A stretch of DNA of 64,000 nt from the NCBI GenBank assembly GCA_014382705.1, contig JACNJE010000082.1, forward strand, positions 19,665 to 83,664. Reading direction: 5' to 3'. How positions within the stretch are numbered: position 1 is the first letter of the stretch; the number at the start of each line of letters is the position of its first letter. Source of the DNA: Verrucomicrobiota bacterium (lineage in GTDB: Bacteria; Verrucomicrobiota; Verrucomicrobiia; Limisphaerales; UBA1096). Under the pieces are notes generated by a model. It was not told the DNA's origin. It saw nothing but the letters and a program-made list of their open reading frames with translations, and searched no databases. The position numbers and the translations under genes were made by a program. Positions 1-64,000 of the stretch are shown one piece after another.

Positions 1-2
1 TT

Positions 3-218
3 CTGGTATTGGCGGTCATCCTGATTTTTTTCGGCGCCAAGAAACTGCCCGAGCTGGCCAAGGGCATGGGACAGGGAATCAAGGAATTCAAGAAAGCCAC
101 CCGTGACGTAAACTCCGAGCTGGAGCGGGCGATGGATGATCAACCCACCCACATCCCGCCGCCCTCCCCGCAGATCGCCGAGCAAAGCGCCGGCAACGAA
201 ACCAAGAAGGACGCCTGA
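3..218 (+). CDS. tatA: Twin-arginine translocase subunit TatA/E family (N-terminus cut by window edge)
   Basis: The frame is open from the window start. LVLAVILIFFGAKKLPELAKGMGQGIKEFKKA matches the TatA TM helix plus amphipathic helix signature. The gene lies directly upstream of tatC. Confidence 0.85.
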   Translation: MVLAVILIFFGAKKLPELAKGMGQGIKEFKKATRDVNSELERAMDDQPTHIPPPSPQIAEQSAGNETKKDA

Positions 219-254
219 TCGCACAGGTGAATCCGAGTGACTTGGCTCTAACCC

Positions 255-1721
255 ATGTCCAAGGAACCCGAGGGGCCCCCGAAGCCTGACCAACCCCAGA
301 CCGACGGCCAAGCGGAACCCCCCGAGACATCCCCCGGTCAGGAGACCCCCGAACAGGAAGCCGCCCCGGAAGCAGGCGGGGAATCCGGCCAAGCGCTTGG
401 CCAAGCGGACGGGGAGCACCCCGAACCGAGCGGGGACAATCAGGAACACGACGATCCCCACCATACGGAGGAAACGCCGCACGACGATCCGTATCACCAC
501 GATTACGAGCACGACGATCACGACGCCTATCACGCCCATCATGATGAGCATTACCGTCACGGGCATGAAGAATACCAAGGGGAACAACAAGGCGAACCCG
601 CCACAACCTTGCCCGTGCCGGTTGGCTCCGGCTCTGATGGAAATGGAGACAACGACCAGCCTGAACTTGATGAGGACGGCGAGGAATACGGCGGCCCGGT
701 CAAGTCGTTCCTCGAGCACATGGAGGATTTGCGCTGGATGCTCATCCGCTGCGTGGCTTCAGTGTTCGTGGCCATGGTCGTCTGCCTTGCCGGTGCCCCC
801 TACCTCGTCAAGGCGCTGGCTTGGCCGCTGAACAAGGCCAAGCATTCCCTCACAGAGAGCCGGGAAACCACCCTGCTCACGGAGAGCAAAAGTGAGATCC
901 TCATCCGGCTGACGGAAAAGGAGACGGTTCGAGTCCCGATTCTGACCAATCTCCTGGACGAAGCACGCAAACAGCTAAATCTGCCCGAATCGACCGGGGT
1001 TCCCGCGTTCCAACTCACCCCGGCGGTTGAGGACGGGAAGCTGCAGTTGCTCCTGAAGCCCGACACCAACACCGTCGCCAACAGTAACATCGCCACCCGG
1101 GCCGGGCCGGAACTCAAGGCGATGGGGCCACTCAGCGCGTTCCTGGTGGCGTTGCAGTTGGCGTTCTACGGCGGCATCATGGTGTCTTCCCCGTTCATCC
1201 TGTTTTTTGTCGGCCAGTTCACGATTCCGGCCCTGCGTAAAAAGGAGAAAAAATACCTCAAGCGGGGCGTGGTCGTGGGTGGCCTCCTGTTCTTCAGCGG
1301 TGTGGCGTTCTGCTATTTTCTGGTGATGCAAATCGCGCTGAGCACCTCGGCGCTGTTTGCCAACTGGCTCACGTTCGGGGCTGACGTCTGGCGGGCGGAG
1401 GATTACATCAACTTCGTCTGCAAGTTCATGCTCGGCATGGGCATCGCGTTCGAGCTGCCAGTCGTGATCCTGGTTCTGGTGAAAGTGGGCGTTCTCGACT
1501 ACAAGAAACTGTCGGCGTTCCGAATGTATTGGGTGGTCATCAACCTCGTGCTCGCCTCCATCCTGACGCCCCCGGATCTGGTCACCCAGATTCTCATGGC
1601 CCTGCCGATGCAGTTCTTTTATGAGTGCAGCGTTCTCATCGCCTGGATCTGGTATCGGCGTGACCGGAAACGAGAGGCGGCCGAGGCCGCGGCCAGCCCG
1701 ACCAATGGACCGGAAAAATAG
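255..1721 (+). CDS. tatC: Twin-arginine translocase subunit TatC with a long acidic/His-rich N-terminal extension and an enlarged first loop
   Basis: 488-aa ORF. The core from about aa 150 (SFLEHMEDLRWMLIRC..., multiple TM segments, ...TPPDLVTQ...) is TatC-like. Its position after tatA supports the call. Confidence 0.85.
   Translation: MSKEPEGPPKPDQPQTDGQAEPPETSPGQETPEQEAAPEAGGESGQALGQADGEHPEPSGDNQEHDDPHHTEETPHDDPYHHDYEHDDHDAYHAHHDEHYRHGHEEYQGEQQGEPATTLPVPVGSGSDGNGDNDQPELDEDGEEYGGPVKSFLEHMEDLRWMLIRCVASVFVAMVVCLAGAPYLVKALAWPLNKAKHSLTESRETTLLTESKSEILIRLTEKETVRVPILTNLLDEARKQLNLPESTGVPAFQLTPAVEDGKLQLLLKPDTNTVANSNIATRAGPELKAMGPLSAFLVALQLAFYGGIMVSSPFILFFVGQFTIPALRKKEKKYLKRGVVVGGLLFFSGVAFCYFLVMQIALSTSALFANWLTFGADVWRAEDYINFVCKFMLGMGIAFELPVVILVLVKVGVLDYKKLSAFRMYWVVINLVLASILTPPDLVTQILMALPMQFFYECSVLIAWIWYRRDRKREAAEAAASPTNGPEK
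388..410. repeat. Iterated palindrome, 1.5-unit form GGCCAAGCGCTTGGCCAAGCGGA (inside tatC)
   Basis: Exact 23-mer also present at 44517..44539. Confidence 0.9.
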
Positions 1722-1784
1722 CCCCAAAAGGCTTTACACAGGCAACCTTTCGACTACGCTGCCCGTCGCTTTTTGACTGATCCA

Positions 1785-2288
1785 ATGAGATATTTCGCAA
1801 AAACCGCCGCCGCTGCCGCCCTCATCGCCATTTTTTCCGTCGGCTGTGCCGGGCCCGAGAACAAGCTGGGGCGTGGCATCCGCAATTTCAGCGAGTTCAC
1901 CCGAATGGGTGAATTCAGCCGTTCCGTCGAGCAAACCGCCCTCTGGGACGGCCCGCAGCACGCCTACACCACCGGCGTTGTGCGCGGCCTAAGCCGAACC
2001 GCCGCCCGCACCGCCGTCGGTTTCGCGGAGATTATCACCTTCCCGATCCCCACCCCGGACTACGAACCATGGCTGAAAGCTGAGACCGTCTATCCCGATC
2101 CATCCATGGCCACGCTGGACTACCCGTGGGGCGGCATGGTGATGCCGGACGACGCCCTGTTCCCGGCCAGCTACACGCCCGGCCTTTGGGATGACGGCGT
2201 CTTCCACCCGAACACCGCCATCGGGTTCGGCGGCGGCGACGTGGCTCCGTTTTTCCCCGGCAGCCGTTTCAGGGTGTTTGACCACTGA
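1785..2288 (+). CDS. Lipoprotein resembling the exosortase-system-associated TIGR04073 family
   Basis: Lipobox signal (LIAIFSVGC). KLGRGIRN and GFAEIITFPIP motifs recalled from that family. The ATG at 1785 is preferred over the TTG at 1773. Family assignment is from memory only. Confidence 0.5.
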   Translation: MRYFAKTAAAAALIAIFSVGCAGPENKLGRGIRNFSEFTRMGEFSRSVEQTALWDGPQHAYTTGVVRGLSRTAARTAVGFAEIITFPIPTPDYEPWLKAETVYPDPSMATLDYPWGGMVMPDDALFPASYTPGLWDDGVFHPNTAIGFGGGDVAPFFPGSRFRVFDH

Positions 2289-2310
2289 GCCGCAGTTCAG
2301 CAACTTTCCC

Positions 2311-2340
2311 GGCGCCAGCCCTGCGGTTGGCGCCTTTTTT
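2311..2340 (+). terminator. Intrinsic terminator-like hairpin after the TIGR04073-like gene
   Basis: GGCGCCA (2311-2317) / TGGCGCC (2328-2334), a 10-nt loop, and T6 (2335-2340). It ends 5 nt before the ispE GTG. Confidence 0.55.
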
Positions 2341-2345
2341 GTGCC

Positions 2346-3233
2346 GTGAAACTCAGTCGCCAATCGCACTGCAAAATCAACCTGCTGCTCAACGTCACCG
2401 GCCGGCGCGCCGATGGCTTTCACGAGCTGGAGATGCTGATGCTGCCGGTGCCGCTCTTTGATCGGCTCGACTTCGAGTTGGCCGGCGAGCGCATCGAGCT
2501 GACCTGCAACCGGCCCGGCATCCCCACCGACGCAGGCAACTTGGTTTGCCAAGCCGCCGAGTCGTTCGCGGCCAAGGCCAGCGTCTCCGGCGGCGTCCGC
2601 ATCCACCTCGAGAAAACCATCCCGGCCGAGGGCGGACTCGGCGGCGGCAGCGGCAACGCGGCGGCAACCCTCCTCGCGCTCAACGAGCTTCATGGCCAGC
2701 CGCTTGCCCAAGCGGCGCTTCAGGCGCTCGCCGCCGAACTCGGCAGCGACGTCCCATTCTTTCTGCAAGCCGAAGCCGCCGTGGCCAAGGGGCGCGGCGA
2801 GATCATCGAGCCGATCGCCCCGCTCACCGCGCTCGACGGCAAGGTGCTGCTGCTCGTCCGGCCCGGCTTCGGCGTCCCGACGCCGTGGGCGTACCGCAGC
2901 TTGGCCCAGTTTCCCGATGCGGCAACCCGCCCGCTTGGCCAAGCGGATGAACTGGCCAAACGGTTGGCCAACGGCTCACTCGCCGCTGCTGCCGGTGCGT
3001 TTTACAACTCACTCGAGGCGCCGGTCTTCGACAAGTTCCCGCTGCTGAAGTTGCTGAAAGAACACGCCTTGGCCAATGGCGCGGAGGCCGCGCTCCTGTG
3101 CGGAAGCGGCTCGACCGTCTTCGCAATCTGCCCGGACACGGCGGCGGCGCAGTCGCTTGGCCAAGCGATGGAGTCCAAATTCGGCCAGCAGCCACTCACG
3201 CAAGTCGTCCGGCTGCCTTGCAAAACAGGGTAA
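2346..3233 (+). CDS. ispE: 4-diphosphocytidyl-2-C-methyl-D-erythritol kinase
   Basis: N-terminal KINLLLNVTGRRADGFHELE and the GHMP kinase motif PAEGGLGGGSGNAAATLLAL. GTG start. Confidence 0.9.
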   Translation: MKLSRQSHCKINLLLNVTGRRADGFHELEMLMLPVPLFDRLDFELAGERIELTCNRPGIPTDAGNLVCQAAESFAAKASVSGGVRIHLEKTIPAEGGLGGGSGNAAATLLALNELHGQPLAQAALQALAAELGSDVPFFLQAEAAVAKGRGEIIEPIAPLTALDGKVLLLVRPGFGVPTPWAYRSLAQFPDAATRPLGQADELAKRLANGSLAAAAGAFYNSLEAPVFDKFPLLKLLKEHALANGAEAALLCGSGSTVFAICPDTAAAQSLGQAMESKFGQQPLTQVVRLPCKTG

Positions 3234-3251
3234 ATCAGGTAAGTTCGGCTC

Positions 3252-3506
3252 ATGAGTATACAGGCAGATAAATTGGCAGAGCAACTCCTGACATTGCCAA
3301 GCAGTGACCGGGCCCAAGTGGCGCGCCGGTTGATTGCGAGTTTGGAGACCAAGACCGAGCCGACGGAAGAAGTCGAGGCAGCTTGGCGGCAGGAGATAGC
3401 CAAACGAACTCAGGAACTCGACGAAGGCCTCGTCGAAACCACCCCCGCCGGCCAAGTGATCGCGGAAATCCGGCAGCGGTTGCATGACTCCCCGGCTGCA
3501 TCCTGA
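3252..3506 (+). CDS. Putative addiction-module antitoxin component
   Basis: 84-aa helical protein (LLTLPSSDRAQVARRLIASLE..., EIAKRTQELDEG). It overlaps the downstream toxin-like ORF by 23 nt. Confidence 0.6.
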   Translation: MSIQADKLAEQLLTLPSSDRAQVARRLIASLETKTEPTEEVEAAWRQEIAKRTQELDEGLVETTPAGQVIAEIRQRLHDSPAAS

Positions 3507-3774
3507 AGCGCAGGCCGAGTTGGCCGCTGCGGCCTTGTATTACGATGGCGAATGTCCGGGATTGGGAGAGGAATTTCTTGATGCCGGAGAGTCGTCGTTA
3601 TCCGCGATCGCTTTTGACCCGGCACGGCATCGACAGTTCGATGAGCAGCACCGTAAAATAAATCTTCATCGATTCCCTTATGCGTTGATTTATAAGGCAA
3701 CGCCTCAAGCGGTTGTCGTGAAGACTGTCATGCATCTCCATCGTCAACCGGGCTATTGGAAGCGCCGCCAATGA
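3484..3774 (+). CDS. ParE/RelE-family type II toxin
   Basis: 96 aa. Pattern ...HRKINLHRFPYALIYKATPQAVVVKTVMHLHRQPGYW is typical of plasmid-stabilisation ParE/RelE toxins. Translationally coupled to the upstream antitoxin. Confidence 0.6.
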   Translation: MTPRLHPEAQAELAAAALYYDGECPGLGEEFLDAGESSLSAIAFDPARHRQFDEQHRKINLHRFPYALIYKATPQAVVVKTVMHLHRQPGYWKRRQ

Positions 3775-3777
3775 TTA

Positions 3778-5220
3778 TTACAGCCAGCCCTTGAAAATCA
3801 GCGCGGGGAGGGTGCGCCATTTCATGCGGCGGATTTTTTTTGGCGACGCGCCGAGGTAGCGGGGGCGGCCGTCCACCGGCACCCCGTCCGGCCCGATGCG
3901 CACCCCTTTCCCTGTTATCCGCTCACGGATCGAGCGTAGCAGCTCAGCGGCCATCGCCTCGGAGTGGAATTCGATGGCAACTTCCGTGTTTAACCGCTCG
4001 GAGCGGGGGTCGATGTTGAACGAGCCGACCATCCCAATGCCGGCCCGCTCTAGGACCATGCTCTTGGCGTGCAGCGTCTCCATCCCCTCGCAGCCCGGTT
4101 CGCCGGCCAACTCGATAATCTCCAGCCCGAGCGCAAGGTAGGCCTCCTTCTCCCGCTGGTAAACCGCCTGCACGAGAAGGTTGTCGGTCGAGGCGAGGGA
4201 ATTGGTGAACACGACCACCCGGACACCGCGCCGGACGGCCTCGCCCAGCACGGCCCGGGCCTTTCTGGTCAGGATGAGGTAGGGCGACTCGATCCAGATC
4301 GTCTCCCCCGGTTTGGCACGGTTCACCAGCGCGGCAAGATGATGCCCGGTGTGGCGGCCGCGGGTTTTACGGCCCCCGGGATCGGACAGGAAACGGATTT
4401 CGTCCACCGGCTGCAGGCGCTGGTTCCAGTCGGTTCGGCTCGGCACCTCCACAACTTTGGGATGCGACTTAAACTCCGCCCACGTCCGGTCAAGCGCGGC
4501 GGCGGCCGCATCGATGTCGCGTTGAAGAATCGCCCGATGCACCGGCGGGATGGCCCGGCGGCGGCTCGCCGTGAGGCGCTTGGGCGCGGCGGCGGGCCGG
4601 GTGAGGCAGCGGTATTTACCGATGAGCATCGGCTTCACCTTCGGCCCGTTCCAGAGTGTCATGAAGTGCGCGTTGGCCTCCGCAGCGGTGTCGCCCTCGA
4701 CGAGGATGTCCCGGTCGATCCGGTTGCGATACGCCGAGTCTCCCTCCTTCCGGAACCGGCTCAGGCCGAAATAGGAGTTGTCGATATTGCGCCCGCCGGT
4801 GATCAACCTGTGGCCGTCCGCAATGAAAAGTTTGTCGTGCAAACGCCGGTTGAACCGAAACGGCTTCAGCGGGTCGAATGGGTGGAACACCCGGATCTCC
4901 ACGCCTTCCCGAACCAGGTGCGCGCCGAGATGCGCGGGAATACTGTTAAAAAGAGCATCAACCATCAGGCGCACCTTGACCCCGCGCCGGGCCGTTTCGC
5001 GCAGCAGCGCAAAACCCCGCATTGTGAAATCGTCCTCCTCTCCGCCGACGTAAAAGTAGGAAATGTTCAGCTCGCGCTTGGCCTCGTTGGCGAGGTCGAA
5101 TCGGGATTGCGCGGCCTCCATCGGGCCACTGAGCAAGCAGACACGGTCGCCCTTGGCCAACGGGACGGCAACCGCCAGCAGGGCGCAACACGCAAACAGG
5201 CGCTTGGCCAAGCGATTCAT
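3778..5220 (-). CDS. Secreted phospholipase D / cardiolipin-synthase-like protein (two HKD motifs)
   Basis: HKD motifs HDKLFIADGHRLITGGRNI and LHAKSMVLERAGIGMVGSFNIDPRS. Start set at MNRLAKRLFACCALLAVAV (signal peptide) rather than the upstream ORF start at 5337. Confidence 0.8.
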   Translation of the reverse strand: MNRLAKRLFACCALLAVAVPLAKGDRVCLLSGPMEAAQSRFDLANEAKRELNISYFYVGGEEDDFTMRGFALLRETARRGVKVRLMVDALFNSIPAHLGAHLVREGVEIRVFHPFDPLKPFRFNRRLHDKLFIADGHRLITGGRNIDNSYFGLSRFRKEGDSAYRNRIDRDILVEGDTAAEANAHFMTLWNGPKVKPMLIGKYRCLTRPAAAPKRLTASRRRAIPPVHRAILQRDIDAAAAALDRTWAEFKSHPKVVEVPSRTDWNQRLQPVDEIRFLSDPGGRKTRGRHTGHHLAALVNRAKPGETIWIESPYLILTRKARAVLGEAVRRGVRVVVFTNSLASTDNLLVQAVYQREKEAYLALGLEIIELAGEPGCEGMETLHAKSMVLERAGIGMVGSFNIDPRSERLNTEVAIEFHSEAMAAELLRSIRERITGKGVRIGPDGVPVDGRPRYLGASPKKIRRMKWRTLPALIFKGWL

Positions 5221-5280
5221 CCGTGGCGGTTGTATAACCGCAGAAACCCCCGGTAACAACAATATCCGCTTGGCCAAGCG
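5201..5280. repeat. Two copies of CGCTTGGCCAAGCG (5201-5214 in the PLD signal-peptide codons; 5267-5280 in the divergent spacer)
   Basis: Exact 14-mers read from the sequence. Confidence 0.9.
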
Positions 5281-5348
5281 CAAGGTTTGCGGCTTGACAG
5301 TTCCGCCGTGGGACGCACGCTTTCGCAGTTCAGCCAAATCTTTTTCTC

Positions 5349-8300
5349 ATGAAAACAGACACGCACCTCTCTCGTTGGTTTCGTTCGACCCGTCGCTTGG
5401 CCAAGGCAGCCGGGTTGAGTCTCGGCTTGGCCATGGTGGCGATAGGCCAAGCCGATCCGGCCAAGATCACCTCTCATCCGAGCGACCTGTCGGCGGAAGA
5501 GGGCACGTCGACCCGCCTGTCGGCTGAGGTGTCCGGGAGCCCGAACACCTACCGCTGGCACCGCGCCAACGGCGGTGGCGGCGCACTGGCCTTCGCGGGC
5601 GACAGCCAGTACGTCTCGGTGCCCATCGACGTGCCGGAGACGGAGTACACGGTGGAGTTTTGGTTTCGCACCGACGATCCCAACGCCGGGCTGTTCTGCG
5701 CGGTGGACGCCAACCTCGGCGGCGGCGGCCACGACCGGCACATCCATCTCGCCGACGGCAACATCCGCATCCGCACCTGGAGCGACCCCGGCGTGGAGGT
5801 GTCCGCCGGGCTGAACCTGGCCGACGGCAAGTGGCACCACATCGCGCACGTGATCAGCGTCGAGCTGGGCGGGCAGTTCGTTTACGTGGACGGCGAACCA
5901 GTGATCGAGGGGGTCAAGGATATGTCCAACTTCGACTGGCAGAAACACGTCAACATCGGGTTCTCCAACGATGCCGGCTCGCCACACCTCGTGGGAGAGA
6001 TGGATGAGCTGCGAATCTGGGACTACGCATTCGAGCAGGAGGAAATCCAGGCGCGGATGAACAAGCCGCTCAGCGGCGACGAGGAATGGCTGCTGGCCTA
6101 CTACAACTTTGACGAGACCGAGGGGGACACGCTGGCCGACTCGAGCGGCAACGAGTACGAGGGTGCGCTGATGAATTTCGCGGAAAGCGGCTGGGGTGCC
6201 TCGGCGGCCCGGCTCGGCGTGGAGTCCGCCATGAACGACGGCGGCGGCATCTCCGGCACCGACTCGGCGGAGCTGAAGTTCGCCCGCTTGGCCCAGGCCG
6301 ACGCGGACACCTACTTCCTGCGCGTGAGCAACCCGGACGGCGGCGTGGACAGCGACAAGGCCAGACTGACGGTCACCGTCGAGACCGTCCCGCCGGCCTT
6401 GGTTTCCCACGGGGCACTGGTCACTGAGGATGAGTTCACGGAAGTGGCCGTGCAGTTTGACGAGGCCCTGAACCCGGACGCCGCCGAGGAGGTCGGCAAC
6501 TACTCGATTGCCGGGGCCACCGTGGTGGATGCGATCCTGCAGGAGAGCGGCGACGGGGTGTTGCTCGATGTCGAGGGACTCGATACCGGCGACTACCAGT
6601 TGACCGTCTCGGGGCTGACCGATCTCGCCGGGAACAAGATGGCTCCCTCCAAGACCGGCGGCGGCTTCATCTCCCTGCAGCCGCTGAACATCGGCGACAT
6701 CGACCCCACCGGGGTGGCGCACAATTTCGGCGGCGAGATAGAGGTGATCTCCGGCGGTGCAGACATTTGGTCCAACGCCGATGACTTCACGTTTTTGTTC
6801 GAGGAAAAAACCGGCGACTTCGACATGGCGGTGCAGGTGCGCTCGATCAGCAACCCCAACGGATGGGCACGCAACGGCCTGATGGTGCGCGAGTCGCTGG
6901 ACGACATCAGCAAGATGCTGGGCGCGTTCGCCACTCCGCCCCACGGGCAGGGCTACTTCGCCCTCGATCGGCGCGAGGAGTCGGCCCAATGTTTCTGGTG
7001 GAACAACGACGGGACTCCCGGCAGCGCAGTGAAGCAGGGTGGCATCAAATACGGCAACGACACCGTGCCCGGCCTGCCCGACATTTGGATACGGCTGAAG
7101 CGTTCCGGAAACCGGTTCACCGCCTTCCGCAGCGGCAACGGCGAGGACTGGATCGAGCTGGGCGTGAACACGCTTGAGTTTTCGGACACGGTTTACTTTG
7201 GCATCTGCCAGTCCTCCCCGGGCGCCACCCGGTACGCCAACTACGGGCCGTTCGTGTACACCGGCACGGAGATCGCCATCACCGAGCCGCCGCAAACCGC
7301 CACCGCCACGCTGGGGTGGGAACACACGTTCCGCGTCGGCTACAAGGCCACGACGGCGGGCAAGCCGCTCGCCGAGGGGGAACTGTCGTTTCAATGGCTC
7401 AAAAACGGCCAAGCGATCGCGGGTGCCAACGGGCCAGCCTACACGACCCCGGGTGTGTTGAGCGCGGACGATGACGGCAGCCGCTACTCGGTGACCGTCA
7501 GCCTGGGCGATGTGGCCGCGACCTCCAGCGAGGCGGTGTTGTCCGTGGCCAAGGACAGCACCGCGCCCGTCGTGGCGTCGGCCAAGGCCACCAAGCCGGC
7601 GGGGGTTTCCGGCGGTGGCGCGGCGCTGGGCTTCAAGGGCGGTGGCCAATATGTATCGGTGCCAATCGATGTGCCGGAGACCGACTACACGGTGGAATTC
7701 TGGTTTCGCACAGAGGATCCCAACGCCGGCCTGTACTGCGTGGTGGACGCCAACCTCGGCGGTGGCGGGCACGACCGGCATCTGCACCTCACCGGGGGCA
7801 ACATCCGCGTCCGAACCTGGAGCGGCCCCGGCGTGGAGGTGTCCACCGGATTGAACCTGGCCGACGGCGAGTGGCATCACCTCGCCCACACTCTGGGTGC
7901 CGCCGCCAACGGCCAGCAGATTTTTATCGATGGCGAGCTGGTCGTCCAGGGTGGAAAGGATATGTCCAACTTCGACTGGCAAAAGCACGTCAACATCGGT
8001 TTCTCCAACGATGCCGCCTCGCAGTATCTCGTGGGCGAGATGGATGAACTCCGTATCTGGGGAACCGTCCGCACCGGGGAGGAAATCAACGCCTCCCGAA
8101 ACAAGCCGCTCAGTGGTGACGAGGACGACCTGATCGCCTACTACAACTTCGACCAAACCGAGGGAGACACGCTGGCCGACTTGAGCGGCAACGGACACGA
8201 CGGCGCGCTGATGGGAATGGGCGACCGCAACTGGGCCATGTCCGCCGCCCCGCTTGGCCAAGCGCCGATCGACGGCATTCAACTGCCGACCACGATCGAC

Positions 8301-9383
8301 ATCACCTTCGACGACATCATCCGCGACCCCAACGTCGGCAGCGGCGGGTCGCTGATCTTCGACGGCCGGAGCGCGAGCGTCGCCCTGCCGGACGACATCC
8401 CGCAAATCTTTAGCGATGGCGGGGCAATCACGGTCGAGTATTGGTTCAAGGGCGAATCATTCCAGTCGGCCGTCCGCTGGCAGGACGGCCAATACTTTGT
8501 CGCCGGCTGGAACGGCCTGCACATTATCTCCACCGATGGCGGCACCGGCGCGGGAATCGCGGTCGGCCCGGCGACCGACGGCAAGTGGCACCACGTCGCC
8601 ATGACCTGGGAGGTGGACATGGCCGATGGCTTCAAGAGCTACCTCGACGGCGAACTGGTCGCCCAGCGCGACTCCGGGCCAGAGCTGCTGCCATTGATCA
8701 ACGGCCAAGCCTATCTCGGGGCGTATCAGGGCGTGTCCGAGTTCACCAAGGGCCAGCTCGACGAGGTGCGAATTTGGGAAACCGTCCGCACCGGAGAACA
8801 GTTGAAAGAATGGATGAACAAGCCACTCGGCGATAATTCGGACGGACTGCTCGCTTACTATCAATTCGACGAATTGAGCGGCGGCACGCTGCCTGACGCC
8901 TCCGGCAACGAGTTCGACGGCACGCTCAAAAACATGACCGATGCCAACTGGGCGACCGGTGCCGGAGCGGCGTTCACAGCGCTTGGCCCCAAGGGGCAAC
9001 GGGTGCCGGGCACTTTCGGCATCGACGGCGCAGCGGTCGAGTCGGTCGAGTACCTCGGTGACGGCCGCACGGTGCGCATCGTCGCCTACGGCATCGAGTC
9101 GCCGGAGGCCAAGGCGACCGTCAACGGCATCCGCGACGCCGGCGACAACGAGATTGCCGCCGACACGCAGGTTGTCATCGGTGTGGAGCAGGAAGGCGGC
9201 CCGGTGGAACCGCCGGTGGTCTCGCTCCATTCAACCGACGGGACGCTGAGTATCGACACCACACGCGGCACGCTGCAATCCGCGCCAAGCGTGAACGGCC
9301 CGTGGGAAGACGTCACTGCCCCGCTGCTGTTGAACCTCAACGAACTCGACGCAGCCGGTTTCTTCCGCGCGGTGGTGGAATAA
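5349..9383 (+). CDS. Large secreted multi-domain protein with three LamG/concanavalin-A-like lectin domains plus Ig-like domains
   Basis: Signal peptide (AAGLSLGLAMVAIGQA). Three copies of the LamG pattern (YTVEFWFR...DGKWHH...DELRIW...KPLSGDE..L.AYYNFDE..G.TL.D.SGN...G). Ig-like segments lie between them. Confidence 0.75.
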   Translation: MKTDTHLSRWFRSTRRLAKAAGLSLGLAMVAIGQADPAKITSHPSDLSAEEGTSTRLSAEVSGSPNTYRWHRANGGGGALAFAGDSQYVSVPIDVPETEYTVEFWFRTDDPNAGLFCAVDANLGGGGHDRHIHLADGNIRIRTWSDPGVEVSAGLNLADGKWHHIAHVISVELGGQFVYVDGEPVIEGVKDMSNFDWQKHVNIGFSNDAGSPHLVGEMDELRIWDYAFEQEEIQARMNKPLSGDEEWLLAYYNFDETEGDTLADSSGNEYEGALMNFAESGWGASAARLGVESAMNDGGGISGTDSAELKFARLAQADADTYFLRVSNPDGGVDSDKARLTVTVETVPPALVSHGALVTEDEFTEVAVQFDEALNPDAAEEVGNYSIAGATVVDAILQESGDGVLLDVEGLDTGDYQLTVSGLTDLAGNKMAPSKTGGGFISLQPLNIGDIDPTGVAHNFGGEIEVISGGADIWSNADDFTFLFEEKTGDFDMAVQVRSISNPNGWARNGLMVRESLDDISKMLGAFATPPHGQGYFALDRREESAQCFWWNNDGTPGSAVKQGGIKYGNDTVPGLPDIWIRLKRSGNRFTAFRSGNGEDWIELGVNTLEFSDTVYFGICQSSPGATRYANYGPFVYTGTEIAITEPPQTATATLGWEHTFRVGYKATTAGKPLAEGELSFQWLKNGQAIAGANGPAYTTPGVLSADDDGSRYSVTVSLGDVAATSSEAVLSVAKDSTAPVVASAKATKPAGVSGGGAALGFKGGGQYVSVPIDVPETDYTVEFWFRTEDPNAGLYCVVDANLGGGGHDRHLHLTGGNIRVRTWSGPGVEVSTGLNLADGEWHHLAHTLGAAANGQQIFIDGELVVQGGKDMSNFDWQKHVNIGFSNDAASQYLVGEMDELRIWGTVRTGEEINASRNKPLSGDEDDLIAYYNFDQTEGDTLADLSGNGHDGALMGMGDRNWAMSAAPLGQAPIDGIQLPTTIDITFDDIIRDPNVGSGGSLIFDGRSASVALPDDIPQIFSDGGAITVEYWFKGESFQSAVRWQDGQYFVAGWNGLHIISTDGGTGAGIAVGPATDGKWHHVAMTWEVDMADGFKSYLDGELVAQRDSGPELLPLINGQAYLGAYQGVSEFTKGQLDEVRIWETVRTGEQLKEWMNKPLGDNSDGLLAYYQFDELSGGTLPDASGNEFDGTLKNMTDANWATGAGAAFTALGPKGQRVPGTFGIDGAAVESVEYLGDGRTVRIVAYGIESPEAKATVNGIRDAGDNEIAADTQVVIGVEQEGGPVEPPVVSLHSTDGTLSIDTTRGTLQSAPSVNGPWEDVTAPLLLNLNELDAAGFFRAVVE
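5571..6189 (+). repeat. Intragenic duplicated LamG-domain segment, copy A
   Basis: About 620 bp, clearly alignable at DNA and protein level (roughly three quarters identical by eye) to 7608..8250. Confidence 0.75.
7608..8250 (+). repeat. Intragenic duplicated LamG-domain segment, copy B
   Basis: See copy A. A third, more diverged LamG copy follows at about 8330..8900. Confidence 0.75.
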
Positions 9384-9401
9384 AGAGGGACGAACGGACA
9401 G

Positions 9402-9980
9402 TTAACGCCGCTTGGCCAAGGCCTCCCCGCTTCGCGCGTGGATGTCTTTGTGCAGCGACTCGCCGTGCGAATCCATCGTGACCACGGCGGGGAAATCGCG
9501 CACCTCAAATTCCCAGATCGCCTCCGGCGAGCCGAACTCCTCGAGCATGTGCACATCGCGCACCTTGGTGATGCACTCGGCCAACACCTGCGCCGCACCG
9601 CCGATGGCGTGGAGATAAACCGCGCCGTGCTCCTGGCAGGCGGCGAGTGTCTTGTCCGCCATGCCGCCCTTGCCGATCACGCCGCGGATGCCGAACTGCT
9701 TCATGATGTCACCCTGATACGGTTCCTCGCGGATGGAGGTCGTCGGCCCGGCGGCGGTCACCTTCCATTCGCCGTTGTCCTCCTTCAACACCACCGGGCC
9801 GCAGTGGTACAGGATGCCGCCGTCTAGATTCACGCCGTCCGGCAACGCGCCGCCGTCGTGCAGATATTTGTGCACCGCATCCCGCCCGGTAAACACCACG
9901 CCGGAAATTAAAACCTGATCGCCGACCTTCAGTTCGCGGATGGCCTCTTCTGAAATTGGACTGGAAAGATGGTGCGTCAT
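9402..9980 (-). CDS. Class I (Fe-S) fumarate hydratase / hydro-lyase, beta subunit
   Basis: 192 aa with GVVFTGRDAVHKYL and GKGGMADKTLAACQEHGAVYL, typical of the C-terminal domain of two-subunit fumarate/tartrate hydro-lyases. Adjacent to the alpha subunit. Confidence 0.8.
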   Translation of the reverse strand: MTHHLSSPISEEAIRELKVGDQVLISGVVFTGRDAVHKYLHDGGALPDGVNLDGGILYHCGPVVLKEDNGEWKVTAAGPTTSIREEPYQGDIMKQFGIRGVIGKGGMADKTLAACQEHGAVYLHAIGGAAQVLAECITKVRDVHMLEEFGSPEAIWEFEVRDFPAVVTMDSHGESLHKDIHARSGEALAKRR

Positions 9981-9992
9981 GCTGCGTTTCGT

Positions 9993-10871
9993 TCAATAAA
10001 GCCAGCCGGTGATTTCTCCGTTGTCGGCCAAGGTCGCGCCGTGGCGGCGGAAGGCCCAGCACATGTAACTGACACTCACGAAATACGACGCCGGCACACG
10101 ATTGGCCGCGCCGATCTTTACGCCGAGCAGCGTCGTTTTGCCGCCGAACCCCATCGGGCCGATGCCCAGTTCGTTGGCGGTCGAGAGGATGTCCTGCTCC
10201 AGTTCGTCGAGCTTGGGATCGGGGTTGCGATCATCCAGGTTCCGAAGAAATTCGCGCTTGGAGAACTCGTAGCCGGTGGCGCGGTCGCCGCCGATGCACA
10301 CCCCGAGAACGCCCGGGCCGCAGCCCCTGCCCTGAGCCTGGTGCACTGCCTCGAGGATCACCTTGCGGCAGCCGTCGAGGTCGCGGTTGGCCTCTAGCGG
10401 GGTGTTCGGCAGGGAGAATTGCGCGCCGACATTCTCGCAACCGCCGCCCTTGAGCACGAGCCGCACGGCAATGTCATCCGAAGCGTGCTGGTGAAAATGC
10501 AGGTTTGGCGAGCCGGTGCCGAGGTTGGTGCCGTCGTTTTTGCCGGTGATCGAGTCGACCGAGTTTTGCCTGAGATAGCCAAGCCGGGTGGCTTCTTTCA
10601 CCGCTTCGCGCGCCTCCTGCTCAAACTCGACCTGGTCCAGTCCCACCGGGCAATCGACGTAAAACAGGATGCTGCCGGTGTCCTGACAGATTGGCTGCGA
10701 CTTGCGCTTGGCCAAGTCGATGTTGCGCTCAATGATTTCCAGCGCCGACTTGGCGATGGTGCCCTCCTTCTCCTGCTCCAGCCCGCGCAGGATCGCCGAC
10801 TGCACATCGTCGGGGATCTCCGCCGAGGTGCGCCGGATCAGTTCAACCAGTGACTCCCTGAGCCTGCTCAT
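9993..10871 (-). CDS. Class I (Fe-S) fumarate hydratase / hydro-lyase, alpha subunit
   Basis: 292 aa with PICQDTGSILFYVDCP and LKGGGCENVGAQF motifs of the catalytic N-terminal domain. Confidence 0.8.
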   Translation of the reverse strand: MSRLRESLVELIRRTSAEIPDDVQSAILRGLEQEKEGTIAKSALEIIERNIDLAKRKSQPICQDTGSILFYVDCPVGLDQVEFEQEAREAVKEATRLGYLRQNSVDSITGKNDGTNLGTGSPNLHFHQHASDDIAVRLVLKGGGCENVGAQFSLPNTPLEANRDLDGCRKVILEAVHQAQGRGCGPGVLGVCIGGDRATGYEFSKREFLRNLDDRNPDPKLDELEQDILSTANELGIGPMGFGGKTTLLGVKIGAANRVPASYFVSVSYMCWAFRRHGATLADNGEITGWLY

Positions 10872-10916
10872 GCGCCGGCGAGCGTAGGAGCCGAGCCGTG
10901 CAGTGTCAACGCGGCC

Positions 10917-11390
10917 TCAACCTCCGCGCTGGTAGCCCCGGCGCTCCCGCCGGTTGTGCTCAGCCACGTCCCCCTGCATGTCACCCACGGTGCCGCCGAG
11001 CATCTCCACAAAGTTTTCGCAACTGCACGCCGAGCCGCCGAGGCTGATCACCGTCTCGCGCTCCGCGTAGTCGTTGGTCACCGCCAACACCTCGCCGTAC
11101 GGCCTCATCAGGTGCGCCACCCGCTCGATGATCTGGTCGGCCGTCTGGCCCTTTTTGGAGAAAAGCACCTCGATGCCGCCTTTGGCTGTCTCGTTCTTTG
11201 GCGTCTCGGGCGGCGCGCCGCCACCGTCAAAGATCACCGTGACCGGCGTGCCGGACGAATCCTGATACTGCGTCAACACCGCCACCAGCGCATCCCGTGC
11301 CTGAAACGAATGCCGCTCGCGGCCCGATGCCAGGTCCGACCAGTGATGCAGCAGGCTGTAGCCATCCACCAAGACACGAACAATCCCCAT
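10917..11390 (-). CDS. NYN-domain (YacP-like) putative ribonuclease
   Basis: MGIVRVLVDGYSLLHHW... and VTVIFDGGG...VLFSKKGQTADQIIE resemble the YacP/Rae1-like NYN family. Start set at MGIV. Confidence 0.55.
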   Translation of the reverse strand: MGIVRVLVDGYSLLHHWSDLASGRERHSFQARDALVAVLTQYQDSSGTPVTVIFDGGGAPPETPKNETAKGGIEVLFSKKGQTADQIIERVAHLMRPYGEVLAVTNDYAERETVISLGGSACSCENFVEMLGGTVGDMQGDVAEHNRRERRGYQRGG

Positions 11391-11415
11391 GGGCGGTACG
11401 CTACGGAATGAACCG

Positions 11416-11457
11416 CGCTTGGCCAAGCGTTCGGTTTGGTGGTAGCTTGGCCAAGCG
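11416..11457. repeat. Two palindrome copies 28 bp apart in the NYN/fmdB divergent spacer
   Basis: CGCTTGGCCAAGCG at 11416-11429 and aGCTTGGCCAAGCg at 11444-11457. Confidence 0.9.
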
Positions 11458-11460
11458 GCG

Positions 11461-11715
11461 ATGCCGATTTACGAATACGAACTGTGCGACGATAAGGGCG
11501 ACTGCAAGCCGTGCGGCGGCCCCGGCTTCACGCTGCGGCGTCCCATTTCGGCCAAGCCGCTCGAGAAGTGCCCGGCCTGCAGGCGGCCGGTGCGCAAGCT
11601 CATCTCCGGCTTCAGCACCCCGACTCATCTCAAGCCGCTGTCGATCACCGACGCAAAGAAAGCCGGCTTCACCGTTTACAAAAAGCTCGGCAAAGGCGAA
11701 TACGAGCGCCAGTGA
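11461..11715 (+). CDS. FmdB-family zinc-ribbon putative regulatory protein
   Basis: MPIYEYELC...CKPCGG...CPACRRPVRKLIS is the CxxC...CxxC zinc ribbon with the characteristic MPxYEY start. Confidence 0.7.
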   Translation: MPIYEYELCDDKGDCKPCGGPGFTLRRPISAKPLEKCPACRRPVRKLISGFSTPTHLKPLSITDAKKAGFTVYKKLGKGEYERQ

Positions 11716-11872
11716 CGGCGATACTTTTTTCAGATTTAATGAACATTTCGCCCCAATCCGGCGTCCGAACCCCCGATGTCCGCGCTTGTGGGCATCCGCA
11801 ACGAATTTGTTCGTTGTGACCTTAGATGGCCGTTTTGCGGCCAAAGGAGGTTGGTTTGGTTGTTTGGGTTGA

Positions 11873-11905
11873 CGGGCGTCCCGCGAGGGGCGCCCGCATT
11901 TTTTT
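11873..11905 (+). terminator. Strong intrinsic terminator in the fmdB-sua5 convergent spacer
   Basis: 10-bp stem CGGGCGTCCC / GGGGCGCCCG with a GCGA tetraloop (11873-11896), then CA-T7 (11899-11905). Confidence 0.7.
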
Positions 11906-11917
11906 GCCCCGCAACCC

Positions 11918-12950
11918 TCACGTCCCGGCGGCGCGGTTGAGGCGGTCGTGGAGGGCGGCCCAGTCGGGAGCAGATGGAAGTGCCTGCACCAGAATGGTTT
12001 CCGCGCCGAGTCGGTCGCAGCGGTGTAGTGTGTCGTACAGTTCCCGCGCAAAGCCATCCGGATCGTCCGGCAGGCGATGCCAACGCTCGCTTGGCCAAGC
12101 GTTGGGCGATGACTTGCGGGCGATGACGTGGGTGGCTTCCCCCGCTTGGCCAAGCGCAGCCGTAAGATCGCCGCAGACCACCAGTTTTGCCCTCGGCGAG
12201 TAGTGGCGCGGGAGTAGGCCGGGGCTTTTCAGCGGCCCAATCCCGGCGGACAGCTTGGCTGATACAACCCCGCCGAGGACGGCTTGCAGTTGGCCAAGCG
12301 AGATCATCCCCGGACGCAGGAGGGTCGGCGTGTCGCCGGTGAGGTCGAGTACGGTGGACTCGATGCCGAGATCGCACGCGCCGCCGTCGAGCACCAGCGG
12401 GATGCGGCCGCCGAGTTGATCGACGACATGCTCCGCGCGGGTCGGCGACAAGCGGTTCGAGCGGTTGGCGCTGGGGGCGGCGAGCGGGAAGCCGCACTTG
12501 GCCAGCACGCCGCGCATCACCGGGTGCGCGGGGCAGCGAACGGCCACGGTGGCGCCCCCGGCAGTGACGATGTCCGGAACCGTGACAGCCTTGGGCAGCA
12601 CGAGCGACAGCGGGCCAGGCCAAAATTGTTCGGCTATTTTTTCGGCCGCGCTTGGCCAGGCGGCGACACAGTCGCGGGCCATCCCGACGGAATCGACATG
12701 GACGATGAGCGGGTTGTCGGCGGGCCGGCCCTTGGCCTCGAAAATACGGGCGACGGCGTCGGGCGAGCGTGCGTCGGCGGCCAGGCCGTACACGGTCTCG
12801 GTCGGCAGCGCGACGAGATGCCCCTGCGCCAGCAGCCCGGCCGCTTGGCCAAGCGCGCCGGGCGCGTCCGCCGGTTGAACCTCTGTGCTGAAGGATGGTT
12901 CGCTCGGTTCAGTCACGGCGGTGGCGCGGTTGATCGCCCGACCACGTTCG

Positions 12951-12958
<8 letters not shown>
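11918..12958 (-). CDS. tsaC: L-threonylcarbamoyladenylate synthase, long Sua5/YwlC type
   Basis: [18 protein letters not shown] signature and a C-terminal Sua5 domain. The start is uncertain (TTG at 12958 overlapping the hppA stop, or GTG at 12916). Confidence 0.85.
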
Positions 12959-15146
<2,188 letters not shown>

Positions 15147-15402
15147 TTGTGTTTTTCAGGTGAAATCGCTGGGGAAAGCGCGCTCCGTTCCAGGAGCAGG
15201 AATCGCGACGCCGCGAAGCGGCGGAACCAGCAGAATGGCTAACCCGGAATCGGGGCCGTACATCATGTTTTACAGAGTTGAAACGGGCAAAGCCTCCTCG
15301 CGCACGCCCGTTAGTTAAACGATATTTTTTTCCCGTCAAGGGGTTAATCGGCCTGCCGCAAAAAAACTCGCCAGCAGCCCACCACTCAACTATGCCCGGC
15401 GT

Positions 15403-15900
15403 ATGGACGGCGGCGACTGGGCGATTCGACTGACGGCGTTTCTCGCCTTTGCGGGGTATGTGCTCGCGCTGGCCGGTTGCGCCGGGCGGACGCGGCGGGC
15501 CGGGCCAAGCGGCAGCGGCTGGTGGGCGCTTGGCCTGGCGGCCTTCATGGCGCACCTGACCTGCGCCTTCCAATTCGAGCACGGCTGGAGCCATGCCCGG
15601 GCATTGGCGGCCACTGCCGCGCAAACGGCTGAGATCACCGGCGTCAACACCGGCGTCGGGCTTTACCTGAATTACGTCTTCGCCCTGGGCTGGACCGGGG
15701 ATGCCGCCTGGCGGCGCTTGGCCAAGCGGAGCCACGAGAGCCGGCCAGCCTGGGTGGGCGCGGCGCTGCACGGGTTCATGGCGTTCATGTGGCTCAACGC
15801 GACGGTGGTCTTTGGCTCGCCGTGGGGGCAGGCCGCCGGATGGGCGGCCGTCATCGGGCTGGGCGGATGGTTTGCGCTCCAGCGCGGGCGGGCGCTTTAG
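15403..15900 (+). CDS. Hypothetical integral membrane protein
   Basis: 165-aa ORF with about 4 hydrophobic segments. No family recognised. The coding call rests on ORF length and position only. Confidence 0.4.
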   Translation: MDGGDWAIRLTAFLAFAGYVLALAGCAGRTRRAGPSGSGWWALGLAAFMAHLTCAFQFEHGWSHARALAATAAQTAEITGVNTGVGLYLNYVFALGWTGDAAWRRLAKRSHESRPAWVGAALHGFMAFMWLNATVVFGSPWGQAAGWAAVIGLGGWFALQRGRAL

Positions 15901-18900
15901 CCGGCTTGGCCAAGCTCCTTTTTTTGCTGCTCAAGCAGGATGGTGACTTTTTGAAGCTCCGCCTCCGCTTGGCCAAGCAGGGTTTGGGCGTCGTCCAGCA
16001 GCCCGGTTTTTCCCATTTTTTCAACGGCCTCACACACCTTGGCCAGTTGCCCGGCGCGAAGGTTGCGGGCGCTGCCATTGAGCGAGTGGGCCGCTTCGCC
16101 GATTTCGGCGGCATCGCCGGTGGCCAGCGCCTCCCGGGCCTGGGCCAGACGCGCCGGGGCGTCCTGCAAAAACAGGTCGATCAGCTCCGCCACCACAGCG
16201 GCATCGCCAAAGGAGCGCAGCCCCTCGGCGATGGAGGCGGCATCGCTCGGGCCGGCCTCCCCGCGTGCCGCGCCCACTTCGCCGGCGATCCCCCCAAGCG
16301 CCTGGTCAAGCTGGCCAAGGTCGATCGGCTTGATGAGGTAATCATCCATGCCAGCGTCGAGGCATTTGCGTTTTTCGTCCGGGTCGGCGTTGGCGGTGAC
16401 CGCCAAGATGCGGGTTTGCCGGGCGCGACCCGGGAGTTTGCGGATGGCGCGGGTGGCTTCGCTGCCGTTCATCTCCGGCATGTGGCAATCCATCAGCACC
16501 ACGTCGTACGGCGTTTTGCGGATCGCCTCGAGCGCCTCGAGCCCGTTGGCCACCGCGTCCGCCGCGTAGCCGAGGTTACCAAGCTGCAGCAGCAGAACCT
16601 TGCGGTTCACCCGGTTGTCTTCCGCCACCAATATCCGGAGCGGCTTGGCTTCGCCCTTCGCGGGTTGATCGGCGGACGGCCGGTCGCCGGAAGCGGCTTC
16701 GCCCCCGAGCAGGCGGATGATGCCGTCGAGCAACCGGGACTGCTTGACCGGCTTGGTGAGGCAGTCATCGATGCCGGCGCCCTGCCGCGAGTCGGGCGGC
16801 GGGACGTTCCCCATCGGGGTCAGCAGGATCAATTTCAACTCGGCAAAAAGCAGATCGTTCTTGATGGCACGGGCCAGGCCGAGGCTGTCCTCCTCCGGCA
16901 TTTCACTGTCCAGGATGACCACCTGAAACGGCAGGTCGGTGGCGACCGCCTCCTGGAGCAACTGCAACGCCCCGGCCGCCTCGCGCGCCTCGGTGGTCTT
17001 GATCCGGCGCGAACCGAGTTGGTGGCGCAGAACCTGGAGGCTGGTGTCGTCGTTCGCGACAACCAGCACCTTCAGCCCGGCCAACATCTGCCGCTGCTCC
17101 TCCGCCACGCCGGGCTGGAGCTGCTTGCGCAGCGGCAGTTCGAACCAGAAACTCGACCCCTGCCCCAGCTTGCTCTCGAGCCCGATCCGGCCGCCCATGA
17201 TCTCGGTCAACTGCTTGGAAATGGTCAGGCCAAGGCCGGTGCCGCCGTAACGGCGCGAGAGCGAGCCGTCCCCCTGTGTGAACGGCTGAAACAGGCGCTT
17301 TTGGGAGTCCGCGGAGATGCCGGTGCCGGTGTCAACAATCTCGCAGCGGATCGTCACTTTGCGGCCGGTTTCGCTCACATTGCTGAGCCGCACCGTGACT
17401 TCGCCCTGCTCGGTGAACTTGATCGCGTTGCCGACCAGATTGGTCACGATCTGCCGCAGCCGGCCCGGGTCACCGATGACACTCGTCCAGACGTCCTCGA
17501 ACACCACGCAGGCCAGGTGCAGCCCCTTGCCCCGGGCCTGCTCCGCCAGCAGGTCGACGGCGCTCTCGACCGTCTCGCGAAGGTCGAACGGGGCCGCCTC
17601 GATCTCCAGCTTGCGCGCCTCGATTTTCGAGAAGTCGAGGATGTCGTTGATGACCCCCAGCAGCGCGTCGGCGCTTTGCCGGATGGTGGTGAGGAAGTCG
17701 CGCTGCTGCTCATTCAGCGGCGTTTCGAGCAGCAGCCCGGTCATGCCCATGATGGCGTTCATCGGCGTGCGAATCTCATGGCTGGTGTTGGCGAGAAACT
17801 CCGACTTGACCTTCGCCGACTCCAGCGCGGCGTCCCGGGCCTGGGCCAACTCGGCCTCGGCCTTTTTCAGGGGAGTGATGTCCTTGGAGATGCCGAACGT
17901 CCCGACGATTTCCCCGTCAGCGTTGCGCATCGGCATCTTGGTGGTGAGCACCCACCCCTCGCGGCCGTCGTTCCAGGTTTCCTTTTCGGTCTTGCCGATG
18001 ATGCCCTGGCCGGTCTCGAGGATGGCCTGCTCATCCTCGAGCGCGAGCCGGGCGTGTTCCTCGCTAAAAAAATCGGCATCCTTTTTGCCGACCGCCCCGC
18101 CGGGATCATCGAGCCCGAAATCTTTGGCCACGGCCCGGCTGATCATCAGGAACCGGCTGTCACGATCCTTGAAATAAATCCGATCCGGGATGTTGTCGAG
18201 CAGCGTGCGCAGCAGGTCGCGCTCATGCGCCAGCGCGATCTCGGTGCGCCGCTGCTGGGTGACATCCCAAAAAATGCCCTGCACGCCGGTGCACCGGCCG
18301 GCCTCATCGTGGATCGGAGTCTTGACGATATGCACCCACGACTTCTCCCCCTCCGGCGTGACGTGTTCCTCCACCGTGTCCAGCGACTCGCGGCTCTCCA
18401 TGATGCCGATGTCGTCCTCGCGGTATTTTTTCGCGAGGTCAGCCGGAAAAAAATCGAGGTCGGTTTTGCCGATAATCTCACGGCGCGTCCTGCCCAGCTC
18501 CCCGCAGAACCGCGCGTTGGCAAAGGTGAATTTCCCGGCGGCGTCCTTGCGGAAGATGTTTTGCGGCAGGTTCTCCACCAGCGAGTGAAACAGAATCTCC
18601 GAGCGGCGCAGCTCCAGCTCGGCCCCTTTCTGCTCGCTGATATCCTGCACCGTGCCCTCGTAATAAAGTGCCTTGCCGGACACATCCCACACCGTCCGGG
18701 CCGTCTCCGAGATCCAGATCCGGGAGCCGTCCCGGCGAAAAATCTCCGACTCGAACTGCTCGATGCGCCCCTGTTGCTGGATCAGTTTCAGGAACAAGTC
18801 CCTCTGCTTCGGCTCCACGTACAGCTGCCCCTCGATATCCCCAATCGCCTCGATCATCTGTGCCGGGGAGTCGTACCCGTACAGTTCCGCCAGCCGGTGG

Positions 18901-19019
18901 TTCGCGTAGACATAGCGGCCCTCCTCCGTGGAGCGAAAAATGCCCACTACGACATCGTCGAACACCTCCGGGTTCCGGACAGGATCGGTGGGCGGTTTTT
19001 TGTGGCTCGGTTTCGTCAT
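15897..19019 (-). CDS. Hybrid sensor histidine kinase (multiple PAS, HisKA, HATPase, two receiver domains, C-terminal HPt)
   Basis: SHEIRTPMNAIMGM (H-box), GGTGLGLTISKQL (G2), receiver ILVAEDNRVNRKV...VLMDCHMPEMNG, and an HPt-like AHSLNGSARNL. Start set at MTKPSHKK (19019) rather than the upstream ORF start at 19352. Confidence 0.85.
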   Translation of the reverse strand: MTKPSHKKPPTDPVRNPEVFDDVVVGIFRSTEEGRYVYANHRLAELYGYDSPAQMIEAIGDIEGQLYVEPKQRDLFLKLIQQQGRIEQFESEIFRRDGSRIWISETARTVWDVSGKALYYEGTVQDISEQKGAELELRRSEILFHSLVENLPQNIFRKDAAGKFTFANARFCGELGRTRREIIGKTDLDFFPADLAKKYREDDIGIMESRESLDTVEEHVTPEGEKSWVHIVKTPIHDEAGRCTGVQGIFWDVTQQRRTEIALAHERDLLRTLLDNIPDRIYFKDRDSRFLMISRAVAKDFGLDDPGGAVGKKDADFFSEEHARLALEDEQAILETGQGIIGKTEKETWNDGREGWVLTTKMPMRNADGEIVGTFGISKDITPLKKAEAELAQARDAALESAKVKSEFLANTSHEIRTPMNAIMGMTGLLLETPLNEQQRDFLTTIRQSADALLGVINDILDFSKIEARKLEIEAAPFDLRETVESAVDLLAEQARGKGLHLACVVFEDVWTSVIGDPGRLRQIVTNLVGNAIKFTEQGEVTVRLSNVSETGRKVTIRCEIVDTGTGISADSQKRLFQPFTQGDGSLSRRYGGTGLGLTISKQLTEIMGGRIGLESKLGQGSSFWFELPLRKQLQPGVAEEQRQMLAGLKVLVVANDDTSLQVLRHQLGSRRIKTTEAREAAGALQLLQEAVATDLPFQVVILDSEMPEEDSLGLARAIKNDLLFAELKLILLTPMGNVPPPDSRQGAGIDDCLTKPVKQSRLLDGIIRLLGGEAASGDRPSADQPAKGEAKPLRILVAEDNRVNRKVLLLQLGNLGYAADAVANGLEALEAIRKTPYDVVLMDCHMPEMNGSEATRAIRKLPGRARQTRILAVTANADPDEKRKCLDAGMDDYLIKPIDLGQLDQALGGIAGEVGAARGEAGPSDAASIAEGLRSFGDAAVVAELIDLFLQDAPARLAQAREALATGDAAEIGEAAHSLNGSARNLRAGQLAKVCEAVEKMGKTGLLDDAQTLLGQAEAELQKVTILLEQQKKELGQAG

Positions 19020-19030
19020 GCGCGGGGCGT

Positions 19031-19153
19031 TCGCTTGGCCAAGCGGAGGGTAGGAACTCCCCCCCGCTTGGCCAAGCGCATTCGCTCTCGGTCCCGCTCG
19101 GCGCTTTACCGGCCCGGGCGCACGGGGCAGACTGCCGCCCCGCTTGGCCAAGC
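19031..19153. repeat. Three palindrome copies in the histidine kinase/nfo divergent spacer
   Basis: 12-mer starts at 19032, 19065 and 19141. Confidence 0.9.
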
Positions 19154-19167
19154 CGGGCGGGGCGATA

Positions 19168-20040
19168 ATGAAACTCGGTTCCCACATGTCCGCCGCCGGC
19201 GGTGCCTGGAAAGCCATCGAGCGCGCCCGCTCGGTGGAGTGCCAAAGCACGCAGATTTTCGTCAAGAGCAACATGCAGTGGTTCGGCAAGCCGCCCAAGC
19301 CGGCCGACGCCGAGCGCTTCCGGGTGGAGCTGGCCAAGGGCGACGTGGGCACGGTGTTCGGCCACGCCGGCTACCTCATCAACCTCGCCGGGCCGGACGG
19401 CGACAACCGCGACAAGTCGATCGAGTCGCTCACGCAGGAGATCGAGTTTGCCACGACGCTGGGCGTGCCGTTCCTTGTGCTGCACCCCGGCGCGCACCTT
19501 GGCCAGGGCGACGACCGGGGCGTGAAGCGCATCGCGCGGGCGCTGAACGAAATTTTCCGCGTCACGAAAAAATCGCCGGTCCGCATTGCGCTGGAGAACA
19601 CCGCCGGGCAGGGCACCTGCCTTGGCCACCGCATCCGGCATCTCGCCGATATTTTCGAGCGCGTCAAGCAGCCGGAGCGGCTCGGCGTCTGCCTCGACAC
19701 GGCCCATTTCTTCGCCGCCGGCTACGACATCCGCACCCGCAACGGCTGGGACGCCGCGATCGCCGAGGTCGAACAAATGATCGGTCTGGAGCAGGTGCTG
19801 GCGTTTCACCTCAACGACTCGAAGACCGACCTCAACTCACGAGTCGACCGGCACGACCACATCGGCCACGGGCTGATCGGCAAAAAGGCGTTCGCGCACA
19901 TCGTCAACGACCCCCAATTCGCCGACACGCCGGGCTGCCTCGAGACGCCGAAGTCGCCCGACCTGCACGAGGATGTCGCCAACCTGAGCACCCTTCGCTC
20001 GCTCCTCAATAAGCGCAAACGCCCCCGGAAAACCGGGTGA
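19168..20040 (+). CDS. nfo: Deoxyribonuclease IV (endonuclease IV)
   Basis: MKLGSHMSAAGG..., LENTAGQG and HLNDSK motifs of the AP endonuclease family 2. Confidence 0.85.
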   Translation: MKLGSHMSAAGGAWKAIERARSVECQSTQIFVKSNMQWFGKPPKPADAERFRVELAKGDVGTVFGHAGYLINLAGPDGDNRDKSIESLTQEIEFATTLGVPFLVLHPGAHLGQGDDRGVKRIARALNEIFRVTKKSPVRIALENTAGQGTCLGHRIRHLADIFERVKQPERLGVCLDTAHFFAAGYDIRTRNGWDAAIAEVEQMIGLEQVLAFHLNDSKTDLNSRVDRHDHIGHGLIGKKAFAHIVNDPQFADTPGCLETPKSPDLHEDVANLSTLRSLLNKRKRPRKTG

Positions 20041-20077
20041 TTCCGACCCGACCGGCGGAACAAATTCAATTAATCCC

Positions 20078-20104
20078 TAAAGAAAAACCGTCCGCTGCCG
20101 ATAG
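20078..20104 (+). promoter_or_regulatory. Sigma-28 (FliA)-type promoter upstream of flagellin
   Basis: TAAA (20078-20081), N15, then GCCGATAG (20097-20104), against the consensus TAAA-N15-GCCGATAA. Located about 110 nt upstream of the fliC ATG. Confidence 0.6.
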
Positions 20105-20214
20105 TGGTGGCGTTGCACGAGGAACGATTCCTCAACGGTTTTTGAGCCACCCATCACAAAGGTTCATCAGCGGCACGGATGCCAATGCTGTAAACGACAA
20201 ACGGATTTGTCGAC

Positions 20215-21039
20215 ATGGTAATAAACACGAACTTGGCCGCCATGACTGGCGCCCGCCTGCTGGACACCTCCCAGCGTAATCTGACCAACTCCCTCTCGCG
20301 GCTCTCCACCGGATCCCGCATCGTCCAGCCACAGGACGACGCCGCCGGACTGGCGGTGAGCAGCCGTTTCGCCGCGCAAATCAGCCGGAACTCGGCGGCG
20401 ATGAATAACCTCGCCAACGCGGTGTCGTTCTCGCAGACGCAGGACGGCTTCATGCAAAAGGTAACGACCGCCCTCGACCGATTGGGGGAATTGACCGTGC
20501 TCGCCATGGACATCACCAAGACCAACGCGGATCGCTCGAACTACTCGGTCGAGTTCACCCAGTTGCAGAACTACATCAGCGACATCGGGACTAAGACCTT
20601 CAACGGCGTGTCGCTGTTCGCGGTCACCGGCACCGACGTCACCATCGACAGCGACGGCAACACATTCAGCATGAACCCGCTCGACCTGAACTCCACCACG
20701 GCGGCGACCGGCCTGGCCGGGGCGTTCGACGCCGCCTCCTCCGCGATCTACACCACCACCAGCGCCTCCTCCGCGCTGAGCAACATCCAGACTGCGATCC
20801 AGAATCTCGCCGACATGCGCGCCAGCGTCGGCGCGAACATCCAGCGCCTGACCGTCACCCGCAGCCAGGTCGGGCTGCTCAACGAAAAGCTGTCCGCCAC
20901 GAACAGCCGGATTCTCGACGTCGATGTGGCCGAGGAAACCACCGAGCTGGCCCGGTTCAACATTCTCGTCCGGAGCGGCACCACCATGCTCACCCAGGCG
21001 AACCTCATGCCCCAGGCCGCCCTCCAGCTGATCGCCTGA
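20215..21039 (+). CDS. fliC: Flagellin
   Basis: MVINTNLAAM...LSRLSTGSRIVQPQDDAAGLAVS at the N-terminus and ...TTMLTQANLMPQAALQLI at the C-terminus are classic D0/D1 flagellin ends. The variable region is short (274 aa total). Confidence 0.9.
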   Translation: MVINTNLAAMTGARLLDTSQRNLTNSLSRLSTGSRIVQPQDDAAGLAVSSRFAAQISRNSAAMNNLANAVSFSQTQDGFMQKVTTALDRLGELTVLAMDITKTNADRSNYSVEFTQLQNYISDIGTKTFNGVSLFAVTGTDVTIDSDGNTFSMNPLDLNSTTAATGLAGAFDAASSAIYTTTSASSALSNIQTAIQNLADMRASVGANIQRLTVTRSQVGLLNEKLSATNSRILDVDVAEETTELARFNILVRSGTTMLTQANLMPQAALQLIA

Positions 21040-21120
21040 TCCTAATTTCCAAGGAGGGAAAAACCGAGGGAATGCGGCTCTCCAAGTTCGGAGCCGGCCC
21101 ATTCTCGTGCAACAACGAGG

Positions 21121-21146
21121 CAGCGCCATCCCGGCGCTGACTTTTT
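21121..21146 (+). terminator. Intrinsic terminator downstream of flagellin
   Basis: CAGCGCC (21121-21127) / GGCGCTG (21133-21139), a 5-nt loop, then AC-TTTTT. Confidence 0.6.
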
Positions 21147-21157
21147 GCGTTTGGCCC

Positions 21158-23695
21158 TTACGGCGTCTCCATCACCCATGCCAGCAAGTCGGCCATCTGC
21201 CCGGGGCTCAGCCCCGCCTCCAGCCCCGCCGGCATCAGCGACAGGCCGGTCGACTCGATCGAGCGCACATCAGCCCGGCGCACACTCTTTCTGCTTCCGT
21301 CGGGCTGAATCAACTCCACCACGGACGCGTTCTCGTTGGCGATCATCCCAACGAGCGCCCCGTCGTCTTTGGCCAGGTGCACGGTGAACAGCAGATACTG
21401 CGATGCCACTTCGCGGTTCGGGTCAATCAGGCTGACGAGCATTTTCTCCGCCCCATTCGCCCGTGTGGATTTCAGGTCCGGCCCGATGGCACGCCCCACG
21501 CCGCCCAGTTCGTGGCACACGGCACAGCGTTGTTCGAACACCGCCTTGCCGGCGGCCGCACGGCCGCGCTTGGCCAAGGCCGGCCGAAACAGCTCGATGG
21601 CCTTGGCCCGGTCCGGGTTCACGCTGGCCGGCGGCTTGAAGACTTGGGCATGGTATTCGCCCGCCGAGCCGACGCTGACCTTGGCCAAGCGGCCTGCCGC
21701 CATTGTCTCGAGCAGCGTGACGATCCGCACGCCGGCCTTCGATCCCGCAAACGCCTTGTCCGCCGCCAATAACTCGATGATCTCCGAGTGGTTCCCGGTG
21801 GCGGCGTTCAGCGCGGCCACCTCCTGCCAACGGTCGCCCGCGCCGTGCCGCAGCAGCGTCGCCAGCGCGACCGCCTCGCCGGGGATGCGAACCGCGCCAA
21901 GCGTCCAGCCAAGCTGATAACGCACCCGCGCATCCGGATCACCAGCCAAGCGGCGCAGGCCAGCGGCCAAGGGCGAGTCGAACACAGCCGACTGCCCGGC
22001 GGCACCGGGCTGCAGCTTGGGCAGAAATCCCTCCGCCAAGCGCACGGCATGGGCACGCACGACCGGTGACTCGTCGGCCAGCGCCAAGACGAGATCACGG
22101 CGTTTGAGTGCCCCCAGCGCGGCCAGCGAATAGTGGGCGATCATCCTTCCGGCACCGGTTCGACCGCGCTTGGCCAAGCGGCGAAGCGGCTCGACGGCCG
22201 CCTGGTTTTGGCGCTCGTACAACAGCCGGGCCGCCGTGCCGCGATGCCAACCGTTCGGGTGATCGAGCGTCGCAACCAACTCGGCCACAGTCGCTTGGCC
22301 AAGCCGGGGCAGCTCCGGCTGTACGAAAGTACCCGGCACGACCCGATAAATCCGTCCCCGGTCGTTGCCGCTGTCGAGGTCAATGTGCTGCTTGATCCCC
22401 CGCGGCAGCGACCACGGATGCTCAATCACCTCGCGGTACATGTCGGCGATATACAGCGCTCCGTCCGGGCCGACCTCCATCTGCACCGGCCGAAACCAGT
22501 TGTCGGTCGAGGCGAGAAACTCCCGGTCGCTCTCGTCACTGGGGCGCTCGGCTTTGAGTTGAATCCGTCCGCCCCGAAGTTTTTTTCGGTGGACCAAGTT
22601 GCTCCCGGCGTCGGCGATGAAAGCGTCGCCGCTGAACCCGCTTGGCCAAGCGTGCCCATCGTAGATTGTCACGCCGGTTGCCGCCGTAAAATAACCGGAC
22701 GGACGCCCGCCACCCTCCACCGGCCCGGACACTTGCTTGGCGACCCGCCACCGTGTGCGGACCACCCGCCACGCCTCGTCCGGGCTGAGCCGGAACACCG
22801 TCGCCGACGCGCCGTCCACCGGGATGTCCACCAAGGGTGACGGCGGGCCAAAGTTCGGGTTCAATCCGGCGTAGCGCTGCTCGTACATCACCTGCTGGAT
22901 GTGATGGCTGTTGCTGCAGACGAACTTCTGTCCCGCCGCGTTGTAATCCATCCCGTGCTGCGCGCCGCCGCTCTCGAGTCGGAAGTCGAGCGTGCGCGGG
23001 TCGAACGAAAAATCGGAGCGCACAAACGAAACCGTTCCCAACTCCGGCTTGCCGACGACGCGCACCTTCCCAGGCGTGCCGCTGGCCGTGCCGTGGATGC
23101 GGTTGTCCTGTCCCCAGCGAAAACTGTTCATCAGCGACTGCATGTTGAGCCGGTTAACTGAGTCACCAATGCCGGTGAAAACAACTCGCCGCTCGTCGGC
23201 TTCGCGGTCGCCGTCGGTGTCTTTCAAATAAAGAATGTCCGGCGTCACGCCGACGAATACGCCGCCGTCGTAACAGACGATCGCCGTTGGCCAAGCGAGG
23301 TCGCGGGCGAAGACGGTCGATCGGTCGAAACGGCCATCGCCGTCGGTGTCCTCGAGCAGCCGCACTTGGCCAAGTTTATCGTCGCGGTGTTCGGAGTAGC
23401 CGATCATCTCGATGACGTACAACCGGCCATTCTCGTCGAATGCCATCGCGACCGGGTCGGCGATCAGCGGCTCGGCTGCGGCCAACTCCAGCCGAAAACC
23501 GGGCTTGATCGTGAACGTGGAGAGGGCCTCAGCCGGTTTCGTCGGTTTCAGCCGGGGCAAATCCCGCTTGGCGGCCTCCGGTTCGGCGGCGGAAAGGAAC
23601 GGCGCGACCAAGCCCAGCCAAGGGAAAACAAGGAAAAGAAGGCGAAACACGGAGCAAACCAAGCGGCAATAAGGGAAAACAACAAGAAAAAACAA
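21158..23695 (-). CDS. PVC-type heme-binding CxxCH protein (dehydrogenase-like beta-propeller + HEAT repeats + cytochrome c domain)
   Basis: Signal peptide, an N-terminal membrane-bound-dehydrogenase-like domain, and a C-terminal CAVCHELGGVGRAIGPDL heme c site. Confidence 0.7.
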   Translation of the reverse strand: MFFLVVFPYCRLVCSVFRLLFLVFPWLGLVAPFLSAAEPEAAKRDLPRLKPTKPAEALSTFTIKPGFRLELAAAEPLIADPVAMAFDENGRLYVIEMIGYSEHRDDKLGQVRLLEDTDGDGRFDRSTVFARDLAWPTAIVCYDGGVFVGVTPDILYLKDTDGDREADERRVVFTGIGDSVNRLNMQSLMNSFRWGQDNRIHGTASGTPGKVRVVGKPELGTVSFVRSDFSFDPRTLDFRLESGGAQHGMDYNAAGQKFVCSNSHHIQQVMYEQRYAGLNPNFGPPSPLVDIPVDGASATVFRLSPDEAWRVVRTRWRVAKQVSGPVEGGGRPSGYFTAATGVTIYDGHAWPSGFSGDAFIADAGSNLVHRKKLRGGRIQLKAERPSDESDREFLASTDNWFRPVQMEVGPDGALYIADMYREVIEHPWSLPRGIKQHIDLDSGNDRGRIYRVVPGTFVQPELPRLGQATVAELVATLDHPNGWHRGTAARLLYERQNQAAVEPLRRLAKRGRTGAGRMIAHYSLAALGALKRRDLVLALADESPVVRAHAVRLAEGFLPKLQPGAAGQSAVFDSPLAAGLRRLAGDPDARVRYQLGWTLGAVRIPGEAVALATLLRHGAGDRWQEVAALNAATGNHSEIIELLAADKAFAGSKAGVRIVTLLETMAAGRLAKVSVGSAGEYHAQVFKPPASVNPDRAKAIELFRPALAKRGRAAAGKAVFEQRCAVCHELGGVGRAIGPDLKSTRANGAEKMLVSLIDPNREVASQYLLFTVHLAKDDGALVGMIANENASVVELIQPDGSRKSVRRADVRSIESTGLSLMPAGLEAGLSPGQMADLLAWVMETP

Positions 23696-23804
23696 GCTTA
23701 TGCGTTTTTACGTTAATGTCTATTGACATAGTGTAGATTTAAGCTGTACGTTGCCTGTTTGGGTGCCGCTTGGCCAACCGCTTGGCTCGGTATCTTTACC
23801 AAAT

Positions 23805-24065
23805 ATGACGACAGAAAATGCACCTTTATTGACCGAATCGCCGCTGCGCAGCGCCCTTAAAGGGTTCACTTGGCGCTTGGTGGCGACATTCACGACGGTG
23901 GTGATCGCCTACTGCATAACTGGTAAACAGGCCCTGGCGTTGCAAATCGGGGCGGTTGAGTTTGTGGCCAAGCTCGTCGTGTACTACGTCCATGAACGGG
24001 CTTGGGTGAGGGTACCGTTCGGGCGAGGGCTGCTGAAAACCGGAGGAAACGGGGATAAGGTTTGA
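23805..24065 (+). CDS. DUF2061-family small membrane protein
   Basis: KGFTWRLVATFTTVVIAYCITG...KLVVYYVHERAW pattern. The ATG at 23805 is preferred over the TTG at 23751. Confidence 0.6.
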   Translation: MTTENAPLLTESPLRSALKGFTWRLVATFTTVVIAYCITGKQALALQIGAVEFVAKLVVYYVHERAWVRVPFGRGLLKTGGNGDKV

Positions 24066-24090
24066 CAAGCTGGCCCGTTTTACGCTTCAT
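24062..24090 (+). promoter_or_regulatory. Candidate promoter for the riboswitch-controlled operon
   Basis: Perfect -35 TTGACA (24062-24067), a 17-nt spacer, and a weak -10 CTTCAT (24085-24090). It would start transcription about 15-20 nt before P1. Confidence 0.3.
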
Positions 24091-24112
24091 TCCGTGTCGC
24101 CGCCTTGGCGGC

Positions 24113-24231
24113 GTTCTCATTAAGAGTGGTTGAGGGATTTGGCCCGATGACACCACGGCAACCGGTTGGCCCGCGAAGCCAATGACAAGGTGCCAATTCC
24201 AGCCCGGCGGGTTGCCGGGAAAAATGGGACG
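24113..24231 (+). promoter_or_regulatory. SAM-I riboswitch (S-box) aptamer
   Basis: UUCUCAUUAAGAGUGGUUGAGGGAUUUGGCCCGAUGACACCACGGCAACC...AAGGUGCCAAUUCCAGCC...GAAAAAUGGGA matches the SAM-I core almost base for base. P1 is 24115-24121 paired with 24223-24229. Confidence 0.9.
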
Positions 24232-24252
24232 AGATCGCGGAATTAAATTTCA

Positions 24253-24284
24253 CCCCTTCTCGTCTTTCGGGAAGGGGCTTTTTT
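24253..24284 (+). terminator. Riboswitch expression-platform intrinsic terminator
   Basis: 10-bp stem CCCCTTCTCG (24253-24262) / CGGGAAGGGG (24268-24277) with a 5-nt loop, followed by C and T6. GACGAGA (24228-24234) can pair with TCTCGTC (24258-24264) as an antiterminator. Confidence 0.85.
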
Positions 24285-24323
24285 GTCCCACTCACTCCCA
24301 CCTTTCGCAACGGAAGCAGAACC

Positions 24324-25583
24324 ATGAGCAAGAGTGCAGGATTCATGCGGGCACTGAAGTGCCGCGAGTGCGGGCGGGAATATCCGCTCGAGGCCACCCA
24401 TGTGTGCGAGTTCGACTTCGGGCCGCTCGAGGTCGCGTACGACTACGACAAGATCAGGAAGTCGATGACCAAGGCCGCCCTGGCCAAGCGGCCGGAAACC
24501 ATGTGGCGTTTCCGCGAGCTGCTGCCGGTGGCCGACGAGCCGACCGTCGGCACGCGCGTCGGCTACACGCCGCTCGTCAAGGCCGACCGCTTGGCCAAGT
24601 GGCTCGGTGTGCGCGAGGCTTGGGTGAAGAACGACGCCGTCAACTACCCGACGCTGTCGTTCAAGGATCGCGTCGTGAGCGTTGCTCTGAGTCGCGCCAA
24701 GGAGCTGGGCTTCGAGACGGTCGCCTGCGCCTCCACCGGCAACCTCGCCAACTCGGTCGCCGCCAATGCCGCCTCCGCCGGGCTGGATGCGGTCGTGTTC
24801 ATCCCGGCCGACCTCGAGGAGGGCAAGATTCTCAACTCGCTGATTTACGGCGCACGCGTCGTTGGCATCCGCGGCCATTACGACGAGGTGAACCGGCTCT
24901 GCGCCGAGATTGCCGGCAAGTATGGCTGGGCCTTCGTCAACGTGAACATGCGCCCGTACTACGCGGAGGGGTCGAAGAGCATGGCGTATGAGATCGCCGA
25001 GCAGCTCGACTGGAAACTGCCGCAGCACACCGTCGTGCCGATGGCGTCCGGCTCGCTGCTTACGAAGATTCACAAGGGCTATCAGGAATTGATCCAGCTC
25101 GACTTAACCAAGGATTCGAAGCCGACCGTGCACGGCGCGCAAGCCACCGGCTGCTCGCCGATCTCCGCGGCATTCAAGCAGGGGATGGATTTTTTCAAGC
25201 CGGTCAAGCCGGACACCATCGCCAAGTCGCTCGCCATCGGCACGCCGGCGGACGGGTTTTACGCGCTGAAGGTGATGAAGGAGACCGGCGGCGCGTCCGA
25301 CGACGTGAGCGACGACGAGATCCGCGAGGCGATGTCGGCGCTGGCCGAGTGCGAGGGCATCTTCACCGAGACGGCCGGCGGCGTGACCGTGGGCACGGCC
25401 AAGAAACTGGTTGCCTCGGGCAAGATTCCCGCCGAGGATTCGGTCGTGCTTTGCGTCACCGGCAACGGCCTCAAGACGCTCGACGCCGTGCAGGGGCACG
25501 TCGGCAAACCGGCCGGCATCAAGCCGAGCCTGCGCGAGTTTGAGCAATTGATGGAGAAAGACGGCAAAGTCAAATCGAAGTAA
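24324..25583 (+). CDS. Threonine-synthase-family PLP enzyme (ThrC-like); predicted homocysteine-forming enzyme because of its SAM riboswitch and sulfur-carrier partner
   Basis: N-terminal zinc ribbon (CRECG...HVCEFDFGPLE) and the PLP lysine motif PTLSFKDRVVS. A SAM-I riboswitch lies upstream and MoaD-like and NIL genes lie downstream. Confidence 0.8.
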   Translation: MSKSAGFMRALKCRECGREYPLEATHVCEFDFGPLEVAYDYDKIRKSMTKAALAKRPETMWRFRELLPVADEPTVGTRVGYTPLVKADRLAKWLGVREAWVKNDAVNYPTLSFKDRVVSVALSRAKELGFETVACASTGNLANSVAANAASAGLDAVVFIPADLEEGKILNSLIYGARVVGIRGHYDEVNRLCAEIAGKYGWAFVNVNMRPYYAEGSKSMAYEIAEQLDWKLPQHTVVPMASGSLLTKIHKGYQELIQLDLTKDSKPTVHGAQATGCSPISAAFKQGMDFFKPVKPDTIAKSLAIGTPADGFYALKVMKETGGASDDVSDDEIREAMSALAECEGIFTETAGGVTVGTAKKLVASGKIPAEDSVVLCVTGNGLKTLDAVQGHVGKPAGIKPSLREFEQLMEKDGKVKSK

Positions 25584-25601
25584 CCCGAGACCTATTTCAG
25601 C

Positions 25602-25877
25602 ATGGCAGTCACAATCAGAATCCCCACCCCGCTGCGGAAGCTCACCAACGAGCAGGAAACCGTCGAGGTCGAGTCCGCCACGATCGGCGCGGCCGTCGAT
25701 GAACTCGAAGGCAAGTTCCCCGGCATCAAGGAGCGGCTCGTCGGAGAGGACGGCGAGATCCGCCGCTTCGTGAACGTCTACGTCAACGAGGAGGACATCC
25801 GCTTCCTCGACAACCAGGCCACCCCGCTCAAGGACGGCGACGATGTCAGCATCATCCCGGCCATCGCCGGCGGCTAA
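25602..25877 (+). CDS. MoaD/ThiS-family ubiquitin-like sulfur-carrier protein ending in Gly-Gly
   Basis: 91 aa. The beta-grasp-like sequence ends ...DGDDVSIIPAIAGG immediately before the stop codon. Confidence 0.7.
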   Translation: MAVTIRIPTPLRKLTNEQETVEVESATIGAAVDELEGKFPGIKERLVGEDGEIRRFVNVYVNEEDIRFLDNQATPLKDGDDVSIIPAIAGG

Positions 25878-25880
25878 CCC

Positions 25881-26174
25881 ATGGCAGCCAAGAAAAAGGC
25901 GGTCCGCAAAACCAAGCGCCCGGCCAAGACCCGCAAGACCGCGCGCCTCTGGCTGATGTTCCCGCCCAAGCTCATCACCAAGCCGGTCGTTTGGGAGCTG
26001 TCCCAAAAGTTCCCCGTCATCACCAACGTCCGCCAAGCCAGTGTCACCGGCGAGATCGGCCTGGTTTGCCTCGAGCTCGACGGCTTGGCCAACGATGTGA
26101 AAAAAGCGATCAGTTGGCTCGAGCGCAAGGGTGTCAACGTCGAGCCGGTCGAGATCAACGTCATCGAAAGCTGA
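25881..26174 (+). CDS. NIL-domain protein
   Basis: 97 aa with a basic N-terminus followed by ...PVVWELSQKFPVITNVRQASV...GLVCLELDG...AISWLERKGVNVEPV, resembling the NIL domain found at the MetN C-terminus. It starts 4 nt after the MoaD-like gene. Confidence 0.6.
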   Translation: MAAKKKAVRKTKRPAKTRKTARLWLMFPPKLITKPVVWELSQKFPVITNVRQASVTGEIGLVCLELDGLANDVKKAISWLERKGVNVEPVEINVIES

Positions 26175-26245
26175 GTTTCATTCTCACGCGAAGCCGCGAA
26201 GAAAAGAATCCCAGCGGATTCCGTTCTAAAGCCCAAGGTTGCAAA

Positions 26246-26328
26246 CAGGCTGTAAGCCTGAATCTACGTAGCCGGGGGCAGCGCCCCCGGTATCCGACAG
26301 ACCAATCCACTGTGCCCTGTAAGGGCAC
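26246..26328. repeat. Array of three short GC-rich hairpins in a convergent spacer
   Basis: CAGGCT-GTA-AGCCTG (26246-26260), CCGGGGGC-AGC-GCCCCCGG (26272-26290) and GTGCCCT-GTA-AGGGCAC (26312-26328). Confidence 0.6.
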
Positions 26329-26378
26329 TGCAATCGCGTTAATTGAATTACGGTTGAACACCCCTTCCAGGGCCCCGG

Positions 26379-27011
26379 CTAAACGGGCGGGATCTTGCGC
26401 GGGGGCGGGGCTTTCACGAAGTCCACTTGCCGGAGGTACACCGGCGAGAGCTCGGAGGCCTCAACGAAATCACTGCGACCCCCGGCCAGCCGACCGACAT
26501 GCTCGGCGGCGGGAAAGTTGTCGCCCACGCCGGGGCCGATGGCGAGCTGGCCGGCGGCGAGCAGTGCCTCGTATTCCGCGCGCTTGGCCAACTGCATCGG
26601 CTCGACGGTGCGGATGCCTTCGTCGATCAACTCGTATTTGGCCAGATAAAACTCCCCGCGCTGGGCGTCCACCGCCAGCGTGATTGCGCCACGCCGCCCG
26701 GCCGCCTGCTCGCCCCTGGCCAAGGCCTCGAGGCTGTCCACGCCAAGCACCTTCACGCCGAGCGCGAGTTGCCAGCCCTGCGTCAGCGCGATCGCCGCAC
26801 GGATGCCGGTGTACGAGCCGGGGCCGATGCCGACGGCGATGCAGTCGATCTCCGTCCGCCCGACCGCCGCTTGGCCAAGTGCGGACTCGATCAGTGCCAC
26901 CGCCGCAGTGTCCCGGCCCTCAGTGACGGTTTGCTCCGCCAGGAGCCGTGCGCCGTCCAGCACGGCGACGCTCCGGTGGTCGGACGAAAACTCAATGGCC
27001 AAAATCTTCAT
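26379..27011 (-). CDS. tsaB: tRNA t6A37 biosynthesis protein TsaB
   Basis: MKILAIEFSSDHRSVAVL...GIGPGSYTGIRAAIA signature. Start located inside the long 26379..27947 ORF. Confidence 0.8.
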   Translation of the reverse strand: MKILAIEFSSDHRSVAVLDGARLLAEQTVTEGRDTAAVALIESALGQAAVGRTEIDCIAVGIGPGSYTGIRAAIALTQGWQLALGVKVLGVDSLEALARGEQAAGRRGAITLAVDAQRGEFYLAKYELIDEGIRTVEPMQLAKRAEYEALLAAGQLAIGPGVGDNFPAAEHVGRLAGGRSDFVEASELSPVYLRQVDFVKAPPPRKIPPV

Positions 27012-27465
27012 GAACAATCTTCCGCTTGGTTTCTCCCTCGTCCGACAAATGCACGAGCCGCAGCGCTTGGCCAACGCTTGGCTGGATCGACTCCGGCAGC
27101 GGTTGGCCGGGCTGCCAGTCGCGCCCAAGCCAGCGCTCGAACCACTCGACGGCGGTGACGCCATCCGGCGTGGTGAGATGATGCTCCAGCCCGGCGCCGA
27201 TGATTTCGGACGGGCGCTCGAGCCGGTACAGGTCGATGTGCGCCAGCGGCAGCGCGCCATCGTCGTGCTCCTGCAGCAGCGCAAACGTCGGCGACGTGAC
27301 GGTGCCCGTGATGCCAAGCCCGGCGGCCAAGCCCTTGACAAGCTGCGTCTTGCCAGTGCCGAGGTCGCCGATGAGGCCGACCACCCAGCCGGGCCGCACC
27401 TTCGCCGCCCAGCGCCGGCCCAGCTCGAAGGTTTCCGCCGGGCTATTGGAAATGAACGTGTCCAC
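26992..27465 (-). CDS. tsaE: tRNA t6A37 biosynthesis ATPase TsaE
   Basis: GLIGDLGTGKTQLVKGLAAGLGI P-loop and a HIDLYRL motif. Overlaps tsaB by 20 nt. Confidence 0.85.
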   Translation of the reverse strand: MDTFISNSPAETFELGRRWAAKVRPGWVVGLIGDLGTGKTQLVKGLAAGLGITGTVTSPTFALLQEHDDGALPLAHIDLYRLERPSEIIGAGLEHHLTTPDGVTAVEWFERWLGRDWQPGQPLPESIQPSVGQALRLVHLSDEGETKRKIVHEDFGH

Positions 27466-28408
27466 GGGTGGCGATCTCCATTAGGCCGGTTTTTTGGCGA
27501 ATCTTCAGCCCCGGCCGATCGACGATTTTGCCGATGCAACAGAGCGGCGTGTCGGGGAATTCCTGTTTGAACCGGTCGAGCAACGCGACGGCCTGCCCTT
27601 GGCCAAGCGTGAAGCACAGCTCGTAATCCTCGCCATCGGTCAGCGCGGCCAGCAGCGGCGGCTTGGCGGCTTCCGACTCCTTGGCGCGCAGCCGGGCCTC
27701 GCGGCGGATCGGCAGCGCGGACTCGAGCAACTCGGCCCCGGCGTTGGCGGAGGTGAGCAGATGGCCAAGGTCTCCGGCCAAGCCGTCGCTGAGGTCGATC
27801 ATCGCGCTGGGTTTGAAATTTGCGGCGAGCCATTGCGCCTCGGCCAGACGCGGCGTGAACGTGAGATGATGCCCGGCGATCGAGCCGCCCAGTTCGCCGG
27901 TCACCCACACGCCGTCGCCGACGGCCGCGCCGCTGCGGAGGAGGCATTTGTCACGCGCGACTTCGCCAACAAGCGACACGCCGATGAAGAGCCGCTCCGG
28001 GTTGGCCACCGTCTCGCCGCCGACCAGCGACACGTCGTGGCGCTTGGCCAAGGCGGCCATGCCGTCGTAAACCGACTCGACCGTTTCGGCATCGAAGCCG
28101 TCCGGCAAACCGAGCGTGACCGTGGCCCAGCGCGGTGTGCCGGCCATCGCGGCGATGTCGCTCAACGCGCGGCCAAGCGCCTTGTGGCCGACCTGCTGCG
28201 GGTCGGCGTCGCGGGTGAAATGAACCCCCTCGACCACGGCGTCGGTCTTGTGGAGCTGCCACAGGCCGGGCACGCCGGCGTCGATCACGGCGCAGTCGTC
28301 GCCCGCGCCGCCGACCACCGAGTCGCCGGTCGGCAGCTTGGCCGAGAGCCGCGAGATCAACTCAAACTCGTCCGGCTGTTTCTCGCGCTTGGTTTCGCTC
28401 ATTGCCAA
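27443..28408 (-). CDS. thiL: Thiamine-monophosphate kinase
   Basis: EFELISRL..., GDDCAVID and AIR-synthase-like fold motifs. Confidence 0.85.
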   Translation of the reverse strand: MAMSETKREKQPDEFELISRLSAKLPTGDSVVGGAGDDCAVIDAGVPGLWQLHKTDAVVEGVHFTRDADPQQVGHKALGRALSDIAAMAGTPRWATVTLGLPDGFDAETVESVYDGMAALAKRHDVSLVGGETVANPERLFIGVSLVGEVARDKCLLRSGAAVGDGVWVTGELGGSIAGHHLTFTPRLAEAQWLAANFKPSAMIDLSDGLAGDLGHLLTSANAGAELLESALPIRREARLRAKESEAAKPPLLAALTDGEDYELCFTLGQGQAVALLDRFKQEFPDTPLCCIGKIVDRPGLKIRQKTGLMEIATRGHVHFQ

Positions 28409-29154
28409 AATAGCATGACCAGATTGGAGGCGTTGAAAACGGCGTGTGCAGTGATCGGGGCGAGCAGGTTGTCGGTGAACTCGTACAGCGCGATCAGCCC
28501 CAGTGCCACGGCCGTGAGCGATGCGAAGGTGAGCAGGTTGACGTGAAAGAGCGCGAACAGGATCGCGGTGCCGATCGCGGCGACGCTCGGATAACCGATC
28601 TGCTTGATCGCCGGATACAAGATGCCTCGAAAGAGGATTTCCTCCGCGATCGGAGCGACCGCGACCGCCATCACCACAAAAAAAACAAGCACCCCGGTTT
28701 GATCCGGCTTGGCCGCCTCCTCGGCGATGAGCGTGACCAGTTTTTGCGGCTCGGCCTGATCACCAAACGCCTGAATCAACAGGCTCGTCAATACGGCCAG
28801 TGCCATGGCGATGAGCACCAACCCCAGACCGGTCGCCAAACCGAACAGCAGGCAGCGGCCGGTGTTTCCGGTGGCGAATCCGAAGGCATCCGCCAGCCGA
28901 ACCGGCAATCCGTAAAAGCGGCGGTTGGCCTGAAGCCAAACGCCGACGGCGACGAAGATAGCGACCGGCAGCACGGAGACGCTGGCCGCCATCTGCGCGA
29001 TCGAACCGTCCTCAAACAGGCCGGCGAAGGCCGCGCCCGGGGCCATGGCCAGCATGAAGGCGCAGCCGAGCCAGAGGAGCGACTCGGGATTCCATGGTTT
29101 GTGTGTCAGCACGGCCGGGCCAAGGTAATCGCCGCCGGGCGGTTCAGCCAACAA
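28399..29154 (-). CDS. CPBP-family intramembrane glutamic endopeptidase (CAAX protease-like)
   Basis: APIAEEILFRGILY, FALFH and HAVFN motifs, multi-TM. Confidence 0.75.
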   Translation of the reverse strand: MLAEPPGGDYLGPAVLTHKPWNPESLLWLGCAFMLAMAPGAAFAGLFEDGSIAQMAASVSVLPVAIFVAVGVWLQANRRFYGLPVRLADAFGFATGNTGRCLLFGLATGLGLVLIAMALAVLTSLLIQAFGDQAEPQKLVTLIAEEAAKPDQTGVLVFFVVMAVAVAPIAEEILFRGILYPAIKQIGYPSVAAIGTAILFALFHVNLLTFASLTAVALGLIALYEFTDNLLAPITAHAVFNASNLVMLFWQ

Positions 29155-29175
29155 AACCTCCGCTTGGCCAACCGC

Positions 29176-30732
29176 TCAATGGCGGAAATGCCGTCCACCG
29201 GTGAAGGCCATGGCCATGCCGCGCTCGTTGGCGGCGGCGATGACCTCGTCGTCCCGTTTGGAGCCGCCGGGCTGGATGGCGGCGGTGGCGCCGGCCTCGG
29301 CGGCGGCGATGAGGCCGTCGGCGAACGGGAAAAAGGCGTCGCTGCAAACGACGCTGCCGCTGAGGTCGAGCCCGGCCTCGCCGGCCTTCCAGACGGCGAT
29401 GCGGCTGGCGTCGACGCGGCTCATCTGCCCGGCACCGACGCCGAGCGTGCGATCCCGGGCGGCGTACACGATGGCGTTGGACTTGACGTGCTTGACGGCG
29501 CGCCAGCCGAAGAGCATCGCCTTTAGTTCCTCCTCGCCCGGGTGGCGCTCGGTGACTATCTCGAGATCGGCGGCGGAGGTTTTCCGGAGGTCGCGCTCCT
29601 GCACGAGGAACGACTCGGCCCCGACGGAGCGGACGTCCCACGGCACGGCGTTGGCCGGGTTGAGCAGCAGCCTGGCCAAGCGCAGGTTTTTTTTCTGCTG
29701 CAGCAGCTCGAGCGCGTCGTCCTCAAAGTCGGGGGCAACGATGACCTCGGTGAAGATTTCGCTGATCGCCTCGGCGGTGGCGAGATCGATCGCGGTGTTG
29801 CAGGCGATGATGCCGCCGAACGGCGCCTGGCGGTCGGTCGCGTACGCCTTGGCCCACGCGTCGGCAAGGGTGTCCGCTTGGCCAAGGCCGCAGGCGTTGG
29901 TGTGCTTGAGAATGGCGAGCGTGGGCGGATCGGCATCGAACTCGACAATCAACCCGGCGGCGGCGGTGAGGTCGAGGATGTTGTTGTACGAGAGCGCCCT
30001 GCCGTGAAGCTGCCTGTAAAACTCGCCAAAGCGGCCGTAAAGGGCGGCGCGCTGGTGGGGGTTTTCACCGTAGCGCAGGTCCTGCGCCTTGTCGGTCCGG
30101 ACAACGAGTTTGCCCGGCAGCTCCTTGCCCGGCTGCTCCTGCTCGTAGACGTTGGCCAGGTGCAACGCGATCGCGCCGTCGTAGGCGGCGGTGCGCGAGT
30201 AAACCTTGACGGCGAGTTCGCGGCGCAGCTCGAGCGTGGTGTCGCCGTGCTCGGAGACCTGGTCGGCGACGCGGCCGTAGTCGGCGGGATCGACCACCAC
30301 GGTGACGCTCTGGTGGTTCTTGGCCGCGCTGCGGAGCATCGAGGGGCCGCCGATGTCGATGTTCTCGATGGCGGCCTCAAGAGTGACGTCCGGCTTGGCC
30401 ACGGTCTGCTCGAATGGATACAGGTTCACCACGACGAGGTCGATCGGCCGGATGGCGTGCTCGGCGGCGGTGGCGGCGTGCTCGGCATTCTCCCGCAGGT
30501 ACAGCAGGCCGCCGTGAACCTTGGGGTGCAGCGTCTTGACGCGGCCGTCGAGCATCTCGGGAAAGCCGGTGTAGTCGCTGAGGTCCTGCACCGGGATGCC
30601 GGCCTCGCGCAGCACGCCGGCGGTGCCGCCGGTGGAGATGATCTCGACGCCGGCGCGGGAAAGCACCTCGGCGAACGGGATGAGATCGGTCTTGTCGGAA
30701 ACGGAAATGAGCGCGCGCTCAATCTTGGGCAT
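29176..30732 (-). CDS. purH: Bifunctional AICAR transformylase / IMP cyclohydrolase
   Basis: [21 protein letters not shown]..., GGTAGVL and KHTNACG motifs over the full length of 518 aa. Confidence 0.95.
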
Positions 30733-30817
30733 GATGCTGTTGGTCGGGTTGCGACTGCCGGAGCGGTTTCGGGCCCGGCCATGTTCGCGTTCGCGGCAAA
30801 AAAATCAAGCCACTTGC

Positions 30818-30831
30818 CGCTTGGCCAAGCG
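30818..30831. repeat. Palindrome copy 5 nt 3' of the secretin stop codon
   Basis: Exact CGCTTGGCCAAGCG. Confidence 0.9.
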
Positions 30832-30836
30832 GGCGG

Positions 30837-32915
30837 TCATTTGCCTTCCGCCGGCTTGGCCGGGACCGGGGGCGGCGGGAAAGCCGTCGGCCCCGGTGTC
30901 GGCAGGGATTTCGGCAGGGATTTCGGCAGGCTGACGGGGGTGGAGTGGCCTCCGCCGGGCGGCTCATAGCTCACGTAGGAGCCGTTCTCATCGAGCAGCG
31001 TGGCGGTGACAAAAATCAGCAGGTACCGAGGCTTGTCGATGGAGGAGCGCTTGCGGAAGATGGAGCCGATGCCGGGCAGGTTGCCGAGGATCGGGACCGA
31101 CTCGACAATGGTACGCTGTTCACGCTCCAGCACGCCGCCCATCATTATGCTTTGGCCGGAGCCGACCACGACGCGCGTGGCGAGTTCCTGCGTTCGCCAC
31201 TGGGGGAGGTAAATCTCGAGCTTGTTCTGCTCGCCTTCAGAAGCTTCATCGAAGGTCTGGCCCTTGAGTGAGACATAGCTGACATTTTGATTCACCACCG
31301 GATGCAAGGCGATCAGGATACGTTGTCCATCTCCTCCGATACTGGCCACGACCTCCAGTGAAACGCCCGCAGTGATTTTGCTGGGGGTACCTTTTGGAAC
31401 CAAGCGTTGAGTGTATTGGCGTTCGGTCAACGTTTCCTCAATCGTAAATTCCTCGTAGAAGTAATTCACTTGGCCATCGTTGATGGAGCCTGGCCGGTTG
31501 TTGAGCAGCGTCAGGCGCGGCGCGCTAAGCAACTGGCTCTCGCCGCTCTGCTCGAGCGCGGTCAGCGCTGCAGACAGGTCGGCGTTGCTGAGGATGCTGT
31601 TTTCCTTGAACACGTTCTTGAACGTGATCCTTGTCAGCAGGCCCTCCTCGCTTCCCAGCGCCCCTGCGCCGATTCCGGTCTGGTCTTGTGGCGAATTACC
31701 CGCAACGCTGGACGCCCACCGGAAACCAAGGTCGAGAAACGACGCCTCGGAGATCGTGATGAATCGCGCCTCGATCAAAACCTGCTGAATCGGACGGTCA
31801 AACTCCTCGATGATACGCTCCAGAACCTCGAACTGCGTCGGCGTGCCGGTAGCGACGATGAGGTTCCGCTCGTAGTCGATCATAAAGTCCGGGCCCTTGA
31901 AAAACTTGGCGATGGCATCCTCGATCGACGGCCTTTTCGTGATGCTGTCGTTCACAAACATCTCATACTTGGCCGTCTCCGTGATGGTGGCCGGCCCCTT
32001 CTCCGGTTTCACGGTCACCAGCGTGGTCTCCTCCGGGCCAAACTGCGCCGGCATTATGAAGCCCTGCCGCAACCGGTAAAACCGCGTCTGCTCGATCAGC
32101 TCCTTCGACGCCTTGCCGTCGATCACCCAGATCAGATCCTCCCCAACCTGGAACTGCACGCCTGCGTTGCGTGAAATATAGCCCAGCAGCTCGCTCAGCT
32201 TCACCTTCTCGAGGCTGAGCGTCAGCTTTTGCTGAAGTGGTGCCAGCCCCTCGTCGGCGATGAAGTTGATGCCCTCTTTCCCGCCGATGTTGAAAAGAAT
32301 GTCCTTCACGGTTTGCTGATCGACCTGGATGGACACCGTGTTGTCGAGCAGGCCGGACATGCGGCCCTGCTCGCTCTGCGCGTCGAACAGAAACCCCTGC
32401 TTGGTGATTTGTTTGCCGAAGGTATCCGGAACGTACGGCTCAGCCTGAATCATCTCGAGGGCGTCGCGAATATCCTTGCGAGGCGGCAGGCCGCGGCTCT
32501 TTTGATCCTCCCAGATGTCCTTGATCGACGGGTTCATCCCGGTGTGCGTTGCATCGATCGAGCGGATGCGATCCTCAATGGCCTGCTCCCGGAGTATCGT
32601 TTTCTGCGTGGCCACCCACTCACCAATCCGCAGGAGCGTCTTGTCTTCCGGATGTTGTTGCAGCAACAGGCCCACCTCAGCCTCTGCCTCCTCCCACTTG
32701 CCCCTCTCGGACAGGCGGAAGATCGACTCGAGCTCCCGGTCGTATGCCGCGCTGTACTCCACCCGGTCGTTCAGGTTGAACGACCCGTCGTCACCCTGCC
32801 TCGACGACTGGCAGCCGGCCGCCATCACCAACGCCAAGCCGACAGCCACGCCGATGCAGCGCTTGGCCAAGCGCTGTCGGCAAGTTGCTACACTCGAATT
32901 ACAGGTTTTCATCAC
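30837..32915 (-). CDS. Secretin (type II/type IV-pilus secretion system outer-membrane channel), lipoprotein-type signal, Pro-rich C-terminus
   Basis: LLSAPRLTLLNNRPGSI... and VPILGNLPGIGSIFRKRSSIDKPRYLLIFVTATLL form a secretin C-domain. N-terminal LALVMAAGC lipobox. Confidence 0.8.
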   Translation of the reverse strand: MMKTCNSSVATCRQRLAKRCIGVAVGLALVMAAGCQSSRQGDDGSFNLNDRVEYSAAYDRELESIFRLSERGKWEEAEAEVGLLLQQHPEDKTLLRIGEWVATQKTILREQAIEDRIRSIDATHTGMNPSIKDIWEDQKSRGLPPRKDIRDALEMIQAEPYVPDTFGKQITKQGFLFDAQSEQGRMSGLLDNTVSIQVDQQTVKDILFNIGGKEGINFIADEGLAPLQQKLTLSLEKVKLSELLGYISRNAGVQFQVGEDLIWVIDGKASKELIEQTRFYRLRQGFIMPAQFGPEETTLVTVKPEKGPATITETAKYEMFVNDSITKRPSIEDAIAKFFKGPDFMIDYERNLIVATGTPTQFEVLERIIEEFDRPIQQVLIEARFITISEASFLDLGFRWASSVAGNSPQDQTGIGAGALGSEEGLLTRITFKNVFKENSILSNADLSAALTALEQSGESQLLSAPRLTLLNNRPGSINDGQVNYFYEEFTIEETLTERQYTQRLVPKGTPSKITAGVSLEVVASIGGDGQRILIALHPVVNQNVSYVSLKGQTFDEASEGEQNKLEIYLPQWRTQELATRVVVGSGQSIMMGGVLEREQRTIVESVPILGNLPGIGSIFRKRSSIDKPRYLLIFVTATLLDENGSYVSYEPPGGGHSTPVSLPKSLPKSLPTPGPTAFPPPPVPAKPAEGK
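32857..32876. repeat. Extended 20-bp perfect palindrome CAGCGCTTGGCCAAGCGCTG inside the secretin signal-peptide codons
   Basis: Read from the sequence. Translates (minus strand) as ..RQRLAKRC.. Confidence 0.9.
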
Positions 32916-34048
32916 GCTGCCGCGGCCTGGTCATCGACCAGACGATACCAGTTGTCCCGTTGTCGCGCCTCGTAGCCGATGCCCTCAATCAGGCGCCTCA
33001 TGTCCGGGACGCCCATTCGGAATGTCGTGCCGGCCTCGGAAACCACGTTCTCCTCGATCATGATGCTGCCCAAGTCGTTCGCGCCGTACCGCAGCGCCAC
33101 CTGGCCCACCTCGAGCCCCTGCGTCACCCACGAGCTTTGGATGTTCGGGATGTTGTCGAGAAAGATTCGGCTGATGGCCTGCATACGCAGGTATTCACTG
33201 GCTCCGACCTCCGGCGCGTTGAGCCGGGTGTTCTCCGCCTGAAATGTCCACGCAATGAACGCCGTGAAGCCTCCGGTCTCGTCCTGCTGACGCCGCACCC
33301 GCTCGAGGTGTTCAATCCGTTGGCCAAGCGACTCGACGTGTCCAAACATCATCGTCGCCGTCGAGGCCATGCCCAGCCGGTGCGCCACCGCCATCACCTC
33401 CAGCCAGTCGTCGCTCATCGCCTTGAGTGGCGAAATGCGCTGGCGGACCGCGTCGACCAGGATTTCGCCACCGCCGCCGGGGATCGAGCCCAGGCCGGCG
33501 TCGCGGAAATCCCGGATCAGCGTCTCCAGCGGCTCGTCGAACACGTCACGAAAATGGATGAACTCGCTGGGGCTGAAGCCGTGAATGTTGATCTGCGGAA
33601 ACTTGTCGCGGATGTGCGACAGCAGGTCGAGGTACCACTGCTTGTCGAGCTTCGGGTGATGCCCGCCCTGCATCAGAATCTGCGTGCCGCCCAGCGCGAT
33701 CGTCTCCTCGATTTTTTGGTCGATCTCGTCGTGGGTGATCACGTACGAGTCGTCCTGTTTTTCCGTCCGCCAAAACGCGCAGAACTTGCAGTAGACGTTG
33801 CAGACGTTGGTGTAGTTGATGTTGCGGTCGACGATGTAGGTGGCGATGTCGTTGCCCCGCCCGCCGTAGGCATCCGCCTTGGCCAAGCGGCGACGGCGAT
33901 CCGCCAGCGCGCCTAGCTGCGGCATCGGCAGCTCATACAGCGTTGCCGCCTCGTCGGCGCTCACGCGCCCGCCGTCCCACGCCTTTTGGCAGATTGCCTC
34001 CTTGGTGGCATCCAAGCCCACGGCGGGAATGTAGTCGTTCGCGGCCAA
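32912..34048 (-). CDS. mqnC: Futalosine-pathway radical SAM enzyme, MqnC-like (MqnC/MqnE/CofH family)
   Basis: YIVDRNINYTNVCNVYCKFCAFWR radical SAM cluster motif and GGTQILMQGGHHP. The MqnC versus MqnE choice is from memory of the RNINYTN context. Confidence 0.55.
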   Translation of the reverse strand: MAANDYIPAVGLDATKEAICQKAWDGGRVSADEAATLYELPMPQLGALADRRRRLAKADAYGGRGNDIATYIVDRNINYTNVCNVYCKFCAFWRTEKQDDSYVITHDEIDQKIEETIALGGTQILMQGGHHPKLDKQWYLDLLSHIRDKFPQINIHGFSPSEFIHFRDVFDEPLETLIRDFRDAGLGSIPGGGGEILVDAVRQRISPLKAMSDDWLEVMAVAHRLGMASTATMMFGHVESLGQRIEHLERVRRQQDETGGFTAFIAWTFQAENTRLNAPEVGASEYLRMQAISRIFLDNIPNIQSSWVTQGLEVGQVALRYGANDLGSIMIEENVVSEAGTTFRMGVPDMRRLIEGIGYEARQRDNWYRLVDDQAAAA

Positions 34049-34057
34049 AAGGCAACC

Positions 34058-34071
34058 CGCTTGGCCAAGCG
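34058..34071. repeat. Palindrome copy 4 nt 3' of the glnS stop codon
   Basis: Exact 14-mer in the 27-bp mqnC-glnS spacer. Confidence 0.9.
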
Positions 34072-34075
34072 CGCC

Positions 34076-35821
34076 TCACCCCTTTTTCTGCTGCTTGGCC
34101 CAGGCGTCGCGAAGGGTGACGGTGCGGTTGAAAACCGGCCGGCCGGGCCGGGAGTCGGTGGCGTCGGCGCAATAGTAGCCGGATCGCTCGAATTGGAACC
34201 GCTCGCCCGGGGCCGCCTTGGCCAAGGCCGGCTCGAGCCGGGCATCGCGGATCACCTCCAGCGAGCCGGGGTTGAGATGGTCGAGATAAGTTTTGCCGTC
34301 CTCCTCCCTGTTCGGATCCTCGACGGTGAATAACCGGTCGTACAGCCGCACCTCCGCCTCGTGCGCGTGCGCCGCAGAGACCCAATGGATCGTGCCCTTG
34401 ACCTTGCGCCCGTCCGGCGCGTTGCCGCCGCGTGTCTCCGGGTCGTAGGTGCAGTGCAGCTCGGTCACCTCCCCGGCGGCGTTGCGGATGACCTCGTTGC
34501 AGGTGATGAAATAGGCGAACCGCAGCCGCACTTCGCGCCCCGGGCCAAGCCGGAAAAATTTTTTCGGCGGCTCCTCCATGAAGTCGTCCCGCTCGACGTA
34601 AATCTCGCGCGAAAACGGCACCATGCGCGTCCCGGCTTCGGGGTTCTTCGGGTGGTTGGCCGCCTCGAGCTCCTCGACGGTGCCCGCATCGAAGTTCGTG
34701 ATCACGACCTTGAGCGGCCGCAGCACCGCCAACCGGCGGGGCGTGGTGTCGTTCAAGTCCTGTCGGATACTGTGCTCGAGCAGCGCCATGTCGGTGAGGC
34801 TGTTGAACTTGGTCATGCCGACGGTTTTGCAAAACGCCCGGATGCCCGATGGCGTGTAGCCCCGGCGGCGCAACCCGGAGAGGGTTGGCATGCGCGGGTC
34901 ATCCCACCCGCTGACGCGCCCCTCCTCAACCAGCGTGAGCAGCCGGCGCTTGCTCAACACGGCGTAGGTGAGGCTCAGCCGCGCAAACTCAATCTGCCTC
35001 GGCCGGCAGTCGATGGTCACATTGTCGAGCACCCAGTCGTACAGCGGCCGGTGCACCTCGAACTCCAGCGTGCAGAGCGAGTGGGTGATGCCCTCAATCG
35101 AGTCGGACAGGCAGTGCGTGAAGTCGTACATCGGGTAGAGGCACCACTGGCTGCCGGTGCGGTGATGCGGCATTTTGCGGATGCGATACAGCACCGGGTC
35201 GCGCATGTGCAGGTTTGGCGAGGCCATGTCGATCTTCGCCCGCAACACCCGTGTGCCATCTGCAAACTCGCCGTCGCGCATTCGCTCAAAAAGCGCCAGG
35301 TTTTCCTCCGGCGACCGTTCCCGAAACGGGCTGTTCGTTCCCGGCTTGGTGGGCGTGCCCCGGTGCTCGGCGATCTCCTCCAGCGTCAGTTCACAGACAA
35401 ACGCCTTCCCGGTCTTGATCAACTCGACCGCGAACCCGTACAGCTTCTCGAAATAATCGGAGGCAAAAAAGATATTGTTACCCCATTCGAAGCCGAGCCA
35501 TTGGACGTCCTCCTTGATTGAGTCGACGTACTCGACGTCCTCCTTTGCCGGGTTCGTGTCGTCGAAACGCAGGTGGCAGATGCCGCCCTTATTTTCCTGC
35601 GCAATGCCGAAATTGAGGCAGATTGACTTGGCGTGGCCAATGTGCAGGTAGCCGTTTGGCTCCGGCGGAAAGCGGGTCACCGTGGAGGCGTGCCTGCCGT
35701 TGGCCAAGTCATCCGCAACGATTTCGCGTATGAAATCAAGCGACTCCGGCTTGGCCTCGCCGGTGTCAGGATCCGCGGATATGTTGGTTTGAATTCCCAT
35801 TTCAAGTGGCTCGCTGGCCAA
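34076..35821 (-). CDS. glnS: Glutamine--tRNA ligase
   Basis: [16 protein letters not shown] (HIGH), VLSKRRL (KMSKS-like), and the full-length class I GlnRS architecture. Confidence 0.95.
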
Positions 35822-35874
35822 GCGGCAGCGAAACAGGCAGCGTAATTAAGCCACAAAACAAAGGAAAGCGCATT

Positions 35875-35888
35875 AGCTTGGCCAAGCG
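35875..35888. repeat. Palindrome copy 8 nt 3' of the uvrD stop codon
   Basis: aGCTTGGCCAAGCg. Confidence 0.9.
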
Positions 35889-35895
35889 CGGACGG

Positions 35896-37929
35896 CTATT
35901 CCAGTGACGCCTTGAGTCTGGAAAAAAAGTCGCGCTCCTCCTCCTCCGAGACCGGTTCCGCGTCGTCGCCATGCACAATCAACTCCCCAGGGATTTCCTT
36001 CAGGAACGGCGACGGATGGCAGGGAATCAGTTCGCCAAACTTCCGCCGACTGCCGCAATGGCTCATGGTGAGTGTCTTTTGTGCCCGAGTGATGGCCACG
36101 TAAAACAACCGGCGTTCCTCATCAACCGTCCCCTCGACCTTGGAGCGGGCGTGCGGGATTAAGCCATCCTCTACGCCGGCGATGAACACGTGCGGGAACT
36201 CAAGCCCCTTGCAACTGTGCACGGTGATCAGTGTCACCGCATCTCCGGCTTCCTCCTCCTCGTCGCGTTCGCGGTCGAGTGAGATATGCTCAAGATAGCG
36301 GTGAAGCCGTTCCGGCACCGACCGGTTCGCCGGGCAAAAACCGGGGTCCATCGAGTCGAGCAAATCGACGATGTTGCGCACACGGTTTTCGGCGGTTTCC
36401 TCGTCCTTTTCTGTTCGGCGAATTTCACGGAACAATCCCACCTCCTCAAGCCAACCGTTGCACCATGCCTTGAGCGGGGCGGCTGGATGAACGGCAGCCG
36501 GGCGGTTCAGCCGCTCGTTGACCGACTCCACCAACTCAACAAAACCGATGATGCTGTCCACCGTGCGCCGCTTAAACTGGCCAAGCGCGGCCTCGTCGCG
36601 CATTACGCCGAACACCGAACAACCGCGCTCCTGGCTCAAGCCGAGCAGTTGCTCCATCGTGGTGTTGCCCAGTCCGCGCGCGGGGACGTTGGCGATGCGC
36701 AACAAGCCGGTGTCGTCGTCGGGGTTCAGGAACAGTTTCAGGTAAGAGACAAAATCCCGGATCTCGCGACGGTCAAAAAAGCTCTGCCCGCCGACGAGAT
36801 TGTAGCGGATCTCCGCCTTGCGCAGTGCCGTCTCAAGCGGACGGGATTGCTGGTTGGTGCGGAACAGGATCGCCTGATCGCGCCACCTCACTTTCTTGAT
36901 GCTGCGGTTGTACTGGATCTCCTCCACCAACGCCCTCGCTTCCTCCTCATCATCACGGAAATCCCAGAGCTTGACCGGCTCACCATCGCCCTTGTTGGAC
37001 CAAAGTTTTTTCTCCCGTCGCTGGATGTTATTTTTGATGACCGCGTTGGCGGCCTCGAGGATCGTGTTGGTGGATCGGTAATTCTGCTCGAGCCGGATGA
37101 CCTGGACATCGGGGAAATGTTTCTCGAGGTCGAGCAGGTTGGCCACCTCGGCCCCGCGCCACCCGTAAATGCTCTGGTCGTCGTCGCCGACGACGCAAAA
37201 GTTTCGGTGCGCCTTGGCCAAGCTGTGAACGAGCTGGAACTGCGAACGGTTCGTGTCCTGATACTCGTCCACCATGATGTAGCGGTAACGCTCGCGGCAT
37301 TCGTCGAGTGCCTCCGGGAAACCGTCGAACAACCGCAACACAAGCAGAATCAAGTCATCAAAATCAACGGCATTGCTGGCTTTGAGCGTCTGCTGATAGG
37401 TCGAAACCAAGCGCTTGGCCAAGCCGGCCAACTCCTGGTCCTCGGCGATGAGTTCGTCGCTGTCGGTGTTGCGCCATCGGCTGATCAGCGACAGGACGGC
37501 TTGAGGATCCGGCTTCCTCGACCCAAGCGAGATGCGGCTCAGAATGCGGCGTACCACGCCGAGTTGCTCGGCTCCATCGTAGATGACAAAGTTTTTTTTG
37601 TAGCCGAGCTTTGTGATGTGCCGGCGCAAAATGCGGACGCACAGCGAGTGGAATGTGCAAATAGTTGGCCGCTCCGCTTGGCCATTTTCATCGATGAGGC
37701 GGCGCTTGGGCACGAGGCTTTTCACCCGATCCTGCATCTCGCGGGAGGCTTTGTTGGTGAACGTGACGGCGAGAATGTTTCCGGGCCGGATGCCACGCGA
37801 GATCATGTATGCCACCCGGCTGGTGATGACGCGCGTCTTGCCGGTGCCGGCACCGGCGAGGATGAGCAACGGGCCCTCCACGGTGTGCACGGCCTGCCGT
37901 TGCTCGGGGTTCAGCGAGGAAAGCTCCAT
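35896..37929 (-). CDS. uvrD: UvrD/PcrA-family ATP-dependent DNA helicase
   Basis: LILAGAGTGKTRVI Walker A, YIMVDEYQDTN, VGDDDQSIYGWRGA and VTLITVHSCKGLEF motifs. Confidence 0.9.
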   Translation of the reverse strand: MELSSLNPEQRQAVHTVEGPLLILAGAGTGKTRVITSRVAYMISRGIRPGNILAVTFTNKASREMQDRVKSLVPKRRLIDENGQAERPTICTFHSLCVRILRRHITKLGYKKNFVIYDGAEQLGVVRRILSRISLGSRKPDPQAVLSLISRWRNTDSDELIAEDQELAGLAKRLVSTYQQTLKASNAVDFDDLILLVLRLFDGFPEALDECRERYRYIMVDEYQDTNRSQFQLVHSLAKAHRNFCVVGDDDQSIYGWRGAEVANLLDLEKHFPDVQVIRLEQNYRSTNTILEAANAVIKNNIQRREKKLWSNKGDGEPVKLWDFRDDEEEARALVEEIQYNRSIKKVRWRDQAILFRTNQQSRPLETALRKAEIRYNLVGGQSFFDRREIRDFVSYLKLFLNPDDDTGLLRIANVPARGLGNTTMEQLLGLSQERGCSVFGVMRDEAALGQFKRRTVDSIIGFVELVESVNERLNRPAAVHPAAPLKAWCNGWLEEVGLFREIRRTEKDEETAENRVRNIVDLLDSMDPGFCPANRSVPERLHRYLEHISLDRERDEEEEAGDAVTLITVHSCKGLEFPHVFIAGVEDGLIPHARSKVEGTVDEERRLFYVAITRAQKTLTMSHCGSRRKFGELIPCHPSPFLKEIPGELIVHGDDAEPVSEEEERDFFSRLKASLE

Positions 37930-37980
37930 CCAGCGGCGCGGCTTCAGGAGTGGGAGAAAAACATAGAGGGATCGACCCGG

Positions 37981-37994
37981 CGCTTGGCCAAGCG
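37981..37994. repeat. Palindrome copy 1 nt 3' of the wzc-like stop codon
   Basis: Exact 14-mer. Confidence 0.9.
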
Positions 37995-37995
37995 G

Positions 37996-40392
37996 TCAGA
38001 CTGCACTCCCCGTTTCCGCGGGCTTCTTCGGTTCCGACTCCCCTTCCTTGCCCTCTTCGCCGCCCGGCTTGTCGCTCTTGTAGTGACTGGCGTAGTAGCG
38101 ATTCTGGTAATAGTAGTAGGAGTAATAATAGGAATCCTTGCCCTCGAAATCGAGGTCGTTGATGCAGACCCCGACGATGTTGATTCCGGCATCTTGAATG
38201 CGCTGCACAGTCTTGCGCGCGTGCTCGCGGCGAATTTTGTTAAATTTACTCACAAAGATGATCCCGTCCGTCGCTGCGGCAATCATCAACGGATCGCTGA
38301 CCGCCGAGACCGGCGGACAGTCGAACATGATCTTGTCGTATTTGTTCCTGACTTCCTCGATGAAATCCCGCATCCGTTGCGAACCAGCCAACTCCGATGG
38401 GTTGTTGGGAACCGCCCCGCAGCAGATGACGTCGAGGTTTGGCACCTCGGTATGATGGACAATCTCGTCGATACTGTCGGCCTTGCCAAGCAGATACGAA
38501 GACAAGCCACGCGGACTCTGTAACTGGAACGCCTTGTGAACGGAGGGCCGACGAAGGTCGAAATCCACCAGCAACGTTTTGACACCAGTTTGAGCCATGA
38601 CAATGGCATGGTTGCTGGCAACAAGGGATTTGCCCTCGGCGGGTACGGTGCTGGTGACAGCCACCACATGGAGATCACCGGCGCGTTGCGAAAGCGCAAT
38701 GGCCGCACGAACGGTGCGGAACGATTCCGCTGAGTTGGATTGCGGATGCAAGTGTGCCTGCAAATCCCGCTCGATGACGCTGGTGGTCTTGATATTGGGA
38801 ATGTAACCGAGGAACGGCAGCTTGAGATATGCCTCCACGTCGTCCTGACTCTTGATCGAGTCATCGAGAAAATTGACGAAGAATGCCAAGCCAAACCCTG
38901 CCCCCAGGCCGCCCACGATACCGAGAAAAAGGGTCAGCATTTTCTTGGGCTTGATCGGATCCATCTGCGCCGTGGCCAAGTCGATGACATGCATATTTTG
39001 GACGATGTCCTTCTCCTGCAACTCAGTTTCCTTCAGGCGCTGGAGTGCGAGATTGTACATGGTCTCAGACTGCTTGGCCTCTCGCTCCAAGGCGTAGTAC
39101 TCGATGCTCTGCTGATTCTTCGCCTGTTGCTCTGATTTGCGAACGACCAGAACGCCCTGCAAGCTTAACGCCGTTGCCCTGGCAAGCTCGGCTTGGTTTA
39201 AAATGGAATCGAAAATCCGCCTCTCGGAATCGGCCAAGCCCACCTTCAACGACTCGATCTTGCCACGTTTCTCGATGACCTTGGGATGTTTATCCAAATA
39301 GCGCTTCAGTATCTCTGCCAATTCAGCTTCGGCCAAGGCCAAGTCGCCGCGAATTTTCCTGACTTCTGTATCAGTCGCCACATCAGGGATCGTGCCGTAC
39401 TGCTTGGTTTCTTCGAAAACCCTTTCCGCTTCGCCGGCTGCAGCCACTGCTGAAACTTCGCGGCTGTGAGCGGTATCGTAATCGGTTTGAGCCTGAATCA
39501 GCGCCTGCAGCGTAACGTTCTGGCTTTCCTCAAGGGAGATGATGTCGTTGTCCTTCTTGTAATTCAGCAGCGCCCCATAGTTATCCCGAACCTTGTCGCT
39601 GAGATTCGCAGCCTCCGTCTTCAGGAAGTCCACGGCATTGGTTAACTTTCCGCGCTTGCGGTTGTTGTCCTGCTCAAGAAACTTGGTAATGATCGTGTTG
39701 GCAATCAGGGCCGCCTCGTTGCGGTTAGGACTCTCCACGCTCACATCCACCAGCCGGCTGAGACGAATCGGAGAAACTGAAACCGACCCGGAAATCCGTT
39801 CCAAAAGCTTCTCTCGGCTTGGCTCGTCACCCTCTTTGGGTTCTTTAGGAAAGGCGAACAGGCCGGGAGTCCGCGATGGATTCTCCTCCTTGGCCAAGCT
39901 GGGGGCGTTGCCGCCCGTGTAGTTTGTCTCGCCAAAAAAACCGGCCACCGCCATTTGCCCCAGACGCTGAACAACATTGGTTTCAGCCATTTCGGATAAT
40001 TTGGCCAACTGCGCGGGGCTGCGCTTCCCTGATTTGAGTCCTCTCAGAATCTTCGCGTTCTGCTGCGTCTCATCCAGCACCATCTCCATCAGCGAGCGGC
40101 TTTGCAGGTTTTTGTACTGCGTCTGGAGGTAGTCCTGCCCCTGCATGCCCTCCATCACGAACGACTCCATTCGCATCGAGTTTTCTGTTTCATTATCAAT
40201 CTGCAATCGAGTCGTCGCGGAGAAAATGGGCGTGGCGGTGAACAGGTAAATCACGCAAAGCACCATCACCACCAGAAACGTGGCAGCCAGCAGCCAGCGC
40301 CGCTCCAAGATAATGTGCCAGTAATGACGAAGATTGATGGACTCCTCGAAAAGCCCCTCCTCCCTCGATTCCCCGAATTGTTGTTGCTCCAT
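37996..40392 (-). CDS. Polysaccharide co-polymerase / tyrosine autokinase (Wzc/GumC-like)
   Basis: N-terminal Wzz-type TM plus chain-length determinant region, a long coiled coil, a C-terminal P-loop (VTSTVPAEGKSLVASN), and a Tyr-rich tail (YYYSYYYYQNRYYASHY). Confidence 0.8.
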   Translation of the reverse strand: MEQQQFGESREEGLFEESINLRHYWHIILERRWLLAATFLVVMVLCVIYLFTATPIFSATTRLQIDNETENSMRMESFVMEGMQGQDYLQTQYKNLQSRSLMEMVLDETQQNAKILRGLKSGKRSPAQLAKLSEMAETNVVQRLGQMAVAGFFGETNYTGGNAPSLAKEENPSRTPGLFAFPKEPKEGDEPSREKLLERISGSVSVSPIRLSRLVDVSVESPNRNEAALIANTIITKFLEQDNNRKRGKLTNAVDFLKTEAANLSDKVRDNYGALLNYKKDNDIISLEESQNVTLQALIQAQTDYDTAHSREVSAVAAAGEAERVFEETKQYGTIPDVATDTEVRKIRGDLALAEAELAEILKRYLDKHPKVIEKRGKIESLKVGLADSERRIFDSILNQAELARATALSLQGVLVVRKSEQQAKNQQSIEYYALEREAKQSETMYNLALQRLKETELQEKDIVQNMHVIDLATAQMDPIKPKKMLTLFLGIVGGLGAGFGLAFFVNFLDDSIKSQDDVEAYLKLPFLGYIPNIKTTSVIERDLQAHLHPQSNSAESFRTVRAAIALSQRAGDLHVVAVTSTVPAEGKSLVASNHAIVMAQTGVKTLLVDFDLRRPSVHKAFQLQSPRGLSSYLLGKADSIDEIVHHTEVPNLDVICCGAVPNNPSELAGSQRMRDFIEEVRNKYDKIMFDCPPVSAVSDPLMIAAATDGIIFVSKFNKIRREHARKTVQRIQDAGINIVGVCINDLDFEGKDSYYYSYYYYQNRYYASHYKSDKPGGEEGKEGESEPKKPAETGSAV

Positions 40393-40400
40393 GGATACGG

Positions 40401-41036
40401 TTAAAATGCAGACTCGTGGACGTAAATCAGGTCATCCGGACTCAGCCAGATTTTCTTGGCCGGGTTCGTCTCTTTTTTGAGTTTATCCAGGTCATAGGTT
40501 TTGGTGACACCTCCCCGGGTCAGGTCAATCCTGCTCGTCCGGGCCAGCTTGGTAAACCCCCCCGCCTGAGCAATCCCCGACAGGATGTCCAGCCGTTGCT
40601 CCGCCGGTAAATCGATCAGGCCCGGCTTGCTCACTTGACCCATCACGGTGACATTGCTGACCCGGTAGGTCTTGACGAGCACAAGTACGTGAGGATCGCG
40701 GATGTAATCCTTCATAAGCAGGTCACGAATGTGCCTCTCCGCCTCGGCGGGAGTTTTCCCGGCCACCTCAACACTGCCCAGCAGGTAAAGTGTCACTTCG
40801 CCAGTCGATGACACGCGCAACTCCAGGCCGCTGTTGTCCTTGCCGCTAAACTCCTCCTCACCAAACACGTTGACGGTGAGCATGTCGAGGGCTTCAATTT
40901 TGCGGTCGGTATCCACCTTGGTGCCCGCCTTGGCCTTGGCTGTCGCTGGTTCCTGTGCAAACGCCGCTTGGCCAAGCAGGGCGCACGCAGCAAGCAAGCC
41001 GCCCGCCCGCCGACTCCATTTTACAAAAGTTTTCAT
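40401..41036 (-). CDS. Polysaccharide export outer-membrane protein (Wza-like)
   Basis: Signal peptide (start at MKTFVKW), a Poly_export-like segment (LDMLTVNVFGEEEFSG) and a SLBB-like region. Located next to the Wzc-like gene. Confidence 0.7.
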   Translation of the reverse strand: MKTFVKWSRRAGGLLAACALLGQAAFAQEPATAKAKAGTKVDTDRKIEALDMLTVNVFGEEEFSGKDNSGLELRVSSTGEVTLYLLGSVEVAGKTPAEAERHIRDLLMKDYIRDPHVLVLVKTYRVSNVTVMGQVSKPGLIDLPAEQRLDILSGIAQAGGFTKLARTSRIDLTRGGVTKTYDLDKLKKETNPAKKIWLSPDDLIYVHESAF

Positions 41037-41037
41037 C

Positions 41038-42321
41038 TTAATAACCCACCGAAAGCCCCAACATAACGCGATTGACGTTGTAGTCAATATTCCCCTTGTT
41101 GCTGTCGAACATGTCGAAGCTGTAACTTAACTGCGCGTTCATCCACTGGTTGACCCGGTAGGTCAGGCCGGCGTTGGCGCGCAGCCATTTGTATTGGCGG
41201 CCATCGAGCGACTCGTAATCATCAAGTTCGTACATCACGCTCGCATCCGCCGCCAGTTTGCCTTCCGTGCCGATTTCCTGATTCAGCACAATCGAAACCA
41301 TGTCCGCCGCATACCCCCAATCCGGGCTTTCCACCGAGACTCGGCCTTCCCGCAAGTAGGTGAATGTGCCCGTGCGCTTGGCCGTAAATTCGTACTCAAG
41401 CGACACCTGAAAAACCGGCATCCCATGTGACCCGCCGCCGCCGCCGTTGGCCAAGCGGTCAAACTCCCGAACTTGATACCCCACCCGGGCACGCCCTGTA
41501 AGTTTCTCCCGAAAATCACCGTCAGCCTCGACGAAAAAGCCGCCAAAATCAGAGTCCGGGCGCTGGGACATCCGTGAGATGTTTTTACCCACAGTGGTCT
41601 GCCCGTAAAAACCGCCGCCAAACATCTTGATCTTCGGGAACGCCTGCCAGCCGAACCCCAGCGCCCCACGCACGCTGGAAACATCGTAAAGCGCGTACGG
41701 CGTTTTGCCTCCAAACACATCTGTGTAATAATAATGCGGCTCTTCGGAATAATCCGAGGCGTTGTAGCCGGCGGAAGCGTAAAGACTCGTCTTGGGGCTG
41801 AGGATGTAGTCGACTCGATAGCGGTCGCTGAAGTAAACGCGCTCAACCAGCCGCTTGCGGTCCGCCAAGGCGATCGAACGCTCACGGCCGCTCAGGATGG
41901 AGTTGTCCCAGCGGATCGAGTCGGTACCGGTTATCCTGTATTTCCCTTCCTTTTGGTAGTTGATGGCGAAGGTCAGGGCGTGGTTGGCGCTGTTGATCTC
42001 GCTGTTCTCGGCGTACCAATTCTGGCTCAGCGTGTAGTCGAGGCCGATGTAGTTGCTGTCGAGAATGTTATCGCCAAACTGCAGACCAACGCCCGGTGAG
42101 AGGGTCGTCACCAGGTCGTCGACTTTCCCCAAATCATCGCTCAACAAAAAAACGTTGTCGTCGTACCTCTCCGACAACGAGACGTGGGGCAGAACCACGA
42201 CCGGCCCGACGATCGGCGCCAGCACGTCCTCCGGCTCGATGCCGTGTGCTGACTCCACTTGGCCAAGCGCCAGCGCCGCCGTGGCCAAGCCGATGATCCC
42301 TCTCTGTTTAAAGCAGTCCAA
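41038..42321 (-). CDS. Outer-membrane beta-barrel protein associated with the polysaccharide export module
   Basis: Alternating beta-strand pattern with a C-terminal ...MLGLSVGY (terminal aromatic). Signal peptide GLATAALALGQVESAHG. The proposed TTG start at 42321 is uncertain. Confidence 0.45.
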   Translation of the reverse strand: MDCFKQRGIIGLATAALALGQVESAHGIEPEDVLAPIVGPVVVLPHVSLSERYDDNVFLLSDDLGKVDDLVTTLSPGVGLQFGDNILDSNYIGLDYTLSQNWYAENSEINSANHALTFAINYQKEGKYRITGTDSIRWDNSILSGRERSIALADRKRLVERVYFSDRYRVDYILSPKTSLYASAGYNASDYSEEPHYYYTDVFGGKTPYALYDVSSVRGALGFGWQAFPKIKMFGGGFYGQTTVGKNISRMSQRPDSDFGGFFVEADGDFREKLTGRARVGYQVREFDRLANGGGGGSHGMPVFQVSLEYEFTAKRTGTFTYLREGRVSVESPDWGYAADMVSIVLNQEIGTEGKLAADASVMYELDDYESLDGRQYKWLRANAGLTYRVNQWMNAQLSYSFDMFDSNKGNIDYNVNRVMLGLSVGY

Positions 42322-42473
42322 AGTTTGTGGCCGGTGCTTAATCCGGCCGTTCCTCCCCGCGCACGGGGCCGACTTGGGTACGCTTTTTGCCAAGGGATTG
42401 CAAAGCAATAACAGCCAACGGTTTGGCGGTTTTTCTCCTTTCCGCCGAGTCGGGGCGTTCCTACTCTGCGCGC

Positions 42474-43409
42474 GTGGACGACTTGTTCCAAAACTCGATC
42501 GGCGCCGCCACACGCTTCTGTGCGGTGTACGGCCAGCCGATCCGCCACTCCGGCTCGCCGGCGATGCACAACCCCGCCCTGGCCAAGCTGGGGCTGGACT
42601 GGTGTTACCTCGCGTTTGAGGTCAGCCCGGACGCGCTTGGCCAAGCGATCGAGGGGGCGCGGGCGATGCACTTCGCCGGCCTCAACCTCACCGTCCCGCA
42701 CAAGCTGCTGGCCGTCGATCTGGTCGATGCGCTCGACGAGTCCGCAAAAACTTGGGGCGCGGTGAACACGATTTGTTTCGAGGTGAAAAACGACTCCGGC
42801 GACTGGACGCCGCTTGGCCAAGTCGCCGGCCCGCCCTCCGGCGAGGTTCGCGCAAAAGGCTACAACACCGACGCCGACGCCATCACGCTGGCGTTGCAGC
42901 AGGATCTCGGCCTGAGCCTGGCCGGGCAGCGGGTGTTGTTGCTTGGGGCGGGTGGGGCGGGGCGGGTGGCCACGCTCAAGCTGGCCGCCGAGGGCGTCGC
43001 CGAGTTGCATCTGGTCAATCGCACCACAGCCAAAGCCGAGCAGTTGGCCGGCGAGATCGCCGCGCGCTTCCCGCAAACCAAGGCCGTTGTCGGCTACCCC
43101 GAAAACATCGCCGGCAAAATCGACCTCCTGCTCAACGCCACGTCGCTTGGCCTCAAGCCGGGCGACTCGCTGCCGCTCGACGAGTCGCAGTTCAGCCTCG
43201 CCAACGCGCCGGCGGTGTTCGACATGATTTATCAGCCAGCCGTCACGCCGCTCTTGGCCAAGGCGGCCGACGCTGGATGCCGCACCGCCAACGGCCTCGG
43301 CATGCTGCTTTGGCAGGGGGCCAAGGCGCTGGAAATCTGGACCGGCCAAGCGGCCCCCATCGACGTGATGCGCGCCGCACTCGAGTCGCACATTACCAGT
43401 GATGAGTGA
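42474..43409 (+). CDS. aroE: Shikimate dehydrogenase
   Basis: FCAVYGQPIRHSGSPAMHN substrate motif and LLLGAGGAGRV NADP motif. The GTG start at 42474 is preferred over the ATG at 42387. Confidence 0.85.
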   Translation: MDDLFQNSIGAATRFCAVYGQPIRHSGSPAMHNPALAKLGLDWCYLAFEVSPDALGQAIEGARAMHFAGLNLTVPHKLLAVDLVDALDESAKTWGAVNTICFEVKNDSGDWTPLGQVAGPPSGEVRAKGYNTDADAITLALQQDLGLSLAGQRVLLLGAGGAGRVATLKLAAEGVAELHLVNRTTAKAEQLAGEIAARFPQTKAVVGYPENIAGKIDLLLNATSLGLKPGDSLPLDESQFSLANAPAVFDMIYQPAVTPLLAKAADAGCRTANGLGMLLWQGAKALEIWTGQAAPIDVMRAALESHITSDE

Positions 43410-44517
43410 CGCCGAGCTGACTTTTTGGATGCGCGCTCCGTTCGTGTTTTGGAGCTTCGTGTTCTTCGTGTTTGGCGCGGTAGTCGGCAGTTTTCTCAAC
43501 GTCTGCATTTACCGGATGCCACGCGACTTGAGCTTGGCCAAGCCGGGGTCGCAGTGCCCCAAGTGCGGCTTTGCGATCCCGTGGCGGCTGAATATCCCGA
43601 TCGTGAGCTGGCTTTGGCTGCGTGGGAAATGCCGGCAATGCGCCGCCCCGATCTCACCGCGCTACCTCGGCGTCGAGTTGCTCACCGGCTTGGCATTTCT
43701 CGCAAGCTGGCTGGCGTTTGGGGAGCAAACGACGACGGGAGTGCTTCTGGCGTTGACGTGGGGCTTCGTGCTCGCGGGGCTGATCGCCGCGACATTCATC
43801 GACTTCGAGCATTTCATCATCCCGGACCAAATCACGCTTGGCGGCGTGGCGGCGGGCTTTCTCGTCTCGGCGGCGTTGCCAGCGCTGCATGATGTTGCCG
43901 AGCCGACCGACTCGCTGATGGCGAGCGGAATGGGCATCCTCGTTGGCGCCGGATCGGTGCTCGCCGTGCTGCAACTGGGCAAACTGCTGTTCGGCAAGGT
44001 CCGGGTGACGCTTGGAGACGGCGAGCCAGCAATCTTTACCGAATCAGCGCTGCACCTGCCGGACGAAGTCGTGCCGTATGAGGAGATCTTTTTTCGCAAC
44101 TCAGATACGATTCGCCTGCACGCCAGGCGGGTGGAACTGATCGACCGCTGTTACACTAATCTCGACGTGGCACTCTCGCCCAAGCGGTTGACGATCGGTG
44201 ATGAGTCATTCGACCCGGAGACGGTTCCGTTTCTCAAGGCGGAGACGGATGAACTGGTGATCCCACGCGAGGCGATGGGGTTTGGCGACGTGAAATTCAT
44301 GGCGGCCATCGGCGCGTTCGTCGGCTGGCAGGGGGCGCTGTTTTCGCTGATGGCCAGCGCGGTGGTTGGCGCGGTGGTCGGGGTGGTGCTGATCGCGATC
44401 GGCCGGCGCGACTGGTCGGCACGACTGCCATACGGGCCGTACATCTCGCTGGCGGCGGTGATCTGGATTTTCTTTCGCGAGCCGATCGTCGCCGCATTGC
44501 TCCCGCCTGGCCCATAG
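43399..44517 (+). CDS. Prepilin peptidase (A24 family) with a ~95-aa insertion before the GxGD active-site motif
   Basis: GSFLNVCIYRMP, zinc motif CPKCG...CRQC, first Asp region FIDFEHFIIPD, and second Asp motif AMGFGDVKFMAAIGAF. Confidence 0.8.
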   Translation: MMSDAELTFWMRAPFVFWSFVFFVFGAVVGSFLNVCIYRMPRDLSLAKPGSQCPKCGFAIPWRLNIPIVSWLWLRGKCRQCAAPISPRYLGVELLTGLAFLASWLAFGEQTTTGVLLALTWGFVLAGLIAATFIDFEHFIIPDQITLGGVAAGFLVSAALPALHDVAEPTDSLMASGMGILVGAGSVLAVLQLGKLLFGKVRVTLGDGEPAIFTESALHLPDEVVPYEEIFFRNSDTIRLHARRVELIDRCYTNLDVALSPKRLTIGDESFDPETVPFLKAETDELVIPREAMGFGDVKFMAAIGAFVGWQGALFSLMASAVVGAVVGVVLIAIGRRDWSARLPYGPYISLAAVIWIFFREPIVAALLPPGP

Positions 44518-44539
44518 GCCAAGCGCTTGGCCAAGCGGA
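44517..44539. repeat. 1.5-unit palindrome filling the 23-bp convergent spacer between the prepilin peptidase gene and purF
   Basis: GGCCAAGCGCTTGGCCAAGCGGA, identical to 388..410. Its first base is the last base of the prepilin peptidase TAG stop. Confidence 0.9.
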
Positions 44540-44540
44540 G

Positions 44541-46001
44541 TCAGAGCAGGCGGGGCTGCAGTTCCTCCTTGGCCAAGGCCTCGCCGATGCTTTCCACCCG
44601 GGCGCGGCGCTGCTCCATGATGTGCTTGTCGAGCGCCGGGTCAAACGCCACCGGGTAGTCGCCGTCGTAACAAGCCATGCAGAAGTTCTCCGGCGGCAGG
44701 CCGGTCGCCTTCACCATCCCCTCCTGCGACAGATACGCCACCGAGTCGGCGTTAAGGTAGTCACAGATTTCCTCGATTGAATGGTTGGCCGCCATCAGCT
44801 TTTTGCGATCCGGAAAGTCGATTCCGTAAAAGCACGGGTTCATGTGCGGAGGGCAGCTCACGCGCACGTGAACCTCCTTCGCGCCGGCTTCCTTGAGGTT
44901 ATTCACCCGCGCCTTGCTCGTGGTGCCGCGGACGATCGAGTCGTCCACGATGATCACCCGCTTGCCGTCCACCAGCTCGTTGATGAGGTTGAGCTTCACG
45001 CGCACGTTGAAGTCGCGGATGAGCTGCGACGGCTGCAGGAAACTCCGGCCGACATAGTGGTTGCGCACAAACGCCATCTCGTACGGCAGGCCGGTCTCAA
45101 GCGCGTAGCCCAGCGCGGCGCAGTTGCCGCTGTCCGGCACCGGTACGACGAGGTCGGCCTCAACGGCGGTTTCCTTGGCCATCTCACGGCCCATGTTGAC
45201 ACGCACGCCGTAAACGCTCCGGTCGGATATAATCGAGTCCGGCCGGCTGAAATACACATACTCAAAAATGCAGAACGCCCGGCGCTCCTGCATCGGGAAG
45301 GCGCTGATCGACTGGATGCCGTCGTCGTTGATGATGACGATTTCGCCCGGCTCGACGTCGCGCACGAACTCGGCCTGGATCAAATCAAACGCGCATGTCT
45401 CGCTCGAGAGCACGTACGCGCCATCCAGTTTGCCGATGGAAAGTGGCCGGAAGCCGTGCGGGTCGCGCACGCCGATCAGTTCGTTCTCCGTCATGACGAC
45501 CAGCGAATAGGCGCCCTGAATCCGCTGCAGACTCTGCACGAGGTTGTTTTCGCTGCCGTTGGTCGGCCGGGCCATCAGGTGCAGGATGATCTCACTGTCC
45601 ACCGTGGTCTGGAAGATGGAGCCGTTCAACTCCAGTTCCTCCCGTAACTGCGCAGCGTTGGTGAGGTTGCCGTTGTGGGCGATGGCGATCTGCCCCTTGC
45701 TGCAGTCCACCGTCAGCGGCTGGGAATTGCGGTGGTGCGACGAGCCGGTCGTGGAGTAGCGCGTGTGGCCGACCGCCATGCTGCCCTTGAGACTGGCGAG
45801 CGCGTTGCCCTTGAACACCTGCGGCACCAGTCCCATTCCCTTGTGCGCGCGAAATTGGCCCTCCACGCAGGTCACGATGCCGGCACTTTCCTGTCCGCGA
45901 TGCTGCAGCGCGTAAAGCCCGTAGTAGGTCAGCTCCGCCGCGTTTGCATGGCCGTACACTCCGAAGACGCCGCAGTAATGCCGGGGTTGTGTGTCGCTCA
46001 T
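44541..46001 (-). CDS. purF: Amidophosphoribosyltransferase
   Basis: A short propeptide then the CGVFGVYGH Ntn nucleophile, and a PRTase motif [13 protein letters not shown]. Start set at MSDTQ. Confidence 0.95.
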
Positions 46002-48316
46002 TGTACCATGGCTCGTGCAATGGTGTTCCACCACACGTCGTGGAGTTCGCTCAGCTGCCACGACAAATGGGTTTCCCCGGCCGCGATGTCAAGCGTGTCG
46101 CCGCCGGAGACGGTGCCGATCCGCGCCGCCGGCACGCCGAGCAGCTTGGCCCGCTCGATCGCCGCCCCGGCCTCGGCCTCAGCCGCCGTGATGACCACCC
46201 GCCCGTGCGACTCGCCAAAAAGCAACGCGTCGATCCTCGCGCAGTCGATTCCCTCGAGATCGATCGTCACCCCCGTGAGTTTCGGCGTGTCGCGGGCGGT
46301 GAGTTGGGAAATGCAGCACTCGGCCAGCGCCACGGCCAAGCCGCCCTCGGCACAGTCATGCGCGCTCTTCACACAACCCGTTGCGATCAGGCCAAGCAGC
46401 GCATCGTGCAACGCGCTCTCCTTGGCCAAGTCGCACGGCGGCGGGGCACCCTCCTTGCGGCCGTGCTCGGTTTGCAGCAGCGCGGAGCCGCCCAAGCCGA
46501 GCAGCGGATCGTCGCCATTCACCGCTTGGCCAAGCAGGATGACGGCATCTCCCTCATCCTTAAACCATTGGCTCGTAATGTGTTCCGGCTTCTCGACCAA
46601 GCCGACCATCCCGACCGTCGGGGTCGGGTCGATGGCCCCGGCCGGGTTTTGGTTGTACAGGCTGACGTTGCCGCCGGTGACCGGCGTGCCGAACGCCTCG
46701 CACGCCTCGGCCAAGCCGCGCACGCTCTCCTTGAGCTGCCAAAACAGTTCCGGGTTGTGCGGATTGCCGAAGTTCAAATTGTCGGTCGCCCCCAGCGGCC
46801 TCGCCCCGGAGCAGACCAAGTTCCGCGCCGCCTCCGCAACCGTGGCTTTGCTGCCCTCGTATGGATCGAGGTACACGTGCGTGCCGTTGCAATCGACGCT
46901 CATCGCGAGGTACTTGTCCGGGATGCCGTTCTGCGGCGCATCGGCGGGCAACGGCGGATACGAGTCGGCCTTGACGCGGATGACCGCCGCATCGGAGCCG
47001 GGACTAAGCGCCGTGCCGGCGCGCACCATGTGGTCGTACTGGCAGTACACCCAGTTTTTGGAGGCGATCGTCGGCCAGCCGAGCAGCGTGGCCAAGGCGG
47101 CCCGTAGATCAGTCAACAACGGGATGTCTTCGAGTTGCAACGCACGAGTCAGCGCGAGGTACGCCGGCTCGCGGGCCTCGCGATGGTACAGGGGCGCCTC
47201 GTCCGCGAGCTTGGCCGCCGGGACGCTGGCAACAACGGTGCCGTGATTTTTCACCACCATCATCCCGTCGCCAGTCACTTCGCCCACCTCGGCCCACGGC
47301 AGATCCCACTTCTCAAATATCCGTTTGACCTCCTCCTCGCGGCCCTTGTGGACGATGATGAGCATCCGCTCCTGCGACTCGCTTAGCAGAATCTCGTACG
47401 GCGTCATGTCAGGCGCGCGCTGCGGCACCTTGGCCAAGTCAATCTCGATGCCGGTTCCGCCGCGGGCCGCCGTCTCGCAGGTCGAGCAGGTGAGGCCGGC
47501 CGCGCCCATGTCCTGTATGCCCGCGACCGCGCCGGTGGCGAGCAACTCAAGGCAGGCCTCCATGCACAGCTTCTCCATGAACGGATCGCCAACCTGCACC
47601 GCGCCACGCTGTTGCTCGGCCGATTCCTCGGTCAAGTCCTGCGACGCAAACGCCGCCCCGGCCAAGCCGTCCCGCCCCGTCGCCGGGCCAACGTAAAATA
47701 CCGGGTTGCCGACGCCCTTGGCCGCGCCCCGGGCCACCTGGCTATGCCGTAACACCCCGAGGCTGAAGGCGTTAACGAGCGGATTACCCTCGTAGGAGGG
47801 GTCAAAATAAACCTCGCCGGCGACGGTCGGCAGGCCGATGCAGTTGCCGTAATGGGCGATGCCAGCCACCACGCCGCGGAACAGCCGCCGCACGGCCGGT
47901 GACTCGAGACTGCCGAACCGCAGCGAGTTCATGCAGGCGATCGGCCGGGCGCCCATGGTGAAAATATCGCGGATGATGCCGCCCACGCCAGTCGCCGCCC
48001 CCTGGAACGGCTCGACCGCGCTGGGGTGGTTGTGCGACTCGATCTTGAACGCCACGCCCAGTCCGTCGCCCATGTCGATCACGCCGGCATTCTCCTCCCC
48101 GGCGGCGACGAGGACCTTGGGCGACTGCGTGGGAAATGTCTTGAGCAAGGCCCGTGTGTTTTTGTAGGAGCAATGCTCGCTCCACATCACGGAGAAAATG
48201 CCCAGCTCGGTGAGGTTCGGCTCGCGGCCGAGAATCTCGAGGATGTGCTCGTATTCCTCCGCTGTGACACCGTGTTCCTCGATGACTTCCGGGGTGATCT
48301 CAGGCTCGGGCATCAA
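45998..48316 (-). CDS. purL: Phosphoribosylformylglycinamidine synthase subunit PurL (FGAM synthase II)
   Basis: 772 aa with WSEHCSYK and ESHNHPS motifs. Overlaps the purF start by 4 nt. Confidence 0.95.
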
Positions 48317-48476
48317 GGCAGTCGCCGCGCGGAGGGCGGGGCGTTGGGGGGTGAAACGGAGTCTTCAAGGGATCGGTTCGCATCAGTTCCGGCAACCGGT
48401 CGCGGCAAGATAGGGAGGCGAAAAACCGGATGCAAGTCCCCCCTGAAAATAGATGCCAAAAAAGGGGGAGGAAGAC

Positions 48477-48633
48477 GCCCTCTCCCAGCAGGAGAGGGCT
48501 GTGGAGAGGGAGAAAACAACCGACGTTCCGGAACTCAAAGCAAACAAATCCTTCTTCAACGATGGCGTCTTAAAAAAACCCCAGCGTTTCACCCTCATCC
48601 GGCCTGCGGCCACCTTCTCCCTGAGGGAGAAGG
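48477..48633. repeat. Two REP-like hairpins in the purL/S8-protease divergent spacer
   Basis: GCCCTCTCC-CAGCA-GGAGAGGGC (48477-48499) and CCTTCTCCC-TGA-GGGAGAAGG (48613-48633). Confidence 0.55.
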
Positions 48634-48745
48634 AATCAAGTGGGATGCGCTTGGCCAAGTCCCGGCCGTGAACTTGCCAAGACGCGGACGCTCACACAGG
48701 ATGCGGCGGCGCGGCCACCGCTTGGCCATGCGCCAAGCCAGCCTT

Positions 48746-51700
48746 ATGAGCCGCTTCCTGCATTTTCCCATTCTGCGTCACATTTGCCTGCTTTGGCTAG
48801 TCACGGGGTTGCCGTTGGCCAAGGCGGCCGAGCCGCCCGCCGCTTTGCCGCTGCTGGTGCAGCTCGAGGGGCAGGCGCTGGTTCCGTTTTATCTGGAGCA
48901 ACAGCAGGCCGGCCTCGGGCGCGTCGCGCTTGGCCAAGCGGTACGGCGACAGGCCAAGCGCATCGCCGCCGGGCAGGACGCGTTGGCCAAGCGGCTCGAG
49001 GCGGACGGTGTCCGGGTGACCCGGCGCTACTCCCGGCTTGTCAATGCCATGCGGGTTCGGGTCGCCCCGGAGAAGAAGGCCGCTTTGGCCAAGCAGGCCG
49101 GCGTGAAACGAGTTGAGCGGTTGCGGGTTTACGCGCCGCTCACCGCGAAAAGCGTCCCCGCAGTCGGCGCCAAGACAGCGTGGGGCACGCGCGCCACCGG
49201 CTTCGACGGGGCTGGCATGCGCATCGCCGTGATCGACTCCGGGTTGGATTACACGCACGCGATGTTCGGCGGCGCCGGCACGAAGGAGGCGTATCAGTCA
49301 AACGACGCCAACAAAGTCGAGGAGGGCACCTTCCCCACCGACAAGGTCGATGGCTGGGATTTTGCCGGCAGGGACTACTCCGGCGAGGAGGACGTGCCGC
49401 TGCCGGACGGCGACCCGCTCGACCGGTCCGGTTACGGCCACGGCACCCATGTCGCGGGGATCGTCGGCGGAGTCGGCGTGACAAAGCAGGGCCAGCCGTA
49501 TGACGGCGACTACTACGCTGGGCTGGATTATTCCAGCTTCCTCCTCAAGCCGGGAGTGGCCCCGAAGGCCAAGTTGTATGCGCTGAAGATTTTCGGCGAC
49601 AACGCGCTCGGCACAACGAACCTCGTCCTCGACGCGCTGGAATGGTGCGCCGACCCCAATGGCGACAACGACTTTTCCGACCGCGTCGACGTGGTCAACC
49701 TTTCGCTCGGCTCCACGCTGGGCCTCGAGGAAAAACATGAGGCCGAGGCCGAGGTGTTCGCTCACCTCACGCGGCTGGGCTGCGTGATCGTCTCGGGCGC
49801 TGGCAACTCGAACAACAACAATTTCTACCTCGTCGCCGCGCCCGGAGTGGAGCGGTCGGTCATTGCCGTCGGCTCGGCCAAGCACGACGGCGAGGTGTAC
49901 CGCATGGCAGCGCACAGCGCGCGCGGGCCGTCCTCCCCGTACAGTCTGCTCAAGCCGGAGATCACCGCGCCGGGTGAGTTGATCCAGTCGGCCAGGATGG
50001 GGACTGGCACCGGCGGCGCGTGGTTCACCGGCACCTCGCTGGCCACACCGCACGTTGCCGGGGCGGCCGCCTTGGCCATGCAGGCGCATCCCGGCTGGAG
50101 CGCCACCGAGATCAAGGCATCGCTGCTGAATACCGCCAACCCGATGCGGCACCAAAACGGCACGCCGTACCCGGAGTCACTTGCCGGAGCCGGGTTCCTC
50201 GACGTGGCTCGCGCGGTCACCACCCCCGTGACGGCCATGGCGGAGGGCAACGACGGGCTGACGACGCTGTCACTCGGCGCGCTGGCCCTCGCCAAGCCGT
50301 GGGAGGAGACACGGCAAATCCGGGTGGCCAACCATGGCGACACGGCGGCCCAGTTTGCCCTGTCCATTGAGGAAACGGTTACGGAAACCGGCTTTGGCGT
50401 CGAGTTGCCGGTGAATCAAGTCACCGTCGCGGCCGGGTCGCACGAGTTGGTGCCGGTGCGATTCCACGCCGACCCGGCCCAGTTCGACCGCACCGGCGAC
50501 CCGCTCACCCCGGCCAAGCTCAACGACCGCGCCCGAAGCTGGATTTACGAGGTCAGCGGCAAGGTCGTGCTGGCCAACGACACCGGGAAACTGCGGGTGC
50601 CGTACCACGCCGTCGTCCGCGCCGCCGCAGACCGGAAAAGCTCACTGTCCCGGCTTGGCCTGCCGGCCCGCGATCTCGTGACGCTCGAGCTGCCGCTCGA
50701 GGGCGGCTCGGCGCACCCGAGGCCGCTGGTGTCGGTGTTCGAGCTGGCCGGGATCAGCCCGCGCAACAAGTTGCTCACCGACCCGGCCGACATCGCCGCC
50801 GACATACTGGCGTTCGGCGTGGCGTCGGACTACCCGCAAACCGGCTCGGTGGCGGAGACGACGCTTTACTTCGGCATCGCCAACGCCGGGCCATGGACGA
50901 ATCCGCACTCGTTCCTTTACGACCCGCACCTGCAGATCGACATCGATTTCAACGGCTGGATCGACCACGAGCTGGCCAGTTGCAGCAACGGCGGCTTCAT
51001 CAAGGATGACCTCACCGTGTCCGCCTACGCCGACGACGTGTTTCTCTCCATCCTCATCCGTGTGCCACGCGATGAGCGCGGCATGGCCGATGCCGGCTAC
51101 CTCAACGTCTTCCCGCCGAACCAGTACGACACGGTGCCGTTCAACAACAGCGTGATGGTGCTCCCGGTCCCGGCGCGCTTGCTCGGGCTCAACGAGGAGA
51201 AAACTGACTTTCAATTTCGCCTGCTCAACCTCGGCCCGGAGCAGTACGGCTACCCGGAGATCGACCGCACGGAGCTGATCCGCTACGACGTGACCCAGCC
51301 GGTGGTGCACTCGGCGCTGGGCATCGGCGGCACGGTGATGCACGACGCCAACGCGCCGGTGCACGTCGCCGTGGACCGCGGCTTGGCCAAGCGGAACGGC
51401 CTCCGGCCCGCCGTGCTGCTGCTGCACCACATGAACAGCGGCGCCCACAAGTTCGACATCGTGGCGCTTGGCCTCGATGCGGACGACGGCGACGGTGACG
51501 GGGCGAGCGACGCCGACGAGCTTGCCGCCGGGACCGACCCGGCCGACCCGGCCTCGGTGTTCGCCATCCTGGCAGCGAGGCCAAGCGCGCCCGGCCCGGA
51601 GATCCGCTGGCACAGCGTGGCTGGCAAATCGTACCAAGTGCAGCGGACCGCCGCGCTTGGCCAAGCGTTCGAGACCGTCTCCGGCCCGCTGCCGGCCACC

Positions 51701-51775
51701 CCGCCGGTCAACGTGTTCATCGACAAAAGCGCGCCCGGGGAGGGGGCGTTTTTTTACCGAATCGTGAAACCGTGA
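48746..51775 (+). CDS. Secreted subtilisin-like serine protease (peptidase S8) with a C-terminal acidic Ca-binding-like repeat
   Basis: Catalytic triad contexts VIDSGLDYTH (D), GHGTHVAGIVGG (H) and GTSLATPHVAGAAALAM (S). Signal peptide MSRFLHFPILRHICLLWLVTGLPLAKA. The ORF upstream of 48746 is treated as non-coding. Confidence 0.85.
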   Translation: MSRFLHFPILRHICLLWLVTGLPLAKAAEPPAALPLLVQLEGQALVPFYLEQQQAGLGRVALGQAVRRQAKRIAAGQDALAKRLEADGVRVTRRYSRLVNAMRVRVAPEKKAALAKQAGVKRVERLRVYAPLTAKSVPAVGAKTAWGTRATGFDGAGMRIAVIDSGLDYTHAMFGGAGTKEAYQSNDANKVEEGTFPTDKVDGWDFAGRDYSGEEDVPLPDGDPLDRSGYGHGTHVAGIVGGVGVTKQGQPYDGDYYAGLDYSSFLLKPGVAPKAKLYALKIFGDNALGTTNLVLDALEWCADPNGDNDFSDRVDVVNLSLGSTLGLEEKHEAEAEVFAHLTRLGCVIVSGAGNSNNNNFYLVAAPGVERSVIAVGSAKHDGEVYRMAAHSARGPSSPYSLLKPEITAPGELIQSARMGTGTGGAWFTGTSLATPHVAGAAALAMQAHPGWSATEIKASLLNTANPMRHQNGTPYPESLAGAGFLDVARAVTTPVTAMAEGNDGLTTLSLGALALAKPWEETRQIRVANHGDTAAQFALSIEETVTETGFGVELPVNQVTVAAGSHELVPVRFHADPAQFDRTGDPLTPAKLNDRARSWIYEVSGKVVLANDTGKLRVPYHAVVRAAADRKSSLSRLGLPARDLVTLELPLEGGSAHPRPLVSVFELAGISPRNKLLTDPADIAADILAFGVASDYPQTGSVAETTLYFGIANAGPWTNPHSFLYDPHLQIDIDFNGWIDHELASCSNGGFIKDDLTVSAYADDVFLSILIRVPRDERGMADAGYLNVFPPNQYDTVPFNNSVMVLPVPARLLGLNEEKTDFQFRLLNLGPEQYGYPEIDRTELIRYDVTQPVVHSALGIGGTVMHDANAPVHVAVDRGLAKRNGLRPAVLLLHHMNSGAHKFDIVALGLDADDGDGDGASDADELAAGTDPADPASVFAILAARPSAPGPEIRWHSVAGKSYQVQRTAALGQAFETVSGPLPATPPVNVFIDKSAPGEGAFFYRIVKP

Positions 51776-51886
51776 CCGCCGTCAGGGCGTATGCCCTTTG
51801 CCCCGTGCAAGGGCGAACCGCGAATTATGCAGACTCATTTTCTTCAGATTGACGAACGGGGGCAAATCACGCACCCTCACCGCCCC

Positions 51887-53488
51887 ATGTCCCTGAAACG
51901 ATTTTTTTGCGGGCTCACGACCCTTGCAGCGCTGGCCTCGGCCGGTGCCGCCGAGATTCCCAGCGGCGCTGTTACACTGGAACAGTGCATCCAGATCGCG
52001 CTCGAGAACAACCTCAACCTCCGCATCTCGAATTACCAGCCACGGCTGGCCGGGCTGAATCTGCAGGGGGCCTACGGCGCGTACGACCCACGGCTGAGCC
52101 TCGGCGGCACCGACGGATTCCGCGAAAGCAAGGGCCGCTACAATCCACTCGAGTTCACCATCCCGTCCAGTGAAACCGATTCGTTCCGGCACAACATCGG
52201 CCTGAACGGCCTGCTGCCGTTTGGCACGCGCTACAGTCTCGGCCTGAACTCCTCCGAGACCACCGGCTCCGACGCGTTTGATTTTCCGTTCGGCAGTTAC
52301 GGCACCGGGTTTTTTGCCACGGTCACCCAGCCGCTCCTCCGGGGTGCGTGGATCGACGGCACGCGGATGAGCATCAAGCTGCAAAAGCAGCAGGTTGAGA
52401 ACTCCTCCCTCACCGTCATCCGGCAAATCACGCAGACCGTGTCCAGCGTCGAGCTGGCCTACTACGCACTCATCGCCAGCCGCGAGAACGTGACCGTCGC
52501 CGAGGAGACCCTCGCGTTGACGGAGAAAAACTACAGCAACCAAAACCGCCGGGCGGAACTCGGCACCCTGGCCAAGTCGCAGCTGCCCCAGCTCGAGGCC
52601 GAGGTCTTTTCACAGAAAGCCTCGCTGCTCTCCGTCCAGAACAGCTACGCCGACAGCGTCAACAACCTGAAGCGCCTCTTGACCGACGATTTTGCCACCG
52701 TCCAGAGCACCGAGCTGCTGCCGGTCGGGGAACTCAACCCGGTGCAGACCGTGTTCAGCCGCAACGACAGCTGGAGCAAGGCCCTCAGCCAGCGCCCGGA
52801 GATTCTCCAAAGCCAAATCTCGCTCGAGAACGCCGACATCCGGCTCAGGTTCAACAAAAACCAACTCTACCCCCAGCTGGATCTGCGCGCGACCTACGGG
52901 CTCTCCGGCAGCGACACCGCCGAGACCCTCCACCGGTACCCCGACGGTACCGTGTCCAAGAATCCGTACAGGGATCCCATCACGAAACGGATCGTCTCCA
53001 CGGCGTTTGTCGATAAGGCGGCTTCGTTTAATTCCGCCTTCCGGGACATCCGGCACGGCGACTACCCGAACTACTCCATCGGCCTGACCTTCAGCATCCC
53101 GATCCCCAACCGCTCGGCCCGCGCCGGCTACAAGGCCGCGCAGTTGCAGAAGGAGCAGGCGGTGTTGCAGCACAAGGAGCTGGAGCAATCCATCATGCTC
53201 GAGATCGACCGGCTCATCCGCGACGCCGAGTACCGGTTCGAGCAGATCTCCGTCACGCGGCAGGCGCGGCTCAGCAGCGAACTGGCTCTCCAGCACGAAA
53301 CCAAGCGGTACGACGAGGGGGCCATCGAGAACTATCAGGTGCTGCAAGCCCAGCGGGATCTCACCAACCGGCGCTATTCCGAGATCAACGCGAAGGTGCA
53401 ATACCTCACGGCGCTGTCGCGCCTGGCCCAGGCCGAGGGCAGCACGCTCGAGAACAACAACATCAACGTCGAGTTCGAGGAGGAGTAA
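51887..53488 (+). CDS. TolC-family outer-membrane efflux protein
   Basis: Signal peptide MSLKRFFCGLTTLAALASAGA. Two-repeat OEP architecture (LEQCIQIALENNLNL..., ...YQVLQAQRDLTNRRY...YLTALSRLAQAEG). Confidence 0.75.
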   Translation: MSLKRFFCGLTTLAALASAGAAEIPSGAVTLEQCIQIALENNLNLRISNYQPRLAGLNLQGAYGAYDPRLSLGGTDGFRESKGRYNPLEFTIPSSETDSFRHNIGLNGLLPFGTRYSLGLNSSETTGSDAFDFPFGSYGTGFFATVTQPLLRGAWIDGTRMSIKLQKQQVENSSLTVIRQITQTVSSVELAYYALIASRENVTVAEETLALTEKNYSNQNRRAELGTLAKSQLPQLEAEVFSQKASLLSVQNSYADSVNNLKRLLTDDFATVQSTELLPVGELNPVQTVFSRNDSWSKALSQRPEILQSQISLENADIRLRFNKNQLYPQLDLRATYGLSGSDTAETLHRYPDGTVSKNPYRDPITKRIVSTAFVDKAASFNSAFRDIRHGDYPNYSIGLTFSIPIPNRSARAGYKAAQLQKEQAVLQHKELEQSIMLEIDRLIRDAEYRFEQISVTRQARLSSELALQHETKRYDEGAIENYQVLQAQRDLTNRRYSEINAKVQYLTALSRLAQAEGSTLENNNINVEFEEE

Positions 53489-53499
53489 GCCAAGGCGAA

Positions 53500-53587
53500 G
53501 GGAGGGACGAGTTCCACCTAGTCCCAAATGTTAGCCGCGGTGGTGTCACCAAAAAAAGTTTCGGGCGAGGTGGAACTCGCCCCTCCC
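53500..53587. repeat. Long inverted repeat (19/20 bp arms, 48-nt loop) in the tolC-like/EEP convergent spacer
   Basis: GGGAGGGACGAGTTCCACCT (53500-53519) against AGGTGGAACTCGCCCCTCCC (53568-53587). A related GGGACGAGGTGGAACCCGTTCCTCCC lies at 63118-63143. Confidence 0.7.
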
Positions 53588-53588
53588 C

Positions 53589-53604
53589 GCGCTTGGCCAA
53601 GCGC
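53589..53604. repeat. 16-bp palindrome GCGCTTGGCCAAGCGC touching the EEP gene stop codon
   Basis: Read from the sequence. The same 18-mer CGCTTGGCCAAGCGCTA occurs at 54492. Confidence 0.9.
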
Positions 53605-54449
53605 TACTCCAGCGTGATAACCGCCGTGACCGGCAGATGGTCGCTGGGGTATTGTTTCGTGTTGTCGTACAAGACAATCTCCGCCTCGGACACGCCCACC
53701 GTCCCCTTCGTGGCGAGCACCCAGTCGATCCGATTGTTACCCCTTTTATTTTGGCGAAACCCGTTGAAGGTGTTCCAGCCGGTGTTCAGCGCCTTCTTGG
53801 CCGTCAGCAGCGTATCCTCAAACCCGCCGCCGATCAGAGTCTTGTATGCCTTGTTGTGGAACGCTGTGGCGTTGAAGTCGCCCACCAGAATCACCGGCAG
53901 CTTGGTCTTCAGCGCTTTCACTTTTTTTGCGATCAACTCCGATGAGTTTTCCCTGGCGTTCTGCGACTGGTGATCGAAATGCGTATTCCAAAAGTAAAAT
54001 TCCTTTTTACTTTCCCGGTCTAGAAACCGCACCCACGTCACCATCCGCGGCAGCTCGTTGCCCCACGACGTGGAGGCAATCACGTTCGGCGTGTCCGAGA
54101 GCCAAAAGTCGTCAAATTCCAAAACCTCGAACCGGTCCGGCTTATAAAAGATCGCCATGAACTCACCACGGCTCCCGCCGTCGCGGCCGGTGCCCAGCCA
54201 GGTGTACTCCGGGATTTTCGAGCTCAACTCCTTGAGCTGATAAAACTTCCCCTCCTGCGTACCGATGATGTCGGGGTTGTTTTTTTTGATCAGCTCCGCC
54301 ATGGGTGGCAGGCGATCCGGCCAGGCGTTGGGCTTGCTGTTGCTGGCAAAACGGATGTTGTAAGTCATCACCTTGAGGGACTCGTCCGCGGACAAGCTTG
54401 GCTGAAGGAACAGCACACCGACAATTGAGAGAAGCAGGGTTGCTCGCAT
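53604..54449 (-). CDS. Endonuclease/exonuclease/phosphatase (EEP) family protein, secreted
   Basis: LKVMTYNIRF..., IGTQE, WNTHFDH, VGDFN and SDHLPV motifs of the EEP fold. Confidence 0.7.
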   Translation of the reverse strand: MRATLLLSIVGVLFLQPSLSADESLKVMTYNIRFASNSKPNAWPDRLPPMAELIKKNNPDIIGTQEGKFYQLKELSSKIPEYTWLGTGRDGGSRGEFMAIFYKPDRFEVLEFDDFWLSDTPNVIASTSWGNELPRMVTWVRFLDRESKKEFYFWNTHFDHQSQNARENSSELIAKKVKALKTKLPVILVGDFNATAFHNKAYKTLIGGGFEDTLLTAKKALNTGWNTFNGFRQNKRGNNRIDWVLATKGTVGVSEAEIVLYDNTKQYPSDHLPVTAVITLE

Positions 54450-54491
54450 GCGCCTTGCCTACGCGAATCACCGGTCGTCTACAAGCGGCAA

Positions 54492-54505
54492 CGCTTGGCC
54501 AAGCG
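54492..54505. repeat. Palindrome copy abutting the AEC permease stop codon
   Basis: Exact 14-mer immediately followed by CTA (the TAG stop on the minus strand). Confidence 0.9.
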
Positions 54506-55465
54506 CTATTGCCCGATGAATTTCAGATCCAAAAACGCCGCCCCGGCCCGGAGCCAAAGCGGGATCGTGGCCAGGCTGACCAGTGTCGTGGCGATCGCCA
54601 CCTGCGTCGCGATCACCGGGCTGCCGCCGTACATGCGGGAGATCAAAATCGGAAACATCGCCGCCGGCATCGAGGCCTGAATCAGCAACACCTGCCGCAG
54701 CTCGGTCGAGCACGGTAGCCATTTCGCCGCCGCAATCATCAGCACCGGCAGCAGCCCTATCCGCAGAAGGATGCTGGTCCAGCACACGCGAAATGCCGAC
54801 CGGAATTCGCACTCGGCGAAGTACTCCTTCATCATCGCCCCCATCAACAGGATCGACATCGGGATGGCGCACATGCCGAGCATCTCGATCGACTTGGCGG
54901 CCACCTCCGGGATGTACTCGCTGAGCCCGGTGGCATTCACGATGAGCGCAGCGACCACCGAGAGAAACGGTGCGTTGAGCGCCTTCTTCCATGCCGTGCT
55001 GAGGTCGCCATGCAACAGCATCACGCCAAGCGACCACATCGCCAGCAGGGTCCCCACATTAAACACAAACAACACCGCAACGGCATTGGCGCCAAAGAGC
55101 GACTCGCTGAGCGGGATCGGCACGAAACCGAAGTTGAACACGCCGATCGTGATGGCGTACGTGCGCGCCTTCGGCCCGGTCTCGCCCGTGGCATAACGCC
55201 GCACCATCCAGCCCACCACTATGCCAATCGCGATGGAGAAAAAACCCACCACCGGAGGCAGCCAGACGTTCTCCGGCTGGCGAATCGCCTCGTTGCCGCT
55301 GATCTTGCTGAAGGCCAGGCAAGGCAGCAGCACGTTCATCGCCACGCGCATCAGGCTGTCGTCCGCCTCACGGGTCAGCCAGTTGATCCGGCGAAATTGG
55401 TACCCCAAAAACGTGATCAAAAACACCGGCACCACCGCCGAGAAGACTTTTAAAATTTCGGCCAT
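54506..55465 (-). CDS. AEC-family (auxin efflux carrier-like) permease
   Basis: 319 aa with about 10 TM segments. N-terminal MAEILKVFSAVVPVFLITFLGY and overall similarity to the membrane-transport (Mem_trans) family. Confidence 0.7.
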   Translation of the reverse strand: MAEILKVFSAVVPVFLITFLGYQFRRINWLTREADDSLMRVAMNVLLPCLAFSKISGNEAIRQPENVWLPPVVGFFSIAIGIVVGWMVRRYATGETGPKARTYAITIGVFNFGFVPIPLSESLFGANAVAVLFVFNVGTLLAMWSLGVMLLHGDLSTAWKKALNAPFLSVVAALIVNATGLSEYIPEVAAKSIEMLGMCAIPMSILLMGAMMKEYFAECEFRSAFRVCWTSILLRIGLLPVLMIAAAKWLPCSTELRQVLLIQASMPAAMFPILISRMYGGSPVIATQVAIATTLVSLATIPLWLRAGAAFLDLKFIGQ

Positions 55466-55480
55466 CTGCGCTTGGCCAAG

Positions 55481-56020
55481 TTAGGCAAGAAAGGAAGCCA
55501 CGAGTGATTCAAATTCGAGGCGTTGAACGTTTTGGAGCGCGTCAACGTGTTGGCCGGCGTGCATGGCCGACTCCACGGCATCGACGAAGGCGAGCGGATC
55601 CCATTGGCCACCGGGAACCAAGCGCTTGGCCAAGACCTCGTTTCCCGTGGTGCCGAGATACGCCTCCACCTGGCTGGCCAAGGCCGGGTAACAGGGATGA
55701 TCGCCCGTGCGACGACACCAATACTTTGCATTGGGATAATCCGGCTCGCGGCGGTGCATGATCCCGTGCAGAAAACTGCCGTCCGCCGTGCCGATTTCCT
55801 GCGAAACCGTATGCGACTCGTCGAGATGGTCGTGCCACAGTAGCGCCGCTGCCTTGGCCAGACGGGCGGCCGCGCCATCCAAGCCAAGCGCATCTACAGC
55901 TTGGACAAGAGCCGCGCTGGGCTGCGCTGACGGCCTGACCTCCGGCCCAAGCCCTGGAAGACCTTCAGTTTCAATGGCCAACAAAAACAAATCAAATTTC
56001 TCGTTACTGGTGTAAGCCAC
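55481..56020 (-). CDS. Hypothetical protein
   Basis: 179-aa ORF in an operon-like position, with a conserved-looking HGIMHRREPDYPNAKYW segment. No family recognised. Confidence 0.35.
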   Translation of the reverse strand: MAYTSNEKFDLFLLAIETEGLPGLGPEVRPSAQPSAALVQAVDALGLDGAAARLAKAAALLWHDHLDESHTVSQEIGTADGSFLHGIMHRREPDYPNAKYWCRRTGDHPCYPALASQVEAYLGTTGNEVLAKRLVPGGQWDPLAFVDAVESAMHAGQHVDALQNVQRLEFESLVASFLA

Positions 56021-56021
56021 A

Positions 56022-57374
56022 CTATTTCAATTTATCGTAAAGCTGATAACACCCCACCATGACCATTGCCAAGACAGACAACATGAGAAAAAATTTCCAA
56101 ACCATCCCCGGGTGCAACCTTTTGTCGATTCGCATAAACAAAAAGTAGGCCGCCGCAATGGCAAGAAATGGCAACAACGCTCCCTGTGCAATCGAGCCGT
56201 AGACGATCAACGTGACCGGCTCGCCGAAGATCAGTGAAATTAAAAAGGAAAAACCCACGAGGAGGACTACCCCAATCTTTACCCATTTGGCTCGGTCTTC
56301 TTCAGAATCAAATTTTCGAATCTTAAATACTGGAATGCAATCGGCAAAAAGCCGTGAATTGGCAGCTGTGGCTGCAAACACAGTCGAAAACAGGACGCAA
56401 AAGCACCCTATCTTGAATAACATCACCCCTGTGTCACCAAACGCTCCTTCATACATGCTGGAAAGTGTGGCGATCATTCCTACATCACCGACTTCTTGCC
56501 CAGTGCGGTGCAATGTGGCTGCGCCGAGCAGGAAAAATGCGCAAGTGGCGGCAGTATAAATTGTACAGGAAATCCACGCGTCCCATTTCATCACGTTGAG
56601 CCAACCGTGTGCCCTGTCGAGCCAGCCGACCGTATTGTCGTTTTTTCCGGTGAACTTTGCATAGCCTTTTTCCAGACACCAATAGGGGTAGTAAATTAAC
56701 TCAGACGTCCCGACTCCAATAATGGCAAATGCGGCAAACGCCGTCGTAAATTGATCCGGAAATTTAAACTCAAAACCTTCAGCAATGTTCGATGGAACGA
56801 TTTTGAATTCGGTGAATTGCAAAGCAACGAGCGCCACAATAGTGAAGATCGTGAACAGTAAAACCATACCAATGCAGACTTTCTCCACCAGCCGATAGCG
56901 TCCGGAGAGCAACAAAATTATCGTTACTGCAGCCACCCCGAGTATCATCAAACGATGGCCGATCCCCGGCTCCTGAAAAACCAGTGAGGCAAGTCCGTCC
57001 ATCATTCCGGCAATCTGGAGACAAGAACCGATATACATGACCACCCAAAACCAGACCATCCACGAGGCTTGAACAGTGATCACGCTGTTCTCCGTTCTCC
57101 ACGGAAATTGGAATCGAGGCCCTGGGACGCTGTCCATCGCTGCCAAGGTGGTCTTGCTGTGTGTAATGGCGTATCGGCCCAGTTCAACCTGGATAAACAC
57201 CTTTATCAGACAGCCAAAAATGATGAACCACAAGAGCGAGAAGCCGGCTTCGCCGGCAAGCTTGGGCGTCATAATCAACTCACCGGAGCCCACGATCGTA
57301 GCGGTGATGATCAGGCCGGGTCCTAGATGGCGAAGGATGCCTTTGAAGTTTGTCGGTGCTGGCTTGGTGTCCAT
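56022..57374 (-). CDS. Nramp-superfamily transporter, non-canonical (lacks DPGN / MPH metal-site motifs)
   Basis: 450 aa with about 11 TM segments. GPGLIITATIVGSGELIMTP stands at the position of the Nramp TM1 motif. Markedly lower GC than its neighbours. Confidence 0.65.
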   Translation of the reverse strand: MDTKPAPTNFKGILRHLGPGLIITATIVGSGELIMTPKLAGEAGFSLLWFIIFGCLIKVFIQVELGRYAITHSKTTLAAMDSVPGPRFQFPWRTENSVITVQASWMVWFWVVMYIGSCLQIAGMMDGLASLVFQEPGIGHRLMILGVAAVTIILLLSGRYRLVEKVCIGMVLLFTIFTIVALVALQFTEFKIVPSNIAEGFEFKFPDQFTTAFAAFAIIGVGTSELIYYPYWCLEKGYAKFTGKNDNTVGWLDRAHGWLNVMKWDAWISCTIYTAATCAFFLLGAATLHRTGQEVGDVGMIATLSSMYEGAFGDTGVMLFKIGCFCVLFSTVFAATAANSRLFADCIPVFKIRKFDSEEDRAKWVKIGVVLLVGFSFLISLIFGEPVTLIVYGSIAQGALLPFLAIAAAYFLFMRIDKRLHPGMVWKFFLMLSVLAMVMVGCYQLYDKLK

Positions 57375-57409
57375 GAGTTGTTGAGTGGGTGTTAGCTTGA
57401 CCCGTCAGT

Positions 57410-58183
57410 TCAATCGAGCTTGACCGGTTTCAAAACGATTTTACGGAAGGCCACCGGGCCGTGGTCGCCCTGCAACATCAGCGGGCCGGTGGGCTGTTCG
57501 TCGGCGAACGCCGCCGCCCGCGTCGGGCCGGTCACCTCGACGTCGTGGTGGATCAGCTGCCCGTTGTGGATCACCTTGACGAACCGGGCGTTCGCGATTT
57601 TTTTCCCGGCCTTGTCGAAGCGCGGCGCGCGGAAGGTGACGATGAGCTTCTGCCACTGGCCCGGCGGCCTGCTGGCGTTGACGATGGGTGCGGCGCCCCC
57701 GAAGCCCTTGCCGTCGGCCCAGCGCTCGTAGACGCCGCCGTTGTCGCCGGAGGTAATTTTCTTTTTCCCGAAGCTGTCGAAAATCTGGATCTCGTACCGA
57801 CCCTGGAAATAAATCCCGGAGTTCGATCCCTGCGGCACCATGTACTCGATGGCCGCCATCACGTCGCCGTGCACCTGCTTGCTGAACAGATTGCTCGTAC
57901 GGCCGTTGTCGCCGTTGACGAGTACACCCTTGCCGGCGGCGAGCGCCAGCCTCTTCGGGTTGTCCGGCGCCGGCGTGGCGGTCTTCGCCAGTTTCCAGTC
58001 GCCCAGCGGCGCGCGCCAGCCGTCGAGCGACTGGCCGTTGCTGACGGTGATGCTGGTCTTGGCCGGGGGCGGGGGCGGGGCTAACTGCGCCCGCGCTTGG
58101 CCAAGCGCAAGCACCCCGGCCGACAGCAGGAGGCGGCGCCAGGCCAAGCGGGATGCCTCACTTGTGATCTCAAAAAAACGCAT
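57410..58183 (-). CDS. DUF1080 (3-keto-disaccharide hydrolase-like) secreted protein
   Basis: Signal peptide and ...LMLQGDHGPVAFRKIVLKPV, a C-terminal pattern typical of DUF1080. Start set at MRFFEITS (58183). Confidence 0.7.
   Translation of the reverse strand: MRFFEITSEASRLAWRRLLLSAGVLALGQARAQLAPPPPPAKTSITVSNGQSLDGWRAPLGDWKLAKTATPAPDNPKRLALAAGKGVLVNGDNGRTSNLFSKQVHGDVMAAIEYMVPQGSNSGIYFQGRYEIQIFDSFGKKKITSGDNGGVYERWADGKGFGGAAPIVNASRPPGQWQKLIVTFRAPRFDKAGKKIANARFVKVIHNGQLIHHDVEVTGPTRAAAFADEQPTGPLMLQGDHGPVAFRKIVLKPVKLD
58093..58108. repeat. 16-bp palindrome inside the DUF1080 signal-peptide codons
   Basis: GCGCTTGGCCAAGCGC. Translates as ..LALGQARA.. Confidence 0.9.
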
Positions 58184-58513
58184 GCGGCTTCGGGCGGGAT
58201 AGTATCGGGACGGCCGCTTGGCCGCAATCTTTGGAGTGTGCGGCAAGCGCAACACGACACCGCCTTGAATTGAGCCGAACAGGTTGCGACTGTCTTTTTG
58301 CTGTGCGAAAGCGCCGTCGCCGCAACGCTTTGTCGACGCACTCCAAAATTGGCCAAGCGCTCCCCCGGGGCCAGTTGGCATCTGCGTTGCTTCTGTTTTT
58401 TCGAAAATTTGGCTTGCAAAGGCGTTGCCAAAAAATAGCCTCTGCTCCAGTCCCGTCCAATAACGGGCCAAAAACACAGACTATATGATAAACCACGGCA
58501 TGGGGGGCGCGCT

Positions 58514-59209
58514 TTGAGTCGCCCCAGAGGCGGAAGGCGCCCGTATCGGGCACCCAAGGAGCGAGTAAACGGGAGAATTCGGGCCAGGGAAGTCCGGCTC
58601 TTGGCGGACGATGGGAGACAACTGGGGGTGTATTCCATCCAGGATGCCATGCGAAAGGCCAAGGAGCAGCAGCTGGACTTGGTCGAGATTTCACCCAACG
58701 CCAAACCGCCGGTTTGCCGGATCACTGACTACGGGAAATATTCCTACGATCAGAAACGGCTACGCAAGGAGCAAAAGAAGGCCACCGTCACGGTCAAGAT
58801 CAAGGAGATCCAGCTTCGCCCGAACATCGATCCGCACGACTTCACCTTCAAGCTGAACCACGCGATCGACTTCCTCTGCGAAGGCATGAAGGTCAAGGTC
58901 ATCCTGCGGTTCCGCGGCAAGGAACTGCGCACAAAACATATCGGCCTGCAAACCATCGAGGCGTTCATCGAGAAAATCAAACCGTGGGGAAGCTGCGACA
59001 CCAAGCCGCGCGAAGCCGGCCGCAGCGTCATCGTCCTCATCAACCCGCTGTCCAAGAACGTGCGGGCGCCGCACCCGAACCCCGAGGAGCGCGCTGTCGA
59101 GGTGGAGCACGACGAAATCCGGCACGTCGAGGGCGCGGACATCAAAAAGTCCAGAAGTGGTTTTCGCAACAAGGCGCTCGATAACATCAAGCTCCCGGCG
59201 AAAAGCTAA
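58514..59209 (+). CDS. infC: Translation initiation factor IF-3 (non-AUG start, C-terminal extension)
   Basis: [22 protein letters not shown]..., [22 protein letters not shown], and [14 protein letters not shown]...VILRFRGKE. The ORF starts at a TTG. Confidence 0.9.
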
Positions 59210-61065
59210 CCCGGCAGCACGCCGCGCTTCTCAAGCATCTCCGCCATCACACGGTCCATCATCCGCTCCGCCAGCGGCTGCGTGGCGACGTCGAGTTTGC
59301 CGTTGGCTTCCTTAAGCTCGGCTGCCGTCACCGGTGCCTCACGCCCCGGCTTGGCCAACAGCGACTCCACCGCCGCCAGCGCCGACTCGATCGCCCCACG
59401 CTGATCCGCCGCCAGCTCGCCGCCGAGCGTCTCCAGCCCTTTTCGTGTGGCCTCCGTGGTTTGCTCGGCGCGCAGCTTGGCCTCGATCCAACGCCGTTCC
59501 TCGATGTCGTCAAATGCGTGCTCGACCGATTCCTCGATCATTTGCTGCACTTCGGCATCATCGACCTCCACGGCAGAACTCATCTCGACGAGCTTTTCGT
59601 TGCCGGTTTTGATGTCTCGCGCCAGCACGTGCAAAATCCCGTCGGCGTCGATCTCGAACTGTACGCCCACCTTGGCCACGCCCTTCGGTTGCGGCTCGAA
59701 CTCGAGCGTGAACCGCCCGAGGCTCCAGTTGTCGGCCGCCTTTTCGCGCTCGCCCTGCAGCACGTGGATGAGCACCTCTTTTTGGTAGTCGGCCACCGTC
59801 GTAAACGCCTCGCCGCGCTTCACCGGGATCGTTGTGTTGCGCGGGAGGATCACGTTCATCAACCCGCCGAACGTCTCGATGCCGAGTGAGAGCGGCGTCA
59901 CGTCCAGCAGCAGCATTCCGCTGAAGTCGCCGGACAAAATCCCGGCCTGAATCGCCGCCCCCAGCGCAATCGCCTCGTCCGGATTCTGCGACGTGTTCAG
60001 CTCCGGCCCGCCGTCGCCGCACCCGAACACCCCCGACGCAAACTCGCGCACAAGCGGCATCCGCGTCTGCCCGCCGACAAGGATCACCTGATCGAGATCG
60101 CCGTTGGCCAAGCCGGCATCGGCCAGCGCCTTGAAGCAATACTCCCGCGTGCGCGTGACAATCGGCTTGGCCAAGCTCGAAAGTTGTTCCCGCGTCAGCG
60201 TGTGCTCGAAACTGAATCCTGGCGTCAGAAACGGCAGCTCGATGGCCGTCTTGGCTTCCGTGGACAACCGCGCCTTGGCCTCCTCCGCCGCCTCGGCCAA
60301 GCGCGCCCACAGCGCCGGATCACCGGCAACGCTTGGCCCGCCCGCTTGGCCAATCTGTTCGGCCAAGTGATCGATCAACGCGCGGTCGATGTCGTCGCCG
60401 CCCAGCTGCGTGTTGCCGCAGGTGGCCAACACTTGAAACACGCCCTCGTTCAACTCGAGGATCGACAGGTCGAACGTCCCGCCGCCGAGATCGTACACCG
60501 CCACCTTCGATTTTTCCTTCAGCGAACCCAGCCCGTAAGCCAGCGCGGCGGCGGTCGGCTCGTTGATGATGCGCTCCACCCGCAGCCCCGCCAGCTCGCC
60601 GGCCTTGCGCGTCGCGTTGCGCTGGGCGTCATTGAAATAAGCCGGCACCGTGATCACCGCCGCCTCTGGCCGGTCGATCATCCCCTCCGCCGCAATCGTC
60701 CGGAGCGCCTTCAGAATCTCGGCGGACAATTCCTCCGGCGACCAATCGCGCCCGTGCAATGGCACCGCCACCGGCCCGCTGCCCTCGGCGCGGATCGGAT
60801 ACGCCATCGTGTCGCCGGTCGACTCCACCTCGCCGCCGCGGCGTCCCATGAACCGCTTGATGGACGTGACCGTCGTCTCCGGATGGGCTGCCCGCCCGCG
60901 CCTGGCCTCCCAACCGACCACCGGCTCGCCGGCCGCCGGGACACGCACCACCGACGGCATCAACCGCCGCCCTTGGCCGTCCGCCAACACCAGCGGAATG
61001 CCGGACTCCACGATCGCCACCAGCGAATTCGTCGTGCCAAGGTCTATGCCAATAATTTTCCCCAC
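59206..61065 (-). CDS. Hsp70-family chaperone (HscA/DnaK-like)
   Basis: [27 protein letters not shown] and DLGGGTFD motifs. Confidence 0.85.
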
Positions 61066-61135
61066 CGCCCAAACCTGCCACGCCCCCGCCGCCCCGGCAC
61101 GTCAAATCCCCTGCTGCCGCTCCGGCGTTGGCTTG

Positions 61136-61149
61136 CGCTTGGCCAAGCG
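61136..61149. repeat. Palindrome copy in the hsp70/lipoprotein divergent spacer
   Basis: Exact 14-mer, 16 nt upstream of the lipoprotein ATG. Confidence 0.9.
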
Positions 61150-61164
61150 TTAACATTGCTGGCG

Positions 61165-62481
61165 ATGCGTTGGGGTTGTCTTTTGGGTTTTGTGCTGCTG
61201 CTGACGGGGTGTGCCAGTTACGAGAGCCAGACCGGGGCGTTTCGCGGGGCGTGGAACGGCGGCAGCACGGGGCAGGCCGCGCAGATCGCCAGCCGGGAAG
61301 TCGGCAAACGCAGCGACTCGCGCGACGCCGTGGTGTGGTTTCTCGAGCAAGGCGCGGCGCTCCGATCCGACGGCCAGTTCGCGGCCAGCAACCACGCGTT
61401 CGAGCAGGCCGAAAAGCGGATCGCGTTTTACGACCGGCAGGCAAAGTTGCGGCTATCGAGGGAGACCACCGGTTTGCTGACCAACTTAGCCACGTTGCCG
61501 TATGAGGGGCGCGGCTACGACCGGGTGATGCTCAACACGTATCAGGCGCTGAATTTCCTGCAGCTTGGCCAAGCGGAGGCCGCGCTGGTCGAGTTGCGGC
61601 AGGCGCACACTGCGCAGGATGCCGAGGTCGTCCGCAACGCACGCCGCATCGTCGCCGCCCGCAAGTCCGCCGGGGAATACGAGCGGGCCATTCGCGGCGT
61701 GCAACTTGACGATCTTCAGCCGGACCTCGCGCTGGACTATGGCGCGTTCGTCAACCCATTCACCGATTTTTTGCACGCGCTCTGCCTCTGGAGCCTCGCT
61801 GCTGATGACCGCGAAAACGCACTCGTCTCGCTCCGTCGCATCCACTCGACGCTGGGTGGGCCGGGGTTTCTCGCGGAGGAAATCAAACGGGTCGATCGCA
61901 TCCTCGGCGGCGCGAAGCATCCCGACCTGACGTACGTCATCTTTGAGACCGGCGTGGCGCCGATCCGCCGCGAGGTCAGGCTCGACGTGCCGTTGCGCAG
62001 TGAAAAGGTGCGCTACGTCGCGGCGGCATTTCCCCGGCTCGAACCGCGGGGCCGGCCGACTCCCGCGCATATTGCCATCGGCGGGGAGCGGCACGAGGCG
62101 ACGCTGATTTGCGACATGGATGCCGTGGTCGGACGCGACTTTCGCACTGAGTTGCCGGCAGTGGTATTGCGCACGCTGGCCGCCGCCGCCGCCAAGGCGG
62201 CGATTGCGAAAAAAGTGCGGGAGGAATCCGGCGACCTCGGCGCGATCGCCGCACTGCTTTATCAGGCGACTACCGCCCAGGCCGATCTCCGCACGTGGAC
62301 CACGCTGCCGAAGGCGTTCCGCGTCTGCCGCGTCGAGACGCCGGGCGACCGCAAATTGACGCTGCTCGTCGGCCCGCAAAAAAACGAGGTCACGGTGAAT
62401 ACCGGCCGCGTGAACGTGGTCTGTGTCAAAAGTTTTGCGCCGGGAGCGCCCTTGCAGATTCAACAGTTTCGACTAAAATAA
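61165..62481 (+). CDS. Lipoprotein of unknown function (COG3014-like, tentative)
   Basis: Lipobox LGFVLLLTGC. 438 aa. Start chosen inside the long 60184..62481 ORF, where the signal peptide begins. Confidence 0.45.
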   Translation: MRWGCLLGFVLLLTGCASYESQTGAFRGAWNGGSTGQAAQIASREVGKRSDSRDAVVWFLEQGAALRSDGQFAASNHAFEQAEKRIAFYDRQAKLRLSRETTGLLTNLATLPYEGRGYDRVMLNTYQALNFLQLGQAEAALVELRQAHTAQDAEVVRNARRIVAARKSAGEYERAIRGVQLDDLQPDLALDYGAFVNPFTDFLHALCLWSLAADDRENALVSLRRIHSTLGGPGFLAEEIKRVDRILGGAKHPDLTYVIFETGVAPIRREVRLDVPLRSEKVRYVAAAFPRLEPRGRPTPAHIAIGGERHEATLICDMDAVVGRDFRTELPAVVLRTLAAAAAKAAIAKKVREESGDLGAIAALLYQATTAQADLRTWTTLPKAFRVCRVETPGDRKLTLLVGPQKNEVTVNTGRVNVVCVKSFAPGAPLQIQQFRLK

Positions 62482-62490
62482 ATCGCAGAC

Positions 62491-63099
62491 ATGAAATCGG
62501 GAATCAAACTCATCGCCGCCGCCGTGCTGCCCGCGCTCGCGCTGGGCTGCGCCACGGCCAAGTACATCGACCACGACGGCCGCGACAGCGTGGTCAACGT
62601 CGGCCAAATCAACACTCAGGACTGGATCCGCGCGGCCGACGAGTTGACGCAATCGCTGCTGCTCTCCGGCGCGATCCAGTCGGTCGCCGGCAAGCCGAAG
62701 GTGCTGATGATCGGCCGCATCAAAAACAACACCACGCAGCACATCGACACCGACAGTTTGATGAAAAAAATCCGCGTGGCGCTGAACAAGGGGGGCCGCG
62801 CGCTGACCACCACGGCAGTCGGCCTTGACGGCCCGGAGGATGCGTCGTCCAAGGCGGTGCGCGAGTTGCGGGCCGACGACGAGTTCAACCAAGCGACCCT
62901 CCCCGGCAAGGGCAATCTCGTCTCCCCCGACTACAGTTTGTCCGGCAAGATCATCCAGAACGACGCCCGCGCCGGCCGCATCAAGCAGTCCGAGTTTGCC
63001 TTTCAGCTTTCGCTGACCGACTTGAAAACCGGCCTGGCCGTTTGGGAGGAGGAGAAGCTCATCGTCAAGCAGGGCTCACGCGCTGCGGTGGGGTGGTAA
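62491..63099 (+). CDS. LpoB-like lipoprotein (penicillin-binding protein activator family, tentative)
   Basis: Lipobox LALGC and ...KPKVLMIGRIKNNTTQHIDTDSLMKKIRVAL... resemble LpoB/YcfM (COG3417). Assignment from memory. Confidence 0.5.
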   Translation: MKSGIKLIAAAVLPALALGCATAKYIDHDGRDSVVNVGQINTQDWIRAADELTQSLLLSGAIQSVAGKPKVLMIGRIKNNTTQHIDTDSLMKKIRVALNKGGRALTTTAVGLDGPEDASSKAVRELRADDEFNQATLPGKGNLVSPDYSLSGKIIQNDARAGRIKQSEFAFQLSLTDLKTGLAVWEEEKLIVKQGSRAAVGW

Positions 63100-63150
63100 G
63101 TTTCCCGGTTCCTGATTGGGACGAGGTGGAACCCGTTCCTCCCGCAGCTC

Positions 63151-63174
63151 TTTTGCGCTTGGCCAAGCGCAAAA
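63151..63174. repeat. 24-bp perfect palindrome TTTTGCGCTTGGCCAAGCGCAAAA (bidirectional terminator-like)
   Basis: Read from the sequence. Located 52 nt after the lpoB-like stop and 56 nt before the next ATG. Confidence 0.9.
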
Positions 63175-63229
63175 ACCTTTCCGAAACCCCAGCTCGCGGT
63201 GATACTCCCCGTGCCTTCGGGGCATCATT

Positions 63230-63814
63230 ATGGATTGGCATTTCCGCTCACGCTCACACCACTGCGACGACTGCGAAGCCGCGTTCGAGGACAAGCAACC
63301 GTACCATACGATCCTCTTTCGGGGCATGGAAAGCCTGGAGCGCCGGGACATCTGCCCGGGTTGCTGGGAGCAAAAACACAAGGCCAAGCCGGGCGCGATG
63401 GGCGGCTACATCTCCCATTGGCAGGGCGTTTACGAGGTGCCGCCCCCGCCCCCGCCTGAGGCGATCCAAAAGGACAACGCCGAGACGCTGCTGAAGAAGC
63501 TGATCGAGCAGAACGACCCGGGGCACACCGAGGCCTGCTTCATTCTCGCGGTCATGCTCGAGCGCAAGCGCGTCATCAAAAACAAGGATCAGGTCCGCAA
63601 CGAGGACGGCGGGCGCATGCTGATCTACGAGCACACGCAGTCCGGCGACGTGTTCACCATCCTCGATCCGGCGCTGAAGCTGTCCGAACTGGGCGACGTG
63701 CAGGCCAAGGTCGCCGAACTGCTCGAGCACGGCCTCAACCCGCCCGACACGAATGAAGTCGCGGAGGCCGACGGAGAACCGGAGCCGGTTGCTGCCGCCA
63801 CAGATGAACCCTGA
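63230..63814 (+). CDS. Hypothetical protein with an N-terminal Cys4 zinc-ribbon-like motif
   Basis: 194-aa ORF with CDDC...CPGC. Its stop overlaps the rnc start by 11 nt, suggesting translational coupling. Confidence 0.35.
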   Translation: MDWHFRSRSHHCDDCEAAFEDKQPYHTILFRGMESLERRDICPGCWEQKHKAKPGAMGGYISHWQGVYEVPPPPPPEAIQKDNAETLLKKLIEQNDPGHTEACFILAVMLERKRVIKNKDQVRNEDGGRMLIYEHTQSGDVFTILDPALKLSELGDVQAKVAELLEHGLNPPDTNEVAEADGEPEPVAAATDEP

Positions 63815-64000
63815 TCCCACCGAGTTGCAGCCGCTGGAGCAGGTGCTCGGACACACGTTTCGCGACGCCAGCCTGCTGCGGCTCGCCATCACGCATCCCT
63901 CGGCGTCCGGCAACCAGTCGAAGCCGTCCGACGACAACCAGCGGATGGAGTTCCTCGGCGACGCCATCTTGCAGGCGGTCATTTCCGAGGCGCTTTACCG
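63804..64000 (+). CDS. rnc: Ribonuclease III (C-terminus beyond window)
   Basis: My own translation from the ATG at 63804 gives MNPDPTELQPLEQVLGHTFRDASLLRLAITHPS...QRMEFLGDAILQAVISEALY, which is the RNase III signature. The frame is open to the window end. Confidence 0.85.
   Translation, partial: MNPDPTELQPLEQVLGHTFRDASLLRLAITHPSASGNQSKPSDDNQRMEFLGDAILQAVISEALY

Follow-up and report, generated by a model that had tools for sequence, protein, structure and literature searches.

A palindrome recurring across the 64-kb window

The window, that is, the whole 64-kb stretch of Verrucomicrobiota DNA that was analysed, carries genes from tatC and a GHMP kinase gene to dnaK and an LpoB-like gene, among them the secretin and prepilin peptidase genes of the initial annotation, the latter of type A24. 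It is interspersed with a palindrome of 12–16 bases (core GCTTGGCCAAGC), which is iterated genome-wide in an uncultured, mostly marine clade of Verrucomicrobia at about one copy per 1–3 kb, in genic and intergenic DNA alike. Our exact search retrieved 41 matches to GCTTGGCCAAGC, the number counted by eye in the initial annotation, and 28 of the 41 copies are the exact 14-mer CGCTTGGCCAAGCG, again as claimed. The start positions given there held for all but four copies, which were off by one (395 rather than 396, 19033 rather than 19032, 19066 rather than 19065 and 19142 rather than 19141). The consensus at full length is S-CGC-TTGGCCAA-GCG-S. No strand is assigned ('.') to any copy listed below; coordinates are those of the exact 12-mer, which lies within the 14-mer unless marked as 12-mer only.

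Within genes, the frame LGQA is used in tatC (395..406, as L-G-Q-A), the GHMP kinase gene (2933..2944 and 3155..3166, the latter with its orthologous site kept in the relative L123), the giant Laminin_G_3 gene (8252..8263; kept in L123), sua5 (12144..12155, kept in L123 and L205 and degraded in L203; 12843..12854, kept in L123), the hybrid histidine kinase gene (15967..15978, 12-mer only), the DUF7133-HEAT-cytochrome c gene (22293..22304, 12-mer only; kept in L123), the polysaccharide export gene (40966..40977, 12-mer only), aroE (42635..42646), purL (46524..46535, 12-mer only), the subtilase gene (48928..48939 and 51655..51666) and the 3-keto-disaccharide hydrolase-like gene (58095..58106). 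A further copy (15904..15915, 12-mer only) forms the last codons of the histidine kinase gene (LGQAG*) and also lies 3 nt past the stop of an opposite-strand 165-aa ORF. The frame LAKR is found at the 5′ end of the PLD-like gene (5202..5213), in the 165-aa membrane-protein ORF (15716..15727; kept in L123), and in the DUF7133 (22168..22179; kept in L123), secretin (32861..32872), UvrD/PcrA-type helicase (37413..37424, 12-mer only) and subtilase (51381..51392, 12-mer only) genes. The prepilin peptidase gene (43532..43543) and dnaK (60165..60176) read 12-mer-only copies as L-A-K-P, and A-W-P-S is encoded in sua5 (12089..12100) and the DUF7133 gene (22640..22651; near-misses in L123 and L203).

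Divergent spacers hold copies between the PLD-like and Laminin_G genes (5268..5279; kept in L123), between yacP and the Zn-ribbon gene (11417..11428, kept in L123; 11445..11456, 12-mer only, 16 nt from the former and a one-off copy in L123) and between the histidine kinase and AP_endonuc_2 genes (19033..19044 and 19066..19077, both kept in L123; 19142..19153, 12-mer only, displaced by 5 nt in L123). The copies at 11417 and 11445 could form an RNA hairpin of –30 kcal/mol, and those at 19033 and 19066 one of –38 kcal/mol. Other copies follow stop codons closely: 6 nt past that of the secretin gene (30819..30830), 5 nt past glnS (34059..34070), 8 nt past the helicase gene (35876..35887, 12-mer only), 2 nt past the Wzz/tyrosine-kinase gene (37982..37993), 1 nt past the Exo_endo_phos (53591..53602) and Mem_trans (54493..54504) genes and, between convergent stops (44525..44536), 7 nt past the prepilin peptidase gene and 4 nt past purF. 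An unannotated 1.4-kb stretch upstream of dnaK (61137..61148; 61563..61574, 12-mer only) and the spacer after the LpoB-like gene (63157..63168) contain the rest. Under our gene model 25 copies are genic and 16 lie in spacers, against an earlier split of 26 and 15. The 23-nt '1.5 unit' GGCCAAGCGCTTGGCCAAGCGGA occurs twice, around the copies in tatC (387–409) and between the convergent stops (44517–44539); both occurrences had been recognized, the second at its correct position and the first at 388 instead of 387.

Weaker copies span 2964..60353. They comprise 24 further CTTGGCCAAG 10-mers, starting at 5396, 9411, 10707, 21569, 21680, 23365, 24590, 26870, 27598, 28043, 29877, 33878, 34217, 37213, 39889, 42258, 42813, 43253, 44568, 46421, 47429, 48650, 55471 and 55625, and 21 further TTGGCCAA 8-mers, starting at 2964, 3069, 5153, 12290, 23287, 23770, 26085, 26584, 27067, 29164, 33320, 35700, 40001, 41447, 48815, 48983, 49085, 58349, 59351, 60104 and 60346.

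Over-representation and form of the word

In 100 dinucleotide-preserving shuffles of the window, GCTTGGCCAAGC occurred 0.02 times on average and at most once. Markov models of orders 1 to 5 predict 0.01, 0.03, 0.11, 1.3 and 6.9 copies, expectations that are inflated by the motif because the models were trained on the window itself; the observed 41 copies exceed the prediction at every order. Exact copies reach 0.3–0.65 per kb in the window and in related and metagenome contigs, a density that, as had been proposed, is in the range of uptake sequences. The window contains 26 12-mers with one mismatch, in line with the 'two to three dozen' estimated by eye, and the outermost positions hold most of these variants (18/26 in the window and 209/310 in the pooled data). 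The excess (O–E)/E is 5679, 102, 9.7 and 1.2 with increasing mismatch load, falling 56-fold and then 10-fold. Where both arms are intact, GGCC forms the centre of 616 copies, GACC of 8, GGCA of 7 and AGCC of 5, and a deamination signature looked for at the centre of these copies is absent. Taken over the whole motif, sites display a specificity of 14–16 bp with graded information.

Outside ±8 nt of the motif no sequence conservation is found, and every copy has unique flanks. These flanks, the 61% of copies in reading frames and the in situ substitution described below bear out the initial judgement that the motif belongs to neither a CRISPR array nor an IS and is unlikely to be a classical REP. 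Being palindromic and repeated, with some close pairs and 1.5-unit forms, the word has features that would fit what is left of a miniature mobile element (REP/RAYT or MITE) or a duplicated segment. Such an origin is nevertheless extremely improbable, given that flanking conservation, terminal repeats and target duplications are lacking, that in-frame copies in conserved genes show no indels relative to orthologues, that the window has no transposase and that the motif is present on >119 unrelated contigs. A mobile element, a REP element and a CRISPR array were all rejected; the copies share no flanking sequence.

Placement in genes, spacers and post-stop DNA

The genic copies use all three frames, and motif density in spacers is ~10 times that in coding DNA. 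Leu-Gly-Gln is encoded as CTTGGCCAA in 23 of the window's 28 such tripeptides, against background shares of 10% for CTT among Leu codons and 32% for CAA among Gln codons; likewise, LAK is encoded as TTGGCCAAG in 28/42 tripeptides. LGQA (n = 16) and LAKR (n = 13) are the most frequent tetrapeptides of the window, with 0.6 and 0.5 expected. The signal works at the level of DNA, not protein, and the motif is shown to override both codon usage and amino-acid choice. Highly conserved genes (H+-PPase, glnS, purH, fumarase, flagellin and infC) contain no exact copies, less conserved genes contain 2–3 each, and the sua5 copies fall in variable segments.

The excess in spacers is concentrated 0–23 nt past stop codons. 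A core starts 1–10 nt past the stop in 11 of 42 genes, as compared with ~0.7 expected, and in the DNA past stops the word is 8-fold in excess for 100 genes from unbiased loci and 2–3-fold for 943 metagenome genes. These numbers, together with the folding of copy pairs 16–21 nt apart at –30 to –38 kcal/mol, would suit a signal in RNA, such as REP-like 3′-end hairpins, terminators or processing sites past stops, with the in-gene copies as by-products. We regard this explanation as very doubtful: a lone copy folds weakly (–1 to –7 kcal/mol), terminator-like sites are not enriched (28 versus 20.6 ± 4.7 in shuffles) and coincide with the word only once or twice, most copies are genic and in all three frames, no Rfam family matches the copies, and the clustered copies occupy divergent 5′ spacers, not 3′ ends.

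Distribution and evolution of sites in the clade

The motif is present in syntenic contigs from MAGs and metagenomes of 51–68% GC and in >119 mostly marine metagenome contigs of 44–66% GC, at a density similar to that of the window, and is not confined to this region. The next Verrucomicrobiota relatives lack it; the motif is genome-wide and clade-specific. In the L203/L204 lineage its density is much lower and orthologous sites are degraded and, as judged by protein identity, this lineage is nested inside the clade.

In L123, at 70% DNA identity, 13 of ~28 core sites are at identical positions, i.e., about 50%, against a chance retention of ~3% (0.7^10), showing that the motif outlasts the surrounding DNA by far. 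Non-shared sites face near-misses with 1–3 changes, and no indels occur at motif sites in the orthologue alignments. The alignments show that copies are made in place by point substitution, in genes as well as spacers, and decay likewise.

Such retention, far above background, raises the question of whether the word is a structural site, bound by an abundant nucleoid-associated or chromosome-organising protein and kept copy by copy through selection. Dimeric DNA-binding proteins typically recognize such a 14–16-bp dyad of graded information, and the clusters in divergent promoter spacers are kept in L123. By comparison, distances between copies in the 64-kb window are random at scales below 3 kb (coefficient of variation 1.05), and known structural sites (parS, matS, Noc-binding sites) occur in tens per genome rather than in thousands. 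The large halo of copies with 1–3 mismatches and the word's apparent loss from a nested lineage are also not easily explained by selection on each site, and we consider this role improbable here; it was put forward for HIP1 by Xu et al. 2018 (PMC5861425).

Drive as a probable source of abundance

The motif core is enriched on a phage-like contig, where TGGCCA occurs 20 times in 13.7 kb. MscI/BalI recognizes TGGCCA, and HaeIII recognizes GGCC. Since TGGCCA is avoided neither by the host nor by the phage-like contig, the site is not being restricted. These observations suit the model that Elhai 2015 proposed for HIPs, biased repair directed by methylation, in which an orphan methyltransferase would mark the central TGGCCA/GGCC and a methyl-dependent or mismatch-specific nicking enzyme would resolve heteroduplexes toward the word-matching strand, an intracellular ratchet that both makes and restores copies. 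The perfect palindrome has a classical restriction-modification core, its one-mismatch variants are mostly outermost, as for HIP1 (PMC4390886), and ~0.3–0.65 per kb is within the HIP range of 500–2500 per Mb. Enrichment on the phage-like contig would be expected of a process acting on any DNA that replicates in the cell, and the reduced density in one lineage of enzyme loss. However, the graded 14–16-bp specificity far exceeds any known methyltransferase site, while Elhai's ratchet extends the site by only one base per side (PMC4390886). Furthermore, the centre bears no deamination signature, and homologues of m5C and N6/N4 methyltransferases and of Vsr were not found in the window or in ~1.1 Mb of clade DNA, a test of low power. 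Biased repair is a serious candidate that we hold to be rather unlikely.

Our best reading is that of a HIP- or uptake-sequence-like word kept by a clade-specific reader protein and molecular drive. We infer that a two-fold symmetric DNA-binding protein of the clade recognizes the word sequence-specifically, and that the abundance of the word probably stems from molecular drive and not from a benefit at each site. As to the form of the drive, we tentatively prefer a bias in the acquisition or recombination of tagged DNA to methylation-directed repair. Word-bearing DNA would have the advantage whenever a cell takes in and recombines DNA from relatives, either through preferential binding and uptake, as for USS/DUS, or through protection of the incoming strand or stimulation of its recombination, as for Chi; by either route, better-matching alleles would displace worse-matching ones. 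Purifying selection, on regulatory DNA as on proteins, would restrict where copies settle, which may explain why they prefer tolerant frames, protein segments of low conservation and the dead space past stops. In the case of HIP1, the nearest analogue, transformation is reported to be boosted in a methylation-dependent way, and a role as an uptake signal has been proposed.

Consistent with drive through tagged DNA, the mismatch-load profile has the same shape as that of USS/DUS, which drop 92/82-fold and then 9/7-fold (Bakkali 2007, PMC1939737), although the profile does not separate drives because other over-represented oligomers show similar ones (Bakkali 2007, PMC1939737). Copies in ORFs amount to 65%, 49% and 34.5% in three uptake-sequence genomes (PMC2817400), as compared with 61% here. 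Several observations count against this reading. The phage-like contig suits an intracellular process at least as well, and positional conservation could equally reflect per-site selection. To our knowledge, all experimentally established uptake sequences are asymmetric, and a perfect dyad with a GGCC/TGGCCA centre is more like the target of restriction-modification enzymes or dimeric regulators. The hint at uptake that had been seen in the secretin and prepilin peptidase genes is weak: both genes are present, but the secretin scores equally, below threshold, for PilQ, MshL and GspD and is not assignable to type IV pili. The window contains no comEA, comEC or dprA, and no receptor or other reader protein was found for the motif. 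Per-site selection has been argued for HIP1 by Xu et al. 2018 (PMC5861425).

Comparison with known systems

Full-text literature searches return no prior description of the palindrome, in agreement with the initial annotation. Like the word, REP/BIME elements are palindromic, often paired and often just past stop codons, a position that Liang, Rudd & Deutscher 2015 reportedly described. They differ in being strictly extragenic, imperfect, 20–40 nt long and RAYT-associated, whereas the Verrucomicrobiota word is a short perfect dyad with 61% of copies in frame within genes. Chi (RecBCD/AddAB) is likewise an over-represented, species-specific short word that could favour recombination of 'self' DNA, and HIP1 has been suggested to act in a Chi-like way; by comparison, Chi is asymmetric, strand-oriented, 5–8 nt long and much less over-represented.

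The USS of Pasteurellaceae and the DUS of Neisseriaceae resemble the word in having cores of 9–12 nt with a weaker extended consensus (PMC2817400; PMC1939737). They share with it a density of ~0.4–1 per kb, occurrence throughout a family-level clade, evolution by point mutation, the shape of the mismatch-load profile, a reading-frame bias with inflated encoded peptides, and a preference for poorly conserved genes. Kingsford et al. 2007 and Smith et al. 1999 are said to have found uptake sequences in excess downstream of genes and in hairpin-forming pairs, and both features recur in the Verrucomicrobiota word. USS/DUS are asymmetric, in contrast to the perfect dyad described here, their peptide inflation is ~2-fold as compared with ~25-fold, and it is for them that competence, preferential uptake and a receptor (ComP, for example) are known.

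The resemblance to HIP1 noted in the initial annotation is upheld. Perfect palindromy, GC richness and a restriction-site core also characterize HIP1 (GCGATCGC) and the alternate HIPs (PMC4390886; PMC5861425), which are dispersed in genes and spacers at hundreds to thousands per Mb with no common flanks. Their positions are kept between genomes, single mismatches tend to fall on the outer bases, and the HIPs are lineage-specific, some lineages having lost the word. The differences lie in the phylum (cyanobacteria versus Verrucomicrobiota), the sequence, the recognisable length (5–8 bp versus 12–16 bp) and the observed/expected ratio (15–300 versus >5000); moreover, the Verrucomicrobiota word has no cognate methyltransferase found, is strongly in excess in spacers and just past stops, and has a large effect on the proteome. 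The palindrome is apparently an undescribed counterpart of cyanobacterial HIP1 and of bacterial DNA-uptake sequences.

Abundance and architecture of the palindrome

An exact search of the 64-kb window retrieves 41 copies of the 12-mer GCTTGGCCAAGC, of which 28 are extended to the 14-mer CGCTTGGCCAAGCG; both numbers agree with the counts made by eye in the initial annotation. Most of the 12-mer coordinates listed there hold as well, while four were off by one (correct starts: 395, 19033, 19066 and 19142). The window also contains 26 one-mismatch 12-mers, within the two to three dozen originally estimated. The claimed excess stands against models of sequence composition: 100 dinucleotide-preserving shuffles of the window yield a mean of 0.02 12-mers (maximum 1), and window-trained Markov models of orders 1–3 expect 0.01–0.11. 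Orders 4 and 5 give higher expectations (1.3 and 6.9, respectively) only because their training counts are dominated by the motif, and a maximal-order test (38 expected versus 41 observed) was set aside as uninformative since nearly all the 10- and 11-mers concerned belong to the motif; the valid abundance controls are low-order Markov models and shuffles. The window has a GC content of 63% with no compositional island. Among its palindromic octamers, TTGGCCAA ranks first with 86 copies (1340 per Mb; 640 per Mb for the 12-mer), and the runner-up has 16. The nested counts are 782 for GGCC, 152 for TGGCCA, 86 for TTGGCCAA, 65 for the 10-mer CTTGGCCAAG, 41 for the 12-mer and 28 for the 14-mer, and GGCC on its own is not over-represented in the window.

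A symmetrised profile of 1772 TGGCCA-centred sites from the window and related DNA gives the consensus S-CGC-TTGGCCAA-GCG-S, with information falling outwards (T 0.68, C 0.66, G 0.50, C 0.48, S 0.78) and no conserved flank beyond it. The word is its own reverse complement. Near-misses are fewer than exact copies, and the one-off variants deviate mostly at the outermost base, position 1 or 12 (18/26 in the window, 209/310 pooled); of about 660 sites with intact arms, 616 have GGCC as their centre. The excess, (O–E)/E, falls from 5679 for exact copies to 102, 9.7 and 1.2 with one, two and three mismatches, respectively. The spacing of the cores, from 28 to 3066 nt, is near exponential.

The longest stretch lacking an exact 12-mer (22652–30818, 8.2 kb) retains six 10-mer cores and six 8-mer-only cores, and copies there are therefore imperfect at the outer bases. 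The two '1.5-unit' copies of GGCCAAGCGCTTGGCCAAGCGGA described initially are present, one starting at 44517 as given and the other at 387 rather than 388. Both (387–409 and 44517–44539) represent overlapping units with a 12-nt period, from which a second dyad centre, AAGC|GCTT, arises. CCAAGCGCTTGG occurs four times in the window, and CAAGCGCTTG ranks second among the palindromic 10-mers of L123 and L205, two motif-rich loci from relatives. This second centre may reflect occasional growth of the word in tandem.

Placement in genes and spacers

According to a gene model built from ORFs, codon-position GC and Pfam, 25 of the 41 12-mers lie in genes and 16 in spacers. The in-gene copies are read as L-G-Q-A (15), L-A-K-R/P (8) or A-W-P-S (2). 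The signal acts on the DNA level, and its pressure overrides both codon and amino-acid preferences. CTT-GGC-CAA encodes 23 of the 28 LGQ tripeptides, although CTT makes up 10% of the codons for Leu and CAA 32% of those for Gln, and TTG-GCC-AAG encodes 28 of the 42 LAK tripeptides. LGQA (16) and LAKR (13) are the commonest tetrapeptides of the window, at ~25 times the composition expectation. Constrained sequence excludes copies: the highly conserved genes for H+-PPase, glnS, purH, fumarase, flagellin and infC contain no exact copy, whereas the less conserved sua5, DUF7133, subtilase and GHMP kinase genes contain two or three each.

Annotated spacers cover ~5% of the window and hold about one third of the copies, a ~10-fold excess. 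In addition, a core begins 1–10 nt past the stop codon in 11 of the 42 window genes versus ~0.7 expected, a placement that the initial annotation had not noted. This post-stop excess is 8-fold for 100 genes from four unbiased loci, and 2–3-fold for 943 genes on metagenome contigs after masking of the pairs used for selection. Clusters of copies are found in divergent 5' spacers (11417/11445 and 19033/19066/19142). A role at the RNA level, with the transcribed word as the active form, appears very improbable. The RNA folding energy is –30 to –38 kcal/mol for pairs of copies separated by 16–21 nt and –1 to –7 kcal/mol for single copies; terminator-like sites are not enriched in the window and rarely coincide with the word, and an Rfam search of the window returned no family overlapping the copies. 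A general role as intrinsic terminator was rejected because single copies fold weakly and terminator-like sites show no enrichment. The sole Rfam match is a SAM riboswitch (RF00162, 88 bits) at 24114–24230 (+), upstream of a PLP-dependent enzyme gene (24324–25583).

Distribution among relatives

Parts of a 116.7-kb ENA metagenome contig and of a Logan contig match the window exactly, and its Sua5 is NCBI MBC8243776.1 ('MAG: Verrucomicrobia bacterium'). The available strains (L001 and L002) show 100% identity with the window and thus offer no changes by which the direction of evolution could be polarised. Four loci from relatives are syntenic with the window and carry exact 12-mers: 14 in 21 kb of L123 (UBA6775; 55% GC; Sua5 identity 65–67%), eight in 21 kb of the metagenome contig L205 (55% GC; 61–64%), five in 11 kb of the TARA locus L207 (51% GC; 66–68%) and two in 8.7 kb of the metagenome contig L327 (68% GC; 61%). 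No exact 12-mer was found in 13 loci of the next Verrucomicrobiota relatives, comprising eleven genome loci (Sua5 identity 47–53%), L328 (59%) and L329 (54%). Scanning metagenomes for pairs of copies 5–35 nt apart returned at least 119 contigs, nearly all marine and of 44–66% GC; among the matches listed, the median is 0.32 additional exact 12-mers per kb. Confinement of the motif to this region, which the initial annotation had allowed for, is contradicted by its recurrence in syntenic relatives and in these contigs. Since relatives' loci and metagenome contigs across the GC range carry the word, it appears to be genome-wide, clade-wide and independent of base composition.

Four MAG records are titled Klebsiella pneumoniae (L127), uncultured Klebsiella sp. 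(L130), Akkermansia muciniphila (L134) and Candidatus Kuenenia stuttgartiensis (L137). They encode a Verrucomicrobia-like Sua5 (47–53% identity) at 58–66% GC, and the organism names look like mislabels.

Origin and persistence of copies

Copies originate in place. In the Sua5 alignment, relatives retain the three peptides encoded by the motif as far down as about 61–65% identity; Limisphaerales-type homologues have unrelated residues in their place, and no indel occurs at the motif. Over 21 kb, the window and L123 share 70% identity, and 13 of about 28 core sites occupy exactly equal positions, often identical over 14 nt; the chance conservation of a 10-mer at this identity is ~3%. Lineage-specific sites lie opposite near-misses such as CTTTGGTCAAG or GCCTGGCCAAG. 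It follows that point substitution makes and removes copies, which persist far longer than their surroundings. An insertion model (12 nt, four codons) was discarded, as aligned orthologues differ at motif sites by substitutions and not by indels. Selection of the copies as nucleoid-protein sites would be another explanation, which we consider quite unlikely.

Spread of the word as a mobile element is scarcely conceivable. A MITE or IS would show terminal inverted repeats around a conserved body, together with target-site duplication, or else encode a transposase. Consistent with the initial annotation, which had dismissed an IS, no conserved body, terminal repeats, target duplication or transposase was found in the window.

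A low-density lineage

The word is clade-specific, and one apparently nested lineage, represented by L203 (JGI 3300037802 Ga0402110_000018) and L204 (3300012950 Ga0163108_10001258), carries it at a far lower density. Their H+-PPase, histidine kinase and DUF7133 protein are 86%, 81% and 81% identical to those of the window, respectively, while those of the motif-rich L123 and L205 are farther away (78%, 70% and 62%); the branching order, and hence the nested position, is based on percent identities only. Over 19.7 kb, L203/L204 contain seven cores and a single exact 12-mer, a 12-mer density ~10-fold below that of motif-rich loci, and their orthologous sites are degraded by 1–3 substitutions. 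The simplest reading of these sequences would be secondary relaxation or loss of the word. Between its histidine kinase and H+-PPase genes, the window has a 165-aa membrane-protein ORF (15403–15900, +) that is also present in L123, L205 and L207. Its absence from L203 (7531–7768) is probably a coincidence, and as a small membrane protein it is an implausible DNA reader.

Candidate mechanisms

We infer that a clade-specific, two-fold symmetric putative protein would read 14–16 bp, and that a drive would convert near-matches to matches; a search for such a reader yielded no protein. According to Elhai's HIP (highly iterated palindrome) model, such a drive could be methylation-directed repair, which we rank second and regard as rather doubtful. 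This model fits the palindromy and the restriction-site core, the outer-position bias of the variants and the enrichment of the word in a phage-like contig, but it leaves the 14–16-bp specificity unexplained. Furthermore, searches by Pfam, motif regular expressions and tblastn with M.HaeIII, Vsr and Dam queries found no methyltransferase or Vsr in the window and about 1.1 Mb of clade contigs, a search of low power given that the sample is a small fraction of many genomes. Centres with intact arms also show no clear m5C deamination footprint at GGCC. Two NPPY-containing ORFs were discarded as methyltransferases, being DUF7133 and LTD/CotH proteins.

The phage-like contig is L071 (IMGVR_UViG_3300032087_002358, 13.7 kb), which encodes a terminase large subunit, DnaB helicase, DnaD-like loader, exonuclease and RusA. 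It contains 8 TTGGCCAA, 4 CTTGGCCAAG, 2 exact 12-mers and 20 TGGCCA, shows no TGGCCA avoidance, and is probably a phage or prophage of the motif clade that acquired the host word. In the viral collection, the 14-mer occurs as chance singletons only and the paired motif has no match; one singleton locus is a core-enriched phage fragment.

Biased acquisition or recombination of tagged DNA ranks first, as a tentative preference, because of the length and graded specificity of the word. The excess drops 56-fold and then 10-fold with mismatch load, compared with 92/82-fold and then 9/7-fold for the uptake sequences USS/DUS (Bakkali 2007, PMC1939737). The share of copies in ORFs is 61%, compared with 65%, 49% and 34.5% in uptake-sequence genomes (Findlay & Redfield 2009, PMC2817400). 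Uptake sequences are further paralleled by the effects of the word on reading frame and peptides and by its placement at gene ends and in hairpin pairs, and for the cyanobacterial HIP1, an enhancement of transformation has been reported and a function as uptake signal hypothesised. Three points count against biased acquisition: to our knowledge, known uptake sequences are all asymmetric, the clade is not known to be competent, and the secretin of the window is generic (PilQ, MshL and GspD scores all below cut-off). Of competence machinery, the window offers only this secretin and an A24 peptidase.

It is possible, though we hold it with low confidence, that a trans-acting system writes and maintains a 14–16-bp palindromic 'self' word thousands of times per genome in a widespread uncultured marine Verrucomicrobiota clade, either as an uptake/recombination tag or through a repair/conversion system. 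The former would be the first palindromic DNA-uptake or recombination tag outside Proteobacteria and would imply natural transformation in the clade; the latter would be a sequence-directed repair or conversion with a specificity far longer than in any methyltransferase-based HIP model.

Implications

The function and origin of HIPs have been a question for about 30 years in the case of HIP1. The present word is an independent case in another phylum, much longer and with a >5000-fold excess. Its cost in codon usage and protein sequence is measurable and its density has fallen in a related lineage, a combination that permits phylogenetic profiling for the reader gene; the natural 'loss' lineage L203/L204 could reveal the responsible gene through comparative genomics. 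Drive could likewise be tested against selection with existing marine population metagenomes and long-read methylation data. In addition, the word can serve as a diagnostic tag when contigs and phages of the clade are binned, and it biases peptide statistics and ORF-level annotation in clade genomes.

Two other loci sampled by chance contain hyper-abundant palindromic octamers. L143 (JAGQHN010000015.1, MAG Trueperaceae bacterium HKST-UBA01), from a Deinococcota MAG, carries the HIP-like octamer GCTCGAGC 20 times in 20.9 kb (observed/expected 72), without extension to a 10-mer. L192 (JBJOMN010000037.1, Bacteroidota MAG) carries TTCCGGAA seven times in 12.9 kb (observed/expected 37), which may be another iterated palindrome. 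Hyper-abundant palindromes may thus be more widespread than published work implies, so that the word is less of a surprise and the phenomenon more general.

Comparison with known systems

The initial annotation had ruled out a CRISPR array or an IS and considered a classical REP/BIME unlikely, and our comparison supports it. REP/BIME elements are strictly extragenic imperfect palindromes of 20–40 nt, whereas 25/41 copies here lie in reading frames and form a perfect dyad of 12–16 nt. In CRISPR arrays, direct repeats recur at regular intervals, separated by unique spacers of near-equal length, while the core spacing here has a coefficient of variation of 1.05. Chi is asymmetric and strand-biased, unlike this self-complementary word. 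HIP1 proper, GCGATCGC, has a GATC/CGATCG core and belongs to cyanobacteria; it differs from the word in sequence and phylum, and only eight copies occur in the window. A periodicity at 10–90 kb has been reported for HIP1.

The word nevertheless has the descriptive properties of both HIPs and uptake sequences. As in HIPs, it is the dominant over-represented GC-rich palindrome, at a density in the range of roughly 500–2500 copies per Mb, and its single deviations are biased to the first and last positions (Elhai 2015, PMC4390886); it is likewise dispersed over coding and non-coding DNA, without conserved flanks, and shared by a clade. It also matches the profile of USS/DUS, clade-specific words of 9–12 nt at ~1 per kb with a graded mismatch halo, and like them it accumulates in tolerant frames and genes and inflates the encoded peptides. 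The functional hallmarks that define these classes would be a methyltransferase specific for the word or its core in HIPs, and in uptake sequences the preferential uptake of word-bearing DNA by competent cells through a receptor such as the minor pilin ComP. Descriptions of its 12-, 10- or 8-mer, or of iterated palindromes or uptake sequences in Verrucomicrobia, are absent from the literature searched, which took in a minority of subscription journals, in line with the initial annotation. Compared with these systems, what we rate as new is the far greater length of this HIP/USS-like word, its occurrence in a new phylum, its extreme over-representation and the existence of a lineage with naturally low density.

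Follow-up and report, generated by a model that had tools for sequence, protein, structure and literature searches.

The closest described system is the MetM/MetO pathway of Streptomyces albulus, which is reported to lead from O-phosphohomoserine to homocysteine and to carry a SAM riboswitch upstream of metM (Hasebe et al. 2024, Appl Environ Microbiol 90:e01247-24). In the GapMind description (GapMind 2026), MetO is the sulfur carrier, MetM a ThrC homologue, MoeZ the ligase and Mec a hydrolase. The same source records that MetM frequently carries a wrong annotation as threonine synthase.

The window analysed here, a 64 kb stretch of DNA, belongs to the Verrucomicrobiota rather than to Streptomyces, and shares with the S. 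albulus system a SAM riboswitch followed by a ThrC-homologous PLP enzyme and a ThiS/MoaD-type carrier gene. An actinomycete (Nonomuraea) locus of the same layout encodes proteins 54% and 49% identical to those of the window. Two differences stand out: the window operon contains a third gene, encoding a NIL-domain protein, which the Nonomuraea locus lacks, and genes for the partners MoeZ and Mec do not lie near the operon. We found no description of a NIL partner of metO in the literature, although the primary S. albulus paper might mention one. The core pathway is thus already published, and known rather than predicted; the NIL accessory gene is the new part. Taken as a whole, the operon is probably a three-gene methionine-biosynthesis unit that combines a SAM-I termination switch, MetM/MetO chemistry and a NIL protein acting as accessory partner of the carrier.

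SAM-I riboswitch and leader region

An Rfam scan of the 64 kb window returned a single match, a SAM-I (S-box) riboswitch aptamer (RF00162) at positions 24114–24230 of the forward strand, on which all features described below also lie. The match spans the full model (positions 1–108 of 108) with a score of 88.1 bits (E 1.4e-19) against a gathering score of 44.4 bits, which bears out the aptamer proposed from sequence alone at 24113–24231. Further upstream, TTGACA at 24062–24067 may represent a –35 hexamer, but its assignment as the promoter position is uncertain: a promoter scan of 23700–26500 yielded no site reaching the threshold, and CTTCAT, the strongest –10 candidate with a 17-nt spacing from TTGACA, matches at only 3/6 positions. 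Directly 5' of the aptamer lies a G+C-rich hairpin, CGCCGCCTTGGCGGCG (24098–24113; six G–C pairs, loop of 4), which is also present in the minimum-free-energy fold and could serve as a 5' stabiliser or mark the transcript end of the upstream DUF2061 gene.

Downstream of the aptamer, a terminator scan recovered the predicted intrinsic terminator at 24253–24284, with a 10-bp stem (24253–24277; 7 of the 10 pairs G–C), a 5-nt loop and a U6 tract (T6 at 24279–24284), and a fold energy of about –18.8 kcal/mol. The proposed antiterminator (24228–24264) likewise holds: GACGAGA (24228–24234) and UCUCGUC (24258–24264) are perfectly complementary over 7 bp, and overlap the P1 3' strand and the terminator 5' arm, respectively. 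The expression platform is therefore that of a SAM-I switch, in which terminator and antiterminator compete for the P1 3' strand. In distant relatives the two antiterminator segments are GAGAAGAG and CUCUUCUC, with both arms changed and their complementarity retained. At high SAM, the aptamer would close P1, allowing the terminator at 24253–24284 to form and transcription to stop before metM; at low SAM, the P1 3' strand (24228–24234) would instead pair with the terminator 5' arm (24258–24264), resulting in read-through.

This arrangement is conserved well beyond the window. Among related loci in which the full metM start is kept, 65 of 66 carry the aptamer upstream, and a hairpin with a U-run was recovered in 63 of 68 distinct leaders. 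The loci with a SAM-I aptamer upstream of metM-like genes are labelled Verrucomicrobiota or Actinomycetota, together with one Chloroflexota-type and two unassigned cases.

The predicted MetM-type enzyme and sulfur carrier

Downstream of the switch, ORF coordinates and Pfam and NCBIfam assignments agree with the three tightly spaced genes originally proposed (a thrC-like gene, a 91-aa MoaD/ThiS-like Gly-Gly protein and a 97-aa NIL protein), which are separated by 18 and 3 nt. The first, metM-like gene (24324–25583) encodes a 419-aa member of the ThrC family of fold-type II PLP enzymes, recovered with the Pfam PALP profile (232 bits) and the NCBIfam thrC models TIGR00260 (274 bits, cutoff 167) and PRK08197 (295.6 bits, cutoff 303). 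A NinF-like ribbon at residues 12–36 forms an N-terminal zinc-ribbon-like motif, and threonine synthases head the PDB matches (E 1e-52). Pairwise comparison separates the MetM-like proteins (50–81% identity within the set) from annotated ThrC (29–38%). The window enzyme itself is 54% identical to the homologue from Nonomuraea, which comes from a locus with metO and a SAM riboswitch and stands in here as proxy for S. albulus MetM, and 35–38% identical to annotated threonine synthases. The gene order points the same way: metM adjoins the Gly-Gly carrier gene behind a SAM riboswitch, as reported for S. albulus, and the Nonomuraea locus runs from a SAM-I aptamer through the enzyme gene to a 91-aa Gly-Gly carrier. 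These comparisons support the assignment of the 419-aa protein as a predicted MetM-type enzyme, with putative orthology traced through the actinomycete proxy. In plants, SAM activates threonine synthase; a SAM-dependent off-switch fits an enzyme of the methionine pathway and not a threonine synthase.

The second, metO-like gene (25602–25877) encodes a 91-aa beta-grasp carrier of the ThiS/MoaD family (Pfam ThiS, 65 bits; NCBIfam moaD_arch, the archaeal-type MoaD model, 53.6 bits, cutoff 49.5) that shares 49% identity with its Nonomuraea counterpart. It ends in AIAGG, with the stop codon immediately after the free Gly-Gly end, as in 80 of 81 relatives. As originally noted, no E1-like adenylating enzyme accompanies it: no ThiF/E1, rhodanese or JAMM domain was detected in the larger ORFs scanned across the window, no TusA gene that could act as sulfur donor was present among the scanned ORFs, and the cognate E1-like enzyme of MetO is presumably encoded elsewhere in the genome. 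That enzyme would adenylate MetO, a ubiquitin-fold Gly-Gly carrier, en route to a C-terminal thiocarboxylate, and MetM would then, by means of PLP, exchange the phosphate group of O-phosphohomoserine for the MetO sulfur, yielding homocysteine. The proposal of both steps relies on homology with the Streptomyces MetM/MetO pathway, which has been characterised. The predicted route from O-phosphohomoserine to homocysteine, with its ThrC-like enzyme and Gly-Gly thiocarboxylate, thus gains support from homology and comparative genomics, as does the putative coupling of that route to a SAM-I off-switch in the window.

The NIL protein: domain, conservation and genomic contexts

The third gene (25881–26174) encodes a stand-alone 97-aa NIL protein (PF09383, 38.6 bits against a gathering score of 24), in which about 22 N-terminal residues form a basic, disordered tail ahead of a 75-aa core. 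The core adopts a beta-alpha-beta-beta-alpha-beta order in a predicted model of moderate confidence (pLDDT 66.5), while the NIL domain within a ThiS–NIL fusion model exceeds pLDDT 90. Both by sequence (3dhx, E 0.002, about 25% identity) and by fold (Foldseek top matches to MetN chains 6cvl, 3tuz and 3tui), its best PDB match is the C2 domain of MetN, in line with its assignment to the NIL family. In MetN, N295 forms a hydrogen bond to the bound L-methionine, and binding is lost in the N295A variant; A299 lies on the dimer-interface strand. Their counterparts in the window protein are N49 and A53, positions that are invariant in the alignments of both stand-alone NILs and ThiS–NIL fusions. Residues invariant across the whole family comprise N, R, A and two P; cysteine is not one of them. 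Cys63, the only cysteine of the window protein, is invariant in 28 aligned close relatives, mainly Verrucomicrobiota; stand-alone NILs of other lineages and the ThiS–NIL fusions have Ser, Thr, Ala or Val at its position.

NIL domains also occur in the DUF39 (COG1900) pathway of methanogens and Desulfovibrio (MA1821/MA1822), in which the NIL-ferredoxin is genetically required for methionine synthesis, a hint that NIL may be more than a regulator. An MA1822-type NIL-ferredoxin was ruled out for the window: the 97-aa protein has a single cysteine and no Fer4 domain detectable with Pfam, and no DUF39 gene was found among the scanned ORFs of the window.

Gene neighborhood analysis of related loci, nearly all labelled Verrucomicrobiota, placed metO directly upstream of the NIL gene in 79 of 80 cases, and of the 75 loci whose upstream sequence extends far enough for a call, 71 include metM. 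Four loci keep the metO–NIL pair beside unrelated genes, and a Chloroflexota-type genome shows the order metM–NIL–metO behind a SAM-I aptamer. In Planctomycetota and others, NIL is fused to the carrier directly after Gly-Gly. Such ThiS–NIL fusions, represented by at least 235 protein clusters, always have the layout ...PAIAGG, basic linker, NIL. Their genes adjoin metM, TusA, ThiF and Prok-JAB genes: ThiF genes lie beside the module in Planctomycetota-type loci, a separate TusA gene is present in loci with fused NIL, and a JAB/JAMM gene is directly adjacent to some fusions. More rarely, NIL is fused to a JAMM protease in sulfur-assimilation neighborhoods; one such JAB–NIL locus has a CysK/M-like gene fragment and an APS kinase alongside, and another a PAPS reductase and ThiS nearby. 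NIL–NIL tandems were also observed. NIL is therefore a conserved partner in several phyla and, as judged from these genomic associations, is not peculiar to the window. This bears on its anticipated role as a third component of the operon, of which the component itself is upheld by conservation across phyla, whereas sulfur relay through its cysteine is improbable, since that residue varies outside close relatives.

Proposed role of NIL and alternative explanations

We propose that NIL would act as an accessory partner tied to the carrier and not as a catalyst, being made together with MetO. In some phyla the two would be produced as one polypeptide, requiring a cut after Gly-Gly. By analogy with MetN, NIL may bind methionine or homocysteine and tune the use or maturation of MetO, adding a protein-level feedback above the RNA switch. 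That NIL is dispensable for the chemistry follows from the Streptomyces-type two-gene locus, which functions in its absence (the Nonomuraea locus lacks it), and its conservation as a separate gene and in other contexts indicates selection on a function in trans.

Before the function of NIL is considered, the operon itself could be read differently, with the 419-aa protein as a conventional threonine synthase and its two small neighbours as unrelated passengers. The thrC model scores above or near their cutoffs and the threonine synthase matches in the PDB would suit such a reading, but it is very improbable in view of the SAM off-switch conserved upstream in nearly all loci, the synteny with the Gly-Gly carrier across phyla, the closer identity to the actinomycete MetM-type gene than to annotated ThrC, and the frequent misannotation of MetM noted by GapMind. 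For NIL, a persulfide or sulfur relay that passes sulfur to adenylated MetO through Cys63 might be considered, as the cysteine is invariant among the close relatives and the scanned ORFs of the window include no rhodanese or TusA gene as sulfur donor. Yet the residue is substituted in other stand-alone NILs and in the fusions, is absent from the family-wide invariants, and lies within a beta-strand of the predicted model, and loci with fused NIL have a TusA gene of their own, all of which makes a relay quite unlikely. Nor is NIL likely to be what remains of a C-terminal propeptide capping MetO, devoid of function once cut away, an idea to which we give very little weight. The fusions do place NIL right after Gly-Gly through a disordered linker, which the basic N-terminal tail of the window protein resembles; however, hundreds of stand-alone genes encode the core at 59–100% identity, with many positions invariant, and it exists as a separate gene in Verrucomicrobiota-type loci and in another gene order in the Chloroflexota-type locus, and recurs in JAB fusions and NIL–NIL tandems.

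A more serious, if still doubtful, alternative is that NIL serves as a specificity adaptor or handling factor, which recognises MetO or a MetO–homocysteine adduct and presents it to a housekeeping E1 or JAMM enzyme whose gene lies elsewhere, or aids homocysteine release; such an adduct is expected by analogy with CysO–cysteine. This reading draws on the tighter linkage of NIL to metO than to metM, including the four loci where the pair stands beside unrelated genes, on the separate fusions of NIL to ThiS and to Prok-JAB proteases, on the JAB–NIL neighborhoods, which point to thiocarboxylate-dependent amino-acid synthesis in general, and on the NIL-ferredoxin being required, and not just regulatory, in the DUF39 homocysteine pathway. 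Against it, AlphaFold resolved a natural ThiS–NIL fusion into two well-folded domains with no fixed packing (pTM 0.47; linker pLDDT <50) and hence no defined interface, which lends no support to a stable MetO–NIL contact, and the strand bearing the conserved Asn and Ala is the one through which MetN binds methionine and dimerises, so that small-molecule binding is the simpler explanation. Because NIL keeps these two residues of the MetN methionine-binding domain, we favour the sensing role, and infer that NIL is most likely a methionine- or homocysteine-sensing partner of the carrier. One specific form of this sensing role, which we put forward tentatively, is that the sensor gates the carrier: in the fusions, NIL with its ligand bound would govern the JAMM cut after Gly-Gly and thereby the liberation of active MetO, and free NIL would act in trans on MetO or MetM in the split form. 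The sensor and adaptor ideas are compatible, since NIL could bind the homocysteinyl moiety.

Implications

As MetM-type genes are annotated as threonine synthase, methionine prototrophy is easily mispredicted in Verrucomicrobiota, Planctomycetota and Chloroflexota, and the riboswitch together with the carrier gene provides a reliable marker of the MetM route. NIL, small, highly conserved and linked to the carrier by both gene order and fusion, offers a testable extra component for a pathway described only in 2024. Its occurrence in the MetN importer, the DUF39 pathway and the present operon could reflect one shared job, the binding of methionine or homocysteine. As natural precursors that would need a cut after Gly-Gly, the ThiS–NIL fusions may also provide a simple bacterial system for JAMM-dependent maturation of ubiquitin-fold proteins. 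Should the gating proposal prove correct, NIL would be a general, so far unrecognised regulator of protein-thiocarboxylate amino-acid synthesis in several bacterial phyla, and a bacterial counterpart of ubiquitin-fusion precursor processing that serves metabolic feedback.

Comparison with known systems

The CysM/CysO/Mec+ system of Mycobacterium tuberculosis likewise relies on a protein thiocarboxylate to supply sulfur to a PLP enzyme whose substrate is an O-phospho amino acid, and includes a JAMM hydrolase; JAB–NIL fusions adjoin CysK/M-like genes in metagenomic loci. It differs in using a CysK/CysM-type enzyme of about 310 aa on O-phosphoserine, in contrast to the ThrC type and O-phosphohomoserine predicted for the window; it is not known to include a NIL component. 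In the HcyS/HcyD/HcyF/MetY system of Wolinella succinogenes, which Krishnamoorthy and Begley are said to have described in 2011, a carrier thiocarboxylate reportedly leads to homocysteine after a metalloprotease removes a C-terminal extension. The ThiS–NIL fusions would similarly need cleavage after Gly-Gly; however, the Wolinella system relies on MetY, O-acetylhomoserine and a single-residue extension, as opposed to a ThrC homologue, O-phosphohomoserine and, in the fusions, a folded domain of 80 aa. Eukaryotic ubiquitin–ribosomal protein fusions offer an analogy, in that a Gly-Gly beta-grasp protein is co-translated with a downstream protein and released by a protease, although they serve protein tagging and the ThiS carrier serves sulfur transfer, with ThiS–NIL cleavage itself being a prediction.

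For NIL, the DUF39 pathway provides a precedent in another non-canonical route to homocysteine, but there the domain is fused to a 4Fe-4S ferredoxin and acts with DUF39 on aspartate semialdehyde, while the window protein has no ferredoxin, one cysteine and other partners. In MetN, NIL forms the tail of an ABC ATPase, unlike the stand-alone window protein, with its relatives fused to ThiS or JAB and its low identity; nevertheless, the MetN C2 domain is its best match in both sequence and fold, with N295 and A299 aligned to the invariant N49 and A53.

A SAM-I riboswitch with a complete expression platform

The Rfam scan recovered a SAM-I riboswitch (RF00162) at 24114–24230 on the forward strand, with a match that spans the whole covariance model (88.1 bits; gathering score 44.4; E 1.4e-19) and is the sole Rfam family detected in the 64 kb window. 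The element is a textbook SAM-I riboswitch, as the original prediction had proposed, and every operon feature described in that prediction is present where it had been placed. Sequence inspection and a terminator scan locate a hairpin with a 10-pair stem at 24253–24277 (+), followed by six T. Exact complementarity defines two antiterminator arms on the same strand, GACGAGA at 24228–24234, which overlaps the P1 3′ strand, and TCTCGTC at 24258–24264, which overlaps the terminator 5′ arm and loop. Both the stem and the complementary arms of the anticipated terminator and antiterminator thus exist, and the leader layout is the classic S-box set of anti-antiterminator, antiterminator, and terminator.

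This arrangement extends well beyond the window. The aptamer lies upstream in 65 of the 66 related loci that retain the start of the metM-like gene, and a hairpin followed by a U-run was present in 63 of 68 distinct leaders. More distant leaders have ...AUGAGAAGAG on the P1 3′ strand and CCUCUUCUC on the terminator 5′ arm, compared with GACGAGA and UCUCGUC in the window. Because both sides of the antiterminator differ while their pairing is kept, the comparison supports a leader acting as a transcription off-switch, with SAM as the predicted ligand. The minimum-free-energy fold of the whole leader fails to reproduce the aptamer (z = -1.8), as expected of a ligand-dependent four-way junction, for which the covariance model is the relevant test. 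A promoter scan found no site, only a TTGACA at 24062–24067 being visible. Directly upstream of the leader is a gene for a DUF2061 membrane protein (23751–24065), a position kept in the closest relatives, and a G+C-rich hairpin (24098–24113) separates this gene from the aptamer.

The first two genes as probable members of the MetM/MetO system

Profile searches typed the three downstream ORFs as the predicted ThrC-like enzyme, MoaD/ThiS-like carrier, and NIL protein, and their coordinates reproduce the predicted spacings of 18 and 3 nt. The metM-like ORF (24324–25583, +; 419 aa) encodes a threonine-synthase-family PLP enzyme with an N-terminal zinc-ribbon-like motif (PALP, 232 bits; TIGR00260, 274 bits). 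The metO-like ORF (25602–25877, +; 91 aa) encodes a ThiS/MoaD-family protein ending in AIAGG (ThiS, 65 bits), and the third ORF (25881–26174, +; 97 aa) encodes a NIL domain (38.6 bits; cutoff 24).

The MetM/MetO pathway, which the original prediction had invoked, is indeed summarized in the GapMind 2026 preprint: citing Hasebe et al. 2024, it describes the MetM/MetO of Streptomyces albulus as a thiocarboxylate pathway from O-phosphohomoserine to homocysteine, in which MetM is the thiocarboxylate-dependent homocysteine synthase, MetO the sulfur carrier, MoeZ the sulfur ligase for MetO, and Mec the hydrolase. According to a second paper citing Hasebe et al. 2024, a SAM riboswitch lies upstream of S. 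albulus metM, and a cyanobacterial homolog is 51.6% identical to S. albulus MetM; a third citing paper gives only 33% identity between MetM and B. subtilis ThrC. As a proxy for the characterized MetM, we turned to the actinomycete Nonomuraea gerenzanensis, whose chromosome is listed with the plasmid records. Here, a SAM-I aptamer (68.7 bits) lies directly upstream of a metM-like gene whose product matches the window enzyme at 53.8% identity across the full length; the next gene encodes a 91-aa protein that shares 49% identity with the window carrier and ends in AGG followed by the stop codon, and no NIL gene follows this pair. All other matches to the window enzyme in the plasmid collection had at most 38.5% identity and were labeled thrC wherever annotated. 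A small identity matrix placed the carrier-adjacent enzymes at 50–81% identity among themselves versus 29–38% to the annotated ThrC of Priestia and Salinigranum.

A SAM-responsive off-switch fits a methionine-pathway enzyme, so that the direction of regulation agrees with the MetM identity. We conclude that the riboswitch, metM, and metO of the window represent the known MetM/MetO system, with orthology assigned through the actinomycete proxy and the homocysteine-forming chemistry predicted by homology. The overall interpretation originally offered for the operon is thereby supported, though it was largely already known.

Several features vary among the related loci (L-numbered here, from other genomes and metagenomes). 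The zinc-ribbon-like motif of the window enzyme (24360–24416; residues 13–31) reads C-x2-C...H-x-C-E-F-D, as in close Verrucomicrobiota-type relatives. The ribbon of the Planctomycetes, Nonomuraea, and Chloroflexota-type (L102) loci, and of the unassigned L093 and L096, is C-x2-C...C-x2-C, a comparison indicating that Asp stands in for the fourth cysteine in the window enzyme. The ribbon also occurs in archaeal-type ThrC homologs and is thus not MetM-specific. A second ThiS-family carrier gene, with a product 51–57% identical to the window MetO, lies between metM and metO in L004/L031, L038, L050, L054, L055, L059, L067, L068, and L070. The same interval holds toxin–antitoxin cassettes, comprising nucleotidyltransferase/HEPN or HepT pairs and PIN/Phd pairs, in four Verrucomicrobiota-type loci (L035:1600–6000, L082:4010–5664, L083:4318–5688, and L085:4391–5626). 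The cassettes of L035 are spaced by four copies of a 104-nt repeat corresponding to the metO 5′ junction, plus a copy of the metM 3′ end, and this locus has the appearance of a small array of cassettes that accumulated through repeated insertion at a single site.

The remainder of the window

The typed larger ORFs elsewhere in the window are housekeeping genes, encoding TatC, IspE, fumarase, Sua5, H+-pyrophosphatase, a hybrid histidine kinase, flagellin, TsaB/TsaE, ThiL, PurH, a secretin, MqnC, GlnS, UvrD, polysaccharide export proteins, IF-3, DnaK, and others. Among these larger ORFs, we found no E1/ThiF, rhodanese, TusA, JAMM, or further met or thr gene, in agreement with the earlier reading that the window lacks an E1-like enzyme. 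The GHMP kinase at 2346–3233 was considered as a homoserine kinase that would provide the pathway substrate and rejected, as it corresponds to IspE (TIGR00154, 196 bits) and scores far under the thrB cutoff. A 1407-aa ORF at 15789–20012 (+) is spurious, lying antisense to the real hybrid histidine kinase gene (15897–19352, −; PAS, HisKA, HATPase, receiver, and Hpt domains) in G+C-rich DNA. The gene for MqnC, the cyclic dehypoxanthinyl futalosine synthase (32912–34048, −; 455 bits), indicates that the source organism makes menaquinone via the futalosine route.

The NIL gene is conserved and most tightly linked to the carrier gene

The window NIL protein is identical to a deposited protein from a Verrucomicrobia metagenome-assembled genome (MAG), and the stand-alone form comprises more than 1,100 close protein clusters. 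Its 75-residue core stands out for its conservation (59–100% identity, about 30 invariant positions) and is preceded by a variable N-terminal tail of 20–50 residues rich in Lys, Arg, Ala, Thr, and Pro. An extreme form of this basic tail is seen in the metagenomic representative protein P0163 (161 aa), whose Lys/Ala-repeat tail of ~80 residues weakly resembles the histone H1-like HC2 (22.7 bits, under the Pfam cutoff of 40 bits).

Co-occurrence across genomes, a check put forward with the original prediction, was assessed in 80 loci, one per species and nearly all labeled Verrucomicrobiota, gathered with the NIL protein as bait. The carrier gene lies immediately upstream of NIL in 79 of the 80, and of the 75 whose upstream sequence is long enough for a call, 71 have a metM-like gene there. 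In four loci, the metO–NIL pair is retained beside unrelated genes without metM, implying that NIL is linked most tightly to the carrier. These four (L029, L032, L051, and L052) have no metM within 3.7–5.7 kb upstream and no SAM-I aptamer; upstream of the pair are phosphoesterase and glycoside hydrolase genes in L029, and ORFs without a Pfam match in L051. In a close relative, L016 (5834–6000), just 167 nt separate metM from NIL and no metO was detected, owing either to a deletion or to misassembly of the MAG.

In the window, metO and NIL share one frame, with TAA and one codon between them. Programmed readthrough was rejected, as the frame is shared in only 31 of 81 distinct loci, close to chance, and gap lengths vary. 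An apparent metO–NIL fusion in L041 was likewise dismissed, as it reflects a shift of frame past the Gly-Gly on a MAG contig of 2 kb.

Fusions and alternative gene orders link NIL to sulfur-carrier systems

When 1.8 billion representative proteins were searched with a profile, 972 NIL representatives were retrieved at E ≤1e-3. Among the best 150, 127 are stand-alone, 11 are NIL–NIL tandems, 9–10 are ThiS–NIL fusions, and 2 are Prok-JAB(JAMM)–NIL fusions. The tandems are 164–193 aa long (e.g. P0132, P0143, P0164, P0175, and P0228) and would fit a domain acting as a dimer, as in MetN. ThiS–NIL fusions constitute a separate family of at least 235 clusters, with both Pfam domains detected in all of the best 120, and their source names include Planctomycetes, Planctomycetota, and Sumerlaeota. 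Across 50 aligned fusions, the carrier part always ends in PAIAGG and continues through a Lys/Ala/Pro-rich linker of 0–25 residues into NIL; the basic tail of the window NIL looks like the counterpart of this linker.

The fusions occupy varied neighborhoods. L093 has the order SAM-I, metM, ThiS–NIL; L094, from a Planctomycetes MAG, runs metM, ThiS–NIL, ThiF, class-V aminotransferase; and L097/L098 run metM, TusA, ThiS–NIL, Prok-JAB. L096 begins with SAM-I (92.8 bits), ThiS, CysM-like, ThiF, and metM, and continues with sulfite-reductase-like, TusA, ThiS–NIL, CysM-like, and ThiF genes. A further order, with NIL ahead of the carrier, is found in L102 (contig 1.6 Mb), where SAM-I (79.9 bits), metM (53.5% identical), NIL (80 aa), and metO (ending VAGG) are followed by sulfate-assimilation genes; this NIL falls within a family of 80-aa proteins numbering more than 3,100 clusters, with named members from Chloroflexota and Dehalococcoidia. 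The two JAB–NIL fusions (L090:113–862 and L092:5692–6405) likewise have sulfur-assimilation neighborhoods: one is flanked by the end of a CysK/M-like gene and by APS kinase, and the other has PAPS reductase and ThiS nearby, which ties NIL to thiocarboxylate-type cysteine synthesis as well. Given this comparative evidence, drawn from several phyla, two fusion types, and three different gene orders, it would be very difficult to argue against a functional connection of NIL with the carrier system.

Since a fused NIL blocks the Gly-Gly end due for adenylation, the ThiS–NIL fusion would have to be cut, and the product of the adjacent JAB gene in L097/L098 is a natural candidate for this role. An AlphaFold model of a ThiS–NIL fusion, for which the natural fusions served as a paired alignment, resolves both domains with confidence and leaves the linker between them disordered, which would fit an accessible cleavage site; the relative orientation of the domains is undefined (pTM 0.47), and the model thus speaks neither for nor against a MetO–NIL interaction.

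Possible functions of the NIL protein

By sequence and predicted fold (a stand-alone model of moderate confidence), the closest solved structures to NIL are the C2 regulatory domains of MetN. In MetN, the bound L-methionine spans the C2 dimer and forms a hydrogen bond with N295, and the N295A substitution abolishes binding; A299 is part of the interface strand, which changes register upon binding. Pairwise alignment matches these residues to N49 and A53 of the window NIL, and the encompassing N-x-R-x-A motif is invariant in both the stand-alone and fusion alignments. Taken together, the motif and the alignment favor a putative small-molecule site of the MetN type, for which methionine or homocysteine are the obvious candidate ligands. 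The sulfur relay entertained in the original prediction appears unlikely in a cysteine-based version: beyond close relatives, the position of Cys63, the residue considered as a persulfide site, holds Ser, Thr, Ala, or Val, and the loci in which NIL is fused encode a TusA of their own.

We therefore prefer, from the conserved MetN-type motif, a role as a regulator: NIL would be made in step with MetO, bind methionine or homocysteine, and regulate the maturation or use of the carrier. The main rival is an adaptor that would present MetO, or a MetO–homocysteine adduct, to E1 or JAMM enzymes. The DUF39 homocysteine pathway, in which a NIL-ferredoxin is required, indicates that NIL domains can be essential to homocysteine synthesis, beyond regulation. 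As a mechanism, regulation of the carrier by NIL is plausible.

Relation to known systems

The metM–metO pair adds a new member to a system that was published in 2024 and is by now part of GapMind. The full-text literature retrieved for 'NIL domain', which did not extend to Hasebe et al. 2024 itself, places the domain only in the DUF39 pathway, coenzyme M, and ABC transporter contexts, with no link to MetM/MetO or ThiS-family carriers. The conserved, sometimes fused NIL partner thus appears to be undescribed and constitutes a real comparative-genomics lead. It is also what distinguishes the two arrangements compared here: whereas the actinomycete-type locus of Nonomuraea lacks NIL, the window operon carries it as a third gene.

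Follow-up and report, generated by a model that had tools for sequence, protein, structure and literature searches.

A hyper-abundant DNA palindrome that gathers just behind stop codons in a Verrucomicrobiota genome

The 64-kb stretch of Verrucomicrobiota DNA analyzed here (64,000 nucleotides; hereafter the window) carries 41 exact copies of the 12-mer GCTTGGCCAAGC, where dinucleotide-preserving shuffles lead to an expectation of 0.02. The core of the unit is TTGGCCAA and its full 14-mer form is CGCTTGGCCAAGCG, which occurs 28 times in the window, and palindromes of 12–14 bases recur about once per 1.5 kb in genes and spacers alike. The 12-mer amounts to 640 copies per Mb and the 8-mer core to 1,340 per Mb, the latter with 86 copies observed in 64 kb versus 0.74 expected, an approximately 116-fold excess. 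One-mismatch variants (26) are fewer than the 41 exact copies, and in 18 of the 26 the mismatch affects the outermost positions only. Conserved sequence ends at ~16 bp; the unit is a perfect palindrome of 12–16 bp with a mean arm length of 6.5 bp, stems of 5–8 bp and flanks that lack conservation.

Gene calls were taken from a public collection for the same contig, independently of those underlying the original prediction, and assign 60,207 nt to coding and 3,793 nt (5.9%) to non-coding DNA; gene starts are uncertain, as our own caller matched 51 of 52 gene 3′ ends but 29 of 52 gene 5′ ends. In the window, 26 copies of the 12-mer (63%) fall in coding sequences and 15 in spacers, that is, 0.43 versus 3.95 per kb (ratio 9.2, binomial p = 5.6e-9), which bears out the original prediction of 15 of 41 copies in the ~6% of non-coding DNA at ~9-fold higher density. 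The copies at gene ends and the sites beside them are as follows (strand unassigned unless given).

9409–9422: variant CCGCTTGGCCAAGG, 4 nt upstream of the fumarase beta subunit stop and thus within the final codons of that gene
15904–15915: copy 3 nt after the hyp165 stop (plus strand, ends 15900), followed by a T7 run; also within the last codons of a convergent histidine kinase gene
29161–29175: near-variant GCGGTTGGCCAAGCGG region, beginning right after the PurH stop (29176)
30819–30830: copy in the spacer behind secretin, 6 nt after its stop (30837–30839, minus strand) and 86 nt before the PurH start; T7 run 14 nt further downstream
34059–34070: copy in the 27-nt spacer behind GlnS, 5 nt after its stop (34076)
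35876–35887: copy in the 95-nt spacer behind UvrD, 8 nt after its stop (35896)
37982–37993: copy in the 66-nt spacer behind the Wzz/GNVR/ParA gene, 2 nt after its stop (37996)
44525–44536: copy taking up the 23-nt convergent spacer that separates prepilin peptidase (stop ends 44517) from PurF (stop 44541); a half copy (GCCAAGC) comes before it
53563–53582, minus strand: independent GC-rich, terminator-like hairpin with T-run, just downstream of the EEP-adjacent palindrome
53589–53604: 16-bp palindrome, last base overlapping the EEP stop (53604–53606, minus strand), 115-nt convergent spacer
54492–54505: 14-mer abutting the Mem_trans (AEC) stop (54506–54508), sequence TAG-CGCTTGGCCAAGCG
55471–55480: 10-mer core CTTGGCCAAG, immediately behind the TAA that closes gene 55481–56020; the 15-nt spacer up to the next start codon is nearly all palindrome

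The pairs of stops and palindromes named in the original prediction (EEP 53604, AEC 54506, Wzz-like 37996, PurF 44541, GlnS 34076, secretin 30837 and UvrD 35896) are all correct, as are the near-variants after PurH and after the gene at 55481. The fumarase variant had likewise been placed 3′ of its stop, and it actually precedes it. The remaining copies lie in mid-spacer, in divergent (start-to-start) spacers or within genes.

63151–63174: 24-bp extended palindrome TTTTGCGCTTGGCCAAGCGCAAAA, mid-spacer, 57 nt after the LpoB stop
5268–5279: copy in a divergent spacer
11417–11456: two copies (11417–11428 and 11445–11456) in a 70-nt divergent spacer
19033–19153: three copies (starting at 19033, 19066 and 19142) in the 148-nt divergent spacer between histidine kinase and AP_endonuc_2
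61137–61148: copy in the divergent spacer between HSP70 and hyp438
395–61574: span of the 26 in-gene copies, with peptide readings LGQA, RLAK(R) or AWPS
In-gene 12-mer starts, first part: 395, 2933, 3155, 5202, 8252, 12089, 12144, 12843, 15716, 15904, 15967, 22168, 22293
In-gene 12-mer starts, second part: 22640, 32861, 37413, 40966, 42635, 43532, 46524, 48928, 51381, 51655, 58095, 60165, 61563

With respect to placement within spacers, seven of the eight window copies in stop-bearing spacers lie within 8 nt after the stop versus 2.4 expected (p = 1.5e-4). When the sample from the same genome was widened by ~20 kb, stop adjacency had p = 0.005; the three further copies in stop-bearing spacers sit 13–26 nt from the stop, none within 12 nt. 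An independent sample came from 53 unrelated metagenome contigs chosen as carriers of the word (360 kb), across which it is also dense, and here 16 of 28 copies lie within 10 nt of a stop versus 7.9 expected (p ~2e-4). The distribution of stop-to-motif distances over the window and these contigs, a statistic that the original prediction had proposed for the whole genome, is nonrandom, and the original observation holds more strongly than it had been put. All figures are based on ~450 kb of sequence, not complete genomes.

The pooled density of the word is 10.0 per kb at 0–15 nt after stops, 1.6 per kb at 15–30 nt and 0.5–1.4 per kb beyond, with 0.2–0.4 per kb inside genes. The first 15 nt hold 31 of the 47 downstream 12-mer copies, and the word stands behind about 15–20% of gene ends. 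The distance from stop to core is about flat over 1–12 nt and then falls. Codirectional spacers of at least 100 nt show the same stop-proximal peak, and in long convergent spacers (at least 100 nt) five of six copies are within 12 nt of a stop. Perfect hairpins other than the motif are scarcer in the first 30 nt after stops than further out (~2 versus 3–4 per kb), and T-runs, where found, occur downstream of the palindrome at a median of 34 nt after the stop. As a correction to the earlier picture of spacer copies glued to gene ends, seven of the 15 spacer copies in the window lie in divergent spacers with no stop nearby, at a density matching that of other spacers (4.9 per kb in the window, 2–4 per kb pooled).

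In terms of function, the palindromes had been read as intrinsic, partly bidirectional terminators resembling paired Neisseria DUS. Their presence at gene ends is consistent with this, as are the T-runs after a few copies (15904 and several metagenome loci), the listing of 34058–34071 on the minus strand by a consensus scan, and a copy downstream of efp whose 11-bp stem is accompanied by a T6 run. The analogy nonetheless fails because the anatomy, namely stem, U-tract, polarity and placement, does not fit. Folding energies, a check suggested alongside the prediction, proved weak at −1.1 (12-mer), −3.5 (14-mer) and −6.9 kcal/mol (16-mer), short of the stable GC-rich stem of an intrinsic terminator (typically at least 7 bp and ~−8 kcal/mol or stronger), and stems at stops are no longer than those of other spacer copies. 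No U-tract enrichment was seen, a T-rich tail (at least 5 T in 8) following 19% of stop-adjacent copies versus 24% on the opposite side. The 24-bp palindrome at 63151–63174, offered as an example of bidirectional symmetry, is indeed present (−11.3 kcal/mol), but its order is T4–stem–A5, so that on either strand the T-run comes before the stem and the A-run follows it, opposite to the layout of a terminator. Nor are copies confined to gene 3′ ends: divergent spacers are equally dense, 26 of 41 copies are in genes, and some occupy operon-internal spacers of 15–27 nt. Several palindromes are moreover followed by separate hairpin-plus-T structures (53563–53582 and loci L192 and L168). Taken together with the decay without compensation described below, these observations make a terminator role for the class very unlikely; a minority of copies, such as that downstream of efp, forms the core of a convincing terminator.

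Comparison with related genomes bears on how the word is maintained. In the high-density relatives L088 and L091, 73–100% of orthologous copies are kept versus 28–45% for control 8-mers, and in each of two relatives five of five stop-adjacent copies are kept. The secretin-adjacent copy is kept in L088, L089 and L091 and decayed in L090, and the copy at 37982–37993 is kept as far as L092, a relative with 77% UvrD identity. In lower-density relatives, conservation of orthologous copies is near background, and they decay without compensatory changes. The association of spacer copies with gene 3′ ends is real: it is sharp, is seen again in other contigs and is kept at orthologous gene ends. The earlier suggestion of a 3′-end element that is "used, or tolerated" stands on this real, replicated and conserved link, and "tolerated" fits better.

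Orthologous spacers are of equal length with or without an intact copy, their differences being substitutions, and differences within genes are often synonymous or conservative substitutions, the peptide being identical at eight of the 20 in-gene sites where a relative is without the word. Judged from these alignments, the word originates by point substitution. A miniature mobile element (REP/RAYT- or MITE-like) with an insertion preference next to stops is thus extremely unlikely, although the many copies, their palindromic form and their enrichment in spacers are in keeping with one. So are some tandem arrangements of 1.5 to 2 copies with a 12-nt period and, in the UvrD–GlnS spacer, a single 23-nt insertion or deletion between L090 and L091 with GCGCT repeats at its flanks. 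Besides the equal spacer lengths and the in-frame substitutions in genes, conservation is lacking outside ~16 bp, stop and palindrome are separated by gaps of differing length and sequence, and the ~75 genes seen over roughly 84 kb of this genome include neither a transposase-like gene nor a RAYT (Y1 transposase) gene.

The sharp 0–14-nt window behind stops, convergent spacers included, would also be expected of a REP-like functional element, that is, a hairpin met by the terminating ribosome that tunes upstream translation, or a barrier to 3′-to-5′ exonucleases by which the complete ORF would be preserved after Rho-dependent termination and trimming. Retention of all five stop-adjacent copies in each of two relatives, compared with the 28–45% for control 8-mers, points the same way. 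[quoted passage not shown] We nevertheless consider a REP-like function rather unlikely here, as hairpins of −1 to −7 kcal/mol are very weak, stems at stops are no longer than elsewhere, and it is sequence that is kept, not pairing, with orthologous copies decaying uncompensated where genome-wide density is lower. Generic hairpins, furthermore, avoid the stop-proximal zone. Although the unit shares with REP/BIME elements the large fraction within 15 nt of an upstream stop, it is not strictly extragenic (63% of copies fall inside genes and in frame, and seven of 15 spacer copies are in divergent spacers), and it is a perfect palindrome of 12–16 bp with unconserved flanks, not a 20–40-nt imperfect one with a conserved head.

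Highly iterated palindromes have been a puzzle for some 30 years and are known essentially from cyanobacteria. We favor, with a probability of roughly 55%, the reading that the unit is a lineage-specific highly iterated palindrome, a DNA word under a genome-wide force whose copies accumulate in a ribosome-shadowed zone after stops; the best reading is that it is neither a mobile element nor a dedicated terminator. Several properties that mark HIP1 are found here, namely a tens-to-hundreds-fold excess, occurrence in non-coding DNA and in all frames of coding DNA (80, 51 and 11 copies), orthologous sites kept beyond controls, and spread by substitution.

In the mechanism we propose, a sequence-specific force on DNA would keep the word hyper-abundant in a clade of uncultured, mostly marine Verrucomicrobiales, with copies appearing and decaying through point substitution. 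Within genes, codon choice would make the word wherever the protein permits LGQA, RLAK or AWPS. Candidates for the force, whose nature we can only infer, are a dimeric protein reading the 14-mer, a conversion bias tied to methylation or repair, like that proposed for HIP1, and a bias in uptake or recombination like that of DUS/USS. Among ~75 genes on ~84 kb of this genome, neither a methyltransferase nor a Vsr-type nuclease or transposase was found. The 0–14 nt behind stops would be the sole stretch of a 94%-coding genome free of coding and of RNA or regulatory constraint, and any structure there would be melted and inert because the terminating ribosome probably covers it. A strongly driven word would then reach its highest equilibrium frequency behind stops because this zone is constraint-free. 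In a minority of copies, extension and co-option would have produced the core of genuine hairpin-plus-U terminators.

Alternatively, the genome-wide force could be a DNA-uptake or transformation bias, the 14-mer being read by type IV pilus or competence machinery and spread by molecular drive to any site that tolerates it. This proposal competes with the methylation or repair version of the driver, not with the argument from placement, and it seems improbable. The word does occur about once per kb with the exact form dominant and reading frames biased, and this density, form and frame bias, along with substitution origin and lineage-specific abundance, parallel DUS/USS. The window encodes a secretin and a prepilin peptidase, and in Synechococcus a gain in transformation efficiency through HIP1 has been reported (bioRxiv 10.1101/2024.09.10.611283). 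Known uptake signals, however, are non-palindromic, the two genes are generic, and type IV pilus genes are too widespread to serve as a diagnostic marker. Competence is not known from this Verrucomicrobiales clade.

One feature fits less readily with tolerance alone, namely the 6- to 10-fold fall between 0–15 and 15–30 nt, which is steeper than tolerance would obviously produce and, above all in long convergent spacers without a promoter or ribosome-binding site, leaves room for a positive function at this site. It is conceivable, if doubtful, that the 14-mer is a true gene-end signal within ~12 nt of the stop, or the first uptake-signal-like system in Verrucomicrobiota. The reader of a gene-end signal could be a lineage-specific factor or the terminating ribosome itself, and the signal would amount to a system of control or insulation, coupled to stop codons across the genome and based on a HIP-type word. 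Either version would, for the first time, link a highly iterated palindrome with a specific molecular position.

As a highly iterated palindrome, the unit would be an independent case with another word, in another phylum and in uncultured marine bacteria. Its positional signature, in which it fills a ribosome-sized zone that other hairpins avoid, opens a comparative route to what drives such words, and may show where they are harmless or useful. For annotation, gene-end hairpins in such genomes should not be taken as terminators by default.

Among known systems, intrinsic terminators share with these copies a GC-containing hairpin 3′ of genes and, for a few, a T-run, whereas the copies as a class lack a U-tract, have weak stems and are common in divergent spacers and genes. 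Neisseria DUS and Pasteurellaceae USS resemble the word in their density (~1 per 1–1.5 kb), dominant exact form, frame and peptide bias, enrichment in gene-3′-end spacers and occasional terminator stems, but they are non-palindromic, form hairpins only as inverted pairs and have an experimentally shown uptake role. The stop-proximal subset of E. coli REPs likewise consists of palindromic repeats with a large share within 15 nt of an upstream stop (PMC12306157); REPs, however, are 20–40-nt imperfect palindromes with stable stems, strictly extragenic and mobilized by RAYT transposases, in contrast to the 63% of copies in genes, stems of 5–8 bp and substitution origin seen here. HIP1 (GCGATCGC, cyanobacteria) is, like the present word, a short perfect palindrome with hundreds to thousands of copies per Mb, O/E ~100 and palindromic extensions around a strict core, its range being 300–2700 per Mb and O/E 55–228 (PMC4390886), into which the values found here fall. 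Both occur in genes (three frames) and spacers, spread by substitution and differ in abundance among close relatives (PMC4390886, PMC5861425), and orthologous copies of both are better kept than control words. For HIP1, no such sharp peak within 15 nt behind stops is reported, and a 2018 analysis left the first 10 nt after stops out of its non-coding set (PMC5861425). The word described here has a TTGGCCAA core, a length of 12–14 bp and a host phylum of Verrucomicrobiota; because the word differs and the host belongs to the Verrucomicrobiales, it is HIP-like and not HIP1.

The palindromic 12-mer GCTTGGCCAAGC occurs 41 times in the window, against 0.02 copies expected from dinucleotide-preserving shuffles, and counts of shorter and longer words describe a strict core with graded extensions.

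Copies of the core and its extensions in the window
TGGCCA: 152 copies, the top over-represented 6-bp palindrome (7-fold)
TTGGCCAA (8-mer): 86 copies, 0.74 expected
CTTGGCCAAG: 65 copies
CGCTTGGCCAAGCG (14-mer): 28 copies
16-mers: 6 copies

Variants of the 12-mer with one mismatch number 26, fewer than the exact copies, and 18 of them are altered solely at the two outermost bases. No larger conserved unit was found around the palindrome, as conservation is absent outside ~16 bp; this indicates that the palindrome is itself the word rather than part of a longer element, and argues against a MITE. An Rfam scan of the window gave no match at the palindromes, the sole match being a full-length SAM riboswitch (RF00162, 88 bits; 24114-24230, plus strand) upstream of a PALP-ThiS-NIL cluster starting at 24324. 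A 14-mer scan of viral contigs returned single, chance-level copies per contig and no phage carrier. Spacing in the window is near exponential (CV ~1; small sample), with no sign of HIP1-like regularity. Tandem arrangements of 1.5-2 copies with a 12-nt period (..CCAAGCGCTTGGCCAAGCGCTTGG..) are frequent, both in the window (44518-44537 and 387-408) and in the related loci L091 (2904-2935) and L092 (9961-9984), which suggests local slippage or duplication; a second palindrome, AAGCGCTT, arises at the junction of such copies.

With respect to placement, we relied on the gene calls and Pfam hits of a public collection, made independently of the calls behind the original prediction. The window lies within a 116.7-kb metagenome contig (ENA ERZ24794645, NODE_1041; window coordinate = record coordinate - 5743), and by these calls it is 94.1% coding, with 3,793 nt of spacer. 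The predicted ~9-fold excess of copies in spacers was reproduced: genes hold 26 copies and spacers 15 (0.43 versus 3.95 per kb, ratio 9.2, binomial p = 5.6e-9). In the window, spacer enrichment is stronger for longer words (8-mer, 4.2-fold; 14-mer, 11.9-fold), indicating that coding constraint mainly truncates the flanks. Within genes, all three frames are in use, encoding LGQA (80), RLAK(R) (51) and AWPS (11) when the window, L092 and the metagenome carrier contigs described below are pooled. By spacer type, density in the window is 4.9 per kb in divergent (start-to-start), 4.3 in codirectional and 2.6 in convergent spacers.

The proposal that spacer copies sit at gene 3' ends stands as an association, but 7 spacer copies occupy divergent spacers with no stop near. 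All seven stop/palindrome pairs originally listed are correct, as are the near-variants after PurH and after gene 55481; the variant at 9409-9422, placed 3' of the fumarase beta stop, actually falls within the last codons of that gene. The 15-nt spacer at 55466-55480, between gene 55481-56020 and Mem_trans, is nearly all palindrome (TAA-CTTGGCCAAGCGCAG-ATG) and leaves no room for a Shine-Dalgarno sequence. The hyp179 and Nramp genes at 55481-57374 show third-position GC of 0.58-0.65 versus ~0.8 elsewhere and contain no copy of the word; this region may be recently acquired DNA.

We extended the analysis of stop adjacency with a 14-mer scan of JGI metagenomes, which yielded 120 loci; the 53 with a core density of at least 0.4 per kb were kept (360 kb in total, GC 53-64%, many marine). 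A codon-usage ORF caller written for these carrier contigs recovered 51 of the 52 window gene 3' ends with zero false ends; its 5' ends are unreliable, and start-dependent tests were therefore kept few. In the window, 7 of the 8 copies in stop-bearing spacers lie at most 8 nt from the stop, versus 2.4 expected if each were placed uniformly along its own spacer (p = 1.5e-4). The 53 independent contigs likewise place 16 of 28 such copies at most 10 nt from the stop (7.9 expected, p ~2e-4), and the predicted non-random distance from stop to motif thus holds in both samples. A further ~20 kb of the same genome contributed three copies at 13-26 nt from stops, with which the same-genome test gives p = 0.005. 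Pooling the window, L092 and the 53 contigs reveals a sharp peak.

Density of the 12-mer around gene ends (pooled profile)
Deeper in genes: 0.2-0.4 per kb
Last 15 nt of genes: 0.73 per kb
0-15 nt after stops: 10.0 per kb
15-30 nt after stops: 1.6 per kb
More than 30 nt after stops: 0.5-1.4 per kb

The distribution of distances from stop to 8-mer core is roughly even between 1 and 12 nt and declines thereafter, and TAG-CGCTTGGCCAAGCG was seen in six independent cases. Crowding by promoters or ribosome-binding sites was rejected as the sole cause, since convergent spacers 100 nt or longer retain the peak: 5 of their 6 copies lie at most 12 nt from the stop, and among ~2,400 positions there is no copy beyond 24 nt. 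The peak is also seen in codirectional spacers 100 nt or longer (8.6 versus 0.6-1.4 per kb), and the pooled profile of divergent spacers is flat at 2-4 per kb. Nor do hairpins in general favor the positions directly behind stops: perfect non-motif hairpins (stem at least 6 bp) are depleted there, at ~2 per kb in the first 30 nt versus 3-4 per kb further out. This depletion indicates that the first dozen nucleotides form a structure-poor zone. A terminating ribosome occupies roughly the first dozen nucleotides of mRNA 3' of the stop, and structures there are melted; the structure-poor zone fits this occupied stretch.

In terms of function, the original prediction had likened the palindromes to terminators, and as a class they are not terminators. 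The original observation was confirmed and strengthened, and the interpretation of the word as a 3'-end element is partly supported: the association stands, and the terminator mechanism does not. Specifically, the stems are weak (-1.1, -3.5, -6.9 and -11.3 kcal/mol for hairpins of the 12-, 14-, 16- and 24-mer), and the mean arm is 6.5 bp at stop-adjacent copies versus 6.3 bp at other spacer copies (p = 0.34). A T-rich tail follows 19% of stop-adjacent copies versus 24% on the opposite side, and a test for A-tracts at these copies was negative. The T-runs that do occur are found a median of 34 nt after the stop, past the palindrome, and several form part of GC-rich hairpins of their own (minus strand 53563-53582 in the window, and the metagenome loci L192 and L168). 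Some copies are internal to operons, where their spacers measure 15 and 27 nt. The 24-mer at 63151-63174, originally credited with the tract symmetry of a bidirectional intrinsic terminator, has the order T4-stem-A5, which puts A's after the hairpin whichever strand is read. The word lacks the defining features of an intrinsic terminator, although a minority of copies resemble genuine ones, such as copy 15904 with its T7 run. The clearest case of co-option as a canonical terminator comes from further DNA of the same genome, beyond the window (L333 ~16425-16455; record ~75,400): downstream of efp, an 11-bp stem built around the palindrome runs into T6 (GCGCCCCGCTTGGCCAAGCGGGGCGTTTTTT).

Other spacer elements accompany the palindrome, and their positions are as follows.

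Second repeat family, AGGTGGAAC(T/C)CG(T/C)(C/T)CCTCCC
53500-53519, minus strand
53568-53587, plus strand
63124-63143, plus strand
Third spacer element, ...TCTCCCTC..GAGGGAGAAGGTGGCCGAAGGCCGGATGAGGG
L092, ~17510-17560
L129, a metagenome locus, in the spacer after gene 3338-4057

Two copies of the second family form a long inverted repeat filling the convergent OEP/EEP spacer, which as a whole folds at ~-70 kcal/mol, and two of the three directly precede a palindrome copy on its 5' side. The two loci that carry the third element are unrelated, and in both it lies downstream of a palindrome next to a stop; a similar string, GGGAGAGGGCCGGGGAGAGGG, occurs in the PurH-Rce1 spacer of L091.

Comparison with relatives bears on how the word arises. 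A UvrD search gave syntenic loci at 93, 89, 86, 86 and 77% UvrD identity; in all of them the core is far above chance, with density varying ~3-fold (0.45-1.46 8-mers per kb). Stop-adjacent copies are positionally conserved in the orthologous Wzz-UvrD, UvrD-GlnS, GlnS-radical SAM, secretin-PurH and PurH-Rce1 spacers.

Retention of window 8-mers in relatives
L088 (high density): in-gene 79%, stop-adjacent spacer 5/5; control 8-mers 45%
L091 (high density): in-gene 73%, stop-adjacent spacer 5/5; control 8-mers 28-32%
L089, L090 and L008 (lower density): in-gene near background, stop-adjacent spacer copies mostly decayed

Spacers with intact and degraded copies are equal in length and differ by substitutions, and no compensatory changes were seen at decayed stop-adjacent copies in the lower-density relatives. 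Of 20 in-gene sites at which the 10-mer is missing from a relative, 8 encode an identical peptide, and most others differ by K/R. Equal lengths, relative-dependent conservation and peptide-preserving changes together argue that the word spreads by substitution, apparently under a lineage-dependent, sequence-specific force, as already described for HIP1 (PMC5861425, PMC4390886). Among the genomes of a species-level collection, the nearest is a MAG that bears the label Verrucomicrobiales (GlnS 84% identical; other GlnS matches at most 67%). Its syntenic locus, L008, has 78% nucleotide identity and a GC content of 51% versus 62-63% here, a large compositional shift between close relatives that accompanies 3-fold lower motif density.

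Why copies gather behind stops could reflect use, with the word under selection there for a role that is coupled to the ribosome or protects 3' ends. The steep fall in density even in long convergent spacers favors such a role and counts against tolerance. Nonetheless, we consider selection for use rather unlikely and favor tolerance, because it is the sequence rather than its pairing that is conserved, the stems are weak and gain no length near stops, lower-density relatives, where the word is sparser genome-wide, have also let their stop-adjacent copies decay, and most copies sit in genes or divergent spacers. Under tolerance, the zone behind stops would be the sole non-coding DNA of a 94%-coding genome with no coding, structural or regulatory duty, and a strongly driven word would reach its peak frequency there. 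Our best account is a HIP-like word with spacer copies that gather behind stops, in the zone shadowed by the ribosome.

A literature search for the exact word returned unrelated primers only, and no paper on a comparable Verrucomicrobia repeat turned up; nor did our searches yield a publication that describes this word, or a stop-side peak of this kind for a HIP-type word. Among known systems, E. coli REPs share the stop-proximal placement, as cited in PMC12306157; the word lacks their strictly extragenic location and their length, and no gene for a RAYT transposase appeared among the ~75 genes found on ~84 kb of this genome. DNA uptake sequences (DUS/USS) resemble it in density, frame bias and 3'-end enrichment; unlike them, the word is palindromic. 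The HIP family is matched at the sequence level in abundance, strict core with palindromic extensions, use of all frames, substitutional spread, excess conservation and abundance that varies between relatives, although the word and the phylum differ from those of HIP1.
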